Positions 1 to 64,000 of a stretch of 64,000 nt of DNA are shown here, piece after piece. The stretch is taken from the IMG/VR virus record IMGVR_UViG_3300012667_000244, positions 34,326 through 98,325 of that record. One strand, 5' to 3'. Position 1 is the first letter of the stretch. Every line of letters starts with the position of its first letter. The notes below the pieces were generated by a model. The model ran no database searches. It was given only the letters and a program-made list of their open reading frames with translations, and was not told the DNA's origin. Source of the stretch: a virus. Its lineage: Duplodnaviria; Caudoviricetes. Position numbers and translations under genes: made by a program.

Positions 1-1
1 C

Positions 2-534
2 AATATTTGATACTATATCTGTAGTTTCTGTTGTGCCCTCGCCATTAACACTATCAGTGCTAGTATGGCCGATGACTGAATCAGCAATCTTAAGATCATC
101 TGGGAATGTTAAACTACCATCAGTTCCAAATGACCAAGTGCTTACTGGCCCGGTAGAATTAGCTCTAATGTTAACATCCCCGTCAAATGATGATAATGTT
201 AATGGAACTGGACTCTCGTCTATATTAGGGTTGGTTCCAATCTCGGCACCTTGTACGCTGATACTATCACCAAACGCCGCAGGAAAGTCCACCCATGCTC
301 TATCACCGTCGACATTAAGAACAAGTTCTTTGTTTCCGTTAACTAGTCTATCAGTTGCATCAGTTGCAGTATGTGCATACAGCTCAATAAAGTTGGCTTC
401 GGCGCGATCAATGGATTTAATTAATTTGCCAAAGGCATTTCTTAATTTATCTCCATTGTTCGCATTATCGGCAGTGCCGTTGTTAACGACTAAGTCGTTA
501 GTGGTTGTTTCAGTTTTTAAACTTAGTCTAGTCA

Positions 535-535
<1 letters not shown>
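2..535 (-). CDS. Virion/baseplate-associated fibre protein, N-terminal part (runs off window)
   Basis: ATG at 535 overlaps the TAA of the upstream gene (TAATG). Reads MTRLSLKTETTTNDLVVNNGTADNANNGDKLRNAFGKL...ANFIELY, a T4 gp9/gp10-like N-terminal motif. Frame is open to the window edge; not in the ORF track. Confidence 0.7.
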
Positions 536-10761
<10,226 letters not shown>

Positions 10762-10796
10762 TTAAACTCCGAAGCTGAATTGTTAGTTCGATATGA

Positions 10797-10833
10797 TATT
10801 TATCAAACGCATTTTGTAATCTTAATGTAAATA
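10797..10833. promoter_or_regulatory. Divergent late-type TAAATA boxes (minus 10797-10802, plus 10828-10833)
   Basis: TAAATA core of the T4-type late promoter TATAAATA, on each strand between divergent genes. Confidence 0.6.
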
Positions 10834-10834
10834 C

Positions 10835-11125
10835 ATGATGTTCATAAAAACTGAATATGTTATTACAGAACACATTAGACCTAGTAAATTAGGACAAGAC
10901 CACACTTATCGACGAAAGAAAACTGTGTTGGTATTCAGGTGTGACTCTTGTGGAGAGACATTTACTCGTGATAAAGGATCTATGAGTCCGGAACGGGTAA
11001 GTAATAACTTCTACCATGTATGCAGTAATTGCAATGCTAAGAAGTTTGCTCAAGAGAAGGGAGTAGAGCGTAGAAAGATTTGGGATATGCCGGTAAGCAG
11101 CCTAAAGAACATCGGCCATTTATAA
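10835..11125 (+). CDS. Small zinc-ribbon-like hypothetical protein
   Basis: CDSC...CSNC pairs; 96 aa; TAAATA immediately upstream. Confidence 0.65.
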   Translation: MMFIKTEYVITEHIRPSKLGQDHTYRRKKTVLVFRCDSCGETFTRDKGSMSPERVSNNFYHVCSNCNAKKFAQEKGVERRKIWDMPVSSLKNIGHL

Positions 11126-11162
11126 TATGGTCATAAATAAAAACCTAAGGGAGGAACATAAA

Positions 11163-11426
11163 ATGTTCGGATTTATTAAAAAATTATTTGGTGCTACACC
11201 AGTTGAAAAGAAAGCGGAAGAGTGCCCAGTAATGTCAGCACCGTATAAAGTAGAGGCAGCACCTGCACCGGAACCAACTCCGGCAGTAGAGGCAGCACCT
11301 GCTAAGAAGGCACCTGCTAAGAAGGCACCTGCTAAGACAGCGCCAGCAAAAAAGCCAGCCGCAAAAAAGCCAGGTATCGCTAAACCTAAAGCTCCAAGAA
11401 AGCCAAAGGCTAAGCCAGCGAAATAA
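11163..11426 (+). CDS. Histone H1-like Lys/Ala/Pro-rich basic protein (87 aa)
   Basis: GGAGG RBS before ATG 11163; PAKKA repeats; TAAATA at 11134. Confidence 0.75.
   Translation: MFGFIKKLFGATPVEKKAEECPVMSAPYKVEAAPAPEPTPAVEAAPAKKAPAKKAPAKTAPAKKPAAKKPGIAKPKAPRKPKAKPAK
11295..11338 (+). repeat. 15-bp tandem repeat GCACCTGCTAAGAAG x~3 (APAKK)
   Basis: Directly visible in the sequence. Confidence 0.9.
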
Positions 11427-11468
11427 CCTCTCAATGCGAACCGGCATAGCTGGTGCAAATTGATATAA

Positions 11469-11494
11469 GAAAAGCACCCTCGGGTGCTTTTTCT
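11469..11494. terminator. Bidirectional intrinsic terminator
   Basis: AAAAGCACC-CTCG-GGTGCTTTT hairpin with A/T tracts on both sides, between convergent genes. Confidence 0.8.
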
Positions 11495-12505
11495 TTACTT
11501 GTACTCTTTCTTTAGTTCCTGCGATGCTAGGTTTTTGCCTTTGCTTTCGCACATAATATCAAACTTATCCCAGAAGCTAAGAGCCCACTGGTTAACAGCC
11601 TTGTTCCAGTAAAAGTCAGAATGTGCTCGCATTTTCTGCTTTTTGTAACCACTCATAAGCAACGCTGAGTGATCGGGCAGAGTTTTTGTACAATGTCCGA
11701 CGAGGACGTCTTCTCTTGAAACTGAGTAGTGTAGAGTAGGGCGAACGCCGCGCCAACTATCAATAACCTGTTTAACACTATCGCTATCAGCATCAATGTA
11801 CTCTCCTTCTCGGATCCAATTATGATGTATATCGAGCACAATAGGTACAATATCAGATATAGTGAGACAATCATTTAACCCCCATGAGTTTTCTTCGTTT
11901 TCGATTGTAATGCAGTTACGAGCTTCTTGTGAAAGGCGCTTGTAAGCCTTGCGGATACCTTCAGGGCCTTGTTTACCTGAGATATGTACATTAATTTTAA
12001 AGTCTTGAAATGTTTTACCATAGCCCATCATACGAGCCATGTCTGCATGATACTCGAATTCTTCTATGCTACGGTCAACAATACCAGGGTTTTCGCTAGC
12101 AAGAACAGTGAACTGGCCAGGGTGCATACTAAGCCTAACATTAGAACTGCTTGCACAATCGCCAACCCTAGCGAATTCCTTTTCCATATAAGCACGGACA
12201 TCTGGTAAGCGCCAAAAGTAAGCATAGTCAGACTGAGTGTAAACAGGAAGTATATCACTGCTAAGCCGAACCATTCGGGATTGTTCATCTAATTTACCTA
12301 CTCTTTCTACAAGTTTGCGTGTAGACTCGATGTTACCTTTCATCAAGTCCCACAGTTTTTCTTCAGCTACTTGTTCGCTTTGTCGGCGAAGCCAAGCGAC
12401 AGTTGTGCTTCCAGTGTTGTATTGTTTAGCATCATCTTTTTTATCAATGCCATTTACTTGGTCAGGACGATCAATCCATTTACAAGCAAATCCAATCTTT
12501 TTCAT
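11495..12505 (-). CDS. uvsE: UV damage endonuclease (UvsE/UVDE family)
   Basis: IGFAC, RLSSD, RLSMHPGQF, ENEE, LDIHH, HYS and RAHSD motifs of the UVDE family. Confidence 0.92.
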   Translation of the reverse strand: MKKIGFACKWIDRPDQVNGIDKKDDAKQYNTGSTTVAWLRRQSEQVAEEKLWDLMKGNIESTRKLVERVGKLDEQSRMVRLSSDILPVYTQSDYAYFWRLPDVRAYMEKEFARVGDCASSSNVRLSMHPGQFTVLASENPGIVDRSIEEFEYHADMARMMGYGKTFQDFKINVHISGKQGPEGIRKAYKRLSQEARNCITIENEENSWGLNDCLTISDIVPIVLDIHHNWIREGEYIDADSDSVKQVIDSWRGVRPTLHYSVSREDVLVGHCTKTLPDHSALLMSGYKKQKMRAHSDFYWNKAVNQWALSFWDKFDIMCESKGKNLASQELKKEYK

Positions 12506-13332
12506 ATTTTAGCTTTCGGGTATTTTTTTCTAAACGAGTTAAACAAATCTGTGATAATTCTAATCTTGTTACCTACGCTGTCCGTTTTGGGAAAGCGACT
12601 GTGATTAGAGTACACATACGCATCTTCAATTTCTAAGTCTACCGGAGTAGCTGTATCAATTATAAGCTCAACTCCACCCTTTGTCAACAGACTTCGGCTG
12701 ATCGGAACATATTGGACTAACGGAGTTCCAGCTTTAACCAAAGTATCACCTTCTAGCACATGCCACAATAATTGGACGCTAACTGAGTGCATGTATCGAG
12801 GATCAACTATACCAATTGCCGCAGTAAATCGGGCTTCGTTATTGTAAGAAACTGGAATTTGTAATAATACAATATCGTCACTTGCTTTGATTCTCCAAGG
12901 AGTCTCAACTTTAACAGCGGCATGTAGACATGCTCGATCTGTACTTGGAATTTCTCGTGGGATAATTGGCTCAGTTTGAGCTGGGCTGTGCCAGCTAACA
13001 TAATAATCAGTGCCGCTGAATGTGTATTTTCCCGAGTGGCGTTTAAATAAGAACGGAGTTTCCCAGCTCAGATTTTCTATATGCGGCCCCGTCTTAATAA
13101 TAAAGTCAGCAGGTGCTCTAAGAACATATCCGGTGGCATTTATCTGCTTAATTGCAGGGCAATTGAGAACTGTTTGATTACCTTGTTCGGGACGGTTGCG
13201 CTCTAGATTTCCTAGATTATTCCAGTCTCGCTCAGTTAACTTACTTTCAATTACTGGGTATATCGTTGAAACATTTTGATCTAGTGAATAAAATCTAACC
13301 CATGGTTTTTCTTTCTTAAACCAATTAAACAT
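12502..13332 (-). CDS. Hypothetical protein, possibly dUTPase-like beta fold
   Basis: TVLNCPAI...GYVLRAPAD, PWRIK, KAGTPLVQYVPI; coupled to uvsE. Fold call is tentative. Confidence 0.55.
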   Translation of the reverse strand: MFNWFKKEKPWVRFYSLDQNVSTIYPVIESKLTERDWNNLGNLERNRPEQGNQTVLNCPAIKQINATGYVLRAPADFIIKTGPHIENLSWETPFLFKRHSGKYTFSGTDYYVSWHSPAQTEPIIPREIPSTDRACLHAAVKVETPWRIKASDDIVLLQIPVSYNNEARFTAAIGIVDPRYMHSVSVQLLWHVLEGDTLVKAGTPLVQYVPISRSLLTKGGVELIIDTATPVDLEIEDAYVYSNHSRFPKTDSVGNKIRIITDLFNSFRKKYPKAKI

Positions 13333-13471
13333 TATTATCCTTTGGTATCACAATGCCATACTGTTTGTACAGCCAGTCAATGAATTGCTCAGTTTGTAAA
13401 TTGGGCCCTACTTGACGGCTATACTCTTTGTAGGCAATGGTCACTCTTTCTAACCATTGCTTGTCGTTCAT
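13325..13471 (-). CDS. Small hypothetical protein (48 aa)
   Basis: MNDKQWLERV...PKDNNV fills the gap, with an ATGA overlap to the queD stop. Read manually. Confidence 0.6.
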   Translation of the reverse strand: MNDKQWLERVTIAYKEYSRQVGPNLQTEQFIDWLYKQYGIVIPKDNNV

Positions 13472-14046
13472 GCTTCGTAGCTACCTGAATTTGCACCGTG
13501 TTCAAATACTTCTACACTACGAAGTTTAACACCTTGCCCAACTGGGTAACGGTTTTCGAATGTTTTAGTGTTGCCTTGTGCGTCAACATAACTCCAGCTT
13601 TCGCCTCGTTGATAAGTTTCGAGAATATCAACCATTGTGTTGAAAGCATATTCGCTAAACTTTTCGCAACCAACTGCTGGAACAATACGCAAGTCACATA
13701 CTGCTCTGCGTTCGTGCGGTTTTACTTTATTAATTGCACCAGTTCCGCTAGTTAATGGGTCACCTAGGTTAGCCATTTGTTGGAAGAACGCTAGTTGTGG
13801 ATCATCTTCTGCAATTACCAAAGTGTGATCAAACATGTGCTCGCTCCACTCTTTAAACGCTTTGAGACCACCGAAGTCCATAACCCAGTTACGGCTATCC
13901 AATGTTTCAGCTTCAAAAATTAGTTTGATGCCAATTGAGTAGCCGTGTAGTGTTGAGCAGTGGCTATGTGTTGAGCGCCACTGTCTAAAACAGCAAGATA
14001 GACCTCTGTCGTTGCCGTATGTTTTTGTTGATAGATATTTTGCCAT
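13468..14046 (-). CDS. queD: 6-carboxy-tetrahydropterin synthase / PTPS family (QueD-like)
   Basis: HCSTLHGYS, WVMDFGGLK, FDH, CEKF and VEVFEH motifs; AAGGA RBS. Confidence 0.85.
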   Translation of the reverse strand: MAKYLSTKTYGNDRGLSCCFRQWRSTHSHCSTLHGYSIGIKLIFEAETLDSRNWVMDFGGLKAFKEWSEHMFDHTLVIAEDDPQLAFFQQMANLGDPLTSGTGAINKVKPHERRAVCDLRIVPAVGCEKFSEYAFNTMVDILETYQRGESWSYVDAQGNTKTFENRYPVGQGVKLRSVEVFEHGANSGSYEA

Positions 14047-14077
14047 TGTTTAGTTTCCTTGTTAACAATGACATGCA

Positions 14078-14113
14078 GAGTTTATATTGCGGGATGAATG
14101 CCTAAGACCGCAT
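14078..14113 (-). ncRNA. Candidate preQ1-I-like riboswitch aptamer in the queD leader
   Basis: Minus strand UGCGG-UCUUAGGCAUUCAUC-CCGCA-AUAUAAACUC: 5-bp P1, loop ending CAUC(CC), A-rich tail. Begins at the predicted TSS. Confidence 0.55.
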
Positions 14114-14119
14114 AATATA

Positions 14120-14147
14120 ATTATACAGGATTATTTCTTATTGTCAA
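14120..14147 (-). promoter_or_regulatory. Sigma70-type promoter for queD
   Basis: TTGACA-N16-TATAAT. Confidence 0.8.
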
Positions 14148-14490
14148 GTTCCTGAGCGCCCAATTGGCGAACTTCCTTACGGATCTCTTTAATGTCTGTT
14201 AGCAATTCTGAGATAATGCTAAACTCGATTTTTTGATGATTAATAAGACGAAGCATAACACGCATAGTCCAATACCACCAGTTAACTGAAATGATTAAGA
14301 TTAGAGATACAACTACCCACCATATAGTCTTAGAATGAAAATGATCGAGCCATTCCCATCCAAAAATCAAGACAAGAACTGACACTACTACAATTGAACT
14401 AGCGTATAACCAAGTCCTACGCTGCTCATTTATTTGATCTAGATCACGATTGTTTTGATCGATTAGTCGTTGTGTTTTTCTGCTTACCAT
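14131..14490 (-). CDS. Two-TM membrane protein with coiled-coil tail (holin-like possible)
   Basis: Two hydrophobic segments; exact TATAAATA at 14509-14516. Confidence 0.55.
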   Translation of the reverse strand: MVSRKTQRLIDQNNRDLDQINEQRRTWLYASSIVVVSVLVLIFGWEWLDHFHSKTIWWVVVSLILIISVNWWYWTMRVMLRLINHQKIEFSIISELLTDIKEIRKEVRQLGAQELDNKK

Positions 14491-14546
14491 ATTATTTTCT
14501 CTATACAGTATTTATACGCCCTCTAGCGTACTGGAAAACACTTAGT

Positions 14547-14566
14547 TAATTACAGGCCTGTAATTA
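14547..14566. repeat. Perfect 20-bp palindrome TAATTACAGGCCTGTAATTA
   Basis: Directly visible; overlaps the stop codon of the 502-aa gene. Confidence 0.85.
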
Positions 14567-16072
14567 TTGACGACCAATAGCACCGAACGGTAACCACTCT
14601 CCTGGGGTACCTTCAATGATACATACCCATCCGATGTAGCTACTGTCTTGCGGATTTGAATTCCAGCAAATGTCGCCCTTCTTAAAAGTGCCAGTAGTAG
14701 GGATAGCAGTACCAGTTAAGAAACGCTTGTCTGCAAAGCTAATATCACCGCTTACTGCTAATCCTAATGTAGGGTCTGGATTACTAATACCAACGCTCAA
14801 TGGTCCGTAGACTTTAACTGGTCTACGAGTATTTGACTTGTTACCGATGGTGATTTCGTTAGTGTCGCCGTAGAATACATCAGCTTCACCTACAGTTAGT
14901 GCAATGCCTTTATCAGAATCAATACCAGATGGTTTGATGATAGTTTGTTGTGTACCGTCTGTTACGATTGCAGATTTTAAATGTAGATTACTTGCTACTG
15001 CATTGATGTCACCAAAGAAAGTACTTGGGCCTTGTACAGTTAATGCTTCTAATTCACCTAGGGTAGTTAGCTTAGAAAAACTAACACTGTCGCCTAAAGT
15101 TCTTTCAGATAGCACTACACGATTATTAACGCTGTATGACTTGCCTGCGGCTAAGTCAACATCTTCAGAACTCCAAAAACGATCCCCGCCCGCTCTTAGA
15201 ATAAACTGTTTAGCTGAGCCTTCGCCCATCCATATTAAACCTTTGCCGTATACTGTGTTATCTCTAGTCTGTTTAAATTCTAAACTGCTAGAACGCTCAA
15301 CACGGGTATCAGAAACTAGGTTGTCTGCATAGATTGTGCCGTTAACACGCAAGACACCAGTCTTGGCATTAACATCACCAATTATAACCTCGCCGTTATT
15401 TTTAACAACAATACGAGCAGTATTATCAGTAATAATGTTGACATCATGATTTGTATAAGTTCCGATGTCTGCAACACCGATATTTGAACTTCCTAAAATA
15501 ATTTCAATTTCACTTTCAACAATGCTTAGTGTAGCATTAGGTTGATCAGTACCGAGACCTAAACGATTAAAGCCGCCTCTAAAAAAGGCAAACTCACCTA
15601 AGTCGACATCGCCTAGTACATTTAGTTTTTTAAGTGTACCTAGTTCTTTAAGATTACTCTTAGTAATAGTTGGGCCTAGTTCGTTAGCCGACAGCACTGC
15701 AACATTATCGATTTTATAAGCACGGTCTTTAGTTAAGTCAAAACTACCGTTAGTCCACAATGTTCCGCCGTTTCTGTAACTAAGCTGAGTAACAGTATTT
15801 GCACTAGCCCACTGGAACCCTTTTCCCTGTAGTTCGTCTTCTACATCACTAAACCATTGGCCAACTTCGCCTGCACTGCCTGCTTCTGTAATTAAGTTCT
15901 TAACAGTTAAAGTATCTACAGTAATCGAGCCTTTAACGCTTAGATTGTTCTGTACGCTAGCCGATCCTACAATATCAAAGGAACCAGCGTGGATTACGCT
16001 TCCCTCTAAATACTTTAGAGCTAGCTTGTTGATAACGACTTTGTCGTCTTGAATATTGAATAGTTGTGCCAT
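14564..16072 (-). CDS. Virion fibre-like structural protein with an internal duplication
   Basis: Two copies of GKG-x-x-W...W...DL...Y...VLS...LG...S.L..LG.L..L.V.G; C-term G....GDICWNSNP....IGWVC; TAAATA at 16091. Confidence 0.7.
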   Translation of the reverse strand: MAQLFNIQDDKVVINKLALKYLEGSVIHAGSFDIVGSASVQNNLSVKGSITVDTLTVKNLITEAGSAGEVGQWFSDVEDELQGKGFQWASANTVTQLSYRNGGTLWTNGSFDLTKDRAYKIDNVAVLSANELGPTITKSNLKELGTLKKLNVLGDVDLGEFAFFRGGFNRLGLGTDQPNATLSIVESEIEIILGSSNIGVADIGTYTNHDVNIITDNTARIVVKNNGEVIIGDVNAKTGVLRVNGTIYADNLVSDTRVERSSSLEFKQTRDNTVYGKGLIWMGEGSAKQFILRAGGDRFWSSEDVDLAAGKSYSVNNRVVLSERTLGDSVSFSKLTTLGELEALTVQGPSTFFGDINAVASNLHLKSAIVTDGTQQTIIKPSGIDSDKGIALTVGEADVFYGDTNEITIGNKSNTRRPVKVYGPLSVGISNPDPTLGLAVSGDISFADKRFLTGTAIPTTGTFKKGDICWNSNPQDSSYIGWVCIIEGTPGEWLPFGAIGRQ

Positions 16073-16160
16073 AGTTGGGTCTCTTTCAAGTATTTATCTT
16101 AGTTTAGGGTAGTAATGTGTATGCTTAAAATACGATAAATATTCGAAAGAGAGTATATTT

Positions 16161-18122
16161 ATGGCCCTAAATCCAGCAATCGCAGACGCTTACCGAAAAG
16201 TTGTAGTCACCGGAACCGGCACCCCCGGAACAGCAATATCTAAGGAAGTCGCTGGCGAATTAAACTTAGATGCCGGTTTTGGCATCAGCTTAGTTACAGA
16301 TGAAGTAAACAACAAGGTTACTATTGTTAACACAGGTAACGGCACAGGTGCGTTAACTACTATTACTGAAAACAACAATAGCGGTACTTACTACCCTATT
16401 TTTACTCGTAGCCCTCCGGGAACTCAAACATTTAGTGCAGGTGCTAGTGACTTTGTATCAGGCGATATACTTGCCGCCGTTGCTGAAGTGCGTATTACTG
16501 GAACTACAAATGATCCGTTTGGGGTGTCTGCACCACTCAGAGCCGCACTCGTTGGCATAATTGAAACTGAGACATTCAGCCTTATTAGAGTGTCTAACAG
16601 CGCCGTAGTTAACTTCACAGCAACCGGCCCAGCTACTTACAGTACTGTTAACGGTTACTGGACTATTCCAGTTACAGCCGCACCCGGTGTAACTGACACA
16701 TTTGTATCGATTACGATTGCGTCAGGTGCAGGCGAATTGAATCCGATCACTGGCACATACCAGATGGATACAATGTATCTAGATCAGACTACAACACCGT
16801 TAACATATAATCCTAGTTTAGGCCTAATGACCGTTAATCAGTTAAGTGTTGTAGATTCGTTTGCAACTACTGGACATTTAACTGTTGAGGGCGTTACTTC
16901 AACTGGTGCAACTGGTACTGGTAGATTTGTATTTGACAACAGTCCAACTTTAATAACTCCTACACTTGGTGTAGCAACCGCAACAAGTATTAATAAGGTA
17001 GCATTTACTGCTCCAGCAACAGGTTCAACTCTTGCAATTGAAGAAGGCAAAACACTTACTGTTAAAAAAACAATTACCCTAGACGGCACTGATAGCACAA
17101 CTATCACCTTACCAGCAACAACTGGTACAGTAGCTTTAGACAATCAACAATTTTATATTGGAACTACACAAGTTGCAATCAACAGAGCAAGTGCAAGTCT
17201 TGCACTAACTGGTATTAGTATTGACGGAAACGCTGGCACTGCTACTAACGGTGTTGTCACAACCGGAAGTTATAGTGATCCTACTTGGTTGACTATTAGT
17301 CAAAGTTTTGTAGGACTAGGAAATGTTACAAACGAAAGCAAAGCTACGATGTTCAGTAATCCAACATTTACTGGAACAGTAGCTGGTGTAACATCCACAA
17401 TGGTTGGATTAGGTAATGTGGAGAATACTGCATTGTCTACTAGTACTCATTATATCGGTACAACAAGTATTCAATACAATAGAGCAAGTGCTAGTCAAAC
17501 ATTAACAGGAGTTAGTATCGACGGTAACGCTGGAACCGCCACTAACGGAGTTGTTACTACAGGTAGCTACAGTGATCCGACTTGGTTGACAATTTCATCA
17601 TCAAAGGTTGGATTAGGTAATGTGGAGAATACTGCGCTATCAACAAGTACACATTACATCGGCACTACTTCTATTACTTACAATAGAGCAAGTGCTAGCC
17701 AGACATTAACTGGTGTAAGTATTGACGGAAACGCCGGTACAGTAACTGATGGGTTCTACACTTCGAGTAGTTTCAATTTGGGTACCACGAGTGTTGCAGT
17801 TAACCGAGCAAGTGCATCACAGAGTTTAACAGGTGTCAGCATCGACGGTAGTGCTGGATCAGTACCTGCATCGGGTATTACAGGAACAACATTAGCAAGC
17901 GGTGTCACTGGCAGTAGTTTAACTAGCGTTGGAACATTGACTAGTTTAAGTGTAACTAATAATATTTCTACAGTGTCTGGATTGTTTAGCGCACCCCTTG
18001 CAACTAAAACCTCAAGCGGTGCAGGTACCGCTGGCCAAATTGCATGGGATGCTAACTACATCTATATCTGTACTGCTACCAACACTTGGAAGCGAGTGGC
18101 ATTAACAGCAGGCGCATTTTAA
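16161..18122 (+). CDS. Tail-fibre-like virion protein with tandem repeats
   Basis: Thr/Gly/Ser-rich; C-term GQIAWDANYIYICTATNTWKRVAL; TAAATA at 16136. Confidence 0.75.
   Translation: MALNPAIADAYRKVVVTGTGTPGTAISKEVAGELNLDAGFGISLVTDEVNNKVTIVNTGNGTGALTTITENNNSGTYYPIFTRSPPGTQTFSAGASDFVSGDILAAVAEVRITGTTNDPFGVSAPLRAALVGIIETETFSLIRVSNSAVVNFTATGPATYSTVNGYWTIPVTAAPGVTDTFVSITIASGAGELNPITGTYQMDTMYLDQTTTPLTYNPSLGLMTVNQLSVVDSFATTGHLTVEGVTSTGATGTGRFVFDNSPTLITPTLGVATATSINKVAFTAPATGSTLAIEEGKTLTVKKTITLDGTDSTTITLPATTGTVALDNQQFYIGTTQVAINRASASLALTGISIDGNAGTATNGVVTTGSYSDPTWLTISQSFVGLGNVTNESKATMFSNPTFTGTVAGVTSTMVGLGNVENTALSTSTHYIGTTSIQYNRASASQTLTGVSIDGNAGTATNGVVTTGSYSDPTWLTISSSKVGLGNVENTALSTSTHYIGTTSITYNRASASQTLTGVSIDGNAGTVTDGFYTSSSFNLGTTSVAVNRASASQSLTGVSIDGSAGSVPASGITGTTLASGVTGSSLTSVGTLTSLSVTNNISTVSGLFSAPLATKTSSGAGTAGQIAWDANYIYICTATNTWKRVALTAGAF
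17150..17860 (+). repeat. Four copies of (Y)IGTT...NRASAS.xLTGxSIDGxAG, with a recent 204-bp-period duplication
   Basis: GTTGGATTAGGTAATGTGGAGAATACTGC is identical at about 17403 and 17607. Confidence 0.85.
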
Positions 18123-19330
18123 CCTACTTTAAGGATAATGGTTTCTTCGTTGAAGCGACCATTCATCATAGTGTCAGTAGCATTGATGTCGTCTAGGAAT
18201 TTACGCAACTGCACCTTACCAGCCGCCTTAAATTCTTTCAACTTTTCTTCTGGCTTACGCAAAGTCTTGCATACACTTTGAGTTTCATTAAAGCCAGTAA
18301 GTGAAGTACCCTTTACACCCAACTCTTTGTACTCTTCGGCAACATAACGACCTAGCTTACGAGTCTTAGTGTTGTATACCCACAACTCTTTAGCACCAAT
18401 AATGTCAGCTGGGTTGAGCGACACAAGTTTCAACGCTTCGTCAGTCTTCTTGTACTTCAACTTAGCAACCAACTTTTCAGCAGGTACTGACTTCTTAGCA
18501 CGAGGCTTGCGGTTAACTTTAGCTTCTTGTCCGAGCATGTCACACGCACTCATAATCTCTTGATAGAACGCAATCAAAGTCTTAATTTGCTTTTTAGTAC
18601 GATGACTATAACCTTCTACCAACTGTTGATCTTTAGTACCGCTGGCAAGCTCGTTCAACTCTGCAAAGTCTTTGCTATAGAATTCCTTAATGATGCGGCA
18701 ATGTGCTGCCTTTGCTTCAACTGCTTTGAGCAAGTTAAGCATCTTAAATTCTTTAGGGTTAAAGTTTTCTGGATCGACTTGGAAACTTTCAATAGCATTT
18801 TCAATTTCTTCAGTCATACGCATTGCTGACTCACGCACACGCTCTTGAATTGAAGGAGTATATACATCTGCTTTTGCAGATTCTTTTTCGGCTGCAAGCA
18901 CATCTGGGTCAATGTCATGCTTGCCTTCTGCAATAACTTTAACAATTTCTGCTCGCAACCAAGCGGCAGTATCGCGACCTTGATTAAAATCAGCACGGAG
19001 TGGCGTCATACCGCGATTCAAACAAGCGGCAACAGCACCCATTGTAGTACCAACTCGACTGTCTTTAACTTTCTTGAATGCTGTGATATCTGCTTTAGTA
19101 CAGCCAGCGGATTCCATCCAACGAACTACTACAGGCTTGTAAGACTTAATGTCTGATTCCAAGCGGTAGTAATTCATTGCTGATCGGAAGTGTTTATGGA
19201 ACTTGTCGCCATCCCATGTCTCGCAACCTTCCCAAGTCGGGCTATGGTCTTTAGCTACTTTAGTGCGGTGAGCAATTACTTGCTTTTTAGTAATGCGAGA
19301 CTTTGCTGGTGCTTTTGCTTTAGTTGCCAA
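18119..19330 (-). CDS. Hypothetical basic protein (403 aa, TTG start)
   Basis: GGAG RBS and own sigma70 promoter; no motif recognised. Confidence 0.75.
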   Translation of the reverse strand: MATKAKAPAKSRITKKQVIAHRTKVAKDHSPTWEGCETWDGDKFHKHFRSAMNYYRLESDIKSYKPVVVRWMESAGCTKADITAFKKVKDSRVGTTMGAVAACLNRGMTPLRADFNQGRDTAAWLRAEIVKVIAEGKHDIDPDVLAAEKESAKADVYTPSIQERVRESAMRMTEEIENAIESFQVDPENFNPKEFKMLNLLKAVEAKAAHCRIIKEFYSKDFAELNELASGTKDQQLVEGYSHRTKKQIKTLIAFYQEIMSACDMLGQEAKVNRKPRAKKSVPAEKLVAKLKYKKTDEALKLVSLNPADIIGAKELWVYNTKTRKLGRYVAEEYKELGVKGTSLTGFNETQSVCKTLRKPEEKLKEFKAAGKVQLRKFLDDINATDTMMNGRFNEETIILKVG

Positions 19331-19362
19331 TTTATCACTCCTGTGTATTAAACAATATGTAT

Positions 19363-19391
19363 ATTATACAATCAATCTTACTTATTGTCAA
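19363..19391 (-). promoter_or_regulatory. Sigma70-type promoter
   Basis: TTGACA-N17-TATAAT. Confidence 0.85.
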
Positions 19392-20766
19392 GAGTAAAAA
19401 GGCTCCTACAGTAAGCATAAAACTCCGCCATTTCGGGGAATGTAGCCAAAAAGTCTGTAGCTCTACGCTTATCGTGTTCGGTAAAGAACAAGTAAAAGTC
19501 TTTTTGGTTAATTACTTCAGGCGTGTCTTGAAACAAATATTGGATCCGTTCCAATTTTGCAATTTCAGTTTCTTTGAACCCGACTCTATTAAAAAATCCA
19601 ATTTGGTTAGATTTCATGTACTCAATCTGTTCTTCAATCATCGGCTTGTATGATTTGGGTAGAATCCCAACATTCATAAATTTTGGATGATCTAAGTAGG
19701 GAATATCGATTGTAATTTCCCTACCCGGCTTGCGATAGTTGCGCTTTAGAATCAATACATCTTGTAAGAACTCTTTGTATGAGGTTACTGACAGAGCGTT
19801 GTAAGTGCTCATGATTGCAAAGTGCAATGTAGGTACTTCACGCAATATTCTACAACAGTTATAAAACCACTTATTGTAGTCTAGTCCGTTACGAATGTAT
19901 TCAGCTTTAGCGCCAAATGCTTCGCAACTTGTGTAGACTGTTACACTCTTAACTAGTCGCTGTGATTCGATGATTTTAAGTTTCTCAATAAACTTGTCAA
20001 ACAACTTGTCTTCAACAACACAATTAGTATTAATAGCAAGCTCTAAGTCTTTGTTAGGATGTTCAATGATATAATCTAGCACACGGAATGTATGCTTAGT
20101 CATCAACGGCTCTCCGCCTGTGATACGGAATGTGTGTAATGTAGGATATAGATCCGGCCACCATTCCCAGAACGCATCAACATAAGGATTTTCATCACGC
20201 TCTGCAATCGGCATCTTGTTTTGTGCAATTACATGGTCAATGCTGTTGAACTTTCTACTAGTTGGGTACGGTCCAAACTGCTTAATTTCTTCCATCCACT
20301 TGCTTGAAATCTCTGGACTGCAATAAGCACATTTAAAGTTACAAGCATAATTGAAGCTGACTTCTAGGTACGCAGGGTTAATATCGCCTGTGTAGCCTAC
20401 TTCCTTTACTTTATTGAAGTAGGGCTTAGACCAACTGTCGTTGCTCTTATACACCCGATCACTGTAAACTTCCGCACCCGCTGGCGCACTATCTTCTACA
20501 TTCCAACAGTAGTGACATTCACTAGGTCTGCTGCCTGTCATCATTTCTTGTCGTGCTAGTTTCTTTGCGCTAGTGTTATGCAATGCGCTAGGATTCTTTT
20601 TAATTTCGCTAATTGGAATAATATGAGTTTTAGGATGATGGCAACTGTGCGTGTGCCCAACTCCTAAGTGTAAGGTTGTTTGTGTCCATTTAGCAAGACA
20701 CATCCCCGGGCCGATCTCATCTAACTGCTTTTTAGTTTCATTTAGAAACAAATTTTTAATGTTCAT
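19378..20766 (-). CDS. Radical SAM protein with N-terminal twitch-like Cys cluster (outside the island)
   Basis: CNFKCAYC, GGEP; N-term CLAKW...SCHH...CHYCW. Same architecture as 37003 and 39150. Confidence 0.88.
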   Translation of the reverse strand: MNIKNLFLNETKKQLDEIGPGMCLAKWTQTTLHLGVGHTHSCHHPKTHIIPISEIKKNPSALHNTSAKKLARQEMMTGSRPSECHYCWNVEDSAPAGAEVYSDRVYKSNDSWSKPYFNKVKEVGYTGDINPAYLEVSFNYACNFKCAYCSPEISSKWMEEIKQFGPYPTSRKFNSIDHVIAQNKMPIAERDENPYVDAFWEWWPDLYPTLHTFRITGGEPLMTKHTFRVLDYIIEHPNKDLELAINTNCVVEDKLFDKFIEKLKIIESQRLVKSVTVYTSCEAFGAKAEYIRNGLDYNKWFYNCCRILREVPTLHFAIMSTYNALSVTSYKEFLQDVLILKRNYRKPGREITIDIPYLDHPKFMNVGILPKSYKPMIEEQIEYMKSNQIGFFNRVGFKETEIAKLERIQYLFQDTPEVINQKDFYLFFTEHDKRRATDFLATFPEMAEFYAYCRSLFTLDNK

Positions 20767-20773
20767 AGAATAC

Positions 20774-20989
20774 TTAGTGCCACCTTAAAAGGAACCACTC
20801 AAGATCGGCTTGCTTCTTAAATTCAAATATATGATATGCTGTTCGGGCATGATAGCCGAGACTATCAATGCACCACTGATTAATCTCGACATACCGTTCT
20901 TCTGACAATACATCAAGTTGATGCATCTCGCCGTGGTCTTCCCATACTTCGGCGATAAATTTGTCGCCGGTGCGTATAGTTATGTCCAT
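20774..20989 (-). CDS. Hypothetical protein
   Basis: 71-aa ORF coupled to the upstream gene. Confidence 0.6.
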   Translation of the reverse strand: MDITIRTGDKFIAEVWEDHGEMHQLDVLSEERYVEINQWCIDSLGYHARTAYHIFEFKKQADLEWFLLRWH

Positions 20990-21843
20990 AGACCGTGGCG
21001 CACCTTAATAAGACGAATCATCATTTGTTCGTCTTCTTTCTCGTAGTCTGCTTCTATCTTGTGCAGTCTATCCAGCGACTTCTTAGTAGCTTTCTCTTCA
21101 GCAGGAGTTTTATCGTTCATGCTGGCAAAGAAATTGTCGCTCTTGCCTTCTGCTACACGGCGTTGACGACGCTCTTCACAAATAGCAGTCCAACCACTTG
21201 CTTCATATGGATCAACTCGAGCAGGACGAACTACAGTCCACCAGTTGTACAAGTCCAACAACTCTTGTGCCTTAACTGCTTGTGGAGTAGGCTTGCCTTT
21301 CTTGTCTTCAGGAATGTTCATGCCGGCGTAGTCAGTGTCGTATATCAGCTTGCGTTGCCATTCGAGATTATCTAACCCGGCTTGTGGACAGCGCCATGTA
21401 CGCCAGCGGAACCAACCACTTGCCCAGAACGGAGCCTCGTACTTTGCTCGGGCGTTCTTATCTTCCCAGGCAATGTGCCACCATGCTAGTTCCACTTCCA
21501 CAAAATTCTGCAACTCATTAAATAGGCAAGGGAGAAAGCGGTTCCCCACATCCATCCAAGTCCCAGGTTTAATATCGCGAGGATGGGCAGTAAGAGAATG
21601 AGTACGAGTGACCCAACGGTTATTAATGTAGTACTTGAGATCATATAGTTTGTCTGTAGGGTAGAACACTATCTTTTGAAGATAGTCAAGACCGTCATCA
21701 GCTAGCCAGTAACGGAATGGATGAGCTTTAGTTGCTTTCTCAGTCCATGCTTCCCAGCCTTCGCTAGTTTCTGCACCTGGCTTGGGAGTACCGCGAAGCC
21801 AGTCTGCAAATTTACTGCATGTCCAATAATGTGATCGTGCCAT
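20980..21843 (-). CDS. Trp-rich hypothetical protein
   Basis: Start moved to ATG 21843 (MARSHYW), directly after the upstream small ORF. Confidence 0.7.
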   Translation of the reverse strand: MARSHYWTCSKFADWLRGTPKPGAETSEGWEAWTEKATKAHPFRYWLADDGLDYLQKIVFYPTDKLYDLKYYINNRWVTRTHSLTAHPRDIKPGTWMDVGNRFLPCLFNELQNFVEVELAWWHIAWEDKNARAKYEAPFWASGWFRWRTWRCPQAGLDNLEWQRKLIYDTDYAGMNIPEDKKGKPTPQAVKAQELLDLYNWWTVVRPARVDPYEASGWTAICEERRQRRVAEGKSDNFFASMNDKTPAEEKATKKSLDRLHKIEADYEKEDEQMMIRLIKVRHGLWT

Positions 21844-21844
21844 C

Positions 21845-21976
21845 TTAAACCTTATTGATTGAATAAACGCTTTGGAAGGGCGCCTTAAAAGCGGCAAACA
21901 TTGTTGCCTCGTGTAGGTTAGGAAAAACCTTTGAAGTCAAGGTTCCGCCTACCATGTAATATTTTACTTTATACAT
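21845..21976 (-). CDS. Small hypothetical protein (43 aa)
   Basis: MYKVKYYMVGG...SINKV fills the gap. Read manually. Confidence 0.55.
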   Translation of the reverse strand: MYKVKYYMVGGTLTSKVFPNLHEATMFAAFKAPFQSVYSINKV

Positions 21977-22370
21977 TTTTCTTAATAAATGGTGCAAGTT
22001 CAGGAGCTTTCCAACCTACTGGTTTCAAAACTTTACCGTCCTCACGCTTGCGCACGAGTCCAGTTTCTTTGTCAATCTTAGCAAAGTTAGTTGACATAAC
22101 TTCTTTCCAACCGCCTTCACCGTCCATGCCAGCACTGTGAATAGCGCCAATAGTAACAACTAAAATGTCTAGTAGAGCATCTAATGTTTCTTTTGGATCA
22201 GCTGGATTAACTCGGTCGCCGGTAGCTAAGTCAAAGCCTTGTGCTACCATCAACTCATCGAATTCTTCTTTAATCAATCCTAAGTACATGCTGAATTGAT
22301 CAGCATTGAACTCAGTAGTACTTTGGCCACAGGCCTTCATGAATTTCTCTTGGTCGCGAAACGGGTTCAT
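21969..22370 (-). CDS. All-alpha NTP pyrophosphohydrolase (MazG/DR2231-like)
   Basis: KEEFDEL...ETLDALLD, EVMSTNFAK, REDGKVLKPVGW. Confidence 0.8.
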   Translation of the reverse strand: MNPFRDQEKFMKACGQSTTEFNADQFSMYLGLIKEEFDELMVAQGFDLATGDRVNPADPKETLDALLDILVVTIGAIHSAGMDGEGGWKEVMSTNFAKIDKETGLVRKREDGKVLKPVGWKAPELAPFIKKNV

Positions 22371-22591
22371 ATTGTATCCTTTAATTGTTTTGTATTTGTT
22401 TTTACTTCATTACTACATCGAATAGGAGCACCTTGGTCGTCTAACATTATCGTACCCCAGGTAGTGTAGCCATCTTGGAATTCAATGAATACTCGATCGT
22501 ATGCACAGAATAGGCGTACATCGGACTGGTTTGATTTAACTATCAAAACAGCACCAATCAGCGTGGCAAACATGATGCTCCAAAATTTCAC
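22367..22591 (-). CDS. Small membrane-anchored protein
   Basis: N-terminal hydrophobic segment; coupled ORF. Confidence 0.55.
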   Translation of the reverse strand: MKFWSIMFATLIGAVLIVKSNQSDVRLFCAYDRVFIEFQDGYTTWGTIMLDDQGAPIRCSNEVKTNTKQLKDTI

Positions 22592-22836
22592 TTTAGTGAT
22601 TCCAGTGTTTGTCTTTTTGCTTCTTCTTTAATTTCTTGAGCATGAATTTGTTGTAAGCCACGGAACATATTCTCTACAACATGTATAATAGCTTTCTTTC
22701 CATCTTCTGTCAAGTGGCTATAATCCGGACTAACAGCACTTTCATACCAAACGCGAGGATTCTTAGCCAGTTCCAACAAGCCCCCGTAGACGAGGTCCTT
22801 GTTCATACTGCGTTTGATATCAAAGTTTTTCGCCAT
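22588..22836 (-). CDS. Hypothetical protein
   Basis: Start trimmed to MAKNF (22836; 22806 is an alternative) to avoid a long overlap with the ligase. Confidence 0.55.
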   Translation of the reverse strand: MAKNFDIKRSMNKDLVYGGLLELAKNPRVWYESAVSPDYSHLTEDGKKAIIHVVENMFRGLQQIHAQEIKEEAKRQTLESLK

Positions 22837-24136
22837 TTGCAAAGCCTCGGAAAGTGAGAAATCGTGGAAAGCGTAAAGAATAAGTGCCATCCTGATTTTG
22901 TGTGATGGCATCAGCGCGAACTTCGACCACTTTACCAACCACCTCATCACGGGCAGTCCAATAAGCTTCACGGTCATTATCAGAAAAGCCACTACCAACA
23001 TTGACAACAATATCTCTTCCATCGTCTGTTCCTTCGCATACTAATGCGCCCAACTTACCTACATTCTTACCAGTGCCTTCTTCAACTGCGGTAACAGTAA
23101 GCGACACTTCAATAAAGGGCTTTAGTTTCAACCAAGCCACTGAACGCTTGCACTTGTAACCTGCCTTTGGATCTTTAAGCATAATGCCTTCGTATCCGCC
23201 CTTAATAGCTAATGCATTGATTTCCATGTAACGCTTTTGTCCTTCAGGCTTGTCCAAGTCAACTAGCTCTTGTGCCACAACTGTTACATTGGACAACTGC
23301 GCTTCGTGCTTAGTAAACCATTTCAGTAACCGTTCACTGCGGTGTTCTTGTGTAGTATCACTTTCGCCGAGTTCAAACTCTGACAACGGGATAGCATCAA
23401 ACAAGTTTAGCACCGCATCATTGGCCTTTGCGCTAGACTTGCGATGAATCTGCTTCATCAAGTCTTGGAATGTGCCGGACATAATCTCACCGTCCAACAC
23501 CATAGGCTCATTAAAGGAATGTGCAATTTTTGCAATTTGCTCTTTCACATGCGGAAAGTTTACCAGCTCTTTTCCATTACGGCTATACTGGTCAACACGA
23601 CCATCTGGATAGACCACTGTAATAACTCGGACACCGTCAAGTTTGACTTCAATGAGCTTAGACCCAGTAACCTTAGACTCATGATTCGCGCTATCGTGTG
23701 CAAGCTGACAACTAAAAACAGGTATTGCATATTGCGGGTATTTCTTTTCGGTTACTTTGTTGACTGTGCTTTCTGAAAAGCCGGCTCTCATATCTTTGAT
23801 AAGAATACGACGGTACCAACCATTCCACTCAGCCTTAGTAGCTTGCTTGGTTAGTGCGGCAACGGCATCACGAGCATCGTTGCCGGTGAGGTCACGATTA
23901 CGCAGACGCTGAGCGACACCATTAAAAGTATCCCAATTGATACCAGGACCATTTTCATCTGTCTTCTCCGGAATTTGTTTAAGGCCAAAAGTGACCATTG
24001 CATTGTACGCTAGGTTCAAACCTGCAAAGAATTCAGTATTGCCCATTTCAGCTTGCGCCAAAACAATAGCTTCTTTATTCAAACGACTAGGATGATCTTC
24101 CAAAGAAGAAATAACTTGATAGCAAGGATCGCTCAT
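22820..24136 (-). CDS. lig: ATP-dependent DNA ligase
   Basis: EVKLDGVR (motif I), LDGEI, EGIMLK, WLKLK, VGSGF, SLRFPRF. Confidence 0.95.
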   Translation of the reverse strand: MSDPCYQVISSLEDHPSRLNKEAIVLAQAEMGNTEFFAGLNLAYNAMVTFGLKQIPEKTDENGPGINWDTFNGVAQRLRNRDLTGNDARDAVAALTKQATKAEWNGWYRRILIKDMRAGFSESTVNKVTEKKYPQYAIPVFSCQLAHDSANHESKVTGSKLIEVKLDGVRVITVVYPDGRVDQYSRNGKELVNFPHVKEQIAKIAHSFNEPMVLDGEIMSGTFQDLMKQIHRKSSAKANDAVLNLFDAIPLSEFELGESDTTQEHRSERLLKWFTKHEAQLSNVTVVAQELVDLDKPEGQKRYMEINALAIKGGYEGIMLKDPKAGYKCKRSVAWLKLKPFIEVSLTVTAVEEGTGKNVGKLGALVCEGTDDGRDIVVNVGSGFSDNDREAYWTARDEVVGKVVEVRADAITQNQDGTYSLRFPRFLTFRGFANGEKL

Positions 24137-24165
24137 TTTAGACCTTTTGTTAACTTAATATAACA

Positions 24166-24194
24166 ATTATACAGTCTAATTATCAGTATGTCAA
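24166..24194 (-). promoter_or_regulatory. Sigma70-type promoter for the ligase operon
   Basis: TTGACA-N17-TATAAT. Confidence 0.85.
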
Positions 24195-24911
24195 GTGATT
24201 TGTAGTCTTAAATGGTTTACCAACAAACGCATAGTCCAATTGGTGCATAATCTTTTTCTTCATTTGGCGAATTTTTGGATGGTTGTGATTCCAATCAAAT
24301 GCTGCCAAATATCTGTGATAGGTAGATTTTTTATGCTTTTTGGCTTTCATGCTATCCATATACTTTTGGATAGTTAGCTTATCGAGTCCAAAACGATCAA
24401 TCATATCGCAGGCGATATTGAAACTAAACGCACCCATTTCATCACGGTCACCGTAGTACTCTTGGGTAACTCTTTGCTTGTGTAAGTAGGCTGTACTTTC
24501 ATATCCCGGAATTGCTTTGAAGTTTCTACTGCGGTATTGGCGCATGTGGATAACTTCGTGTAGGATTGTATCAGCAAAGATTGAGCACAATCTATTCCAA
24601 CGATATTCTGTTAGTTTGACTACAGTATCTAACGGATGATAGCTCAGCACTATTTCAATAAAGCGGGTGTACCCTTGTTTATCGTAGTCAGAATAATAAG
24701 CTCCACCCATATAAACTAGGCCACGCTTTTGACTTGAGTCTCGTTGTTTGCGTACCACCTTAACAGGAAGGTGCGATTTAATATGCGTACTTAATATTTT
24801 TTGTAGGGTCTTAACTTCGATCTTTTTGCCAACAATTTCTTTACCTACGCTGTAAAGCATAGTGTGCAAGTTATATCGGTCCAACAAGCTCCAGTTAAAA
24901 TCCTTACGCAT
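24183..24911 (-). CDS. HExxH zincin-like protein (paralogue of 30638)
   Basis: LHEVIHMRQ...YYGDRDEMGAFS; TAAATA at 24935. Confidence 0.65.
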   Translation of the reverse strand: MRKDFNWSLLDRYNLHTMLYSVGKEIVGKKIEVKTLQKILSTHIKSHLPVKVVRKQRDSSQKRGLVYMGGAYYSDYDKQGYTRFIEIVLSYHPLDTVVKLTEYRWNRLCSIFADTILHEVIHMRQYRSRNFKAIPGYESTAYLHKQRVTQEYYGDRDEMGAFSFNIACDMIDRFGLDKLTIQKYMDSMKAKKHKKSTYHRYLAAFDWNHNHPKIRQMKKKIMHQLDYAFVGKPFKTTNHLTY

Positions 24912-24961
24912 CTTAATCTCCGAGTGGGCACTATTATTTAGTAACCCACTCTGAAATCAAT

Positions 24962-25582
24962 TTATGGGCGTTTTGAGATAACTTTATCAGCTAAACCGTA
25001 GGCTACAGCCTCGTCCGCACTGAGGAAAGTATCAAATTTCATGGTGTTAAACAGCTCGTCGTACTGTTTGCCCGCAGTATTGTGACGCACATACAGTTCT
25101 GTTAGGCGTTTGTTAATACGCACTGATTCTTCAAAACTACGCTTTGCGTCTTCAAACTGCAAATCTTGTACATGAACGCTACCCCGTGTGCCCGGAGTAC
25201 CAGAGCTAACACGATGAATCATTGTGCGACTTTCAGGAAGCACGAATCGCTTACCGGCGCATCCTGCTTGTGCGAGGAAACTACCCATACTGCAAGCCTG
25301 TCCAAGGACATAAGTGGCGACATCGGGTTTAATGAATTGCATGGTATCGTAAATAGCAAGGCCAGCAGTAACGGACCCACCAGGGCTATTAATAAAGAAA
25401 GTAATGTCTTCATTACCTTGACTCTCCAAGAAGAGCAACTGTGCAACAATCACACTAGAAGTATGCTCGTTAACATCCGAATCTAGCATTACAATTCGGT
25501 CCTTGAGCAAACGACTGTAAATGTCGTAGGCCCGTTCACCTTTTGGTTCTGATTCAATAACCGTTGGGATTAGTCTTGTCAT
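24962..25582 (-). CDS. clpP: ATP-dependent Clp protease proteolytic subunit
   Basis: ERAYDIYSRLLKDRI, INSPGGSV, ACSMGS (Ser), MIH (His), DTFLSADEA..YGLAD. Confidence 0.95.
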   Translation of the reverse strand: MTRLIPTVIESEPKGERAYDIYSRLLKDRIVMLDSDVNEHTSSVIVAQLLFLESQGNEDITFFINSPGGSVTAGLAIYDTMQFIKPDVATYVLGQACSMGSFLAQAGCAGKRFVLPESRTMIHRVSSGTPGTRGSVHVQDLQFEDAKRSFEESVRINKRLTELYVRHNTAGKQYDELFNTMKFDTFLSADEAVAYGLADKVISKRP

Positions 25583-25590
25583 TATTTTCC

Positions 25591-25911
25591 TTAAGAGTTT
25601 TTAATTGTTTCAAACAATTCACGGCGGTCTCGTTTGAAGAGTGTGTACAGATTGCTAAAAATCGAATACACTAGATATAGTATAGCAGAAACCCATCCAA
25701 CTGTAAAGCCTATAGTTGATCCAAATAGTGCCATAACAGTAAAGCCCATGCCACCAGTCCAGAAAATACTTAAAATTATCCAGAGCAGGATTGCCAACGG
25801 CGGGTGGCGGCGTAACTCTTCCTTGTAGGCATAGTGCTGTTCAACGACTTTCTCAATGAAGGCCTTTGCAAGCCAGATTGAGAAAGCCTTAGTTAATCGT
25901 AATGCTTTCAT
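25591..25911 (-). CDS. Membrane protein
   Basis: Two hydrophobic helices. Confidence 0.6.
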   Translation of the reverse strand: MKALRLTKAFSIWLAKAFIEKVVEQHYAYKEELRRHPPLAILLWIILSIFWTGGMGFTVMALFGSTIGFTVGWVSAILYLVYSIFSNLYTLFKRDRRELFETIKNS

Positions 25912-26453
25912 TGCTCAACTTCTTTAAATGCATCAGCGGAACGCTTCAAAGCCAATTCATTAGACTTAGCTTGTTCTTTAGTTTTACGCAAGATGTTAGC
26001 ATCACCTGTAGGTAGTACGATTTCGACATAAGTGTAATACTTGGTGCCTACTAGGAACACTTCTTTCTTACCTGGTTCAATACCAGTAATGTCAGTCTTG
26101 TTACATGCACTGACAATAACTTGTTCACTAACTGTGTTATCGTTAGTCTGGTAAACACGACCACGCTTGCTAACAGTTCCGCCTGCACTCATACAGATCT
26201 TACCATAAGCAAAGTTCTTAGCTAGGAACTCGGAATGTTCACGGCTCTTAGATTCGGCCATACCGTAGGCATAGACCGCTGAGTTACTGATACGGGGATT
26301 GTCTTTAAACCAACCGGGAGTTTGTTTGAAAGCCTTTTCTGCCATGCGTTCTTCACGCTCACGCTCTGCGTCGGCTCGTTTAGCATACGGATCTGTAGTA
26401 CCACAAGCGGTCAACAGGGCGATAAGTGGAAGTGCAATTAGAAACTTTTTCAT
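25908..26453 (-). CDS. Lipoprotein (LPP20-like possible)
   Basis: Signal peptide with lipobox LTAC; PGWF motif. Confidence 0.7.
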   Translation of the reverse strand: MKKFLIALPLIALLTACGTTDPYAKRADAEREREERMAEKAFKQTPGWFKDNPRISNSAVYAYGMAESKSREHSEFLAKNFAYGKICMSAGGTVSKRGRVYQTNDNTVSEQVIVSACNKTDITGIEPGKKEVFLVGTKYYTYVEIVLPTGDANILRKTKEQAKSNELALKRSADAFKEVEQ

Positions 26454-26454
26454 T

Positions 26455-26577
26455 TTATTTTCCGTTCATTTTGTCTTTTGTCCATTCGGCGGACGATTGA
26501 ATGTCTTTACCAATGCCGGCTACAGTGGAGCAAGCAGACAACATGGTAACCAAAAATAATGCTAGAACTACTTTCAT
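26455..26577 (-). CDS. Entericidin EcnA/B-family lipopeptide (40 aa)
   Basis: MKVVLALFLVTMLSACSTVAGIGKDIQSSAEWTKDKMNGK: lipobox LSAC plus C-x-T-x-x-G-x-G-x-D-I. Missed by the ORF track. Confidence 0.8.
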   Translation of the reverse strand: MKVVLALFLVTMLSACSTVAGIGKDIQSSAEWTKDKMNGK

Positions 26578-26592
26578 GCTACTTTCTTTCTT

Positions 26593-26739
26593 TTAGTAAA
26601 CTTCGCCCATACCGATTACATCATTTGCACCATATTGGCGCTTGAGAATTTCTGCACCTTCATTGATTGAAGTTGCTTTGAAAGTCGTATCAAAAGTACG
26701 ATCTGACAAATAAACTCGATATCTAAATTCAACTAACAT
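26593..26739 (-). CDS. Small hypothetical protein (48 aa)
   Basis: AGGAG RBS; MLVEFRYRVY...GEVY; first gene after a promoter. Confidence 0.65.
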   Translation of the reverse strand: MLVEFRYRVYLSDRTFDTTFKATSINEGAEILKRQYGANDVIGMGEVY

Positions 26740-26768
26740 AGTAACTCCTTTTGTGTTTGTATGTGTAT

Positions 26769-26797
26769 ATTATAACGCAAAACGAGTTCTGCGTCAA
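26769..26797 (-). promoter_or_regulatory. Sigma70-type promoter
   Basis: TTGACG-N17-TATAAT. Confidence 0.8.
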
Positions 26798-26814
26798 CTT
26801 CTTTTGGCTAGATT

Positions 26815-27210
26815 TTAAGAGCCCGTTTGGCGACAACTGACCGTGGCTTTACTCTCGAAAGTTCCGCCCAAATCCAAAAGTAGATTTTTTCGAGCCCGTT
26901 CTCTAGCATAGTAGCAAAGGCTTTCGAGCTGTTCTAGCCCATTTTCTGTTTCTTCCAAATGATAAGTTTTACCGTCAACAGTTAAATCAAATCGGACAGT
27001 ACAAGTACCAATAGCACCTTCTTCGTCCTTTTCCTTAACCAAATTGGTAATTTTACCTACTTGTCGTTCGCTTACTAGATTACTAGAAGTATCAACAACA
27101 CAACCGTTTTCGTCAGGTTGTCGAACCTCTGATTGTTGCACAGGTGCTTCTTGTGGAATTGGCCCACAAGCTGTTAGCATTACTGCCAACAACAATAGAA
27201 CATATTTCAT
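26815..27210 (-). CDS. Lipoprotein
   Basis: Lipobox LTAC; four further Cys. Confidence 0.7.
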   Translation of the reverse strand: MKYVLLLLAVMLTACGPIPQEAPVQQSEVRQPDENGCVVDTSSNLVSERQVGKITNLVKEKDEEGAIGTCTVRFDLTVDGKTYHLEETENGLEQLESLCYYARERARKNLLLDLGGTFESKATVSCRQTGS

Positions 27211-27638
27211 TTGTAGCTTTCATCAAGTTTCACATTAGTAAGTCCGGCAACAGTTTGGAACTTATCCCATGCTGCCTTAGCAGTTGGATTTGCCGCTAGC
27301 TCTGAGTTTGGCAACACTGCTTCTAACCAAATTTCCGGACGACGAGTAGGGTGTGCGCCGAACTGTCGTGGCTGATGCATCTTACCGCTGTCGTATAGAT
27401 TTCGTGTAACATTACGGAACTGTAACTCAGCATCGGCTGGATAGTTGGCCCATTCTGGGGCACTCCACAAGCTACCAACAGTTTGACCGCCGCCGTATCC
27501 TTGCCAAATGCTAGTCCATTGTTCGTCATTGTGCGGATCAAAATCTGTCCGTGTAATAACGACTAGAACATCTTCAATATCTACAGCACCGTCTACGATG
27601 TCACGAACGCAACGGCTATAACTAAGTCCAATTTTCAT
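27207..27638 (-). CDS. Hypothetical protein
   Basis: 143-aa coupled ORF. Confidence 0.7.
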   Translation of the reverse strand: MKIGLSYSRCVRDIVDGAVDIEDVLVVITRTDFDPHNDEQWTSIWQGYGGGQTVGSLWSAPEWANYPADAELQFRNVTRNLYDSGKMHQPRQFGAHPTRRPEIWLEAVLPNSELAANPTAKAAWDKFQTVAGLTNVKLDESYK

Positions 27639-27872
27639 TTATCTTCCAGTCTGTGTGTATGATATAGTAGGTCCAGCACTTTCAATGTCCATCCCAGCAC
27701 TTCTGCCTTCGTAGCATTTACCGTTCCATCTTAGCTTTAATTTTACACTCTTATTCAGGATGATGTCAAGTGTTTGTTCAAAAATAAATTGATCCACTAC
27801 TGCTTCCACAGTTTTGGAATTTATAGACATTTTGACTTGACAAGTATCACTGTGCCGAAGTAGTGTCGCCAT
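27639..27872 (-). CDS. Hypothetical protein
   Basis: Start trimmed to MATLLRH. Confidence 0.6.
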   Translation of the reverse strand: MATLLRHSDTCQVKMSINSKTVEAVVDQFIFEQTLDIILNKSVKLKLRWNGKCYEGRSAGMDIESAGPTISYTQTGR

Positions 27873-28203
27873 TTTCTTCCCCGATTGTAATGTTAACCGT
27901 TTTGATACCATCCCAACGGAAGCTCTTCCACGCCTTGCTTTCCAAATCATAAACGGGCATGACATCCTCGTTTACTTTCTTTTCTTTTTTGGGCACTGGA
28001 AAATCAATAGGGTTATCTGTATTTGTAACATGTACCTTTTCTTCCACCAATGGAACTAGTTCGGTACTAGTTGTGCATTTCATTACACGCTCAGTACCGT
28101 CCTTCTTTGTAAAAGTTACGACAACTTCTCCCATTTGAAGCATACTCTTAAGCCAGGGCTTGAGTGCTTCAAGATCCGTTACATCAGTTTTGATGTTATT
28201 CAT
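27847..28203 (-). CDS. Sm-like/SH3 (WYL_2-type) small phage protein
   Basis: VTFTKKDGTERVMKCT...VYDLESKAWKSFRWD. Confidence 0.75.
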   Translation of the reverse strand: MNNIKTDVTDLEALKPWLKSMLQMGEVVVTFTKKDGTERVMKCTTSTELVPLVEEKVHVTNTDNPIDFPVPKKEKKVNEDVMPVYDLESKAWKSFRWDGIKTVNITIGEENGDTTSAQ

Positions 28204-28361
28204 TATTTGGCTTCTTTCGCTTCAAGTTCGTTAACACGAGCAGTCAGGCGCACGATTTCACCTTCCAACTTTTCGATGTGTTCTGCTACCTGCTCCATAA
28301 AGCCCTTGTTGTTGTCGCCAAGCGCTCGAAGCATTGCAGGCACTGTAATTTTATCTGTCAT
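28203..28361 (-). CDS. Small coiled-coil protein
   Basis: MTDKITV start after GGAG; heptad pattern. Confidence 0.6.
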   Translation of the reverse strand: MTDKITVPAMLRALGDNNKGFMEQVAEHIEKLEGEIVRLTARVNELEAKEAK

Positions 28362-28362
28362 T

Positions 28363-29217
28363 TTAAATCTCCAAAATTTTAGTAGGATCCCAGCCAGTGT
28401 TCTCGCTGTATCCGTCGTTTTCGTAACCACGGGGGTTACATACTACTCTTGTTTCACCAATCATGTAATCAAAAGGGTGATGTGTATGTCCATGTGTCCA
28501 CAGTTTAATCTGCGGGTGATCCAAAATGAACTCACTCAAGTCACTGTGGTAGCCACCGTTCATCAAAGTTTCATGAGCGTAGCTTTCATGCACACTTTGG
28601 AAACTTGGACTGTGATGTCCGACCACAACAAACTTCTTGTCATGCTGTTCAGCCAATACTGTTCTAAAGTATTGCAAAGTCCTAGCATGACGTCCTACAA
28701 CATCTCTAGCACTCATCGCGGCATAGTTACGCTTATCGTTGCGGATGATACGGAAGTCGTTCATCATACCTTCAATGGCATGCATAGTCAAAGGATCGCC
28801 TTTGTTCATGTCAGTCCACAAAGTACCACCGATGAAAGTAACATCATCAATAACTTTAGTATCGCACTCAAGGAAGTGAATGTTAGTATGCTTGGCACAT
28901 TCGTCACGCAGGTAGTCGATGCCAGCATAGAACTTACCGTTGTAGAACTCGTGATTGCCGGCAACATAGATAACATCTTTAAACTGGAATGAGCAACGCT
29001 TCAGGAAATCACGGAAGCGAGCTACTCGTTGCATCTTACGGCTAAGGTCTGCCAATGCTCCACTGCTGTATGGATTAAAGTCAGCGGCGTGGTGGTCGTG
29101 CAGATCCTGGGCAATCATAATGTCACCGCCCAAAATTAGTACATCAGCTCCTTCGTTATTGTTTACAAAACAATCCGAAAATTCCAAATGTAAATCACTA
29201 ACTAATTTAATTTTCAT
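28363..29217 (-). CDS. Calcineurin-like metallophosphoesterase
   Basis: SDLH, GDI, GNHE, HH, HGHTH. Confidence 0.9.
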   Translation of the reverse strand: MKIKLVSDLHLEFSDCFVNNNEGADVLILGGDIMIAQDLHDHHAADFNPYSSGALADLSRKMQRVARFRDFLKRCSFQFKDVIYVAGNHEFYNGKFYAGIDYLRDECAKHTNIHFLECDTKVIDDVTFIGGTLWTDMNKGDPLTMHAIEGMMNDFRIIRNDKRNYAAMSARDVVGRHARTLQYFRTVLAEQHDKKFVVVGHHSPSFQSVHESYAHETLMNGGYHSDLSEFILDHPQIKLWTHGHTHHPFDYMIGETRVVCNPRGYENDGYSENTGWDPTKILEI

Positions 29218-29249
29218 TTTCTGCTTTCAATAATTCTCTATTTGCATGT

Positions 29250-29278
29250 ATTATAACATACATTGTTTTGAGCGTCAA
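29250..29278 (-). promoter_or_regulatory. Sigma70-type promoter
   Basis: TTGACG-N17-TATAAT. Confidence 0.8.
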
Positions 29279-29279
29279 C

Positions 29280-29720
29280 CTACATTTCCAAGCCGTCTTT
29301 ACGGGCTTGTTCTTCAATACGCTCATTGCGTTCTTGTTCGTGCTTATCGCATAATGTACGCACCCAACCACCCCCACGGCGCTTGCCAATGCCGCCGCAA
29401 TCTTCGCAAGCAATACCTGCCCACGATTCTGCCATAGACACTAGTCCAGCAATGTATTCATCGCCACCTTCGTAGTAGAAACGAAGCCCACCAAACTTTT
29501 CTTTAACTTGCTGGACAACAACTTGTGGGCAAACTTCAGTTTCTCTGTTTTTAAATTCGATATGTTGCTGAATGCTGGAACTTAATCTTTCAATGATAGG
29601 GTACCAACCTTTGCCCACAGCAAAGCCGCCGTATTTGCCACCGTACATTTTTGGATAAGACTTTTCCAATCGTTTGGCAAATGTTTCGTATTCTATGAAT
29701 TCTTGATCTTCATTCATCAC
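29280..29720 (-). CDS. Phage hypothetical protein with Zn-ribbon
   Basis: QVKEKFGGLRFY...CEDCG...TLCDKH. Confidence 0.75.
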   Translation of the reverse strand: MMNEDQEFIEYETFAKRLEKSYPKMYGGKYGGFAVGKGWYPIIERLSSSIQQHIEFKNRETEVCPQVVVQQVKEKFGGLRFYYEGGDEYIAGLVSMAESWAGIACEDCGGIGKRRGGGWVRTLCDKHEQERNERIEEQARKDGLEM

Positions 29721-29908
29721 CAGTTCTCCACGCCTGAGATTTCAACAGTAAATGTGCCGTTGAGGCCGTTCACTTTGGTATGCACAATTAAATTGGTAAT
29801 ACTACCAATGCCGCTATGGCCTGTTTCTTCCAACTTAAAGGACTGTGCATCTGGAAACTTGTCCATTGTTTCCAAAATCTTCTGTACTTCTTCTCTTGTA
29901 ATATACAT
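29717..29908 (-). CDS. Hypothetical protein
   Basis: 63-aa coupled ORF. Confidence 0.6.
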   Translation of the reverse strand: MYITREEVQKILETMDKFPDAQSFKLEETGHSGIGSITNLIVHTKVNGLNGTFTVEISGVENW

Positions 29909-30609
29909 TATTGTGCGGCCTTTACATAGTTTAATCGAGTTACTGCGTTTTCATACTTCCAATGCAGAGTATGGTCTTTAATCTTTGCTTTAATAATAAC
30001 ACATGGCCCAGGCACAAACTCATTCTTGCCCATCCAACTGACCATCATATTGTTGATTATAGCATCAACATTGTAAGCGTCATAAGTCTTTGAGCGTTTG
30101 CAACTCAATACTTCGCAATCTAAATCATGTACCTCTGAACCAATTGGCCCTAAGTATCCAGGTTCAACTGATTTGGAAAATTTCTCTATTCGATTCATTA
30201 GTTGATCACGGAGATACTGTGCAGGTAAGCAGGCAATGAATCCTAGCTTGTTCATTGGCACTTCTTCACTGTTAAGCAAGAAGTACAATGTTGTCTTAAA
30301 TTCGTCAGTGCCTTCGATTGCAGTGAACGCTAGTTTACGATAAAACTTTTGAATTTCAGTAGCTTGGGTACGATCTTCTACTGTAGGTTTAATTAATACA
30401 GGACGCATAAGCGGGTCACTATAAGTAGCACCGTCTTCGCCTAGTGCAAATGTTATTAAACTTCGATTGGGCCACTTGTACCCTACAACTTTGTTGTCAG
30501 TAGTAACGATAGCTTCTGCTTGCTTTACATACGACTCGTTAACCCGTTGGGCCGAACATGCTAACTCTAGCAGTGTTTGGAGAGGGTACGATTTGACCTG
30601 AGCAGACAT
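29908..30609 (-). CDS. Hypothetical protein, C-terminal OB-fold-like
   Basis: YLGPIG...IKAKIKDH...TRLNYVK pattern; promoter upstream. Confidence 0.65.
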   Translation of the reverse strand: MSAQVKSYPLQTLLELACSAQRVNESYVKQAEAIVTTDNKVVGYKWPNRSLITFALGEDGATYSDPLMRPVLIKPTVEDRTQATEIQKFYRKLAFTAIEGTDEFKTTLYFLLNSEEVPMNKLGFIACLPAQYLRDQLMNRIEKFSKSVEPGYLGPIGSEVHDLDCEVLSCKRSKTYDAYNVDAIINNMMVSWMGKNEFVPGPCVIIKAKIKDHTLHWKYENAVTRLNYVKAAQ

Positions 30610-30634
30610 GCGGTTCTCATATAATTAAAACTAT

Positions 30635-30663
30635 ATTTTACACGAAAATGCAGTCAGTGTCAA
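30635..30663 (-). promoter_or_regulatory. Sigma70-type promoter
   Basis: TTGACA-N17-TAAAAT. Confidence 0.75.
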
Positions 30664-31312
30664 TCTTCTGTAGGCGCACATAGACCTTTTTGGCTAACAG
30701 TTTTATTACCGGAGTAGAAGTGTTTCCAAACTGTCCAATGTAAGCACTAAGATTTGGGCTGACAAATGTGTCTTGGAATTTTAACTTGCTGAGTGCAGTG
30801 AACTTACTCATATACCTAAGTGCTCGGTATTTGCCTAGACTGCGGCAAAGCTCAATAGCAATGCTTAGTGAGTAAGCATCTACTTCGTCCGGGTCCATTA
30901 AGTACTCTTGATAGTGATAAGCGCCGTTAGGATGGTCCCAAAAGTTCTCATGCCCTCTCTTACGGCTTTGACGCTGATGCTTGTATTCATGTACAGTTGC
31001 ATCAAACACTTGGACTAGAAAACTTGTAACATGTTTCTTATCCCACACCATGGCCTTGTCAAAGTTGTGATGTACTACAACTTCAATAGGAGTTTCATAT
31101 GTGTCATCATCTTCAGCATCGTAGTATGCGTTGATGTAAAACTCCTCGTCTAAGAGTTTTTTATTGCGTTCACTTTTTACCCGAACATCAAGTTCGTGAC
31201 GCTTAAATTCTCTGCGCAACATAACTAACAAATTATGAAAACTTGTTCCGTGCTTGCAGTTAGTTCTAACTTTGTTGCAAACATCACGCACAGTTTCCAT
31301 AATTGAGTTCAT
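30638..31312 (-). CDS. HExxH zincin-like protein (paralogue of 24183)
   Basis: VHEYKHQRQ...YLMDPDEVDAYS. Confidence 0.65.
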   Translation of the reverse strand: MNSIMETVRDVCNKVRTNCKHGTSFHNLLVMLRREFKRHELDVRVKSERNKKLLDEEFYINAYYDAEDDDTYETPIEVVVHHNFDKAMVWDKKHVTSFLVQVFDATVHEYKHQRQSRKRGHENFWDHPNGAYHYQEYLMDPDEVDAYSLSIAIELCRSLGKYRALRYMSKFTALSKLKFQDTFVSPNLSAYIGQFGNTSTPVIKLLAKKVYVRLQKIDTDCIFV

Positions 31313-31313
31313 A

Positions 31314-31481
31314 TCAGCTCACTTTTGTTAACACCATTATACCATCTTCGACTACAATACTGATAGTATCCCCTTCCTTCCATCCTTGCAGTTCGCAAAT
31401 TTCTGGGGGAAGTTTCATAATGATATTGTCCGGGTCCCCGGGTATATCTTCAAACAGCTCTTCTACAGTGTAGGTTGTCAT
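31314..31481 (-). CDS. AbrB/MazE-like swapped-hairpin protein (55 aa)
   Basis: IMKLPPEICELQGWKEGDTISIVVEDGIMVLTK; TAAATA-N4-ATG. Missed by the ORF track. Confidence 0.7.
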   Translation of the reverse strand: MTTYTVEELFEDIPGDPDNIIMKLPPEICELQGWKEGDTISIVVEDGIMVLTKVS

Positions 31482-31492
31482 ATTGTATTTAC

Positions 31493-31891
31493 TTAAACGA
31501 AGTCATCGTTGTACGGCACTGGCATCCAACCTAAATCGTGTAGGTCTTTTGCAATCTCTTCGGTTACTTCTCCCTCGCTTGCATAGCCGGTTTTTTCAAA
31601 GTAATCGTCATCTTCTTTGCCATCAACACTAAGTCCACCACGCATGCCGCTACAGTAGTAGTCCATGTAGTCCTCGCCCTTGCCGCGAAGATCTGCTACA
31701 ATACCACCTGCGCCGCGCCAGCTTGCTGACCAGTATCGTTCGGATAGTACAGGCCAAAGTTCACGCTTGCACCATTGCATGTTACACCAAGCGGCATATA
31801 AGTTTTGCGCATAGCGTCGATCCTCGGCTTGAATTTTAGCCATTATCCACGAGCAGTCGCGGATCTCTTCTTGTAGGTCGTACTCTTTCAT
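31493..31891 (-). CDS. Hypothetical protein
   Basis: YAQNLYAA.CN...SWRGAGGIVADLR...YMDYYCSG. Confidence 0.7.
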   Translation of the reverse strand: MKEYDLQEEIRDCSWIMAKIQAEDRRYAQNLYAAWCNMQWCKRELWPVLSERYWSASWRGAGGIVADLRGKGEDYMDYYCSGMRGGLSVDGKEDDDYFEKTGYASEGEVTEEIAKDLHDLGWMPVPYNDDFV

Positions 31892-32214
31892 TTATGGAAT
31901 CCGCCTTGGAAGCAGTGGCGTGTTTCATGTCCTAGTTGATGCATACTAGTCCATTTGTTTGTGATGATAATACAACTATTACCAGTCAACCCTTTATCCC
32001 AGAAAGAACATGCTTCGACTTTACTACCGAAGCCACCGTAACCGCGCTTCTTGCTTTCTGCTTGACAACGGGCATTAGCGTTAGGAACAACTTCCCAGCT
32101 AATGGTTGTTTTAGTAGTCATCAAAGTGCTTGCATCAAACGGTGCAGTAGGGTCGTCAGTAAATGCCATTGCGTTTGTTACAACCAATGCCAGTAGTACT
32201 AAAACCTTCTTCAT
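31888..32214 (-). CDS. Secreted small HExxH protein
   Basis: Signal peptide; LGHETRHCF. Confidence 0.65.
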   Translation of the reverse strand: MKKVLVLLALVVTNAMAFTDDPTAPFDASTLMTTKTTISWEVVPNANARCQAESKKRGYGGFGSKVEACSFWDKGLTGNSCIIITNKWTSMHQLGHETRHCFQGGFHK

Positions 32215-32242
32215 ACAATGCCTTTCTAAGCATAATTAAAAT

Positions 32243-32359
32243 TGGTGTAGATGGTAGGGTTCGAACCTACAAAGTCGCTCTAAGAGCAAGACCCGTCCCT
32301 CCGTTGCCGATTAGGGTACCAGCATTGGAGGAGGTATACCATGTTCCACTCACATCCAC
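32243..32359 (-). tRNA. Non-canonical tRNA-like RNA (117 nt), anticodon not assignable
   Basis: Acceptor GUGGAUG/CAUCUAC plus A-CCA; T arm GUAGG-UUCGAAC-CCUAC; Leu-like D loop GGAACAUGGUAUAC; long variable arm; 34-nt anticodon arm. Confidence 0.8.
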
Positions 32360-32365
32360 ACTTGT

Positions 32366-32394
32366 ATTATATAGCAGTTTGGGTAGAATGTCAA
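32366..32394 (-). promoter_or_regulatory. Sigma70-type promoter for the tRNA-like RNA
   Basis: TTGACA-N17-TATAAT; predicted +1 at about 32359-32360. Confidence 0.85.
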
Positions 32395-32446
32395 CCTTAT
32401 TTGGCTGAAATATTTGGACTTATTTTCTGCGTATTAAATACATTCA

Positions 32447-33418
32447 ATGCAATTTTCTAATATACCATTTAACAACATAGTTCGTTTTGGACAGCGTACA
32501 ATGCTAGCCAATCCATTATTTTCAACCAGTTGGATATTAGGAAGGTTCTGTAATTATAAATGTAGTTACTGCTGGCCCTATGCTAGAAGTGATGTACAGG
32601 ATTACCAAAGCCTAGAACTGTATAAAAGTACAGTAGACGAGATTAAACGACAAGCTCGTGCTAATGGGTTTAATCAATTCCACTGGTCATTCAGCGGTGG
32701 TGAGCCTACAGCATACAAACAGTTGCATGAGTTAATTAAACACTTAGATGAGAAAGAAAGTTCTTATCAAAGTATACACATGACTACTAACCTAAGTCCC
32801 GGAAGCAAATGGTGGAACACTTGGTGTAAGAATACTGAGATGTTACAACGCAGAAGTATTACAGCCAGCTTCCACGATGAGTTTGCTAAAGAGCAAGAGT
32901 TTGGAGACAAGTGTTTACAGTTACAATACGAACTAGTTCATGTAACAGTTAATCAAGTTATGGTGCCTGAGAAGTTTTATGAACTGTATGAGCGCATGGA
33001 ACGATTACACAAGCGTGGAATTAATGTAACGCTCAAACCGCAAAGTGATTTAACTGCTAGCTCAATTGTTGACGGCTATACTGAAGACATGATACACAAG
33101 ATGCGTGAAGGATTTCCGCAAAGAGCACACGGCGAAGAAGTATATCAAATTGCGTTATACGAAGCAGACGGTACAGAACATTTACTAGATCAAGCAGAAC
33201 GGTTTAATGCGTTTGGTTTTAACAAGTTTAAAGATTGGACTTGCAATGCCGGCTATCAGAGTGTTATAATAAGAGGCAACGAAGTTAAGCGGGCATATAG
33301 TTGTCACGCGGCAGAATTAGGAACATTAGATAACTTTACATTATTTGATAGACCTGAAAAATGTATTACACCTAGTTGTGTTAGTTCAGCAGACTCGAAG
33401 ATACCAAAATGCAAATAG
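32447..33418 (+). CDS. Radical SAM protein, C-terminal twitch/SPASM-like (group A)
   Basis: CNYKCSYC, GGEP, WTCNAG...SC...C...SC..SAD.KIPK; TAAATA-N6-ATG. Confidence 0.9.
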   Translation: MQFSNIPFNNIVRFGQRTMLANPLFSTSWILGRFCNYKCSYCWPYARSDVQDYQSLELYKSTVDEIKRQARANGFNQFHWSFSGGEPTAYKQLHELIKHLDEKESSYQSIHMTTNLSPGSKWWNTWCKNTEMLQRRSITASFHDEFAKEQEFGDKCLQLQYELVHVTVNQVMVPEKFYELYERMERLHKRGINVTLKPQSDLTASSIVDGYTEDMIHKMREGFPQRAHGEEVYQIALYEADGTEHLLDQAERFNAFGFNKFKDWTCNAGYQSVIIRGNEVKRAYSCHAAELGTLDNFTLFDRPEKCITPSCVSSADSKIPKCK

Positions 33419-34020
33419 ATACAGAACACTTACATTACTGGATGCAGGCAATACGCCAGAGTCCAGATCCTATGCGGACAATGGATGCCTTCTGGCGAGG
33501 GCAGATTGCAAGCAAAGAATGGTTAATTGATGCGTTGATAAAAGTGTACCCACAAACCTCAGTTAGTTCCAGACCAGTTAGTATTGATATACACGGCGGT
33601 TGGGTTGGCACATTGGCCAGTATGCTCTTTCAAAGTAAGTTCCCTATTGCTAATATTCGTAGTGTTGATATTGATCCAGCCGTTGAAGACATTGCTAGTA
33701 TGATGAATAAGATCGAAGAAATGCAGGGGCGATTTCGTGCAGTAACGGCTGACATGTGTTCTATCCGTAGTGATGCTGATGTTGTTATCAATACTAGTTG
33801 TGAGCATATTACACAAGACGACTACGACTTGTGGTTAAGCGGAATGCCATACAACACATTGCTAGTTTTACAGAGTAATGATTATAGAATACCTGAGCAT
33901 GTTCGTACCGCGAAAGACTTAGAAGAGTTTAAAACACAATGCGGTATTGAAGTACTATGGGCAGGGGAACTTGAATTGCCCCTGTATAAAAGATTTATGG
34001 TAATAGGACACAATGTTTAA
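33409..34020 (+). CDS. Class I SAM-dependent methyltransferase-like protein
   Basis: IHGGWVG, SVDIDP, ADM, VINTSCEH. Confidence 0.7.
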   Translation: MQIDTEHLHYWMQAIRQSPDPMRTMDAFWRGQIASKEWLIDALIKVYPQTSVSSRPVSIDIHGGWVGTLASMLFQSKFPIANIRSVDIDPAVEDIASMMNKIEEMQGRFRAVTADMCSIRSDADVVINTSCEHITQDDYDLWLSGMPYNTLLVLQSNDYRIPEHVRTAKDLEEFKTQCGIEVLWAGELELPLYKRFMVIGHNV

Positions 34021-35104
34021 TTTTAAAGACCTAAAGCAGATTCATTTAGAAGTGACAAACAACTGCCAAGCATCATGTCCTATGTGTGCTCGTAATCAGC
34101 ACGGTGGCCCGGTTAATCCGTTGCTAAGTTTAAACGACTGGACACTGGATGAGTTTAAGCAAATTATCACACAAGAAGTTTTGGATCAAGTTGAACGCAT
34201 TTACTTCTGCGGCAACTTTGGTGATCCTATTCTTAATCAAGATTTAGTAGCAATGTGCCAACACATTAAAGACAATGCACCTGATGTCATTGTTGGCATT
34301 CATACAAACGGTGGCGCACGAAATACCAAGTGGTGGGAATCACTAGCTCAGGCATTGCCTAAAAATCATTTAGTTATGTTTGGCATTGACGGTTTAGAAG
34401 ACACACATCATCTACATCGCATTGGCACAACATATGACAATGTAATCCGTAACGCACAGGCTTTTATCGGTGCTGGCGGAACAGCAGAGTGGACATTTAT
34501 CAAGTTTAAGCATAACGAGCATCAAGCAGAAGAATGCCGTAAGCGTAGCGTTGAGATGGGCTTTGCTAGATTTACTTTAAAGAATAGTTCACGCTTTGTT
34601 GGAGAACCGTTTTGCGAAGTACAAGACAAAGAAGGCAATCATACACATACGATTGAGCCGCCTACAGATACACCTTTGCACTTTATTAGCAAAGCGATTA
34701 TTAATTCCTATAAAGAGTTAGTTGCAGAAGCAGTTATTAGTTGCCATGCACAGCACGAAAAGGAAATCTATATTGATGCACACAAGAAACTATTGCCATG
34801 CTGTTGGGTAAGTTCTATTCCAACAACTTATTACGACAATAAGTTTGTTGACCCAAGCATTGATTACGCAATTAAATCACAGTATGCTAACCTTGTTGCT
34901 GACTTAGGACAACTAAACGCAACAACAGGCATACGCAACATTATCGACTCAGAGCCTTGGCAAACAGTCTGGCACAAGTATTGGAATGAAGAGAAGATGA
35001 TTACTTGTGCAAGAGTTTGCGGTAAGTTTACGAGTGCGGAAATTTCACAACCGAGCGACCAGTTCCTCGAAGTACAGGATAACAGAGATGATAACGCCTA
35101 TTAA
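34013..35104 (+). CDS. Radical SAM/SPASM-like protein (group C)
   Basis: CQASCPMC, CGNFGDP, HTNG, FGIDG, IYID...LPCCW, CARVC. Confidence 0.9.
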   Translation: MFNFKDLKQIHLEVTNNCQASCPMCARNQHGGPVNPLLSLNDWTLDEFKQIITQEVLDQVERIYFCGNFGDPILNQDLVAMCQHIKDNAPDVIVGIHTNGGARNTKWWESLAQALPKNHLVMFGIDGLEDTHHLHRIGTTYDNVIRNAQAFIGAGGTAEWTFIKFKHNEHQAEECRKRSVEMGFARFTLKNSSRFVGEPFCEVQDKEGNHTHTIEPPTDTPLHFISKAIINSYKELVAEAVISCHAQHEKEIYIDAHKKLLPCCWVSSIPTTYYDNKFVDPSIDYAIKSQYANLVADLGQLNATTGIRNIIDSEPWQTVWHKYWNEEKMITCARVCGKFTSAEISQPSDQFLEVQDNRDDNAY

Positions 35105-36125
35105 AATTGTTTCAACACAGCCGGACAATGTCTTAGAAATAAGATGGTGCCCAAACAATGTGTGTAACTTTGATTGCAGATACTGCTTTCCAGGATCGCA
35201 TGATGGCGACTACAAGAGTCCTAAAGACATTGACTTAATTATCAAGAATTTCAACCACTTCTTAAAGCAGTACAAAGAGAAGTTAGGTAAGACTAAAGTT
35301 CATTTAAAGATTGCAGGCGGTGAGCCTACACTGTGGAAAGACTTAGCCATCTTCATTCACGGCATTAAGAAAGAAAATGATGTGTACCTAACACTTATTT
35401 CTAACGGCAGTAGAACATTACGCTGGTGGAAAGAGTACGGACACCTAATTGACAATGTAACACTTAGCTATCACATTGCGGAAGGCGACCGTGATCATCA
35501 TATTGCCGTAGCAGATACTATGTTTGCACTTGGTAAGAAGACCACCGCACTAGTATTAATGGATCCGTATAACTGGGAACAAGGTGTTGCTGACATTGAA
35601 TACATGCGAGCAAACAGTAAGCACAAGTGGTTCATTCAAGCCGCTGAAGTAATTGAGCCAGAACACATGTCGTTGAACAGCATTAAGATTATTAGTGCAG
35701 AAGAACGCAGGTACACTCCAGACCAGAAGCAGTACATGAAGAAAGGCTTGAAGCGCATTCCGGGTGTACTGTGGTTTATCAAGAACTTTAAACTGTTAGC
35801 AAGTGAAATGCGTATCTTTGAAAGTAAAGCAACTTTATCTAATGGTAAGACACTTAATGCACGACCACAAGCCTACATCAATAACAACTGGAATAACTTT
35901 AAAGGTTGGAGTTGTGACCTAGGGCTTGAAGCAGTCTACATTCACTGGGATGGAAGCATTGCAGGTAGTTGTCAACAAAAGCTCTACGGCTTAGACCATA
36001 GCTTCAACATACTAGATAAGGATTTTGTGGAACAGTTTAACCCAGAGTTTAAACCTGTTATCTGCGGAATCAATAATTGTTTCTGCCAACCAGAAACACA
36101 AATATCAAAGTTTAAACTTAGTTAA
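35088..36125 (+). CDS. Radical SAM protein (group A)
   Basis: CNFDCRYC, GGEP, WSCDLG...DG...SC...C...CFC; start trimmed to MITPIK. Confidence 0.9.
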   Translation: MITPIKIVSTQPDNVLEIRWCPNNVCNFDCRYCFPGSHDGDYKSPKDIDLIIKNFNHFLKQYKEKLGKTKVHLKIAGGEPTLWKDLAIFIHGIKKENDVYLTLISNGSRTLRWWKEYGHLIDNVTLSYHIAEGDRDHHIAVADTMFALGKKTTALVLMDPYNWEQGVADIEYMRANSKHKWFIQAAEVIEPEHMSLNSIKIISAEERRYTPDQKQYMKKGLKRIPGVLWFIKNFKLLASEMRIFESKATLSNGKTLNARPQAYINNNWNNFKGWSCDLGLEAVYIHWDGSIAGSCQQKLYGLDHSFNILDKDFVEQFNPEFKPVICGINNCFCQPETQISKFKLS

Positions 36126-37010
36126 CGGAATGTCTGCGGCACAGGTACAGAAGTTCCTGTCGCAGACTACTGGATCTACAGGTTGCATGAATGTACCCTC
36201 GTAGATATTGCCTAGCGATCCGCCAACACGACAAGTAGCACGATGTACATCGCCGTCCCAGTTAATCATTAGACTTTCTATACCAGCATTGCAGGACCAA
36301 TCTTTAAATTTATTTTGATGGTTCTTAATCATATCGTTAGCGTGGGCAAAAACTGGTAATCCGTCATCTGCTTTCGTAAAAAATATTACATTCTCTCTTA
36401 CGGTTGCGTCTTGCTCTTTGATCCAGTTAAGGTCATCTGCATTGTAGCGCATGTCATCAAACAAATCGTGGTCGCCTTCAGTCCATCGTATGCGTCGAAC
36501 TGTGTTTGGAATGTGTGCTAGCAAGCATCTAGTACGCAATATACTTACATTTGTCATATGATCATGGTGGGCCATAATCTGTGCTATCACATTTATCTTT
36601 GTTGAGTCAACAACGCTTTCCATAGTGTTAAACACACGCATCCAATCGTACTCCATGTGTATACTAAACACTAACTGGTCTACAGGCAAGCTGGCATAAA
36701 ACTCATAAGGCAATGTGCCATTGGTCGTTACGCTAATCCAACTAATACCTACATGCTTGCAGTACTGCACCAGTTCCTTAAACTTAGGATGCACAGTCGG
36801 TTCGCCACCTGTAAAACTTATACGGACAGGTTTGCCTAATGATGCTAGTTTATCTACAGCAACTTTCAATACTTCAATGTCAGTGTGCGGGCTAAAGTTA
36901 TCATGTATGCTACTTGGGCAGTAGCTACAATCGTAGTTACAACGCTTGCCAAGGTTCCATTCTACTTTAATAGATCCTTGATGCGGCCAGCGACTGGTAA
37001 CTTTAAACAT
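36105..37010 (-). CDS. Radical SAM protein (group A)
   Basis: CNYDCSYC, GGEP, TTNG, WSCNAG...DG...TC...C...CTC. Confidence 0.9.
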   Translation of the reverse strand: MFKVTSRWPHQGSIKVEWNLGKRCNYDCSYCPSSIHDNFSPHTDIEVLKVAVDKLASLGKPVRISFTGGEPTVHPKFKELVQYCKHVGISWISVTTNGTLPYEFYASLPVDQLVFSIHMEYDWMRVFNTMESVVDSTKINVIAQIMAHHDHMTNVSILRTRCLLAHIPNTVRRIRWTEGDHDLFDDMRYNADDLNWIKEQDATVRENVIFFTKADDGLPVFAHANDMIKNHQNKFKDWSCNAGIESLMINWDGDVHRATCRVGGSLGNIYEGTFMQPVDPVVCDRNFCTCAADIPLTKFKL

Positions 37011-38265
37011 ACGGCTTGAATTCCGGAGTTACATCAGTAAAACTCTGATTACGACTCGCATCTAACTTGCGGTTAAACTCAATAGTATCCTTCCACAAAT
37101 GACTTTCGTCCTTGGCAAACATAAAGTTGACTACACCTTCGATTTGTTTGCGTGTAATTTGCTCTAGGATAGGATGCTTCTTAACCATCTTGTAATCAGG
37201 AATCTTATCTTTAATCAAATGCAGTCGCAACGCCGCAATTTGTTTAAGTTCCATAGGCATAGTTTGTATGCTTAGAACATTAGGGTACTTGACCATGTTA
37301 GTGTAGAAAACAATGTCTAGTTCGTCTAAGAACTTTTCAATCATTCTATCAAGGACCATGATGTTGCTAACTTGCACAGCAACAGCACCTACTACACGAG
37401 TAACATTAGGAATTGCTTGTATAGTTTTTATATTAGCAACAACATCATTAAACACACCATTACCACGAATATACTCGTAGCTATTGTCAAGGCCGTCGAT
37501 CGATACATTGACTGCGACTGATTTGAAATGCGGCCAGTAGTCGTGTATGTTTCTTCCACCTTTAATGCCTGTAGTTGTTCCGTTAGTTGCGTATTTGATT
37601 TCGATTTGATGTCCATAAGGCTTTAACATGTCTAAGATTTTATAGTGGGTAGGATCCATTAGCGGCTCGCCACCTGCGAATTCTACACGACGAAAGTAAG
37701 GCAATAGCTTTTCTAAGCTAGCCCACCATTTAGGATTGTCTGTAAACTTATCTAAGTAGGGTTTGTTTGCTAAGTTTAAGTCCTTAATGGCCTGCACCAT
37801 AAAGTTATTTTCTTTAACATAAAACTCCTCTACTTCTTTCCAGTCATTCCAACTTGTACTATCCATCGGATGACACATGCGGCACTTTAAGTTACACAAG
37901 TTGTTCAGTTTAAGTTCCATTGTAGGAATCTCAAACGGCATTGTATAGTCTGCCGATAGATTATCTAACGCATTAGGATACAGTGTAATGCGGCTTTCTG
38001 GAATCTTAGGTTCGATGTGTCGTTGTCTTAACGATTCAACTCCTTGGTCTTCTAGACTAAAGCAAGGTTCACATTCTTTAGGACGCTCATTGTTCAGCAC
38101 TTGCTTACGAATGCGTGTCATTGTGTTGTTATTCCAGATCTCTTCTAAGCTCTGACATTGCACATTACCAATCGGGTGGCTACGGCAACACACTTGTATG
38201 GCACCATCTTCTCTAGTTGCTAACCCTGTGAACGGGTGCATACAAAATGTTTTACTTGTCTGCAT
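37003..38265 (-). CDS. Radical SAM protein with N-terminal twitch (group B)
   Basis: FCMHPF...VCC...CEPC; CNLKCRMC; GGEP. Confidence 0.9.
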   Translation of the reverse strand: MQTSKTFCMHPFTGLATREDGAIQVCCRSHPIGNVQCQSLEEIWNNNTMTRIRKQVLNNERPKECEPCFSLEDQGVESLRQRHIEPKIPESRITLYPNALDNLSADYTMPFEIPTMELKLNNLCNLKCRMCHPMDSTSWNDWKEVEEFYVKENNFMVQAIKDLNLANKPYLDKFTDNPKWWASLEKLLPYFRRVEFAGGEPLMDPTHYKILDMLKPYGHQIEIKYATNGTTTGIKGGRNIHDYWPHFKSVAVNVSIDGLDNSYEYIRGNGVFNDVVANIKTIQAIPNVTRVVGAVAVQVSNIMVLDRMIEKFLDELDIVFYTNMVKYPNVLSIQTMPMELKQIAALRLHLIKDKIPDYKMVKKHPILEQITRKQIEGVVNFMFAKDESHLWKDTIEFNRKLDASRNQSFTDVTPEFKPYV

Positions 38266-39109
38266 TCTCTAAATACCTTATTAGTGGACTAATACCTACA
38301 GGCTTGTTATCTTTAAGCGCAAGGTAAATGCTTTGCGTTGGCATAAGATTAAAGTCGTAACATACTCTGCGATATCGTGTTCCGTGTGTTACCCACATGT
38401 AGTCAGGCGGCAAGTTGCGAACAAAATGCAAGCCGATCATAGCTAATGCACGATTGTTCATACGGAAGTCATTCATTATTGTAACACTATCAGCACCAGT
38501 TTGTCTAGTCCAGCGTAAGCCAATTCTATTCCACCCTAGCCCTAACCCTTTAGAAAGACTAATGCCGACTGAATGAATTGCTGGATGGCCCAGATCGAAA
38601 GATATATCCCGACAGCAAGTGACCCAAGCCCCATCGATATGCACAGCAATACCTTTAATAGTCGCTTCATGTAATATTTCCTCTATGTTTGAGTGTACTG
38701 CGCCTGTACTAGGAAATGGCATTGCTATGATTAAAGGAACACCAGGTATCAAACTACCTACATCCTTAGTAAAGCCAAGTCCTAAACGCTGGTGATATCT
38801 GTAGTCACCTGTGATAGTTTGTACAGGCCCTTGCATATACAAGTTATCAATGTACTGTGTACAACCATTAATGATATCAACACGATCAAAACTATCAAAG
38901 CCTGTTATGTTATTAAGTTTACTAGCAAACAACCAATTGGTCATTTCTTGTTTGAATTTAGTGTAAACGCTATCAGTAATATCCGTATCTAGTTTGCCTG
39001 TCATTACATCGCGGATCAATTGTTCAATTGTATTGTCTGTAATTGGGCTAGGTCTATCTACTTCTAAATAGTCTGCTGAGTAGGTGGGTGCTGTTCTTAT
39101 ACGGTCCAT
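38252..39109 (-). CDS. Fold-type I PLP-dependent enzyme (aminotransferase-like, short)
   Basis: PFPSTG, HIDGAW, SLSKGLGLGWNRIG (PLP Lys); start trimmed to 39109. Confidence 0.7.
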   Translation of the reverse strand: MDRIRTAPTYSADYLEVDRPSPITDNTIEQLIRDVMTGKLDTDITDSVYTKFKQEMTNWLFASKLNNITGFDSFDRVDIINGCTQYIDNLYMQGPVQTITGDYRYHQRLGLGFTKDVGSLIPGVPLIIAMPFPSTGAVHSNIEEILHEATIKGIAVHIDGAWVTCCRDISFDLGHPAIHSVGISLSKGLGLGWNRIGLRWTRQTGADSVTIMNDFRMNNRALAMIGLHFVRNLPPDYMWVTHGTRYRRVCYDFNLMPTQSIYLALKDNKPVGISPLIRYLENADK

Positions 39110-39154
39110 GAAATATTTATATACGCACTTAACTCCACTAAATATTTCCATGGA
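39105..39154. promoter_or_regulatory. Back-to-back late promoter cassette (inverted repeat)
   Basis: TCCATGAAATATTTA...TAAATATTTCCATGGA; TATAAATA-N4-ATG (minus) and TAAATA-N5-ATG (plus). Confidence 0.7.
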
Positions 39155-40574
39155 ACATACACAAAAAGTATTTTGGCTTCAACCAGAATCAACGCAAATA
39201 GGCAGTTGGCAGAAACAGATCACGGACATTGCAGGAAGCCCTAGCTTCTGCGTCCTACCATGGATACACATTGCAACTCGTCCAAACGGAGATATGCGTG
39301 TATGTTGTGTGGCTAATGCAAGTGGTGCTGACACGGGCGACTACTCTGTAGGATTGGTTAAGAAAGAAGATGGGGAGCCTGCTAACTTTGGAAACAGTTT
39401 ACCCAGCGAAGCTTTCAACAACGACTACATGAAGAGTCTACGCAAGACCATGTTAGAAGGGGCAGTACCTGCTAGTTGTAAAAAGTGCTACGATGAAGAA
39501 GCACAGGGCATTAGCAGTAAGCGCATCTGGGAAACAGGCACTTGGCATTACGAAGGTGTAGACATTCCCGAGCTGATTAAGCAAACTGAAGAAGATGGTT
39601 CAGTTCCATACAAGCTACAATACCTCGACCTACGCTTGGGACACACCTGCAACTTAAAATGTATTATGTGCAGTCCACACGATTCGAGTATGTGGGTCGC
39701 TGAACACAAGAAAATATTTCCTATCATTCAAAGTCCTGTTATCCGTAGCCAGATGGAATGGAATCAAGCAGACTTTGACAACTACTGGCATGAGAAGCCG
39801 GAGTTCTGGGCAGAAGTTTTTGACCAGATCCCTAACATTAAACAACTATACTTCGCAGGCGGCGAACCCCTGTTGATCAAAGAGCATAGAATATTCTTGG
39901 AAGAGATCATTCGCAGAGGTTATGCCGACAAGATTCTCCTGCGCTACAACAGTAATGGCCTACTAGTAGACGATGCCATGATTGATCTATGGAAACACTT
40001 CCGTAAGGTCAAGTTCAGTATCAGCATTGATGGCATCGGCGAACGCTTAGAGTACATTCGCTATCCAACTAACTGGAAGAAACTAGAAGCAGTCCTGTGG
40101 AAGTTGGAGGCTGCGCCTGAACATATTCATACTAACATTGAACTAGCTGTGCAACTGTTAAACATCAAGCACATTCCAGAGTTTATCAAGTGGAAGATTA
40201 ACAGTGGTTTCAAGAAACTTAACATGGGCACCAATGTAGTAGGACAACAACTAGGCGGTGGCATTGCTAATGCACACTTGTTATGGATTCCTACATGGAT
40301 GAATGTGCGGGTCTTACCTAAAGAAGATAAAGAAGAAGTCCGCGAACTGTTTGAAGAACTTAAAAGATGGCTATGGGAAAACTATACGCAGGACAAAGAG
40401 TTCTGGGTCACTAACCCTTACGGATGGAAACGCTGGGAAGGTATGTTAGACTTTATGGACAGTGAAGATCAAAGCTACTTGTTGCCTGACTTTAAAGAGT
40501 TTATCAACACTATGGACAAGCAACGCAAGACAGACTTTAAGGCTGTATTTCCAGAGTTGGCACATTTGAGTTAA
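39150..40574 (+). CDS. Radical SAM protein with N-terminal twitch (group B)
   Basis: FCVLPW...RVCC...CKKC; CNLKCIMC; GGEP; start trimmed to 39150. Confidence 0.9.
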   Translation: MEHTQKVFWLQPESTQIGSWQKQITDIAGSPSFCVLPWIHIATRPNGDMRVCCVANASGADTGDYSVGLVKKEDGEPANFGNSLPSEAFNNDYMKSLRKTMLEGAVPASCKKCYDEEAQGISSKRIWETGTWHYEGVDIPELIKQTEEDGSVPYKLQYLDLRLGHTCNLKCIMCSPHDSSMWVAEHKKIFPIIQSPVIRSQMEWNQADFDNYWHEKPEFWAEVFDQIPNIKQLYFAGGEPLLIKEHRIFLEEIIRRGYADKILLRYNSNGLLVDDAMIDLWKHFRKVKFSISIDGIGERLEYIRYPTNWKKLEAVLWKLEAAPEHIHTNIELAVQLLNIKHIPEFIKWKINSGFKKLNMGTNVVGQQLGGGIANAHLLWIPTWMNVRVLPKEDKEEVRELFEELKRWLWENYTQDKEFWVTNPYGWKRWEGMLDFMDSEDQSYLLPDFKEFINTMDKQRKTDFKAVFPELAHLS

Positions 40575-41265
40575 GCGCCCACTCACGCTCCTTGCACCAG
40601 AAGCAGGTACCACAGACGGGGACATATTGTCCCTTTTTGTATGATGTGTAATCTAAGCCTGCAACTGTACCTTCACAACTGCGTGTGCGATTGAACAGGT
40701 CCATAATACCTAGCTCAAGATACTTCTTAACTATCTCAGACTTGTCTACAAAGCGGAAGGGATGTATAGCCCAACGACCCATGTGTTGCATAACTTCAAG
40801 ATGGCGGTTGGCTTCAGAGGGCGTAATGTCACGCTCAACCATACCATTAGCAAATGCCAGCTGAGGATTGCGGGTGACTCCGTTGTAGTAAGCATCAATA
40901 TCGTACTTGTTGCAGATGTACTCTGCATAAGCTCGTTGCTGAATATTATCACCCGACACCTTCTTGCCATATTCGTCAGTAAGATTAGGGCCCACATTGC
41001 CGTACTCTAGTTCGGGGGCAATAAAGTTAGTGTGACGCTTAAACTTAGTATGGTAGAATCTCTGGAACAGCCATTGGTAAACGGCATCAGCATCGTCTTG
41101 TTGCCACGGCTTAGTCTTCCAACATCTCACATGATTGATAATGTGTATAGTTGCGCCTTGTTCGTAGGCAGCTTCGCAGACCATATAAGCCAATAAGGCT
41201 GAGTCAGCGCCGCCCGACACGCTGATAGCAATGTCTGTCCATTCTGGGTTAAAGTGTAGATTCAT
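40537..41265 (-). CDS. QueC-like PP-loop ATPase
   Basis: SVSGGADS; PF...K.EIV; TRSC...CGTCFWCKER Zn motif. Confidence 0.75.
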   Translation of the reverse strand: MNLHFNPEWTDIAISVSGGADSALLAYMVCEAAYEQGATIHIINHVRCWKTKPWQQDDADAVYQWLFQRFYHTKFKRHTNFIAPELEYGNVGPNLTDEYGKKVSGDNIQQRAYAEYICNKYDIDAYYNGVTRNPQLAFANGMVERDITPSEANRHLEVMQHMGRWAIHPFRFVDKSEIVKKYLELGIMDLFNRTRSCEGTVAGLDYTSYKKGQYVPVCGTCFWCKEREWALNSNVPTLEIQP

Positions 41266-41307
41266 GAAATATTTACCCTAGTTAAAGTAGCACATAAATA
41301 TTTCATG
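41263..41307. promoter_or_regulatory. Back-to-back late promoter cassette (perfect 13-bp inverted repeat)
   Basis: CATGAAATATTTA...TAAATATTTCATG; TAAATA-N4-ATG on both strands. Confidence 0.7.
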
Positions 41308-41970
41308 TTATACAGCTCCGGACACCAAGTACCAAACGAACTCTTTGAAGAAGCATTGGCTAACTTGCCATCTGGCGGATTCAAGCAGACTATTAATCAA
41401 CCTACAGGCGACTTCTTTTACAATCCTTGGGAAATTAAAACTGAGTTCAAAGGAACAGTTTGGGAACGCATACTAGATACACTGCCGCATGATAAAGGCG
41501 AAGCTCGTTTAATTACATTAGAGCCAGGTAGTTGCTACTACAGTCATGCAGATATTGATGACCGTTGGCACTTGAGTCTAACAGGCAATCAAAGTTTCCT
41601 ACTTGATCTAACTAACGAACAGATGTTTAAGTTAGAACAAGATCGTACATGGTACGATATGCTTGCAGGACGCATACATAGCGCCGCAAACTTTGGTCAA
41701 ATACCTCGTGTACAGTTAGTAGTTAGACAACTGCTATGGGACAACGAGCTTGCAAATCCTGTGCATGTAAGAATAGAACAAGCTACAGACAAATACGACT
41801 ATCGTTATTTGTTTGACAATCATATAAGCCCGTGGCTTAATGATGCTAACCGAGATGGGCATATTAATAACTTCAAGTTCACTGGCAGTGAAGTTAGTTT
41901 TAGTGTCGAGCAAGATCATTTAACACAATTAGAATCACTTGTGCCGGAGTACTTTAGGATAGTAAAATGA
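41305..41970 (+). CDS. AspH/2OG-Fe(II)-type oxygenase
   Basis: HAD...RWH...HSAAN...RVQL. Confidence 0.7.
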   Translation: MLYSSGHQVPNELFEEALANLPSGGFKQTINQPTGDFFYNPWEIKTEFKGTVWERILDTLPHDKGEARLITLEPGSCYYSHADIDDRWHLSLTGNQSFLLDLTNEQMFKLEQDRTWYDMLAGRIHSAANFGQIPRVQLVVRQLLWDNELANPVHVRIEQATDKYDYRYLFDNHISPWLNDANRDGHINNFKFTGSEVSFSVEQDHLTQLESLVPEYFRIVK

Positions 41971-42515
41971 AATGTAAATTAATAGGCAACTGTCAGACTG
42001 TTGACTGGTCTGCCTTACTAGAAGAAATTAAAGATAAGGACGGGGATGTTAGATCCTACGGTGTTGACTTTTATCAAAACAAAGATGGTCGCTTCAATGA
42101 GATTATTGATATGTGGAAGACTGCAGGCTACGACAAGTCGGGCACTGTTGAATGGATTAACTACTATCCAGGGCAGCACTTTAGTGAACACTACATTAAA
42201 CAATTTGAAGAATACACTGATACTACCGGTGTGAGAGCATGGGTTAGTAAGATCAAGCCGGGCCGTTATGCGCCTTACCACTGGGACATAGATGATTTTG
42301 AAGAAGATTATCTCAAGCAGGGCAAGCTGGTACGCTTCACAGCACACCCTAGCAAGCCTGTACTAGGTCAAGTATTAATAGTTGAAGAGGATGTGTTCCA
42401 CAATCAACCTACAGGTAATGTATATCAGTGGCCCGACCATCGTGCATGGCATGCTGGCGGCAACTGTAGCTTTGAACCTAAGTACTTGTTTAACTTCTTA
42501 GGAGCAACTAAATGA
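41967..42515 (+). CDS. AspH/2OG-Fe(II)-type oxygenase
   Basis: PG..APYHWD...WHAGGN...K. Confidence 0.7.
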   Translation: MKCKLIGNCQTVDWSALLEEIKDKDGDVRSYGVDFYQNKDGRFNEIIDMWKTAGYDKSGTVEWINYYPGQHFSEHYIKQFEEYTDTTGVRAWVSKIKPGRYAPYHWDIDDFEEDYLKQGKLVRFTAHPSKPVLGQVLIVEEDVFHNQPTGNVYQWPDHRAWHAGGNCSFEPKYLFNFLGATK

Positions 42516-43045
42516 AATTTATAGGCAATAGCTCCAGTGTTATTAACTGGGAAGAACTAGTTGCACGCCTGCGTACAGAAGAAGGACGCTTCCGTGGCAG
42601 CAATCAAGAAGATGACATCCACGAAAATCCTAAAGTAGCAGAGCTTAGAAAGACTTGGCAGGCAGCAGGCTATGAAGGCAACCAAGCAGTAGGCTGGGTT
42701 GACTATGAAGTACCAGAAGAAGTCATTGCCAAGTTCGCTGACTTTGTTGGAGCGCATGTAGTTGGTGGTTGGATCACTAGTGTACCTCCGGGATACTGCG
42801 TACCTTGGCACTACGACATAACAGATGAAGAAGAACAAATGCTAGCACAAGGCCAGCCTTTGCGCTTTACCTGTCACATTAGTCAACCTAAGTTTGGTCA
42901 AGTGTTTGTGTTAGAAGATCATGTGTTCGCCAATGAAGCACAAGGCAATGTTTACCAATGGGCTGACTGGCAACAGTGGCACGGTGGTATGAACATGGGC
43001 TTAGAAGCCAAGTTCTTGTTTAACTTTATAGGATATGCCAAGTGA
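42512..43045 (+). CDS. AspH/2OG-Fe(II)-type oxygenase (tandem paralogue of 41967)
   Basis: PG..VPWHYD...GNVYQW...WHGGMN...KFLFNF. Confidence 0.7.
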   Translation: MKFIGNSSSVINWEELVARLRTEEGRFRGSNQEDDIHENPKVAELRKTWQAAGYEGNQAVGWVDYEVPEEVIAKFADFVGAHVVGGWITSVPPGYCVPWHYDITDEEEQMLAQGQPLRFTCHISQPKFGQVFVLEDHVFANEAQGNVYQWADWQQWHGGMNMGLEAKFLFNFIGYAK

Positions 43046-43617
43046 ACAAGTATTGTTTAGACCTAACTATTCCTGATCTGCATCCTTTACAAGATGCTAG
43101 TGTATTAAATCAAACAGGCACAGATCCTGAGATATGGTTCGCTAGCCCGGATAATGTTAATCTAGAGTTTGCCAAGTGGTTAGACAGTTTAGATCTAGTC
43201 ATGACTTACCCGCCTTTGATATTCTACACACCACCCGGCCAGCAATGCGGCATTCACATTGATGGATTTGGTCTAACTGACCGTGCCTGCATGAACTTTA
43301 TTGTGCAGGGAGTGGGCAGTATAATGCACTGGTACAGTCTAAACCCAACAGAAGATATTACAGAACAAGTTGCTACCCAAGCTGATACTCCTTATACACT
43401 GTATCAACCAGAACAAGTCACACATGCCTACTCACAACCAGTACGCTGGCCAAGTCTAGTGCAAACAGGTGTGCCGCATAACATAACCAACCATACTAAA
43501 GAGCCGCGCTGGTGCATTAGCTGTGACATTAGTCGTAAGTCTGCTCCAGAAGCAGGCTTAACTTGGGAAGAAGCAATTACAATATTTAAAGACTATGATA
43601 ACTCGAATTCAAATTGA
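43042..43617 (+). CDS. 2OG-Fe(II)/cupin oxygenase-like protein
   Basis: IHID...GVPHNI...RWCIS. Confidence 0.65.
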   Translation: MNKYCLDLTIPDLHPLQDASVLNQTGTDPEIWFASPDNVNLEFAKWLDSLDLVMTYPPLIFYTPPGQQCGIHIDGFGLTDRACMNFIVQGVGSIMHWYSLNPTEDITEQVATQADTPYTLYQPEQVTHAYSQPVRWPSLVQTGVPHNITNHTKEPRWCISCDISRKSAPEAGLTWEEAITIFKDYDNSNSN

Positions 43618-44644
43618 AACAAGCACTATCTGCAATGCGGCATGTCCGCAATGTTTTAGAGAAGATAGATTTGGTGACTATAGCTGGTTTGAACAGACAT
43701 ACTTGCCTACTGAGTTTTACGATCGAATCCCTGACGAAATATATCAGCAAGCAGACTTAGACTTTTGCGGAACACTAGGCGACCCATGTGCCGCACCTAA
43801 TTTCTTAGAAGTAATTGAGAAGATTAAAACTAAAAACTCTAGTAAGACTATCGGTATTGCTACTAATGGGGGCATGAAGACTCCAGAGTGGTGGGCTAAG
43901 TTGGGAGCATTGTTAGGACCTAATGACCATGTTATATTTGGAATCGATGGGTTAGAAGACTTGAATCATGTCTACAGAGTTAATGTACGATGGAACAAGT
44001 TAATGGAGAACATTAAGGCCTTCATCGCCGCAGGCGGAAGAGCTAATTGGCAGTTTATTCCATTCTTACATAATCAACATCAGATCGAAGCATGTAAACA
44101 ACTGTCTAAAGAGATGGGCTTTATTAGCTTTTTTACTGTAGAAAATACACGCTACATTTTAGATGCGGCAAACGGCAATGTTAGATATGGTGCTAATAAA
44201 ACATTACTACAGCAACCGTCGCTGCCTAAGTATCAAAGCGAAACAGTAATTAATTTTAGTCCTAGCATTAACGATTATAAGTCGTTTAGAGATGCTACTG
44301 AGTCAGGATCAATATGTTGCGAAAGCTTAGACAAAAAAGAAATGTACATTGATGTTAAAGGACGACTATTACCATGTTGTTACCTGTCAGGTGCAACACA
44401 TACATTAGATCCCACTGATGAATGGGATGGCTTTTATAAGTTCTGGACTGAACACGGCGGTGACAAGGTTAGTTTATTCTATCATACTTGGAACGAAGTG
44501 CTTGAAGCAGATTACTACACTGCCTTAAAAGAAACATGGACGAAGAAATATGGTCAAGGACGATTATTAGTGTGCTCTGCTACTTGTGCAAAATCTGAAG
44601 GTCAGTTGTTAAAGTACAACACCTTTAAGGAAGAGCATGAATAA
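43595..44644 (+). CDS. Radical SAM/SPASM-like protein (group C)
   Basis: CNAACPQC, CGTLGDP, FGIDG, MYID..G.LLPCC, CSATC. Confidence 0.9.
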   Translation: MITRIQIETSTICNAACPQCFREDRFGDYSWFEQTYLPTEFYDRIPDEIYQQADLDFCGTLGDPCAAPNFLEVIEKIKTKNSSKTIGIATNGGMKTPEWWAKLGALLGPNDHVIFGIDGLEDLNHVYRVNVRWNKLMENIKAFIAAGGRANWQFIPFLHNQHQIEACKQLSKEMGFISFFTVENTRYILDAANGNVRYGANKTLLQQPSLPKYQSETVINFSPSINDYKSFRDATESGSICCESLDKKEMYIDVKGRLLPCCYLSGATHTLDPTDEWDGFYKFWTEHGGDKVSLFYHTWNEVLEADYYTALKETWTKKYGQGRLLVCSATCAKSEGQLLKYNTFKEEHE

Positions 44645-45290
44645 CATAGACCTAGCTCGCAAGATCTTAAGGAACACAGACATTCCTTGGTTGCAATTAG
44701 ATATTCCGTTTAATGTAGACTTGTGGAAGCAACAGGCATTAGAAGCAGAGTCATTCTATACTGAGTATAGAGATAGTGAAAGCCAAGGATGGTCAAGCTG
44801 TTGTTTGCATGGCTTAGGTGTAGATAAAACTTATACTGCTGATAATTATGGGCACAACGAGTACACCGCACCATACACCTTTACGGACCTAGCATATCGT
44901 ACACCTGCTATTACAGACTTTTGGAAATATCAATTTCCTGCAGAGCGTTATACTCGCATACGATTTATGAAAGTAGCCGCTGGCGGCAGCATTGCATGGC
45001 ATAATGATGGCACTATACCAGAAAACATTGATCCGTTGTTAAGCATATTACCAATTAACTTAGCTATTAGGCATCCTTCTAATTGTACAATGGAATTGGA
45101 AGGGCACGGAGCAGTGCCTTGGGATGAAGGCAAGATGTTCCTAATCAATATTAGTAAGAACCATGCAGTGTTCAATCATAGTAGCAAGGATCGTATACAC
45201 ATGATTTCCAATGTTGTACTAGGTAATAGAACCAAAGAGTTTTGTGATATGCTAGTAAGATGCTATACTGAGCAATATGGTAAAATTTGA
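44637..45290 (+). CDS. AspH-type oxygenase
   Basis: RIRFM...GG.I.WHND...HAVFN.S...RIH. Confidence 0.75.
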   Translation: MNNIDLARKILRNTDIPWLQLDIPFNVDLWKQQALEAESFYTEYRDSESQGWSSCCLHGLGVDKTYTADNYGHNEYTAPYTFTDLAYRTPAITDFWKYQFPAERYTRIRFMKVAAGGSIAWHNDGTIPENIDPLLSILPINLAIRHPSNCTMELEGHGAVPWDEGKMFLINISKNHAVFNHSSKDRIHMISNVVLGNRTKEFCDMLVRCYTEQYGKI

Positions 45291-46599
45291 TACACCCGCA
45301 GGATCACCTGACATAGTTTTTATAGTTTTGGATCGCATTAGCCAATGCCAGAACGCATGGTCTGCTGAGTTAATGAAAAACTTATCCGACTTTGTTATTT
45401 CGAATATTAACGAAAAAGGCTTCAATGTTATTCAAGGCATTGACGAAGACCTCTTACTCTGTGAAGCTGCCAAAACATACAATCACGCTGTGGTCATGAG
45501 TACTGGTACAGAGTTTATCAACGGTGACGAGTTCTTTAACGAGTTAGAAAATTTTATCTACAGTGAATACTACTTCTTGATGGGACATATTCCCGATAGA
45601 GATGACGGTTATTATGAGTTGCACGATCAATGCTACTTGATTAACCTCGCAATATACGATCAAATAGGACAACCTAAAGTAGGCGAGCCAGCATACTACT
45701 CAGCACACGAGCAGTTAGAGCCCTTGCGTAGCGAACAAAATGTACACGACGATTATACTCCTACATGGGTTATGAAAGGTCATACTACTAAACAGTACAA
45801 ACACAAGTGGCACGGTTGGAATATTCTAGCAAGAGCGTTTGAAGGGAACCATCCAGTCCTCGTGTTCCCCGAAGAGTTTAGAAACAACAAACTCAACTAC
45901 TATCCTAACTACGAACCTGCGTTCCTAAAGGCTAGCACTTACTTGTACGGTAAGAATCAAGTGGCGGCGCAGACAATGTTCTATCCCCACAACACAGAAG
46001 AAGTAGTTAAGGTTGAGTTTGAAGGCCCTATTAGGCAGTTAGTCACACAAGCAAGCGGACTAAACTGGATAGACTACTTAATTACCTATGGCTACAATGC
46101 AGACACTGTAGTTCGCTTTGTGGATTACAATTTGTTTGCACTAGAGTGTATGAAAGAAATCACAGACAATTGGGATGGTACAAACTATTCTACATTTGTC
46201 CGTGACTACATTAACAAGCGAGCATCGTTCTTAGGTAAGGATGGTTCACAATGGTTAGCTGATGGCGGCAAGTTATTTGATCCAGACATTCCAGAGTGGA
46301 CATTAATCAAGGAAACAGTTAAGTTCGAGTTCCGACATGAAGACCTTGTGCTGAACAAGTCACTAGATGTAAGTACATGGGTTGATCCTGTTCCTAAAAC
46401 AATCGTACACTTGAGTCATATATTCAACTATGATCCAGTAGCACCGTTCTATCCATTGAAGCATAGAATATACAGTGAGCGGTTACTCAAACAAAAACTT
46501 GCAGAGCATGTACCGGATGCAACTATCATTATGCTAGGCAGTGTTGAGCCAATAGCTCGACCAACATGGCATATGAATGGAGATTGGAATGGACTATGA
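45277..46599 (+). CDS. Hypothetical two-domain protein (possible GT-A-like plus Rossmann/MTase-like)
   Basis: 440 aa; weak patterns only (QCYLINL; ASGLNW...FVDYN). Confidence 0.5.
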   Translation: MVKFDTPAGSPDIVFIVLDRISQCQNAWSAELMKNLSDFVISNINEKGFNVIQGIDEDLLLCEAAKTYNHAVVMSTGTEFINGDEFFNELENFIYSEYYFLMGHIPDRDDGYYELHDQCYLINLAIYDQIGQPKVGEPAYYSAHEQLEPLRSEQNVHDDYTPTWVMKGHTTKQYKHKWHGWNILARAFEGNHPVLVFPEEFRNNKLNYYPNYEPAFLKASTYLYGKNQVAAQTMFYPHNTEEVVKVEFEGPIRQLVTQASGLNWIDYLITYGYNADTVVRFVDYNLFALECMKEITDNWDGTNYSTFVRDYINKRASFLGKDGSQWLADGGKLFDPDIPEWTLIKETVKFEFRHEDLVLNKSLDVSTWVDPVPKTIVHLSHIFNYDPVAPFYPLKHRIYSERLLKQKLAEHVPDATIIMLGSVEPIARPTWHMNGDWNGL

Positions 46600-47122
46600 T
46601 GTAAACAAGTTTGTTTTTGCAGATAAGATTAATAAACTAATACCTGCTCTTAGAGCAGAGTTTCTATCTACACACGGACTTGATACTACAGATATACCGT
46701 TGTACAGCCAGTATATAGGAGATAGCCTAGATCCTCATGGTAAATGGAAAATGTTAGTTGTTAAGATCATGGGCGAGTGGGAGGAAGGTAATATATCTAA
46801 GTATCCTGTTCTTGCTGAACTAGTTAATAGTTTTGGAGATGTGTGTAGAGGTGCGGGATACAGTATTCTCGACGCAGGCGGATATGTTCCGATGCATACA
46901 GACACTGAGGAAGGGCACGAAAATTATGTAATATGTCATGTACCCTTGGTTGTACCAGAGGGAGATATAGGTTTCTTAGAAGGCACTTATAAAGGTACAT
47001 GGGTAGAAGGACAATGCTTTTTACTAAATGTAGACATACCACATTCTATTTGGAACAACACTACTCAACCTAGAGTAGTTGTCCTATTAGAGTTACTTAA
47101 AGAAGCAGCATATGATATTTAA
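46577..47122 (+). CDS. Aspartyl/asparaginyl beta-hydroxylase-like oxygenase
   Basis: YSIL..GG.VPMHTD...CHVPLVVP...HSIWN...PRVV. Start may be 46589. Confidence 0.8.
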   Translation: MEIGMDYDVNKFVFADKINKLIPALRAEFLSTHGLDTTDIPLYSQYIGDSLDPHGKWKMLVVKIMGEWEEGNISKYPVLAELVNSFGDVCRGAGYSILDAGGYVPMHTDTEEGHENYVICHVPLVVPEGDIGFLEGTYKGTWVEGQCFLLNVDIPHSIWNNTTQPRVVVLLELLKEAAYDI

Positions 47123-47723
47123 AAATATAGCAATTACAGGGCACAGTCGAGGCATTGGCAAAGGCCTGCTGGATTACTTTGACAGTCGAGGATGCCGTGT
47201 TAAGGGCTTTAGTCTAGACAACGGCTTTGATATCGGCACGAAAGAAAATCAAGAACAGATTATAGAGCTGACCAAAGACTGTGACCTATTCATCAACAAT
47301 GCCTACAGTGGATACGCACAACGAGATATTGCTAAGTTATGGCAAGCCCAACACTGGCACGATGAACACTTTATCATTAATACCAGCAGTATGGCCGCTG
47401 AGCCCCTAGCAGATATCCCTACAAACTTTCCATGGCTCACTCCTTACGGAGAAGAGAAGTACGCAATTAACAAGACCAGCTGGGAGATCAACCACAGTGG
47501 TAGCAAGTGTAAGAGCATTGTTGTCATGCCCGGAGTAGTTGCTACACAGTTTTATAATCCCTACGACACAGAAGAACAAAACGGTATGGAACTCTATAAC
47601 AAGATTATAGAAACTAACAGTATCATTCAAGTAGAGGATCTTGTTAAGACAGTTGACCTAGTGCTACAAAGCATTAACGGTCGTAATTTTATTTCAAGTA
47701 TAACGGTATTAAATGGCTATTAA
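47112..47723 (+). CDS. Short-chain dehydrogenase/reductase
   Basis: TGHSRGIG, INNA, SS, YxxxK (YGEEK), PG.V.T. Confidence 0.85.
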   Translation: MIFKNIAITGHSRGIGKGLLDYFDSRGCRVKGFSLDNGFDIGTKENQEQIIELTKDCDLFINNAYSGYAQRDIAKLWQAQHWHDEHFIINTSSMAAEPLADIPTNFPWLTPYGEEKYAINKTSWEINHSGSKCKSIVVMPGVVATQFYNPYDTEEQNGMELYNKIIETNSIIQVEDLVKTVDLVLQSINGRNFISSITVLNGY

Positions 47724-48132
47724 AGATTGGGTAGAGCGTATTAGTAAGCCTACGGACTTGTTGGGTGGATTTAGTGTTTGTCCTTTTGCAAAAGGTGCAG
47801 AGTATTCTGTACACAAAACAGACGGCAGTGATATCAGCCCTCCCCCGTGGGATTTTGAATTAATCCTATACCAGCTTCCTGATAGCTATACAATCGATGA
47901 AGTAAATGCGATTGCAGACGAGTATAATAAAATCTACCCTGATTTAGTATTCCTTCCAGATCCTAAGGATCGCTACACTGAGATTAACGGTGTACAAACT
48001 AATAACGGCGAGTATAATCTTATACTATGCCAGTGGCGCGATAACTTAATGAAGGCAAGAGACAAGTTACAAAAGACAACATATTACAATCACTGGGCTA
48101 GTGATTATTTAGAAGAGATATTAACATCATGA
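47713..48132 (+). CDS. Hypothetical protein (CPFA motif, DUF1415-like)
   Basis: W...I......LGGFSVCPFAK. Confidence 0.55.
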   Translation: MAIKDWVERISKPTDLLGGFSVCPFAKGAEYSVHKTDGSDISPPPWDFELILYQLPDSYTIDEVNAIADEYNKIYPDLVFLPDPKDRYTEINGVQTNNGEYNLILCQWRDNLMKARDKLQKTTYYNHWASDYLEEILTS

Positions 48133-49172
48133 GTATATGGACAAACTGGGATCCACTTAAAGAAGTTATTGTAGGAGACTGCCCAGGCGGTGCATACAGC
48201 AATAACTTAGCAAGAATTTTTAGTGAAACAAAAGAAGACTTAAACAATCTTGCTGACTACCTGTCTAATATGGGTGTTCGGGTACACAGGCCGACTATAA
48301 CCTATCCTGCTAAAGAACTTGATTTAGGTTATTTCAAAATTGATTATCCTACTGCACCTATTGTTCCCCGAGACCAGTATCTAGTCTACGGCGAAACAGT
48401 ATTTCAAACATACACTAGTATGCCGGACAGGTACTTAGACAGCGTTAACTACAATCATATCTTTAAAGAGCTATTCGACCGAGGCCATAACTGGCTTAGT
48501 ATGCCTGCACCTAAATTAGATACGCTAGTCGACAAGTGGTGGGCTAACGGATATGAAGTATATCACGAACAATTAAAAGAACAAGTGCTATGGCACACAG
48601 CTACTATGTTTAAATGCGGGGACAAGTTAGTCACTAATACACAAGGGCCTGGCAACCTTGCAGGACTTGAATGGATGAAACGCAACTTGCCCGCTAACAC
48701 TATTGTTGATGTAGGTGCCACACACCAACAGGGCTTCGGGCATATTGACCACGGATGGTTCATGGTCAGTGATGAATTGATATTCTGTGTAAATCGAGAG
48801 TGGGTACCTGAACCGTTGCGTAATAAACAAATCGTTGAGCTAGAAGATCACTTTGATCAGTTTGACGACGAGAAGTTTATTGCTGACTTTTCTAGTACAT
48901 CTGGCAAGTATAGTGATGCTTGGTTAGACAAGTGGCTAACGCAGTGGAAGGGCTATGCTCAAGAAGTATTCTTTGATAGCAATGTCCTAGTTGTTGATAG
49001 TGAAAATGTTATATTCTCTAATCATCAACCTAGGATCTTTAAAGTCATGGAGCAACACGGTATTAACTGTCATGTAGTTCCACAGCGTCACGGATTGTTT
49101 TGGGAAGCAGGCATACACTGCCTAACATTAGACTTAGTCCGTGACGGAGTTTGCCGCTCTATAATCAATTAA
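48129..49172 (+). CDS. Amidinotransferase (pentein family; glycine/inosamine-phosphate amidinotransferase-like)
   Basis: WDPLKEVIVG, PRD, GHID, GIHCLTLD..R (catalytic His and Cys). Confidence 0.85.
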   Translation: MSIWTNWDPLKEVIVGDCPGGAYSNNLARIFSETKEDLNNLADYLSNMGVRVHRPTITYPAKELDLGYFKIDYPTAPIVPRDQYLVYGETVFQTYTSMPDRYLDSVNYNHIFKELFDRGHNWLSMPAPKLDTLVDKWWANGYEVYHEQLKEQVLWHTATMFKCGDKLVTNTQGPGNLAGLEWMKRNLPANTIVDVGATHQQGFGHIDHGWFMVSDELIFCVNREWVPEPLRNKQIVELEDHFDQFDDEKFIADFSSTSGKYSDAWLDKWLTQWKGYAQEVFFDSNVLVVDSENVIFSNHQPRIFKVMEQHGINCHVVPQRHGLFWEAGIHCLTLDLVRDGVCRSIIN

Positions 49173-50318
49173 TGCTTGTGTGAGTCTTGAGTTTAAGAAT
49201 TCAAAGTACTCACTATCAGCATTAATAGGCACAACAATTAGTAGTCCGCTACCACCTTCGTTCCACATACCAGCACTAATCCCGTATTGGTACAAGAACT
49301 GTTCGAAGCTACTAGTTAGGGACTTCTCTACAACCAGTTCCAGGTTGTATACTAGGCCAAAGCTGTTATAACTTTTAATTATGCCCTGCTCTTGCATGTG
49401 ATTAAAAATATTATCAGCTAACTTTTTCTTATCTTCTACGCCTTCTAGCAACTTTTCCTTTTCTAGTTTGCGGATGTATGCTAGTGTTGAGTAGATTCCA
49501 CTAAGACTGAAACTGTAGCTAAAGCCGTGAGCGAACGGGATGTCTTTAATGGCATTATGAATCTTGTCATTTATTAGTGTAGCACTCAGTGGAAAGTATC
49601 CGCCAGTGAACGACTTGCCCATTGTAAATATATCAGGACAAACAGTGTCAGACCATCCGAAGAAGCTGCCCGTCTTTCCGCCGCACATAGCAATGTCATC
49701 GACAATTAGTACAACATCGAGGTCTGTACACTTTTGTCTTAGTCCTGTCCAGAAGTCTTGACCTGGATCGTATAGGCCATTTTGCCAACTACTAGTTTCA
49801 ATGACTACTGCACACAGCTCATCAGTTATCGAGTCTAAGTTATAGTCACTGACAATGCATCGAGGATCTTTACCATAGAAATCAGTCATGTAAGTTGCAT
49901 CGCTTACACTTGAGCTCATATATGTACTACCGTGATATGATTTAGTAAATCCTAAAAACTTGTTTCGATGATTGTACAGCTGGGCTAATCTTATAGCACC
50001 TTCGATAGCATCACTTCCGGACAATGCAAACACACTACGGTACCCACCACTTAGGTCGTATAGCTTATCTCCTAGCTCTAGAACTGCTTGATTAGTAGTG
50101 TAGAACTCGCCACTACAAAACGGCAACTTAGACATCTGCTCAGTAACGTCGTCAATGATATCTTGCTCTTTGAATCCTAACGGAAAACATCCACAGTTGC
50201 CCAGACTCAAGTCTAACAGCTCGTGTGTACCTTGCTTGAATCCAAACTTAGTGTATTCAGTTATTTGTCTAACTGTGACAACATCGTTAGTTGCGTAGGG
50301 GAATATTAATTTACTCAT
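49134..50318 (-). CDS. Class III PLP aminotransferase (BioA/omega-transaminase-like)
   Basis: SGSDAIEGA, SYHGST, LIVDDI..GGKTG, PDIFTMGKSFTGG. Confidence 0.9.
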   Translation of the reverse strand: MSKLIFPYATNDVVTVRQITEYTKFGFKQGTHELLDLSLGNCGCFPLGFKEQDIIDDVTEQMSKLPFCSGEFYTTNQAVLELGDKLYDLSGGYRSVFALSGSDAIEGAIRLAQLYNHRNKFLGFTKSYHGSTYMSSSVSDATYMTDFYGKDPRCIVSDYNLDSITDELCAVVIETSSWQNGLYDPGQDFWTGLRQKCTDLDVVLIVDDIAMCGGKTGSFFGWSDTVCPDIFTMGKSFTGGYFPLSATLINDKIHNAIKDIPFAHGFSYSFSLSGIYSTLAYIRKLEKEKLLEGVEDKKKLADNIFNHMQEQGIIKSYNSFGLVYNLELVVEKSLTSSFEQFLYQYGISAGMWNEGGSGLLIVVPINADSEYFEFLNSRLTQALIDYRAANSVTD

Positions 50319-50950
50319 ATAAAGCTCAAGCTCAATGAAATTCGTTTTAATTGCGGATCTAAGTTTTCAACACTGTGAATAGTAGTTGTATCTAGTCTAT
50401 GCCAGCGGTGTGGCTCTATCTGTATTTCTTCAACTAGCTCTAGTCTATCAATGGGAAATACTGTTTGCGGATAGACTCGCAAGTGACTGTACTCTGCTTT
50501 AGGTTTGTAAAAGCAAGTTCTGCTATTTCCACCTGTAGCGACTACATAGTTTAGTGCGTAGGTACGCATTTCGTCAATATGCGGAGTAATAGTAGTTCCG
50601 CCATACATTGCCTGTATACTAACATGCGCAACATTAGGATCTATATTAGCCCTTGCCCATTCGTTCAAGGAATCGTTTACTTCTAAAAAGTCAAAGTGTG
50701 CTAGATCCTTAAAGTGTTCCCAAGCATCTGCTAAAGGATAACCTAACGAATCGTCAGCGTTGTATTCAACATTTGTAATAGCATCAATGATTGCATCGCT
50801 TGCTCCAATATTTAACTCTGTTCGATTTTTAATGCTTTCGATAAACGCATCGCTATCGTGAAAATTGGCTATTGGTGCATTAACCAGTGCCAGAAGTTGC
50901 TCTTCTAATTCTGTTGGCAACGGTGGTAGATCTAAATAAGTAAAGTACAT
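50315..50950 (-). CDS. 2OG-Fe(II)/cupin oxygenase-like protein
   Basis: PHIDE.R...HSVEN...RISLS; start trimmed to 50950 (TATAAATA-N4-ATG). Confidence 0.7.
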   Translation of the reverse strand: MYFTYLDLPPLPTELEEQLLALVNAPIANFHDSDAFIESIKNRTELNIGASDAIIDAITNVEYNADDSLGYPLADAWEHFKDLAHFDFLEVNDSLNEWARANIDPNVAHVSIQAMYGGTTITPHIDEMRTYALNYVVATGGNSRTCFYKPKAEYSHLRVYPQTVFPIDRLELVEEIQIEPHRWHRLDTTTIHSVENLDPQLKRISLSLSFI

Positions 50951-50972
50951 AAGATATTTATAAGGTGCTTTA

Positions 50973-52580
50973 ATGAAGATTGTTATTATTGGCGGCGGGT
51001 CATCAGGCTGGATGACAGCGAGTTGGCTAAACAAGTTTGTTCCTAATAGTGAGATAACATTAGTTGAGAGTCCTGCTGTAGCCCGAATTGGGGTCGGTGA
51101 ATCAGTAACAGTCCACCTGACAGAATTTATTAGGGTACTAGGCATCAACGAACAGCACTTTATGTTCGAAACTGGCAGCATATACAAGTACGGAAATAAT
51201 TTTATTAATTGGTTGCACGGCGAAGGCGAAAACGAACTGTTTACCTTTGCGTTTAATAAAGGCAAAAAACACCTGTTCTCATCTCCGTATAACGGTGTAT
51301 CATGGACTGACCACATGGATGTATCTGTAGACGAGTTGCGACTTACTGACTATTGGTTAGAGTTGTTTAAGCAAGGACGCACTGACCGAAACTTTAGCAA
51401 AAACTTTACAGGGTGGACAGAATTCACTGAAGACCTTAAAGCACCATTTATTGATGGAGAGTCGTATCTACCAAAGAACGACCTTACATGGGCATATCAC
51501 ATTAACACTGAAAGGTTTGCAGATTACTTAATGAAGCATATAGCATTGCCTGGCGGTGTAAAACATAAACTAGCACATGTTAAGGGGGTAGAAAAATCAG
51601 GCCAGCATATTTCCAAAGTTATTCTAGACACCGGTGAAGATATTGTTGCAGACTTATATATTGATTGTTCAGGTTTCCATCGTGCGTTAATCAGAGAATT
51701 TGACGACATCAAATGGAAGTGGTATGATAACTGCCCGGCTAACACTTCATTTGTGTGCCAAGTTGATTACGAAGACCCGGTAAGAGAAATGGTCAACTAT
51801 ACTAAGTCTATCGCAATGGATAAAGGGTGGGTGTTTGATGTTGACTTATACCACCGCCGTGGTACCGGTTATATTTTTAACAATGACTTTGTCAGTGACG
51901 ATGATGTACTAAAAGAATTCCACGAAAAGATTTTAACTAAGCCTAAGTTTGAACCTAAGAAAATTTCTTGGGATAAGAAGCGTATGATTTCGCCGGGATT
52001 TGGTAATGTAGTAGCTGTGGGAATGACTATTGGATTTATTGAACCTATGGAAGCAAACATGCTAGGTGTTATATCTAACTCCGCCTGGGAGATTGCACAT
52101 ACTATTGAAGCTAATCGAGCCAATCTTCATAACATTGATTGGAGCGATTACAACACAAAGATGAGCTATACCTTCGATGATATTGCAGATTTTATATTAG
52201 TACACTACACTCTAACTTCTAGAACTGATAACGAATTCTGGTTACAAATGCGTGATATAGGCCAACAACTAAATCATGAACAGTTATTGCTAGACAAGTA
52301 CAACGATCATAAAAATACAATCAGCGGCGCAGCCCAGTCAAAGTGTTTCTTCCCTGACTATATGTGGATAGAGTTGGCAGCAACTTGGAACTTAGATCTA
52401 AGCAAGTGGCCCTCAAAGAATATCCCTGAAGACGAACTTAGATTAGCAGAGTTACACTTTAAGTACATTCAAGATCATTTAAAAATGTCGTCAAGCAAGT
52501 TTCCGCAATATCACGAGTATCTTAAAAATACAATCTTTAAAGGCATGAGTCCACAAGAGTGGATGGCTTTAAAATTTTAA
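50973..52580 (+). CDS. Tryptophan-halogenase-family flavin-dependent enzyme
   Basis: GGGSSGW, IGVGES, K..N.F.NW, AYHIN, YIDCSGF, FIEPME, DFILVHY. Confidence 0.85.
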   Translation: MKIVIIGGGSSGWMTASWLNKFVPNSEITLVESPAVARIGVGESVTVHLTEFIRVLGINEQHFMFETGSIYKYGNNFINWLHGEGENELFTFAFNKGKKHLFSSPYNGVSWTDHMDVSVDELRLTDYWLELFKQGRTDRNFSKNFTGWTEFTEDLKAPFIDGESYLPKNDLTWAYHINTERFADYLMKHIALPGGVKHKLAHVKGVEKSGQHISKVILDTGEDIVADLYIDCSGFHRALIREFDDIKWKWYDNCPANTSFVCQVDYEDPVREMVNYTKSIAMDKGWVFDVDLYHRRGTGYIFNNDFVSDDDVLKEFHEKILTKPKFEPKKISWDKKRMISPGFGNVVAVGMTIGFIEPMEANMLGVISNSAWEIAHTIEANRANLHNIDWSDYNTKMSYTFDDIADFILVHYTLTSRTDNEFWLQMRDIGQQLNHEQLLLDKYNDHKNTISGAAQSKCFFPDYMWIELAATWNLDLSKWPSKNIPEDELRLAELHFKYIQDHLKMSSSKFPQYHEYLKNTIFKGMSPQEWMALKF

Positions 52581-53158
52581 GAATAGACTGCTTGATAGAT
52601 GCCTGGTAGAGGATTTCCAGGCCACTGGATGTAATCATTAAAGCCACGCTCTACTAGCAACTTCATATCCAATCTCCCATCTGTTTCTAGTTTGTTAACT
52701 AGCTCCTCACGCTGGTTGTTTAGTATCGGCCTGTAAAAATCCATTGCTATAGGTTGTTCGCTATAGCTACTAGCAGAATAAAAAGACCATGCGTGTATCT
52801 TATTATTAGTGTCTACATAAAAGTACTTGGTATAAAAGCTAGGCTTGTATATTTGCTCGGTATGCAAGTCTTTAGTTATTTGTAACAACTGTTCAGCGCA
52901 GTCATCGGGCACACTGTCCTCGCATGTATTGCCGTACCACTTAAAGTATATGCGTCTAAACTGCTGGTCAAAGTTAACACACTCCGGTGCCCAACTATAC
53001 TTTGATAACTGTAGCAAGTATCTACATTCTCTGTTGTACACTTCGTCAACTAACTCTTGTGGGTAACGATCGCCTTCTGGATTAAACTCCATTATGGCTA
53101 AGTTACCCTTTGTCATTAAGGTAAAAATACCGTGGTCAATAGTTGTCAAGATGGTCAA
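52577..53158 (-). CDS. Protein-kinase-like fold, catalytic Asp residues missing
   Basis: YNRECRYL...WAPE...IYFKWYG...LH...YKPS; paralogue of 53960. Confidence 0.5.
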   Translation of the reverse strand: MTILTTIDHGIFTLMTKGNLAIMEFNPEGDRYPQELVDEVYNRECRYLLQLSKYSWAPECVNFDQQFRRIYFKWYGNTCEDSVPDDCAEQLLQITKDLHTEQIYKPSFYTKYFYVDTNNKIHAWSFYSASSYSEQPIAMDFYRPILNNQREELVNKLETDGRLDMKLLVERGFNDYIQWPGNPLPGIYQAVYS

Positions 53159-53936
53159 TTCCTAACTTCTTGCGGAACGCTTCTGTAAACTTGCCGTCAA
53201 TGCGTAAGCTGTAACTCTGTTCCATAATGCGTTCACCACCGTGCCAGTCTTGGTCGTTCCACCATGCGGCACGAGTGTTAAGATACACTTTGTTTTTCTT
53301 TTCTGGATCCCATACATAGAATGCTTTCTTAGTATTAGGGCGTATATGTATAAACTCGTTACGATGTGGCATCATAACATTCATGCCGTTCTTTGCATCT
53401 AAGTCTCTGTGCTCAAAAGGAATACCATCGTGGTCGCAATGAAAGAAGATTACACGACCAATGTGTTCAAACACTGTACCTTGTAATTGCTCAACCCACT
53501 TAACCACATTGGGAAAGTGTGCAGCCTCTTCAGTGAGCTTGCGTGGGGCTGTGCGATCGTCCCAACTGCCTTCTTCCCAGAGGAAATAGTAAATGTACGG
53601 GTCGTATGCCCCCATAGCCATTTTAAGAAATCTTGTTAGTTTGTTACGCATCTTGTAATCACTGAAGTCTTTACAAAACGCACTACCTGCTAGTTTAATA
53701 GGATCGTTGTCATCTAATGCCTGGAACTCTGCTAATGCTTGATACATAGGTTTCCAGTTTGGTTGATAGCTCATGTCTTCAAAAGTAAATCCAGGCTTCA
53801 TCCAAGTTCCTTCTTTAGCGAACTCTCGTGCAGTAGCGAAGCCCGCGATTATTTCGGGCTGTAGTCTGTCAAACTCTGCCATATCTAAGTGTTGTTCCAT
53901 GCTATAATATGGAATGCCGTTTATGCCCTTGATCAT
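53136..53936 (-). CDS. 2OG-Fe(II)/AspH-like oxygenase
   Basis: GRVIFF...FEHRD...WHGG...SLRIDG; GAGG RBS. Confidence 0.6.
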   Translation of the reverse strand: MIKGINGIPYYSMEQHLDMAEFDRLQPEIIAGFATAREFAKEGTWMKPGFTFEDMSYQPNWKPMYQALAEFQALDDNDPIKLAGSAFCKDFSDYKMRNKLTRFLKMAMGAYDPYIYYFLWEEGSWDDRTAPRKLTEEAAHFPNVVKWVEQLQGTVFEHIGRVIFFHCDHDGIPFEHRDLDAKNGMNVMMPHRNEFIHIRPNTKKAFYVWDPEKKNKVYLNTRAAWWNDQDWHGGERIMEQSYSLRIDGKFTEAFRKKLGIDHLDNY

Positions 53937-53959
53937 GTTTCCTCTTTGATAATTACTAT

Positions 53960-54646
53960 ATGAACTACGAATACTACTACAACAATGTGCCAGGTTCCGG
54001 CTTGTGTCGTAACAATCTTATTTACACTAGTTTAATGAGTGCCGATAAAAAAGTTTTCGTGCAACATTACACTACAGAAGGCGACTACCATAAAGGGCAG
54101 AATCAAGTAGTAGATCCAAAATTAATGGAAGATAAGTTCCAGCGTGAAGTCAAGTACTTGCGTATGATGGAAAAGATATTTCCAGAGTTCGTTCCAAAGA
54201 TCTTGATGATTGATAACTGTGAACGCAAAATATACTTAGAAGTAGAAGGTCCGGACTTTTGGGAACTAGCAGGCTGTGACAGCGCAAACTTTGATAAAGT
54301 CTTGCCCGACTGGCAAGAACAGATGCTGACAATCATAGAAGCACATCATGCAGTATGTTTGTACAAATATTCAATGCACCCTAGCAGTTATTTTATTATA
54401 GACGGCAAACTGAAAAGCATTAACTACTTCTTTACCTATCACCTAATAGAAGGTCCTATTAGTATTGCCGACCATACTAGTCACATCTATAGCACTAGAC
54501 AAGAAGAGATGAAGAAGGCAACAGATGCTATGGGCATTAGTTGGACTGAGCCGCAGCCGTTAGCCCTGCTAGAAGAATTGTGCTGGGAAAGTTTTAGAAA
54601 GAACTATCCAGCTGACTTTATTGAGAAGGCTAAATGTATAAAATAA
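53960..54646 (+). CDS. Protein-kinase-like fold, catalytic Asp residues missing
   Basis: FQREVKYL...FVPKIL...IYLE...YKYSMHPSSY...LKSINYF. Confidence 0.5.
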   Translation: MNYEYYYNNVPGSGLCRNNLIYTSLMSADKKVFVQHYTTEGDYHKGQNQVVDPKLMEDKFQREVKYLRMMEKIFPEFVPKILMIDNCERKIYLEVEGPDFWELAGCDSANFDKVLPDWQEQMLTIIEAHHAVCLYKYSMHPSSYFIIDGKLKSINYFFTYHLIEGPISIADHTSHIYSTRQEEMKKATDAMGISWTEPQPLALLEELCWESFRKNYPADFIEKAKCIK

Positions 54647-55170
54647 TTCCGTGGACCCCGGAACTAGACCTAACTGAATTCTATGCTGAAGCAGACCGTA
54701 GGGGTTTTGTAAATAACGCTAGTCAGAAGGCAATGATAGATTGCTTCAAGAACGAGCGTGAGTGGTGTGTGTGGATTCTTTACTACAACAATAAGGCCGT
54801 AGGCTCAGTGGGCGCACACAGCATAGATGAAGGTTATCGTATTTGTGCAAGGACTTGCTTGTTCAGTGATCAGTTGCCAGCTACTACTTTGCGTACTAGA
54901 AATCAAATAGCAACGCATCAGCATTACACAGCACAGTTCTTCATGCCAGTGTGTATCGAATGGGCTAAAGGTGACATGTACATAACCACACATCCTAGTG
55001 ATGTAGGTACGCAACGACTTGTACATACCGTATGGGGACCAACACTGGAAAAGACTGGTGTGCTGACTAGAGCATTTGAAAAAGAATATCGTGGACATGT
55101 ACAGACTTTCTGGAAGTTAAATAGTTCTGTATTCTTAGAACAACTAAACAAGGTAGAGCGATGGAATTAA
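54634..55170 (+). CDS. GNAT-fold acyltransferase-like protein
   Basis: WILYYNNKAVGSVG...RICAR...MYITT pattern. Confidence 0.5.
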   Translation: MYKIIPWTPELDLTEFYAEADRRGFVNNASQKAMIDCFKNEREWCVWILYYNNKAVGSVGAHSIDEGYRICARTCLFSDQLPATTLRTRNQIATHQHYTAQFFMPVCIEWAKGDMYITTHPSDVGTQRLVHTVWGPTLEKTGVLTRAFEKEYRGHVQTFWKLNSSVFLEQLNKVERWN

Positions 55171-56243
55171 CCATATCATTATGTGAACACTGCTACAGAC
55201 ATGTACCAGCAGAAAAGTTTGAGCGTGACGGAAGCATCTGGATGAAGAAGACTTGTCCTGTTCACGGCGAATCAGAATACATGATAGAGCGTGATGCAGA
55301 GTTCTACAACACATTGGAGTTTGACCCTTACGGCTATGATGTTCCAAGCGGCATTATGGTAGAAGTCACAGACCGTTGCAACTTGAAGTGTCCGCATTGC
55401 TATCACGAACCCGAGTCAGCAACCACAGACAAACCTATTGACCTAATCTTAGCGCAAATTGAATCGTGGCCTGATGATGCTGGTAGTGTTATCCTTGCAG
55501 GTGCAGAACCTACTGTAAGAAAAGACCTACCGGAACTTATTCGAAGTGTGGCAGATTTACAACAGAAATTGGGCAGAAGTCACCAGGATATTACCATCCT
55601 TACAAACGGCGTAAAGCTAAGTGATAGGGCTTGGGTGCAAGAGATTAAACAAAGCGGCTGTAGGGCTGTTATGATAGGTTTAAACCACCATAGCTACCAG
55701 GGTGAAACTGTGCATCGCAAGCAACTTGAAGGCATCCAAAATTGTAAGGAAGAAGGCATACTTTTGTACTACATTGGATATACACTAGAAAGTATTACAC
55801 ACATTCCGGATGTTTTGGAAGAAATTCAACTGCTAGGCGATAGTGCTACACAATATCGTATCCGTGCTGGCAGTGACATTGGACGCAACCCTGACGAGCC
55901 ACGCTACTACCTAAGCGACCACATTAAGGAAATCAAAGCCTACTGTGATAGTCGAGGCTGGACATGGGAAAAGATTCCTGCTGATGACAACCTGTATCAC
56001 TACATGGTCAAGATCAACGGAATTGTACATAGACTGATCCAGTGGAGTGATCCTAAGACTATTGACATGGAAGAACTGCGTTGTGGCCCATGGTGTGACT
56101 TTGTGCCAGGCAAGCCTATTACTAACTTCTTACATCAGATCATGTTGCGTGATCAAGCAGTTAATAAAAATATGATGTTGTGGGATACTGTCCCAGAACG
56201 CTATCAGTTCCGTAGCAGGGAAGCGATGCGCTTAGATCCTTAA
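55161..56243 (+). CDS. Radical SAM protein of the MJ0619/tetraether-synthase-like architecture
   Basis: N-term SLCEHC...VPA...K.CPVHG metal site; EVTDRCNLKCPHC; GAEPT; TNG. Confidence 0.8.
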   Translation: MELTISLCEHCYRHVPAEKFERDGSIWMKKTCPVHGESEYMIERDAEFYNTLEFDPYGYDVPSGIMVEVTDRCNLKCPHCYHEPESATTDKPIDLILAQIESWPDDAGSVILAGAEPTVRKDLPELIRSVADLQQKLGRSHQDITILTNGVKLSDRAWVQEIKQSGCRAVMIGLNHHSYQGETVHRKQLEGIQNCKEEGILLYYIGYTLESITHIPDVLEEIQLLGDSATQYRIRAGSDIGRNPDEPRYYLSDHIKEIKAYCDSRGWTWEKIPADDNLYHYMVKINGIVHRLIQWSDPKTIDMEELRCGPWCDFVPGKPITNFLHQIMLRDQAVNKNMMLWDTVPERYQFRSREAMRLDP

Positions 56244-56587
56244 CGCTCTAAATAATTTACAACTGTATCTTTAGGATTGAAGAACTCGTTAACTGTATAG
56301 AGTACAACAGTTCTGTTGAAAGGTTTACAACTAAACAAGTCAATGTAGCCTGCTCGAGTAGAGTTTACAAAGTGTGCAGTTATATTACTAGTTGTAATCA
56401 TCTGCAATACACTGTAGCCCTCATTGTCAGTTCCTGGCAATAGGAATTCAATTTGCGGTTCACCATGTGCAACCATATCAACTCTATCGATCAATACTCT
56501 GACAAACTCAGCAATACGCTCTTTGTCAGTAATGTAATCTAGATTACACTCTGTGCAATCAACCATCATATGATATCCCCAAGCCAT
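56240..56587 (-). CDS. speD: S-adenosylmethionine decarboxylase proenzyme-like
   Basis: GYH...DC, GYS...ITTSNITAH, YIDLFSCKPF. Confidence 0.8.
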   Translation of the reverse strand: MAWGYHMMVDCTECNLDYITDKERIAEFVRVLIDRVDMVAHGEPQIEFLLPGTDNEGYSVLQMITTSNITAHFVNSTRAGYIDLFSCKPFNRTVVLYTVNEFFNPKDTVVNYLER

Positions 56588-57273
56588 TATAGTTCCTTAA
56601 GAATTAGTTCAGCTAATGCTGTGTGTGCTTCTTGGTCATAGTGTCTGTAAGGCAACTGTTTGAACTTGCGTTCAATGCACCATTTGGCGTACGATGCATG
56701 TCCTTCAAAATCTAACACATTGTCTGTTGTGCTAAACTCTTCAGTAACTAACGGGATATGCAAGAAGTCAGTGGCATACATTGTGCAGGTGTTGTCTACA
56801 TGGAACATAAGCTCGTTCATGTTATTGTAAGGCCTAAGTATGTTTTTAATGAACACATCGTTAATTGGATGTTCCATTCCCTTACGCTTAATAGGGCCTT
56901 CCCATTGTAGTCCAACTTGTATAAAATTATCTGCATCACGCCCTAGAAAGTTACCTGCGTCCGGATAATAAAATTCTGAACGGTCAGTGCAAGTGTAGCC
57001 AAATAGCACTAAACTGTTAGGATGCTCTTGAACTGCTTTAGTTAATAGTCTAAGACTGCGAGCATTGCTCCCGCCTGTCATAGCATAATTGTAACAAGGA
57101 ACTTTTAATTGGTTTGCTACTATTTGCGGAAATGCTAACACTTTGCCCGGGGCATCTAATTCTTCTATTGTTAGTTTACCCTGTGTGTAATCATCTAGCC
57201 CGCCCTGCCCGGCAAGTTCACACCCTGCTACATGGCTATCGCCAAATGCTAATACGGATTGAAAATATTTCAT
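56587..57273 (-). CDS. SGNH/GDSL hydrolase-like protein
   Basis: FGDSH, NYAMTGGSN, C-terminal HY...AH. Confidence 0.7.
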   Translation of the reverse strand: MKYFQSVLAFGDSHVAGCELAGQGGLDDYTQGKLTIEELDAPGKVLAFPQIVANQLKVPCYNYAMTGGSNARSLRLLTKAVQEHPNSLVLFGYTCTDRSEFYYPDAGNFLGRDADNFIQVGLQWEGPIKRKGMEHPINDVFIKNILRPYNNMNELMFHVDNTCTMYATDFLHIPLVTEEFSTTDNVLDFEGHASYAKWCIERKFKQLPYRHYDQEAHTALAELILKEL

Positions 57274-57301
57274 GATGTTTTTATCTGCTTAAATATATGC
57301 T

Positions 57302-58915
57302 ATGTTTAATGTAATACTATTTACCGATGCGCCGTATCCTCATCACAAAATCCGCGGGTATGGTGTTCACCGTATTGCTAGCCAAATCAGAGCCAACGGC
57401 TACACTTGCTTAGTTGTAGACTTTAGTTCAGCACTCACCTTTGACAAGTATAAAGAGATCATAGATGCCAGTGTTGGCCCTGAAACCCTAATGGTTGGTT
57501 ATAGTACTACATGGTTGCCCTATCGTTGGCCCGAACTGCCCGGAGAGTTTACTAATCAAATTCCTGGGCACTACATCGGTGAAGATCACGAGCTAAGTAA
57601 TACCAAAGAAGAAAAGCACGACTGGCGCAAGGACAACCTAGTTGTTAAGTTTGGCAAAGATGAAGTAGACGAGTTTTTACAGTATCCTAAGACTATCAAT
57701 CCTAAACTTAAAATTGTACTAGGTGGAGCAAAGGCAGACTTCTACATGGACTTGAAGAATGTGGACCATGTTATCTTTGGCATTGCTGAAACAATGACCA
57801 TTGACCTGCTGGACAAGTTAAGCGGCAAAAGCAAACGCATATTCAACAAGTTTATTGACCATGATCGCAAAGCACATGCCGACACATGGGACTTTCGTGA
57901 AAGTTCTACACGCTACACAGAACTAGACTTTATACAGCCACAAGAAACACTAACACTAGAAGTAGGTCGGGGATGCCGTTTTAAGTGTGCATTCTGCAAC
58001 TTTCCCTTAATTGGCCAGAAGAATGTCAACGACTACTTAAAGTATCCTAATAAGATCCGTGATGAGCTATTAGAAAACTACGAACGCTGGGGAACTACAA
58101 AATACTTTATTGTAGACGACACATTTAACGACAGTACAGAAAAATTAGAAATGATGGTTAAGGTCATGCGTGACTTACCATTTAAGATCAAGTTCTGGTG
58201 CTATACACGCATCGACTTATTAGCGGCACATCCTGAACAGATAGAGCTATTGAAAGAACTAGGTGTTGCTGAAACATTCTTCGGCCTTGAAACATTTAAT
58301 GATCAAAGCTCAAAGACTATCGGCAAAGGTATGCCCAGCAGTCGCCGCAAGGATACTCTGTACCGAGCAAAAGAAGCGTGGGGTGATCGTGTCACAATGG
58401 AAGGCGGCTTTATGATTGGCCTGCCCTATGAAACACAAGCTAGCTGGCGCACGACAGTAGACTGGTTAAAGCAAGCAGATTGTCCTTTAGACATCAGCAC
58501 TTGCTATCCTGTTAACATTGTTAAAAAGTCAGATCGCAATCAATGGTTCCCTACCAGCTGGTTCGACAACAACTACGAAAAGTTTGGTTATGAGTTTCCG
58601 CATGAAGGCATTGAAGGTATGCTAGCATGGGAAAAGAATGACGGCACTGACATTACTAGTTTTATGCAGGCCCAAGAAATTGCAGATGCTACAACACAAG
58701 AACTAGCACCTTACCAACGCATACGCCGTGGCGACTTTTACACTAGCAGTTTTAATCATCCGTTATTCTGCGACAGAGAAAAGACTCTAGATATGTCGCC
58801 TGCAGAATATACTAAGTTGTTTGAAGGTATTGACTTTGATCAATTGTTCTTTGAACATACTAATAGAGATTACTTTATTCCCCTACTGAATAAACTAAAG
58901 GGTCGCAATGTTTGA
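57302..58915 (+). CDS. Class B-type (B12-binding-domain-like) radical SAM protein
   Basis: N-term G..RIAS..R..GY...VVD...VLGG; GRGCRFKCAFC; DDTFN; FFGLET; IGLPYET. Confidence 0.88.
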   Translation: MFNVILFTDAPYPHHKIRGYGVHRIASQIRANGYTCLVVDFSSALTFDKYKEIIDASVGPETLMVGYSTTWLPYRWPELPGEFTNQIPGHYIGEDHELSNTKEEKHDWRKDNLVVKFGKDEVDEFLQYPKTINPKLKIVLGGAKADFYMDLKNVDHVIFGIAETMTIDLLDKLSGKSKRIFNKFIDHDRKAHADTWDFRESSTRYTELDFIQPQETLTLEVGRGCRFKCAFCNFPLIGQKNVNDYLKYPNKIRDELLENYERWGTTKYFIVDDTFNDSTEKLEMMVKVMRDLPFKIKFWCYTRIDLLAAHPEQIELLKELGVAETFFGLETFNDQSSKTIGKGMPSSRRKDTLYRAKEAWGDRVTMEGGFMIGLPYETQASWRTTVDWLKQADCPLDISTCYPVNIVKKSDRNQWFPTSWFDNNYEKFGYEFPHEGIEGMLAWEKNDGTDITSFMQAQEIADATTQELAPYQRIRRGDFYTSSFNHPLFCDREKTLDMSPAEYTKLFEGIDFDQLFFEHTNRDYFIPLLNKLKGRNV

Positions 58916-60455
58916 TGTTGTCCTGTTTACTGACACAGTACAGTTTGATGTTAAGTCTAGAGGCTACGGCGCACACAGACTAGCAAGTCATTTGCGAGCT
59001 AACGGCTACACTTGCCTAGTAGTAGACTTTAGCAGTGTAGTCACATACGATATCTATACTGCAATCTTAGACAAGGCAATTGGCGCTAACACATTAGCCG
59101 TGGGCTACTCAACAACTTGGATGCCGTTTAAACTAGACGGTGAAGCTCGTACACGCAACCCGGGTGAAGGCGATGACAACGATGCAGAACGCTTGCACAA
59201 CAGTAGTCTAGTCAGTAGCTTTGCACAAGGCGACTACAGTTGGATTGACTTTGTTAAGCAGAAGAATCCCAAGACACGAACTATCCTAGGTGGCGCTAAG
59301 ATTGACTTTTATCTTGATGCACCTGTGGATCATATAGTTGTGGGCATAGGCGAAACTGAAACACTAGACCTAATTGACAGCATTGCTAAGAAGAATAGAC
59401 GCATCTTTAGTCGTATTGTTGACCACGATCGTAAAGCACACAATAGCTCTTGGGACTTTAGAGATAGCACAACAAGTTATACAGAGTACGATCTAATTCA
59501 GCCCAACGAAACTCTTAACCTAGAAGTCAGCCGTGGCTGTATGTTTAAGTGTGCTTACTGTAGCTATCCGCTGATTGGACAAAAGACCAAAGACTACCTA
59601 AAGCATCCCGAAGTCCTACGCAAAGAGTTGATCGACAACTACGAGCGCTGGGGTACAACCAAGTACTTTATTGTAGACGATACATTCAATGACAGCACAG
59701 AAAAGATGCAGATGTTTACCGACATTAGTCAGAGCTTGCCTTTTGAATTAAAGTTCTGGTGCTACTTGCGAGCAGACTTGTTGGCAGCGCACCCGGAACA
59801 GATACAGCTACTTAAAGATGCTGGCATACAAGAAACTTATTTTGGCATAGAAACATTTAATCCCAAAACTGCTAAGTTTATCGGCAAGGGAATGGCTAGC
59901 GATAAGATCGTAGATACAATGTACAAGTGTAAGGAAGTATGGGGAGAGCGTAGCTACATTGCCGCGGGTATTATCATAGGATTACCTTACGAAACACAAT
60001 CTACTATACAAACTGCTGTAGACTTCTTTCGCAGAGACGACTGCCCTATTGACCTTGCCAACACATTCCCCCTGAGTATTATCGGCAACCATGACCTAGT
60101 CAAATACATGTACATGAGCGAAATTGATCGCAACTATGGCAAGTACGGCTACTACTTCCCTAATCCAGAAGACAACTACTATAAGTGGCGCAAGGATGAT
60201 GATACAGATATCAACAGTTATGAGCAAGCAGAAGAACTAGCACAGTTGATTAATCCCACACTACCGCACATGCCATATCGCGGCTGTTTCTATACAAGTA
60301 GTTTTAGTGACGCTAGAATAAGCGACCGAGAAAAAAATTTAGACTTAACAGACGATGAATATCAAAGTCTAGTTAAGTCTATCAATTTCACAGAACTCTT
60401 TTACGAGACTGTTAAACGGGATTACTTGAATCCCTTAATTGCTAAATTAGTTTAA
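58908..60455 (+). CDS. Class B-type radical SAM protein (tandem paralogue)
   Basis: SRGCMFKCAYC; shares NYERWGTTKYFIVDDTFNDSTEK with 57302. Confidence 0.88.
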   Translation: MFDVVLFTDTVQFDVKSRGYGAHRLASHLRANGYTCLVVDFSSVVTYDIYTAILDKAIGANTLAVGYSTTWMPFKLDGEARTRNPGEGDDNDAERLHNSSLVSSFAQGDYSWIDFVKQKNPKTRTILGGAKIDFYLDAPVDHIVVGIGETETLDLIDSIAKKNRRIFSRIVDHDRKAHNSSWDFRDSTTSYTEYDLIQPNETLNLEVSRGCMFKCAYCSYPLIGQKTKDYLKHPEVLRKELIDNYERWGTTKYFIVDDTFNDSTEKMQMFTDISQSLPFELKFWCYLRADLLAAHPEQIQLLKDAGIQETYFGIETFNPKTAKFIGKGMASDKIVDTMYKCKEVWGERSYIAAGIIIGLPYETQSTIQTAVDFFRRDDCPIDLANTFPLSIIGNHDLVKYMYMSEIDRNYGKYGYYFPNPEDNYYKWRKDDDTDINSYEQAEELAQLINPTLPHMPYRGCFYTSSFSDARISDREKNLDLTDDEYQSLVKSINFTELFYETVKRDYLNPLIAKLV

Positions 60456-61685
60456 GTTTACCCATGCGCTACCGTTGTAGCCTTTGAATGTAGAACCGTC
60501 TAATACAATCATACCTGCTTCAGCTGGGCTTGGCAATGTGCCAGCGACGTCTGCAACTTTCATAAAGCCAGCAACACGCATACCGCCGTTATCAATACGA
60601 ACACGCTCTGTACCATCTGTCGAAGCACAAATGACACCGTCACCTGGGTGGAAGAATCCTGTATCAACACTAGCGTCTGTTGAGAATCTAATGCTTGGTT
60701 CACTAGCTGTTCCGTCACCAACTGACACTGTTGGAATGTCTAGTACGCCAGTGCTGTTGAAACTTAGGTTCTGTGTGCCACCAAGTGCATCAACTACGAT
60801 TACACCAAACGCACCCGGTGCTGATCCTGTAGTTACAACTGTACCAGGTGTTGGGTCAACGAACAATCCGAACGCACCGACGTTAACATATCCAGTACCG
60901 TCATATGCTTGGCCGTCAAAGAAGCCAACTGCATCGCCTGATTCCATCGCTGTTTTAACTTGTAAAGATCCTTTAGAAATCTTAAATGTAATACCTGCGT
61001 TGTTTGTGCCATCACTAATGCCAGTGAACACACCAAAGTTATTATCACTGTACATCCACAAAGTGTTAGGGTTTGTAGCTGTACCAAATGTAACTACATT
61101 GTCTGAACGGTCATCACCTAATGGCTTTGCTACAGTACTTGTGATAGTTGCATTAGTAATTGTAAGATCAGCTGTACTAATTGTACCTGCACTTGTACTA
61201 ATGTTTCCAGTAGTATTAATTAATCCAATAATATCAATTGTACCAGTGCCGCTGATGTCGTTACTGTTTAAGTCTAAGTCACCGCCTAGCTGTGGAGTAA
61301 GGTCTTCAACAATGTCAGTAATACCTGTAATTGCACCAGTGTCTACTACTGCACTGATATGTCCGCCTGTATAGACAAAGCTAATACCAGTGTGCGTAGC
61401 ACCTACTCTAGTTAAATCGTCACCTACTGCACCAATAGCTCTCTCAGGAGTATAATACAAGTTATTGTTTTCTTCGATCATTGATGTGTCTAATTCAACT
61501 ACACCAACTTGACCATTAACGCTTGCAACCGCACCCGCCATGTTAGCCATAATGTCAACACCGCCTAATGTAAGGCCGTCACCAACATAAAGTTTTTGTG
61601 TATTAGTAGTGTATACTAGTTCGCCAAGGGCAAAAATTACACCTTGTCTTTCTGTATCTGTTCCGCGTCTAATTTGTAGCGCCAT
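60447..61685 (-). CDS. Tail-fibre-like virion protein (Mtd/hyaluronidase-type N-terminal motif)
   Basis: LQIRRGT...GELVYTT.T.KLYVGDG; PQLGGDLDLN; C-term FKGYNGSAWVNL; TAAATA at 61737; GGAG RBS. Confidence 0.75.
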   Translation of the reverse strand: MALQIRRGTDTERQGVIFALGELVYTTNTQKLYVGDGLTLGGVDIMANMAGAVASVNGQVGVVELDTSMIEENNNLYYTPERAIGAVGDDLTRVGATHTGISFVYTGGHISAVVDTGAITGITDIVEDLTPQLGGDLDLNSNDISGTGTIDIIGLINTTGNISTSAGTISTADLTITNATITSTVAKPLGDDRSDNVVTFGTATNPNTLWMYSDNNFGVFTGISDGTNNAGITFKISKGSLQVKTAMESGDAVGFFDGQAYDGTGYVNVGAFGLFVDPTPGTVVTTGSAPGAFGVIVVDALGGTQNLSFNSTGVLDIPTVSVGDGTASEPSIRFSTDASVDTGFFHPGDGVICASTDGTERVRIDNGGMRVAGFMKVADVAGTLPSPAEAGMIVLDGSTFKGYNGSAWVNLN

Positions 61686-61767
61686 TGTGCTATCTCCGTT
61701 ATTTCTTAAATCAGTATGAAACTGATTGCTATACTGTATTTAGCGAAACGGCAAAGATAGTTTAGTC

Positions 61768-61796
61768 AAAAAAATAGGACACCTAAGTGTCCTATT
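61768..61796 (-). terminator. Intrinsic terminator
   Basis: AATAGGACAC-loop-GTGTCCTATT followed by a T-run on the minus strand. Confidence 0.8.
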
Positions 61797-61810
61797 ATGT
61801 GCGTAGTTTA

Positions 61811-62272
61811 TTAACTAGCAAACCAGATTTCCTTAAAACCTTCATCTTCTGTTGGCATTTGGAATCCGTTAATCATAGATCGCATTACATGATCTGGAAT
61901 GTTCTTACCTGGACGGCTTGCTAAACGGCGAGCTAATTCTTCCTTTTCAGGAGTAGCAAACACGATAGCAATGTGCTCGTACTTTGGCAAAGTAGCGAAC
62001 TTGCGCTTACGAGCCGCAACGCTGGTACTAGTTTGATCCCAGATTACATCCAAGCCGTTTGCTTGACAGATTAACGCTTGGTTAGCCATCAAACGAACTG
62101 CGATTGGCATGTATTCGTCAAACACTTCAGAATAGGTCTTACCTTGTTCCTTAGCGTATGCTTCAACAAAATTATCAGTAGATACTACGGGAATATCCCT
62201 AGCCCAGTCTTGATTCTTAATCCAAGTCGACTTTCCCGAACCTGGAACTCCAATTAATTGATAACACTTCAT
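61811..62272 (-). CDS. P-loop kinase (polynucleotide-kinase/AAA_33-like)
   Basis: GVPGSGKST, STD, WDQT, RR...R.GK.IP. Confidence 0.85.
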   Translation of the reverse strand: MKCYQLIGVPGSGKSTWIKNQDWARDIPVVSTDNFVEAYAKEQGKTYSEVFDEYMPIAVRLMANQALICQANGLDVIWDQTSTSVAARKRKFATLPKYEHIAIVFATPEKEELARRLASRPGKNIPDHVMRSMINGFQMPTEDEGFKEIWFAS

Positions 62273-62484
62273 AATTCATCCAATCTTTGTGCAACTAGAT
62301 TTGCAATAGTTTGTTCTAGCTTTTCAATTTCATCTGCGGCTTCATCTAGCAAATTAGCAATCCTATCAGGTTTCCCTTCTACTACTGCTAGCCTGCCTGG
62401 AATCTGCCTGCGTATTTCTGCCCGTTTACGCAGACGGAACAATAGGCTCTGTTCTGCTACGGGTAAATGGCTTTCGTCTTTCAT
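62269..62484 (-). CDS. Hypothetical protein
   Basis: RLRKRAEIRRQI...LLDEAADEIEKL; TATAAT just upstream. Confidence 0.65.
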   Translation of the reverse strand: MKDESHLPVAEQSLLFRLRKRAEIRRQIPGRLAVVEGKPDRIANLLDEAADEIEKLEQTIANLVAQRLDEL

Positions 62485-62498
62485 ATAGTATTATACTC

Positions 62499-62831
62499 TC
62501 AAAACGGGATGTCGTCATCCATATCGATAAATTCTCTGTTGTATGTATACAACGGTGCTACATAGTTAGGATTGTCCCAATTATTGAATACTTCTTGATA
62601 ATCGCTGGCCCAGCGACAACGCAACCGATCCTGGTTATTGGTAAGTATTTCAACTTTTTCCAAACTAGAAAAGTCTCCAGAAGGGCAACCCCAAACTGTT
62701 ACATACCCGTTAGTATATGTACCATCCCACCTGCCGTTGATTACTTCAAAGTCAAACTCGGTAGGAGATTTCTCTTGTGTCACTGTGATTAGTAACGATG
62801 GTTCGTTACCTTTGCCTAGCATTAATCGCAT
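62499..62831 (-). CDS. Hypothetical protein with SSB-like acidic tail
   Basis: Ends MDDDIPF. Confidence 0.6.
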   Translation of the reverse strand: MRLMLGKGNEPSLLITVTQEKSPTEFDFEVINGRWDGTYTNGYVTVWGCPSGDFSSLEKVEILTNNQDRLRCRWASDYQEVFNNWDNPNYVAPLYTYNREFIDMDDDIPF

Positions 62832-62832
62832 G

Positions 62833-62994
62833 TTATTGAAGAGGTACTTTTACTTCGCATTCTACTGTCCAATTCTCAAACCGAGTATGTTTAGATACTT
62901 CAACGCCTAGCCCAACCGCTTCGTTTACGAAGTGCTTTAGTAGTGCATTATACAGTTCATCGGGCATTGTTTCTTTTTCAAATTTAATCTTCAT
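62833..62994 (-). CDS. Small hypothetical protein (53 aa)
   Basis: GGAG RBS; MKIKFEKETMPDEL...; read manually. Confidence 0.6.
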   Translation of the reverse strand: MKIKFEKETMPDELYNALLKHFVNEAVGLGVEVSKHTRFENWTVECEVKVPLQ

Positions 62995-63391
62995 TTGATT
63001 CTCCGGGGTAAAATACTGTTACTGGTTTATTTTTCTTTTTGGCATAATCATGTGTATACCAAGTACCGCCTTTTGGTTGCCATTCGTTTTGCAACGGAAC
63101 AACAATCAAAGTTTCTGTTTCATCTACAATGTTACGATCACGCTGTAAGTAGCCTAACGGCTCACGCATTTCGTCTCCACCAAAGTAGCCCTGTTGTTCA
63201 GTACTTTTTGGAGGATGGCATACTATACGCCAACCTAACTCTTTAGCTACTGCGGCTACTTGTATGTCTACACCGTTACAATCACCGTGATGCAGTTCGT
63301 GACCTGACCCTAGTGTTTCCATGAACTTAATGACAGCTAGAAGCTGTTGCTCTGTTGCACCTTCTCTAGTACCAGTTACTCCTATCTTCAT
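62984..63391 (-). CDS. SLOG-superfamily (YspA/DprA-like) protein
   Basis: IGVTGTR, HHGDC.GVD, RDR.IVD, GGTW.T...A. Confidence 0.75.
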   Translation of the reverse strand: MKIGVTGTREGATEQQLLAVIKFMETLGSGHELHHGDCNGVDIQVAAVAKELGWRIVCHPPKSTEQQGYFGGDEMREPLGYLQRDRNIVDETETLIVVPLQNEWQPKGGTWYTHDYAKKKNKPVTVFYPGESNED

Positions 63392-63567
63392 AGCTCAAGT
63401 TCGCTTACGATTGCTTCAGCTTCTTTCAAACCTCGTTCCCAGCGAGCCATCATCTCACGGAATGCCTCGATGTTCTCGCGATTGTGAAACATATCGCCTG
63501 ACCAGACAGCCGCATCAATCTCATCCATTGGACCGTCTTCTAAACGCTTGTAATTTTTATCTGTCAT
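63388..63567 (-). CDS. Small hypothetical protein (59 aa)
   Basis: AAGGA RBS; MTDKNYKRL...; ATGA overlap with the next gene. Confidence 0.6.
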   Translation of the reverse strand: MTDKNYKRLEDGPMDEIDAAVWSGDMFHNRENIEAFREMMARWERGLKEAEAIVSELEL

Positions 63568-63754
63568 TTTCGTCCTTAATTACATCAAACATATTACCAT
63601 ATTCGTAGCGTGGTGGTTCATTCTTTGCATCACCGTACATTTCAATCTGCCTGCGCCAAACTGTGGTCAGCCACTTGCGCTTGCCATTCACGATTACTGG
63701 TAGTACTGCAAAGTGCTGATGCCATGGATTTTTATAAACCCATGGCTTGGGCAC
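63557..63754 (-). CDS. Hypothetical protein
   Basis: W..HFA.LPV...G...WL..V.RR pattern; GTG start. Confidence 0.5.
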   Translation of the reverse strand: MPKPWVYKNPWHQHFAVLPVIVNGKRKWLTTVWRRQIEMYGDAKNEPPRYEYGNMFDVIKDENDR

Positions 63755-63791
63755 ATCGTAAAAGACATCCCAGTGATCTGACTTGATGTCC

Positions 63792-64000
63792 TTAGGCCAA
63801 CTCCTTGCGTACCCACTCTAAACGAGCTTGCTCGTCCATAGCAGTATATTCAACGATGTTAGCACGGATTGCATCGATCAAAGGGTAGTACTCTTCGTCG
63901 ATGTTGTGCTTGATGTCCTTGTTCATGTCTACTAGCTTATCAGTCCGTGGATTGCGAGCAACCCACTTTGAAGTTAAGTAGTATGGTGACTTGATCTTAG
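63792..64000 (-). CDS. C-terminal fragment, possibly Rnl1-type RNA ligase
   Basis: KIKSPYYL resembles nucleotidyltransferase motif V of T4 Rnl1-like ligases; only about 68 aa visible. Confidence 0.45.
   Translation of the reverse strand, partial: KIKSPYYLTSKWVARNPRTDKLVDMNKDIKHNIDEEYYPLIDAIRANIVEYTAMDEQARLEWVRKELA

Follow-up and report, generated by a model that had tools for sequence, protein, structure and literature searches.

A 64,000-nt stretch of a tailed-phage genome (the window; positions 34,326 to 98,325 of IMG/VR record IMGVR_UViG_3300012667_000244) carries a gene for a 117-nt RNA which, as far as comparison of its natural variants can tell, is a real, selected and non-decoding derivative of tRNA-Leu. 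It belongs to a large and uncatalogued group of phage tRNA look-alikes that is absent from Rfam. We consider it probable that the gene encodes a mimic of tRNA-Leu that acts in trans and takes no part in decoding. The RNA and its parts are listed below; RNA position p corresponds to window coordinate 32360 - p, on the minus strand.

32243..32359, minus strand: whole gene, a 117-nt anticodon-less tRNA-Leu-like RNA (family of 195 loci, 124 distinct RNAs)
32353..32359, minus strand: 5' strand of the acceptor stem, GUGGAUG (positions 1-7), whose partner is 32247-32253
32332..32350, minus strand: D arm (positions 10-28), AGU / GGAACAUGGUAUA / CCU, with a Leu-type loop containing G18G19 and A20a
32298..32331, minus strand: hairpin in place of the anticodon arm (positions 29-62), with pair-preserving changes in the relative L002 and hypervariable in the family
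32272..32294, minus strand: long variable arm (positions 66-88), a two-tier helix with a UUA triloop and strong covariation in helices 3 and 4
32254..32270, minus strand: T arm (positions 90-106), GUAGG-UUCGAAC-CCUAC, with an invariant CUUU (U48) just before it
32243..32253, minus strand: 3' strand of the acceptor stem, CAUCUAC, followed by the discriminator A73 and an encoded CCA

A selected family of tRNA-like RNAs

In the window copy, the acceptor stem GUGGAUG/CAUCUAC has 7 bp including G3:U70, and U8 and G9 lie between it and the D region. The hairpin at the anticodon position is 34 nt long and consists of a CCUCC/GGAGG stem, an AA/AC internal loop, a 7-bp helix (UGCUGGU/AUCGGCA) and a 6-nt loop (ACCCUA), while the variable arm has 23 nt, 9 bp and its UUA triloop. 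RNAfold recovers all these helices, with a fold energy that is not significant alone (z-score only -1.49). The ARAGORN and Infernal-type searches proposed in the original prediction gave little: ARAGORN at default settings detects no tRNA, whether given the window or the complete 98-kb virus record, and the Rfam tRNA model (RF00005) scores the RNA at 22.2 bits, below its gathering score of 29. No Rfam family reaches its gathering score, and sub-threshold hits to ToxI and permuted tmRNA (12.7 bits) were judged to be chance. Since both detection and folding energy are weak for this single sequence, the case against chance is a comparative one.

An exact-pattern scan of IMG/VR yielded one close relative, L002, which differs from the window RNA at 7 positions. 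Five of these are in stems, and pairing is kept at all five: A replaces G3 opposite U70, A replaces G66 opposite U88, and the distal helix accounts for the other three. The radical SAM protein encoded next to the RNA has about 600 relatives among viral contigs, and a covariance model found the RNA at 61 of 80 loci carrying such relatives; in every case the RNA and that gene are divergently oriented. With more pattern scans and an nhmmer profile the set grew to its present size, with RNAs of 93-119 nt in uncultured large phages.

An alignment of 62 homologues has 95% of its cells paired, against 42-46% in slid controls; both partners have changed in 22 of its 34 pairs, and the observed score was not attained in any of 500 shuffles. 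Acceptor, T-stem and identity positions were counted without an alignment. The acceptor pairs form in 99-103 of 103 RNAs, with full swaps at pair 2 (UA/CG), pair 3 (GC/AU), pair 5 (AU/UA/CG) and pair 6 (CG/UA). The T stem is paired in 100% of cases, including a UA/CG swap, and closes a UUCRANN loop. Among the 124 distinct RNAs, A73 is found in 123, U8 in 123, CCA in 119, the CUUU ahead of the T stem (which includes U48) in all, and the D-region pattern U8-N9-AGY-...GG-N-A-N-A-(C/G)CU in 122. The variable arm occurs in 73 sequence versions that share one two-tier helix and covary strongly. The D stem is not canonical and proved to be a weak Leu-type stem of three positions: A10:U and G11:C are followed by U12.C in most members and by C12:G in 22, there is an extra G, and residue 26 is absent. 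An alternative D-stem pair, G9:C29, was tried and rejected, as position 9 is free (G in 108 RNAs, A in 7, C in 7 and U in 2) and position 29 covaries with position 62 in L053.

The family is under purifying selection, as the substitution pattern shows, and what it keeps is a tRNA body able to form the L shape, made up of the acceptor stem with A73-CCA, the Leu-type D loop and the T loop, U8, U48 and the class-II variable arm. The 117-nt tRNA-like RNA proposed earlier is thus confirmed, and the covariation among phage homologues that was suggested as its test is present, down to the three distal-helix changes in L002. The compensatory changes together with the invariant tertiary positions rule out a decaying pseudo-tRNA.

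The former anticodon arm is interchangeable and does not decode

The arm at the anticodon position behaves quite differently from the frame that carries it. It exists in 84 versions of 13-38 nt, and of 399 pairs of RNAs with at most two differences in their acceptor, D and T parts, 384 carry different arms. Its tips include UUCG (sometimes placed straight on CCUCC/GGAGG, as in the relative with CCUCC-CUUCGG-GGAGG), GNRA tetraloops (GGGA, GUGA, GCAA), UUUG, triloops, YCAUA pentaloops and C-rich hexaloops. A conserved 7-nt anticodon loop occurs in no member of the family; the window copy, with its 6-nt loop and 34-nt arm, does not have the 5-bp anticodon stem and 7-nt loop with U33, anticodon and R37 of a tRNA. 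ARAGORN reports anticodons on short-armed members only, and these are contradictory (Arg, Pro, Ser, Gln, His and four-base) on near-identical frames. Given the missing loop and the contradictory anticodons, the family RNAs are incapable of decoding, and no excision can restore an anticodon loop. This agrees with the earlier proposal that the RNA cannot decode. The doubled anticodon arm described in the same proposal is real in the window, but it is specific to this lineage, being one among the 84 interchangeable arms. In one subgroup (L017, L004, L005, L043, L193 and L199) the arm has a UAGUA/GAAC internal loop resembling loop E (sarcin-ricin-like), which could be a protein-binding site; the tips of this subgroup are swapped among UUCG, GCAA and C-rich loops. 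We also looked for an antisense target of the window arm: nothing longer than a 10-nt complement turned up in the 98-kb record, which is within the 9-12 nt obtained with shuffled arms.

Two earlier suggestions lose their ground here. One was a 17-nt intron whose removal would leave an Ala-like loop; the arms of relatives (CCUCC-CUUCGG-GGAGG, GNRA-capped helices) yield no anticodon loop, and neither in the window nor in the relatives is there an insert, of group I or bulge-helix-bulge type, that could be excised to leave a 7-nt loop. With introns allowed, ARAGORN finds nothing at its default threshold, and relaxed thresholds give only forced, mutually inconsistent models. The other was a decoy for anticodon nucleases, for which the RNA presents no anticodon loop to cut.

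Descent from tRNA-Leu and predicted charging

The original prediction read G3:U70 as the identity element for alanyl-tRNA synthetase (AlaRS). G3:U70 alone is able to confer some AlaRS charging, and the window copy, which has both G3:U70 and A73, might be mis-alanylated through it. However, among the 124 distinct RNAs pair 3:70 is G:C in 74, A:U in 43 and G:U in only 5, a distribution in which the window pair is best read as a neutral intermediate between A:U and G:C, an accident of its lineage and not an AlaRS signal. Taken as a whole, the explanation that the RNA is charged by AlaRS, is a tRNA-Ala with a 17-nt intron or is a pseudo-tRNA in decay seems to us very improbable, for the reasons given here and in the two preceding sections.

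The similarities point instead to tRNA-Leu. When compared with 46 phage tRNAs, the D region is nearest to the tRNA-Leu isoacceptors of the same phages, and this is true for both D-arm subtypes. Likewise, the best canonical match of the family models R1 and R2 in T4 and T5 is tRNA-Leu (28.2, 34.0 and 30.0 bits). The combination of A73, Leu-like D loop and long variable arm, which had been noted as suiting leucyl-tRNA synthetase (LeuRS), is conserved across the family. The determinants of E. coli LeuRS are A73, A15-U48, G18G19, A20a and contacts of the D and T loops, while the anticodon and the variable arm are dispensable, so that a tRNA-Leu without both arms is still charged (PMC9976931). At sequence level the family has this whole set: A73, A14/A15 with U48, G18G19, A20a and the D/T-loop elbow. 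Because all determinants of the E. coli type are kept and the anticodon arm is dispensable to LeuRS, leucylation of the RNA is plausible; the identity rules used are those of E. coli, and those of the host may differ. The D stem is irregular: its extra base, the lack of residue 26 and, in most members, the U.C mismatch may compromise both the tRNA core and its recognition by LeuRS. Since LeuRS has no need of the variable arm, the conservation of that arm hints at a further reader.

Transcription and gene neighbourhood

The promoter and the first gene beyond the RNA are the following.

32389..32394, minus strand: -35 hexamer TTGACA; the family as a whole keeps a -35-like box, with a spacer of 16-18 nt
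32366..32371, minus strand: -10 hexamer TATAAT (12/12 sigma-70 match, 17-nt spacer), with predicted +1 at G1 (32359)
31888..32214, minus strand: first downstream ORF, 108 aa, with a signal-peptide-like N-terminus, starting 29 nt past the CCA

The window G1 is the 7th base past the -10 hexamer. Of 127 distinct upstream regions, 121 place exactly 6 nt between the -10 hexamer and G1, with a 17-nt spacer in 110. The proposal that the RNA's own promoter starts transcription at the mature 5' G is thereby borne out for the family. Given this fixed spacing, the RNA is predicted always to be the first thing transcribed, without a leader. A leaderless start is unusual for bacterial tRNAs.

No terminator is present between the CCA and the downstream ORF in the window, and the 108-aa ORF is probably co-transcribed with the RNA; in 66 loci a homologue follows the RNA on the same strand. 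Family-wide, 117 distinct cases have an ORF as the next element, at 90 nt or less, and 6 have a tRNA, at 60 nt or less. These tRNA followers are tRNA-Ser(GCU) or tRNA-Thr, in arrays of 13-32 tRNAs. The downstream ORFs vary by clade, from the secreted 108-aa protein found here to a 65-aa basic protein followed by ThyX elsewhere.

On the upstream side, a radical SAM gene is found in 153 of 197 loci. In some relatives this first island gene and the promoter are kept and the RNA is absent; at L007 and L008 the same promoter drives the ORF directly. Distant members of the family lie inside tRNA arrays with a promoter of their own, and there the radical SAM gene is absent. Because of these RNA-less relatives and array members, we regard adjacency to the enzyme island as local gene order and not as a conserved partnership. 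The functional tie to the island implied by the original prediction is further weakened by the direction of transcription, which leads away from it.

Several neighbouring genes deserve mention in their own right. The island beside the RNA encodes at least 10 radical SAM proteins and, at window 44637-47122, 50973-52580 and 56240-56587, two proteins of the Asp/Asn beta-hydroxylase family, a flavoprotein of the tryptophan-halogenase family and an AdoMet decarboxylase; this enzyme set looks like one for peptide or amino-acid tailoring. A 224-aa protein with the motif HEYKH...DPDEVDAY (window 30638-31312, minus strand), a putative small metallopeptidase with no Pfam match, has its gene about 1.3 kb downstream from the RNA in 63 loci. 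In 3 loci the array-borne RNA is preceded, at 27 nt, by the gene for another protein, with HELRH...PAEINAR (L230:2026-2766, plus strand). The two HExxH families can be aligned over the motif only (hhalign probability 17%).

Relation to known tRNA-like RNAs

With class II tRNA-Leu (RF00005) the family shares the 7-bp acceptor stem, A73, CCA, T arm, long variable arm, U8, U48 and the GGAA..GG-N-A-N-A D loop. It differs in carrying an exchangeable hairpin of 13-38 nt where tRNA-Leu has its anticodon stem-loop, in its irregular D stem without residue 26, in having +1 at G1, and in an Rfam score below the gathering score.

Closer in kind are the tRNA-like RNAs of long-known phages: as with T5 RNA1/RNA2 and T4 rnaC, we are dealing with a phage gene for an anticodon-less, tRNA-shaped RNA among tRNA genes. 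T5 RNA1 and RNA2 are annotated in GenBank AY543070 as misc_RNA, 'tRNA-like stable RNA with unknown functions', and are likewise phage-encoded among tRNA genes. T5 RNA1 lacks an anticodon arm but combines a Leu-type D arm (CCG-GAAUUGGUAGA-CGG) with a T arm and an acceptor-like stem. It differs from the family in an insert of ~75 nt in place of the anticodon and variable arms and in having no encoded A73-CCA at its annotated end. The T5 RNAs also come from a phage with an enterobacterial host, and model R2 gives only a partial match of 15.6 bits to them, with no detectable homology. The T4 RNAs rnaC and rnaD (species 1 and 2) are small stable RNAs of the T4 tRNA cluster whose roles are still unknown (PMC3014915, PMC9697503). 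A canonical T arm, which the family also has, ends rnaC, whereas rnaC and rnaD have neither a 7-bp acceptor stem with A73-CCA nor a Leu-type D loop; it is the T arm alone that gives R1 and R2 their scores against the T4 RNAs (14.7 and 18.8 bits). Compared with the T5 and T4 RNAs, the family keeps the variable arm and A73-CCA and has the insert cut down to a bare hairpin. It joins this old class of phage tRNA-like stable RNAs (T5 RNA1/RNA2, T4 rnaC) as a new form, with no detectable homology to them.

To our knowledge, the anticodon-less look-alikes of T4 and T5 have been known for about fifty years with their function unexplained. In the present family, a tRNA look-alike pared to its bare frame, more than 100 natural variants reveal which parts are selected (acceptor end, A73, Leu-type elbow, variable arm) and which part, the former anticodon arm, is free. 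The old question is thus turned into testable ones: leucylation, a binder, protection from defence, and leucyl transfer. A widespread class of phage RNA genes is overlooked by standard tRNA finders and by Rfam.

More distant analogues share the principle of a tRNA shape that does not decode. The tRNA-like domain of tmRNA is a tRNA-shaped acceptor/T-arm module without an anticodon or codon reading. In contrast, tmRNA has a universal G3:U70, alanine charging, a tag reading frame and pseudoknots, none of which belongs to the family; for the window RNA there is no tag frame, no pseudoknots and no tmRNA call by Rfam or ARAGORN. The aminoacylatable tRNA-like structures of plant RNA viruses, the vtRNAs of MHV68 and mascRNA are also mimics that engage tRNA enzymes (aminoacyl-tRNA synthetases, CCA-adding enzyme, RNase P/Z) without decoding. 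Those mimics are 3'-terminal genome elements or by-products of pol III and RNase P in eukaryotes, whereas the family is a free-standing gene of bacterial type derived from tRNA-Leu.

What the RNA may do

In the explanation that we favour, host RNA polymerase would make the RNA early in infection with a 5'-triphosphate, so that RNase P would not be needed, and host tRNA 3'-processing would cut off the downstream mRNA or tRNAs and so expose the CCA end. The RNA would then probably be leucylated, as its retained LeuRS determinants suggest. Having no anticodon, it would act off the decoding site, as a stand-in for tRNA-Leu towards some tRNA-binding factor of host or phage. A point against this reading is that no phage-encoded partner in the form of a Leu/Phe-transferase, ATE/Bpt, FemAB or class Ia aminoacyl-tRNA synthetase was found in five related genomes. 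Ranking the possible roles by their support, we place the tRNA-Leu stand-in acting in trans first, followed by a decoy presenting the class-II body, then a donor of leucine, and finally a 5' module acting in cis.

A decoy or sponge would address a host tRNA-directed defence, or a tRNA-binding factor, that reads the class-II body and not the anticodon. Its strong early promoter would provide the RNA at once to soak up the effector and leave translation undisturbed. Such a role is possible, though we hold it to be unlikely. It would account for the structural conservation of a variable arm that LeuRS does not need, for a consensus early-type promoter without a leader that allows quick synthesis, and for the fast evolution of the anticodon-position and variable-arm sequences, which resembles an arms race. 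There is also a precedent, since Septu and retron-Eco7 PtuAB cleave tRNA-Tyr in its variable arm, and phage tRNAs serve as decoy or supplement (PMC13096335). On the other hand, the invariant A73-CCA and the Leu-type determinants are not obviously needed by a decoy for a nuclease, and nothing ties the hosts of these phages to such a defence. We know of no defence system aimed at tRNA-Leu bodies.

The leucyl end itself could be what matters. An off-ribosome carrier, charged by LeuRS, might donate leucine to host Aat or Bpt and so create N-degrons for phage ClpS-ClpA-ClpP, a scheme to which we give little credence. Slimmer still are the chances of the specific form in which a ribosome-excluded carrier feeds N-terminal leucine marking for the phage's ClpS-ClpA-ClpP; if this were true, the phage would run its own N-degron pathway with a private tRNA. 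The relatives do encode ClpA-like, ClpP and ClpS proteins; in G000, G005 and G007 the ClpP gene follows the RNA at a distance of 7-10 kb on its strand, and the phage ClpS retains the motif NDDxTPMEFV known from E. coli ClpS. Aat is present in cyanobacteria and proteobacteria, as seen in the control row of the partner search, and L/F-transferase reads the aminoacyl end and not the anticodon. Against the scheme, a search of the five related genomes, of which one is 94% complete, yielded no protein of the Aat, Bpt or FemAB families, the Clp genes are not neighbours of the RNA, and ordinary Leu-tRNA would do equally well. An action purely in cis, in which the tRNA fold stabilises the downstream mRNA or tRNA array or directs its processing and the freed RNA is a by-product, we find just as improbable as the leucyl carrier. 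Compatible with it are the invariable place of the RNA at the start of a longer transcript, whose +1 is G1, the closely following ORF (117 distinct cases) or tRNA (6) with no terminator, and the same promoter's direct drive of the ORF at L007 and L008. Yet any hairpin would suffice as a stabiliser, which needs no invariant A73-CCA, U8, U48, G18G19, A20a or Leu-type D loop, and the RNA stays constant as the genes behind it change by clade (secreted protein, small basic protein, tRNA-Ser, tRNA-Thr).

Carriers of the family

The contigs that carry the RNA reach 345 kb. Each related record has one copy, beside 21-32 ordinary tRNA genes that include three for tRNA-Leu, and the carriers encode a family-B DNA polymerase and a clamp-loader-like ATPase. 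Searches by blastn and tblastn of 50,697 GenBank phage records gave no match for the region, the radical SAM protein or two family RNAs. A scan of 185,579 bacterial and archaeal species genomes with the D-arm pattern gave 36 matches. We rejected 34 as chance, since ~87 would be expected, none lies in a tRNA and none fits the family profile over its length. The remaining two loci represent one real match, on a phage-like 14-kb contig. This sole real bacterial-genome match, L230, is contig CAUYTX010000437.1 of 'Gammaproteobacteria bacterium CCP3-SC1AL1'; it encodes 21 tRNAs, 2OG oxygenases and a methyltransferase and resembles phage DNA that ended up in a bacterial assembly.

In the 345-kb relative G005, genes for heme oxygenase, ferredoxin-dependent bilin reductase, Hsp20, a DnaK-type Hsp70 and MazG adjoin that for ClpS (L281:572-6425). 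Heme oxygenase, bilin reductase, Hsp20, DnaK and MazG are typical auxiliary genes of cyanophages, and their presence in this one relative suggests a cyanobacterial host; the carriers are therefore probably cyanophages. The Clp set of this phage group is a full one and comprises ClpP (202 bits; window 24962-25582, minus strand), a 756-aa ClpA-type unfoldase with Clp_N, two AAA modules and ClpB_D2-small (G000:C1:16345-18612, equivalent to L279:16342-18612, outside the window), and a ClpS adaptor with NDDVTPMEFV in the relatives G005 and G007 (L281:3673-3975, minus strand). A phage-borne reader of N-degrons is unusual.

Some of these phages have tRNA-Ile(UAU) genes of 92 nt with a long extra arm (L202:4709-4800, minus strand; L230:6324-6415, plus strand, and 7656-7747, minus strand), a class-II-like shape that is not expected of tRNA-Ile. 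Finally, the window encodes a 412-aa protein with an N-terminal Mtd_N (major tropism determinant) domain (60447-61685, minus strand); proteins of the Mtd type are targets of diversity-generating retroelements.

Follow-up and report, generated by a model that had tools for sequence, protein, structure and literature searches.

The DNA analyzed here is a 64,000-nt window of a 98-kb viral contig, the term window referring to this whole stretch. Within it, 32 ORFs (g01–g32), tightly coupled or overlapping, tile positions 32447–60455 with only five intergenic gaps of 22–40 nt. The first-pass annotation described this 28-kb block as a contiguous island of enzyme genes devoid of scaffold synthase, transporter, peptidase, and precursor peptide. 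Both points were borne out: Pfam and motif searches of the island detected no NRPS/PKS, transporter, peptidase, RRE, PqqD domain, or HxS-repeat protein, and no leader-type or repeat-type substrate gene. Neither the island nor the rest of the contig, from which 73% of the genome is missing, contains a Pfam glycosyltransferase, nucleotidyltransferase, or sugar-nucleotide enzyme. The island is not a misassembled host fragment: the same cassette is present in at least 73 IMG/VR contigs, T4-capsid phages of 350–370 kb among them, the GC content is uniform, synteny with a 368-kb relative holds at both borders, and relatives carry the T4 Gp23 capsid.

The cassette occupies a fixed slot, with an Mtd_N fiber-like gene on one side and a conserved flank on the other. 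As previously proposed, the island abuts a tail-fiber gene: the product of the adjoining g33 (60447–61685, minus strand) has an Mtd_N domain (1.2e-8), and the border order Mtd_N then AAA_33 is also found in the 368-kb relative. Matches to g33 near the cassette (within 10 kb of g08) are limited to 3 of the 73 loci.

Tailoring enzymes of the island

The ten radical SAM genes claimed for the island (g01, g03, g04, g05, g06, g08, g14, g28, g31, and g32) are intact, score above the Pfam Radical_SAM cut-off, and contain one CxxxCxxC motif each. Family A comprises g01 (32447–33418, plus; 7e-13; CNYKCSYC), the first gene of its operon with the start TAAATA-N6-ATG, and its paralogs g04 (35007–36125, plus; 1.5e-12; CNFDCRYC), whose start codon is uncertain, and g05 (36105–37010, minus; 2e-14), which partially matches the STM4011 family far under that family's cut-off. 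Family B consists of the paralogs g03 (34013–35104, plus; 5e-10; CQASCPMC) and g14 (43595–44644, plus; 9e-11; CNAACPQC), related at 3e-51 by BLASTP. The N-terminal-twitch family is represented by g06 (37003–38265, minus) and g08 (39150–40574, plus), and by a third gene outside the island (19378–20766, minus). They score 326.8, 402.7, and 341 bits, respectively, hence 327–403 bits, against NCBIfam NF033640 (N_Twi_rSAM, twitch domain-containing radical SAM protein; cut-off 170 bits). Like NF033640 proteins, all three carry their auxiliary-cluster domain N-terminally, ahead of CNLKCxMC, and the SPASM domain of g06 spans residues 8–68. Unlike in the description of NF033640, an uncharacterized subfamily, the island members are embedded in a multi-family cassette. 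A 64%-identical ortholog of the third gene lies 2.4 kb from g01 in two related loci (L016 and L018), and this gene and the nearby fiber-like ORFs (14564–16072 and 16161–18122) belong to the theme of the island.

Among the remaining radical SAM genes, g28 (55161–56243, plus) is Tes/TrsS-like, with an N-terminal zinc ribbon (Zn_ribbon_HMPTM 8e-16, Radical_SAM 7e-17) and partial matches to TrsS and Tes (87–93 bits) far under their cut-offs. The tandem genes g31 and g32 (57302–60455, plus; Radical_SAM 1.6e-17 and 1.3e-17), 52% identical to each other by BLASTP, are of the B12-binding type (class B), with a weak B12-binding match and partial matches under the cut-offs to PhpK and ladderane-type proteins. 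As the radical SAM families of the island fall under the cut-off of every characterized family, such as AprD4 (25–32 bits vs. 500) or QueE (20–33 bits vs. >200), no reaction was assigned to them.

Eight HxD...H oxygenases had also been proposed. The proposal stands for the AspH-family hydroxylases g15 (44637–45290, plus; Pfam Asp_Arg_Hydrox 3.6e-10) and g17 (46577–47122, plus; Pfam 7.6e-20), and for g10 (41305–41970, plus), whose family profile matches the caprazamycin Fe(II)/2OG beta-hydroxylase Cpz10 (PDB 7v4f, 4e-18) across the HxD...H core with H81, D83, and H125 invariant. It also stands for the paralogous cupin hydroxylase-like g11 and g12 (41967–43045, plus; invariant H105, D107, and H162), aligned with the g10 family by hhalign (91.5%, 8.5e-7). 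For g25 (53136–53936, minus), a probable AspH-like hydroxylase with nearly invariant H176, D178, and H232 in its family, hhalign and PDB comparisons gave no match, and the lead comes from the ESM Atlas (0.96 to a viral PF05118 cluster). The assignments of g13 (43042–43617, plus) and g22 (50315–50950, minus) come down to the motif, the hhalign match being not significant for the former and weak for the latter. The starts of g07, g08, and g22 were corrected to 39109, 39150, and 50950; those of g07 and g22 are preceded by TATAAATA-N4-ATG.

Several other predictions were confirmed. By its modeled fold, g02 (33409–34020, plus) is predicted to be the class I SAM methyltransferase that had been announced (AF2 pLDDT 95.6; Foldseek DnrK/ChlM/NodS 3e-10). 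Both PLP enzymes were recovered: g07 (38252–39109, minus) is of fold type I, with invariant SLSKG and HxDxAW motifs and weak matches to threonine aldolase and SspA, and g21 (49134–50318, minus) is a class III aminotransferase (Pfam Aminotran_3 1.2e-40). The amidinotransferase g20 (48129–49172, plus) matches StrB1 (PDB 1bwd, 7e-23), HsvA (6.5e-20), and AGAT (1e-12). The flavin-dependent halogenase family is represented by g23 (50973–52580, plus; Pfam Trp_halogenase 3.7e-82), 27–31% identical to cyanophage and pelagiphage homologs, in which GxGxxG is kept and WxWxIP is replaced by WKWYDN. The paralogs g24 (52577–53158, minus) and g26 (53960–54646, plus) encode the two small kinase-like proteins, with a protein-kinase fold according to their family profile (TTK 8e-6, Bud32 1e-3 in the PDB), and g29 (56240–56587, minus; Pfam AdoMet_dc 1.9e-16) is the expected SpeD-type S-adenosylmethionine decarboxylase.

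Other assignments are weaker or tentative. The QueC-like ATPase g09 (40537–41265, minus) has the PP-loop (SGGADS, of the SGGxDS type) and the QueC C-terminal zinc motifs, and its Pfam QueC score, which covers the C-terminal part only, is marginal (24.1 bits vs. a cut-off of 22). Similarly, the short SDR-like g18 (47112–47723, plus) shows the GxxxGIG and YxxxK motifs and a weak adh_short match under the cut-off (1e-4). The GNAT and SGNH labels given to g27 (54634–55170, plus) and g30 (56587–57273, minus; GDS motif only, at residue 11) correspond to motifs with no Pfam or PDB match, and both genes are listed as unknowns; g27 is kept beside g26 in about ten loci. g19 (47713–48132, plus) matches phrog_10325 (2.5e-21), of no known function. 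Finally, g16 (45277–46599, plus; AF2 pLDDT 78.6) tentatively combines a GT-A/NDP-sugar-transferase-like N-terminal domain and a Rossmann C-terminal domain. VIA-align relates its model to LH3 (Z 9.4), PBCV-1 A64R (Z 9.3), and NNMT (Z 7.9), a Z of about 9 being barely above the background of 7–8 quoted for the tool. A look-alike cluster of 688-aa proteins (score 0.84, a lead only) contains AspH in 97% of its members, and the g15–g16 pair is conserved in seven loci.

Promoter-like boxes, a tRNA-like RNA, and relatives of the cassette

All seven TAAATA-N3-8-ATG sites in the window at which an ORF of 100 aa or more begins belong to the first genes of island operons, and this arrangement, with the box abutting the start codon, is kept in relatives. 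The gene of the giant virion protein (3406 aa) and the fiber-like gene also have (T)ATAAATA, but further upstream. The boxes noted earlier at the operon starts are thus real and specific, and it is from this motif that we infer late timing. Divergently from g01, a conserved tRNA-like RNA gene (32243–32359, minus) shows covariation, with compensatory changes in 12 of 22 pairs. The RNA lacks an anticodon loop, has a long variable arm and an encoded CCA, and sits beside g01 in no fewer than 15 distinct loci; ARAGORN and Rfam searches with it found nothing. Since its promoter is of the sigma70 type (TTGACA-N17-TATAAT), its timing is probably different.

The island does not behave as a single unit. 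A core (radical SAM families A, B, and N-twitch, g02, g07, g09, g10–g12, and g24/g26) recurs widely, ten core families being found in 26–68 of the 73 viral loci, and the other genes vary between relatives. The content is shuffled, duplicated, or swapped at the fixed locus. The g01 family and g02, a single-copy hallmark of the cassette, are each present in 68 of 73 loci and g09 in 33, and g08 has homologs in the 73 viral loci and in >4290 metagenome proteins (E ≤ 1e-10). Among the insertions into the cassettes of relatives are genes for an NDP-sugar 4,6-dehydratase/epimerase (3e-36, 7–8 loci), a UDP-Glc/GDP-Man dehydrogenase, NTP_transf_3, a carbamoyltransferase, and sulfotransferases. In a relative that is 99% complete, an open frame of 1580 aa lying about 20 kb from the cassette encodes two GT1 domains and a single GT2 domain.

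The core is also found on Bdellovibrionota chromosomes. On the one examined, of 2.9 Mb (G168), five core families (those of g01, g02, g03, g07, and g08) occur together at 24–46% identity, with about 11 radical SAM genes and g07-like and g02-like genes. This cluster, unlike the island, runs without interruption into two clear GT2 glycosyltransferase genes (products of 623 and 325 aa) and includes two faint GT2-like proteins, a weak PMT_2 match, and an FAD oxidoreductase. BLASTP over 40 kb of the cluster detected no Cpz10-like hydroxylase, kinase-like protein, halogenase, or amidinotransferase. Homologs of g02 (37–41% identity) lie among GT1/GT4/GT28 genes in Mesorhizobium sp. CA8 and a Casimicrobiaceae MAG. 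At the corresponding locus, a Bdellovibrionales MAG has FabH-like, AMP-binding, and SDR genes instead of glycosyltransferases. Among 201 sampled genomes of its phylum, 45 encode N-twitch proteins over the NF033640 cut-off, often in eight or more copies.

Resemblance to known systems

The locus resembles the host recognition clusters of pelagimyophages and cyanomyophages, hypervariable islands of T4-like aquatic myophages in which fiber genes are found together with genes unrelated to the fiber module (PMC7029224). Radical SAM gene cassettes make the difference between two related clusters of T4-like pelagimyophages, and AspH was named as core to these phages (Zaragoza-Solas et al. 2020, PMC7029224). 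The phages carrying such clusters measure 140–200 kb (PMC7029224), whereas those considered here reach 350–370 kb. Also unlike these clusters, the island has no classical glycosyltransferase, is dominated by ten or more radical SAM genes, and is separated from the fiber-like ORFs by ligase, UvdE, and QueD genes.

Aminoglycoside pathways share with the island a StrB1-type amidinotransferase, the co-occurrence of twitch-type and class B radical SAMs, and the presence of aminotransferase, SDR-like, and kinase-like proteins alongside them. The radical SAMs presumably resemble BtrN and GenK of aminoglycoside sugar tailoring. Nevertheless, neither inositol synthase or another cyclitol synthase, nor 2-DOI synthase, nor a DegT-type aminotransferase was found in the island, and AprD4 scores are far below threshold. 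Of the streptidine logic suggested earlier, the amidinotransferase alone holds. Cpz10 acts on a nucleoside-linked small molecule (PMC9814697); as the island contains no other caprazamycin gene (no LipL/LipK-type set), fold and chemistry are shared and the pathway is not. The adjacency of AspH-type g15 and putatively GT-A-like g16 recalls hydroxylases and glycosyltransferases that act on proteins, such as human LH3 and the capsid glycosyltransferase A64R of PBCV-1. However, g16 has 5–8% sequence identity with these proteins and a predicted Rossmann C-terminal domain, and its alignment with LH3 corresponds to the non-catalytic accessory domain of the latter.

Proposed function and alternatives

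In our preferred reading, to which we give a probability of about one half, the enzymes would be expressed late and would tailor a sugar or glycan decorating the virion or the envelope of the cell. Gene content, conservation, genomic context, and promoter-like boxes are observed; the kind of substrate, the timing, and the destination of the product are inferred. The island would be a hypervariable, probably late-expressed enzyme factory that occupies a constant position in the roughly 360-kb genome of an uncultured T4-like jumbo phage. Its core may carry out serial radical and oxygen-dependent edits (C–H activation, epimerization, dehydration or C-methylation, hydroxylation, amination, and methylation) on a carbohydrate-type substrate, either a nucleotide-activated sugar or sugars already within a glycan. 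Variable genes (g20, g21, g23, g29, g31/g32, g28, and the g15/g16 pair) could add further decorations. The product would then be displayed, most plausibly on the virion (fibers) or the infected-cell envelope, where its variability from strain to strain would matter for recognition.

Among the substrates put forward at first, a virion glycan fits best and a chromophore has no support. The contexts that suggest a glycan are the GT2 genes contiguous with the cellular cluster, the glycosyltransferase genes around g02 homologs, the nucleotide-sugar genes inserted in viral cassettes, and the GT1/GT2 frame of the 99%-complete relative. The proximity of g20 to StrB1, an inosamine-phosphate amidinotransferase, and of g10 to Cpz10 is consistent with such a substrate, as would be the predicted match of the g16 N-terminal domain to the viral capsid glycosyltransferase A64R and to LH3. 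By analogy, shuffling at a fixed locus beside a fiber gene may parallel what is seen at O-antigen-type loci and in the host recognition cluster of phages, and the restriction of TAAATA boxes to first genes, kept in relatives, also counts in favor. Against a glycan stand the lack of Pfam glycosyltransferases, nucleotidyltransferases, and sugar-nucleotide enzymes on the 98-kb contig, the near-background Z of the g16 alignments, the scores of the radical SAMs below the cut-offs of all characterized families, and the FabH-like/AMP-binding/SDR context of the Bdellovibrionales MAG. The contextual arguments moreover draw on relatives at 30–45% identity, and the late timing on a motif in a genome of which 73% is missing.

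AspH-family enzymes and kinase-fold proteins are equally typical of protein substrates. The main rival, which we hold to be unlikely, is direct post-translational modification of virion proteins (fibers, baseplate, or the giant protein). AspH-type enzymes would hydroxylate side chains, kinase-fold proteins phosphorylate them, and radical SAMs cross-link, epimerize, or methylate residues, g15/g16 glycosylating the new hydroxyls as LH3 does on collagen. Up to eight AspH/cupin-type and two kinase-fold proteins, the likeness of g16 to the LH3 accessory domain and the AspH of its look-alike cluster, the fiber-like genes at the border and near the third N-twitch gene, and late-type boxes common to island and structural genes all agree with this. 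However, it leaves unexplained the nucleotide-sugar genes of relatives and the glycosyltransferases of the cellular cluster. Furthermore, RRE/PqqD domains, leader- or repeat-type substrate genes, and HxS proteins are missing from the island, fiber genes, as seen for g33, do not stay with the cassette in relatives, and the amidinotransferase, aminotransferase, and SpeD suggest small-molecule chemistry.

Such chemistry could instead yield a diffusible natural product, either a small molecule or of nucleoside type (antibiotic-like, signaling, or cofactor-like) made in infection, an explanation clearly less probable than protein modification. The island contains neither a scaffold synthase nor an exporter or resistance gene, a late product would be of little benefit to a lytic phage, and the fiber-side position and strain-level shuffling better match a displayed structure. 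The Cpz10-like hydroxylase, StrB1-like amidinotransferase, halogenase-family enzyme, class B radical SAMs, PP-loop ATPase, and PLP enzyme are nonetheless types common in secondary metabolism, and FabH-like and AMP-binding genes adjoin the core in the Bdellovibrionales MAG.

Hypermodification of phage DNA bases (7-deazaguanine- or thymidine-type) or of the adjacent tRNA-like RNA is very improbable. It would account for QueC-like g09, a QueD/PTPS gene (13468–14046), the conserved RNA beside g01, and the set of kinase, PLP enzyme, and radical SAM, which we take to resemble known thymidine pathways. However, TGT/DpdA and GTP cyclohydrolase I have no match on the contig, QueE scores are low, and g09, whose QueC score is marginal, moves together with the cassette. 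DNA-precursor synthesis is at odds with late-type boxes, the sigma70-type promoter of the RNA probably implies another timing, and the glycosyltransferases of the cellular cluster find no explanation here. Just as improbable is a hot spot collecting unrelated auxiliary enzymes with no common substrate: relatives differ largely in content, and genes for halogenase, SpeD, and 2OG oxygenase have a scattered distribution across many cyanophages and pelagiphages (PMC7029224), but the island genes overlap or follow closely on one another, with gaps of at most 40 nt, ten core families recur across the viral loci, and five of them are found together on the Bdellovibrionota chromosome.

Island organization, radical SAM families, and phage origin

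The parent IMG/VR virus record is 98,325 bp long and 27% complete according to CheckV, and the window is its final 64 kb. The 32 ORFs g01 to g32 cover positions 32447–60455 by overlap or abutment, the sole gaps being five divergent junctions of 22–40 nt. We revised the start codons of g07, g08, and g22 to 39109, 39150, and 50950, respectively; the long g22 ORF had overlapped the start of the halogenase gene. Ten island genes score above the cutoff for Pfam Radical_SAM (PF04055), each with one intact CxxxCxxC motif. The contiguous block of tailoring enzymes described in the first-pass annotation is thus confirmed, as 32 tiled ORFs including these ten genes.

According to all-against-all BLASTP, the radical SAM genes comprise family A (g01, g04, and g05), family B (g03 and g14), an N-twitch set (g06 and g08), a tandem class B pair sharing 52% identity (g31 and g32), and a singleton with a zinc ribbon (g28). 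Over their whole length, g06 and g08 score 326.8 and 402.7 bits against NF033640 (N_Twi_rSAM; cutoff 170). The SPASM domain occupies residues 8–68 of g06, before the CNLKCRMC motif at 124, and residues 56–136 of the long g08 ORF, before the CxxxCxxC motif at 189. The auxiliary domain is therefore N-terminal to the core in both proteins. Apart from this pair, no island radical SAM protein reaches a curated NCBIfam cutoff, and since matches to characterized families fall far under the cutoffs, no reaction can be assigned to them. The three radical SAM families of the core (A, B, and N-twitch) are not known to include a characterized enzyme or to have a characterized product. As catalysts, radical SAM enzymes are costly and oxygen-sensitive. 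That one virus has at least ten of them, three families lacking an assigned reaction, points to undescribed chemistry.

With g08 as query, 73 IMG/VR loci were retrieved at 44–96% identity, and more than 4,290 metagenome proteins match at E ≤ 1e-10. Three relatives bearing the cassette (353 kb and 99% complete, 201 kb, and 169 kb) encode the T4 Gp23 capsid protein (1e-80 to 1e-99), for which there is no match on the 27%-complete contig of the present phage. Up to 18 loci show synteny with the left flank, a Metallophos gene followed by small ORFs (28366–32214). Both borders of the island recur in a 368-kb scaffold: the Metallophos block lies on one side, and on the other an Mtd_N fibre-like gene precedes one for an AAA_33 kinase. 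The roughly 30 kb between them hold tailoring genes that are related to those of the island but not the same. The island belongs to the phage and occupies a fixed locus. The flat GC content (0.40–0.43 over the whole window), the viral relatives with the cassette, and the synteny of both borders lead us to reject a misassembled host fragment, which the first-pass annotation had named as the alternative to be checked by flanking synteny. The same annotation placed a tail-fibre gene at the island end, and an Mtd_N fibre-like gene does border the island both here (g33, 60447–61685, minus strand) and in the 368-kb relative. This relative was found again in about 60 assembly blocks; together with the abundance of N-twitch homologs, this makes large-scale synthesis of the product in natural waters probable.

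By megablast, 20 kb of island sequence has no match among GenBank phages. The only tBLASTn matches of g08 are distant (22–27%), in Ralstonia phage RsoM2USA, two Vibrio phages, and a marine virus fragment. There is therefore no cultured close relative. The border gene g33 has no phage match. Two contigs of 6.1 and 1.9 kb (L074 and L075), binned in Bacteroidota MAGs (Crocinitomicaceae and "uncultured Bacteroidetes"), carry genes of the g01–g02–g03 type at 56–81% identity (68–72% for g02). They are probably phage fragments inside the bins and a weak host lead at most; we left them out both as cellular context and as host evidence.

Conserved core, operon starts, and a tRNA-like RNA

We counted the loci, among the 73, holding each gene family within 10 kb of g08. 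Four families are nearly always found: radical SAM family A and the g02 methyltransferase (68 loci each, g02 always as a single copy), the N-twitch radical SAM (66), and family B (65). The others are less frequent: g10 (47/73), g11/g12 (43), g07 (40), g24/g26 (38), g09 (33), g25 (26), and the class B radical SAMs (17). Gene content differs among the loci, gene order and orientation are shuffled, and the numbers of paralogs vary. Within these 10-kb flanks, homologs of g13 to g22 at about 90% identity are seen only in two near relatives (L001 and L002); in the 368-kb relative, homologs of g21, g28, g31, and g32 lie farther out.

The motif TAAATA-N3-8-ATG occurs at ten sites in the whole window. 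At seven of these, the ATG begins an ORF of 100 aa or more, and each such ORF is the leading gene of an island transcription unit (g01, g07, g08, g09, g10, g22, and g31). The boxes, at 32441–32449, 39107–39152, 41263–41307, 50948–50962, and 57288–57304, end 4–6 nt before the ATG, so the mRNAs would be near-leaderless. The same arrangement precedes 36 of 47 g10, 30 of 44 g07, 17 of 48 g01, and 11 of 33 g09 homologs in the relatives, and none of the homologs of the internal genes g02 (0/67) and g05 (0/53). The divergent gene pairs share the palindromic core AAATATTT. ATAAATA boxes are also present 20–40 nt upstream of the giant virion gene and of the fibre-like gene, and TATAAATA is the established late promoter of T4. 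We infer late timing and leaderless starts for the island operons.

Next to g01, a 117-nt tRNA-like RNA is predicted on the minus strand (32243–32359), with a perfect TTGACA-N17-TATAAT promoter extending to 32394. Its predicted structure combines an acceptor stem of 7 bp with a T arm and a long variable arm, and the CCA is encoded. The anticodon loop is replaced by an extended hairpin of variable length, which is a bare tetraloop in one relative (L059). At least 15 distinct loci carry this RNA immediately next to the 5′ end of g01, and compensatory changes affect 12 of its 22 predicted pairs; the G3:U70 pair of the window's copy is not kept in relatives. Judging from this covariation, the RNA is real, though it was missed by ARAGORN and Rfam, neither of which called an RNA gene in the window.

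Enzyme content and candidate substrate

The g10 family profile matches Cpz10, the caprazamycin beta-hydroxylase (PMC9814697), at 4e-18. The g11/g12 family is joined to g10 by hhalign at 91.5%, with the HxD and the distal His in register; g25, g13, and g22 are not joined to it. The last two carry HxD...H by motif only, and g25 has a lead to a viral AspH cluster (ESM Atlas 0.96). Both g15 and g17 belong to the AspH family. The g23 protein is a member of the Trp_halogenase family (PF04820, 3.7e-82), with its GxGxxG motif present as GGGSSG; as the second motif, WxWxIP, reads WKWYDN, halogenation is not established. The class III aminotransferase g21 (49134–50318, minus strand; 1e-40) shows the motifs GKSFTGGY and DDIAMCGGKTG, presumably resembling BioA-type (DAPA) aminotransferases, which take SAM as amino donor. 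These motifs are of interest next to SpeD (g29) and ten SAM-consuming enzymes.

Folds or motifs suggest functions for several others. The model of g02 is a class I methyltransferase (pLDDT 95.6, Foldseek 3e-10) whose structural neighbors are too generic to indicate a substrate. A protein-kinase fold is found in g24 and g26 (TTK 8e-6, Bud32 1e-3). SLSKG and HxDxAW, as in fold-type-I PLP enzymes, are invariant in g07, with weak matches to threonine aldolase and SspA. The g09 protein combines a PP-loop motif and a C-terminal zinc motif of the QueC type with a marginal QueC match, and g18 is a weak SDR. The first-pass calls of GNAT for g27 and SGNH for g30 are candidates by motif only. PDB profile searches gave no match for g02, g25, g27, g30, or a 653-aa fibre-like ORF outside the island. 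Only two PHROGs families were matched, both without known function (g19 and g20), and when every member of the g02/kinase set and the g25 family was scanned with Pfam, only weak methyltransferase and spermine synthase matches appeared.

The g16 family is found only in viruses (at least 167 proteins) and has no Pfam domain. Its predicted structure has two domains (pLDDT 78.6). The N-terminal domain resembles GT-A/NDP-sugar-transferase folds, namely the LH3 accessory domain (Z 9.4), A64R of PBCV-1, a capsid glycosyltransferase (Z 9.3), and mimivirus R699 (Z 8.5), a GT-A assignment that barely exceeds background; the C-terminal domain appears Rossmann-like (NNMT, Z 7.9). The g15 and g16 genes are neighbors in seven loci, in agreement with a look-alike Atlas cluster of g16 (688-aa proteins, score 0.84, a lead) in which 97% of the members carry AspH. 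A 644-aa weak-GT2 protein of the relatives was joined by hhalign neither to g16 nor to the 653-aa ORF.

Several lines of evidence point to a carbohydrate substrate. NF033640 scores above cutoff in 45 of 201 sampled genomes of the phylum of a Bdellovibrionales MAG (G004 and 44 others), and 12 of the 201 Bdellovibrionota-phylum genomes contain at least eight N-twitch copies, often as tandem arrays on chromosomes. One 2.9-Mb chromosome (G168) harbors a 25-kb cluster, flanked by housekeeping genes, of about 11 radical SAM genes of the same three families with g07-like and g02-like genes (24–46% identity). It is contiguous with two clear GT2 glycosyltransferase genes (623 and 325 aa, from precomputed Pfam matches) and also includes two faint GT2-like proteins, a weak PMT_2 match, and an FAD oxidoreductase. 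The g02 homologs of Mesorhizobium sp. CA8 and of a Casimicrobiaceae MAG sit amid GT1/GT4/GT28 genes. In viral relatives, the cassettes contain inserts encoding an NDP-sugar 4,6-dehydratase/epimerase (3e-36, seven to eight loci), a UDP-Glc/GDP-Man dehydrogenase, an NTP_transf_3 nucleotidyltransferase, a carbamoyltransferase, and sulfotransferases. A complete relative (G001) encodes two GT1 domains and one GT2 domain in a single 1,580-aa open frame about 20 kb from its cassette. The GT-A-like fold of g16 points the same way. Against this, the neighbors at the Bdellovibrionales MAG locus are FabH-like, AMP-binding, and SDR genes, not glycosyltransferases, and Pfam finds no glycosyltransferase or sugar-nucleotide gene on the 98-kb contig. 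We give tailoring of a sugar or glycan about one chance in two.

Among published systems, the island comes closest to the host recognition cluster described for T4-like pelagimyophages and cyanomyophages, a hypervariable fibre region, placed between VrlC and the neck gene gp14, that contains radical SAM cassettes and glycosyltransferases (PMC7029224). Like it, the island is hypervariable between related genomes and associated with tail-fibre genes (the Mtd_N border and fibre-like ORFs at 14564–18122). As to glycosyltransferases, PF00535 and PF00534 have no match on the contig, and g16 has the GT-A-like fold (Z 9.4). The island fits best as a radical-SAM-rich form of a phage hypervariable glycan and host-recognition island. 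The first-pass interpretation is partly supported: a tailoring block lacking a scaffold synthase is upheld, a virion glycan fits best of the proposed candidates, and a streptidine pathway is rejected. Of the streptidine/aminocyclitol pathway, only the amidinotransferase is present (g20, StrB1 7e-23, also matching HsvA, AGAT, and SxtG); there is no cyclitol synthase match, and the aminotransferase is of class III, whereas that of the pathway is of DegT type.

Among competing explanations, direct modification of proteins by the island enzymes is favored by the fibre border, the numerous enzymes of AspH type, the kinase folds, and the pair resembling LH3. However, it leaves the sugar genes unexplained, and the island has no substrate gene, RRE, or HxS protein. 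An HXS system (HxsA–D, PMC13128918) was rejected, as no window ORF under 400 aa has four or more HxS motifs; HxsC scores are 28–47 bits against a cutoff of 268. So was a RiPP cluster: there is no Pfam match to RRE/PqqD, a leader peptidase, an exporter, or a precursor, and island gaps of just 22–40 nt leave no room for a hidden precursor ORF. Hypermodification of nucleic acids is suggested by the QueC-like g09 and by a QueD/PTPS gene at 13468–14046 (minus strand, Pfam 1e-11), but QueE scores are negligible and g09 travels with the cassette. Neither Pfam TGT (PF01702) nor GTP cyclohydrolase I (FolE) has a match at E ≤ 0.1 on the 98-kb contig, which represents 27% of the genome and on which a divergent DpdA could escape PF01702. 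An orthodox preQ0 pathway appears unlikely from this part of the genome, given the marginal QueC match, a QueE far below cutoff, and the lack of a GTP cyclohydrolase I match on the contig. A diffusible natural product would be expected to come with a scaffold synthase and an exporter, which are missing, and a random hot spot of enzymes is at odds with a core co-conserved in phages and in a bacterial chromosome.

Returning to the glycan, a more specific scheme can be drawn, which we consider improbable as a whole. The island would produce a radical-edited glycan of a new class, its sugars C-methylated, epimerized, aminated, guanidinylated, and perhaps halogenated, and the AspH and GT-A-like pair g15/g16 would couple it to the phage's own fibres at hydroxylated residues. 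Shuffling of the island from strain to strain would re-code the virion surface and so affect host range or evasion, and predatory Bdellovibrionota would apply the same chemistry to their own surface. In a bolder version, the anticodon-less tRNA-like RNA beside g01 would be charged and serve the pathway as an aminoacyl donor. More generally, a surface glycan, if that is the product and it sets recognition, would represent a new host-range variable in abundant jumbo phages and connect the surface biology of phages with that of predatory bacteria. It may be possible to reach the product through the chromosomal cluster of Bdellovibrionota, with no need to culture the phage.

Fibre-like genes outside the island

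A second small module is located at 14564–20766. It comprises fibre-like ORFs of 502 and 653 aa, the latter with repeated NRASASxxLTGxSIDGNAGT units, a 403-aa protein, and a third N-twitch radical SAM gene, which scores 341 bits against NF033640 in a six-frame search. In two relative loci (L016 and L018), the ortholog of this third copy lies 2.4 kb from g01. At 535–10755, on the minus strand, a giant ORF of 3,406 aa matches only cyanomyophage ORFs (61 records, 24–31% identity), annotated as tail, baseplate wedge, tail fibre protein, or hypothetical. This similarity suggests a fibre or baseplate role for the giant protein.
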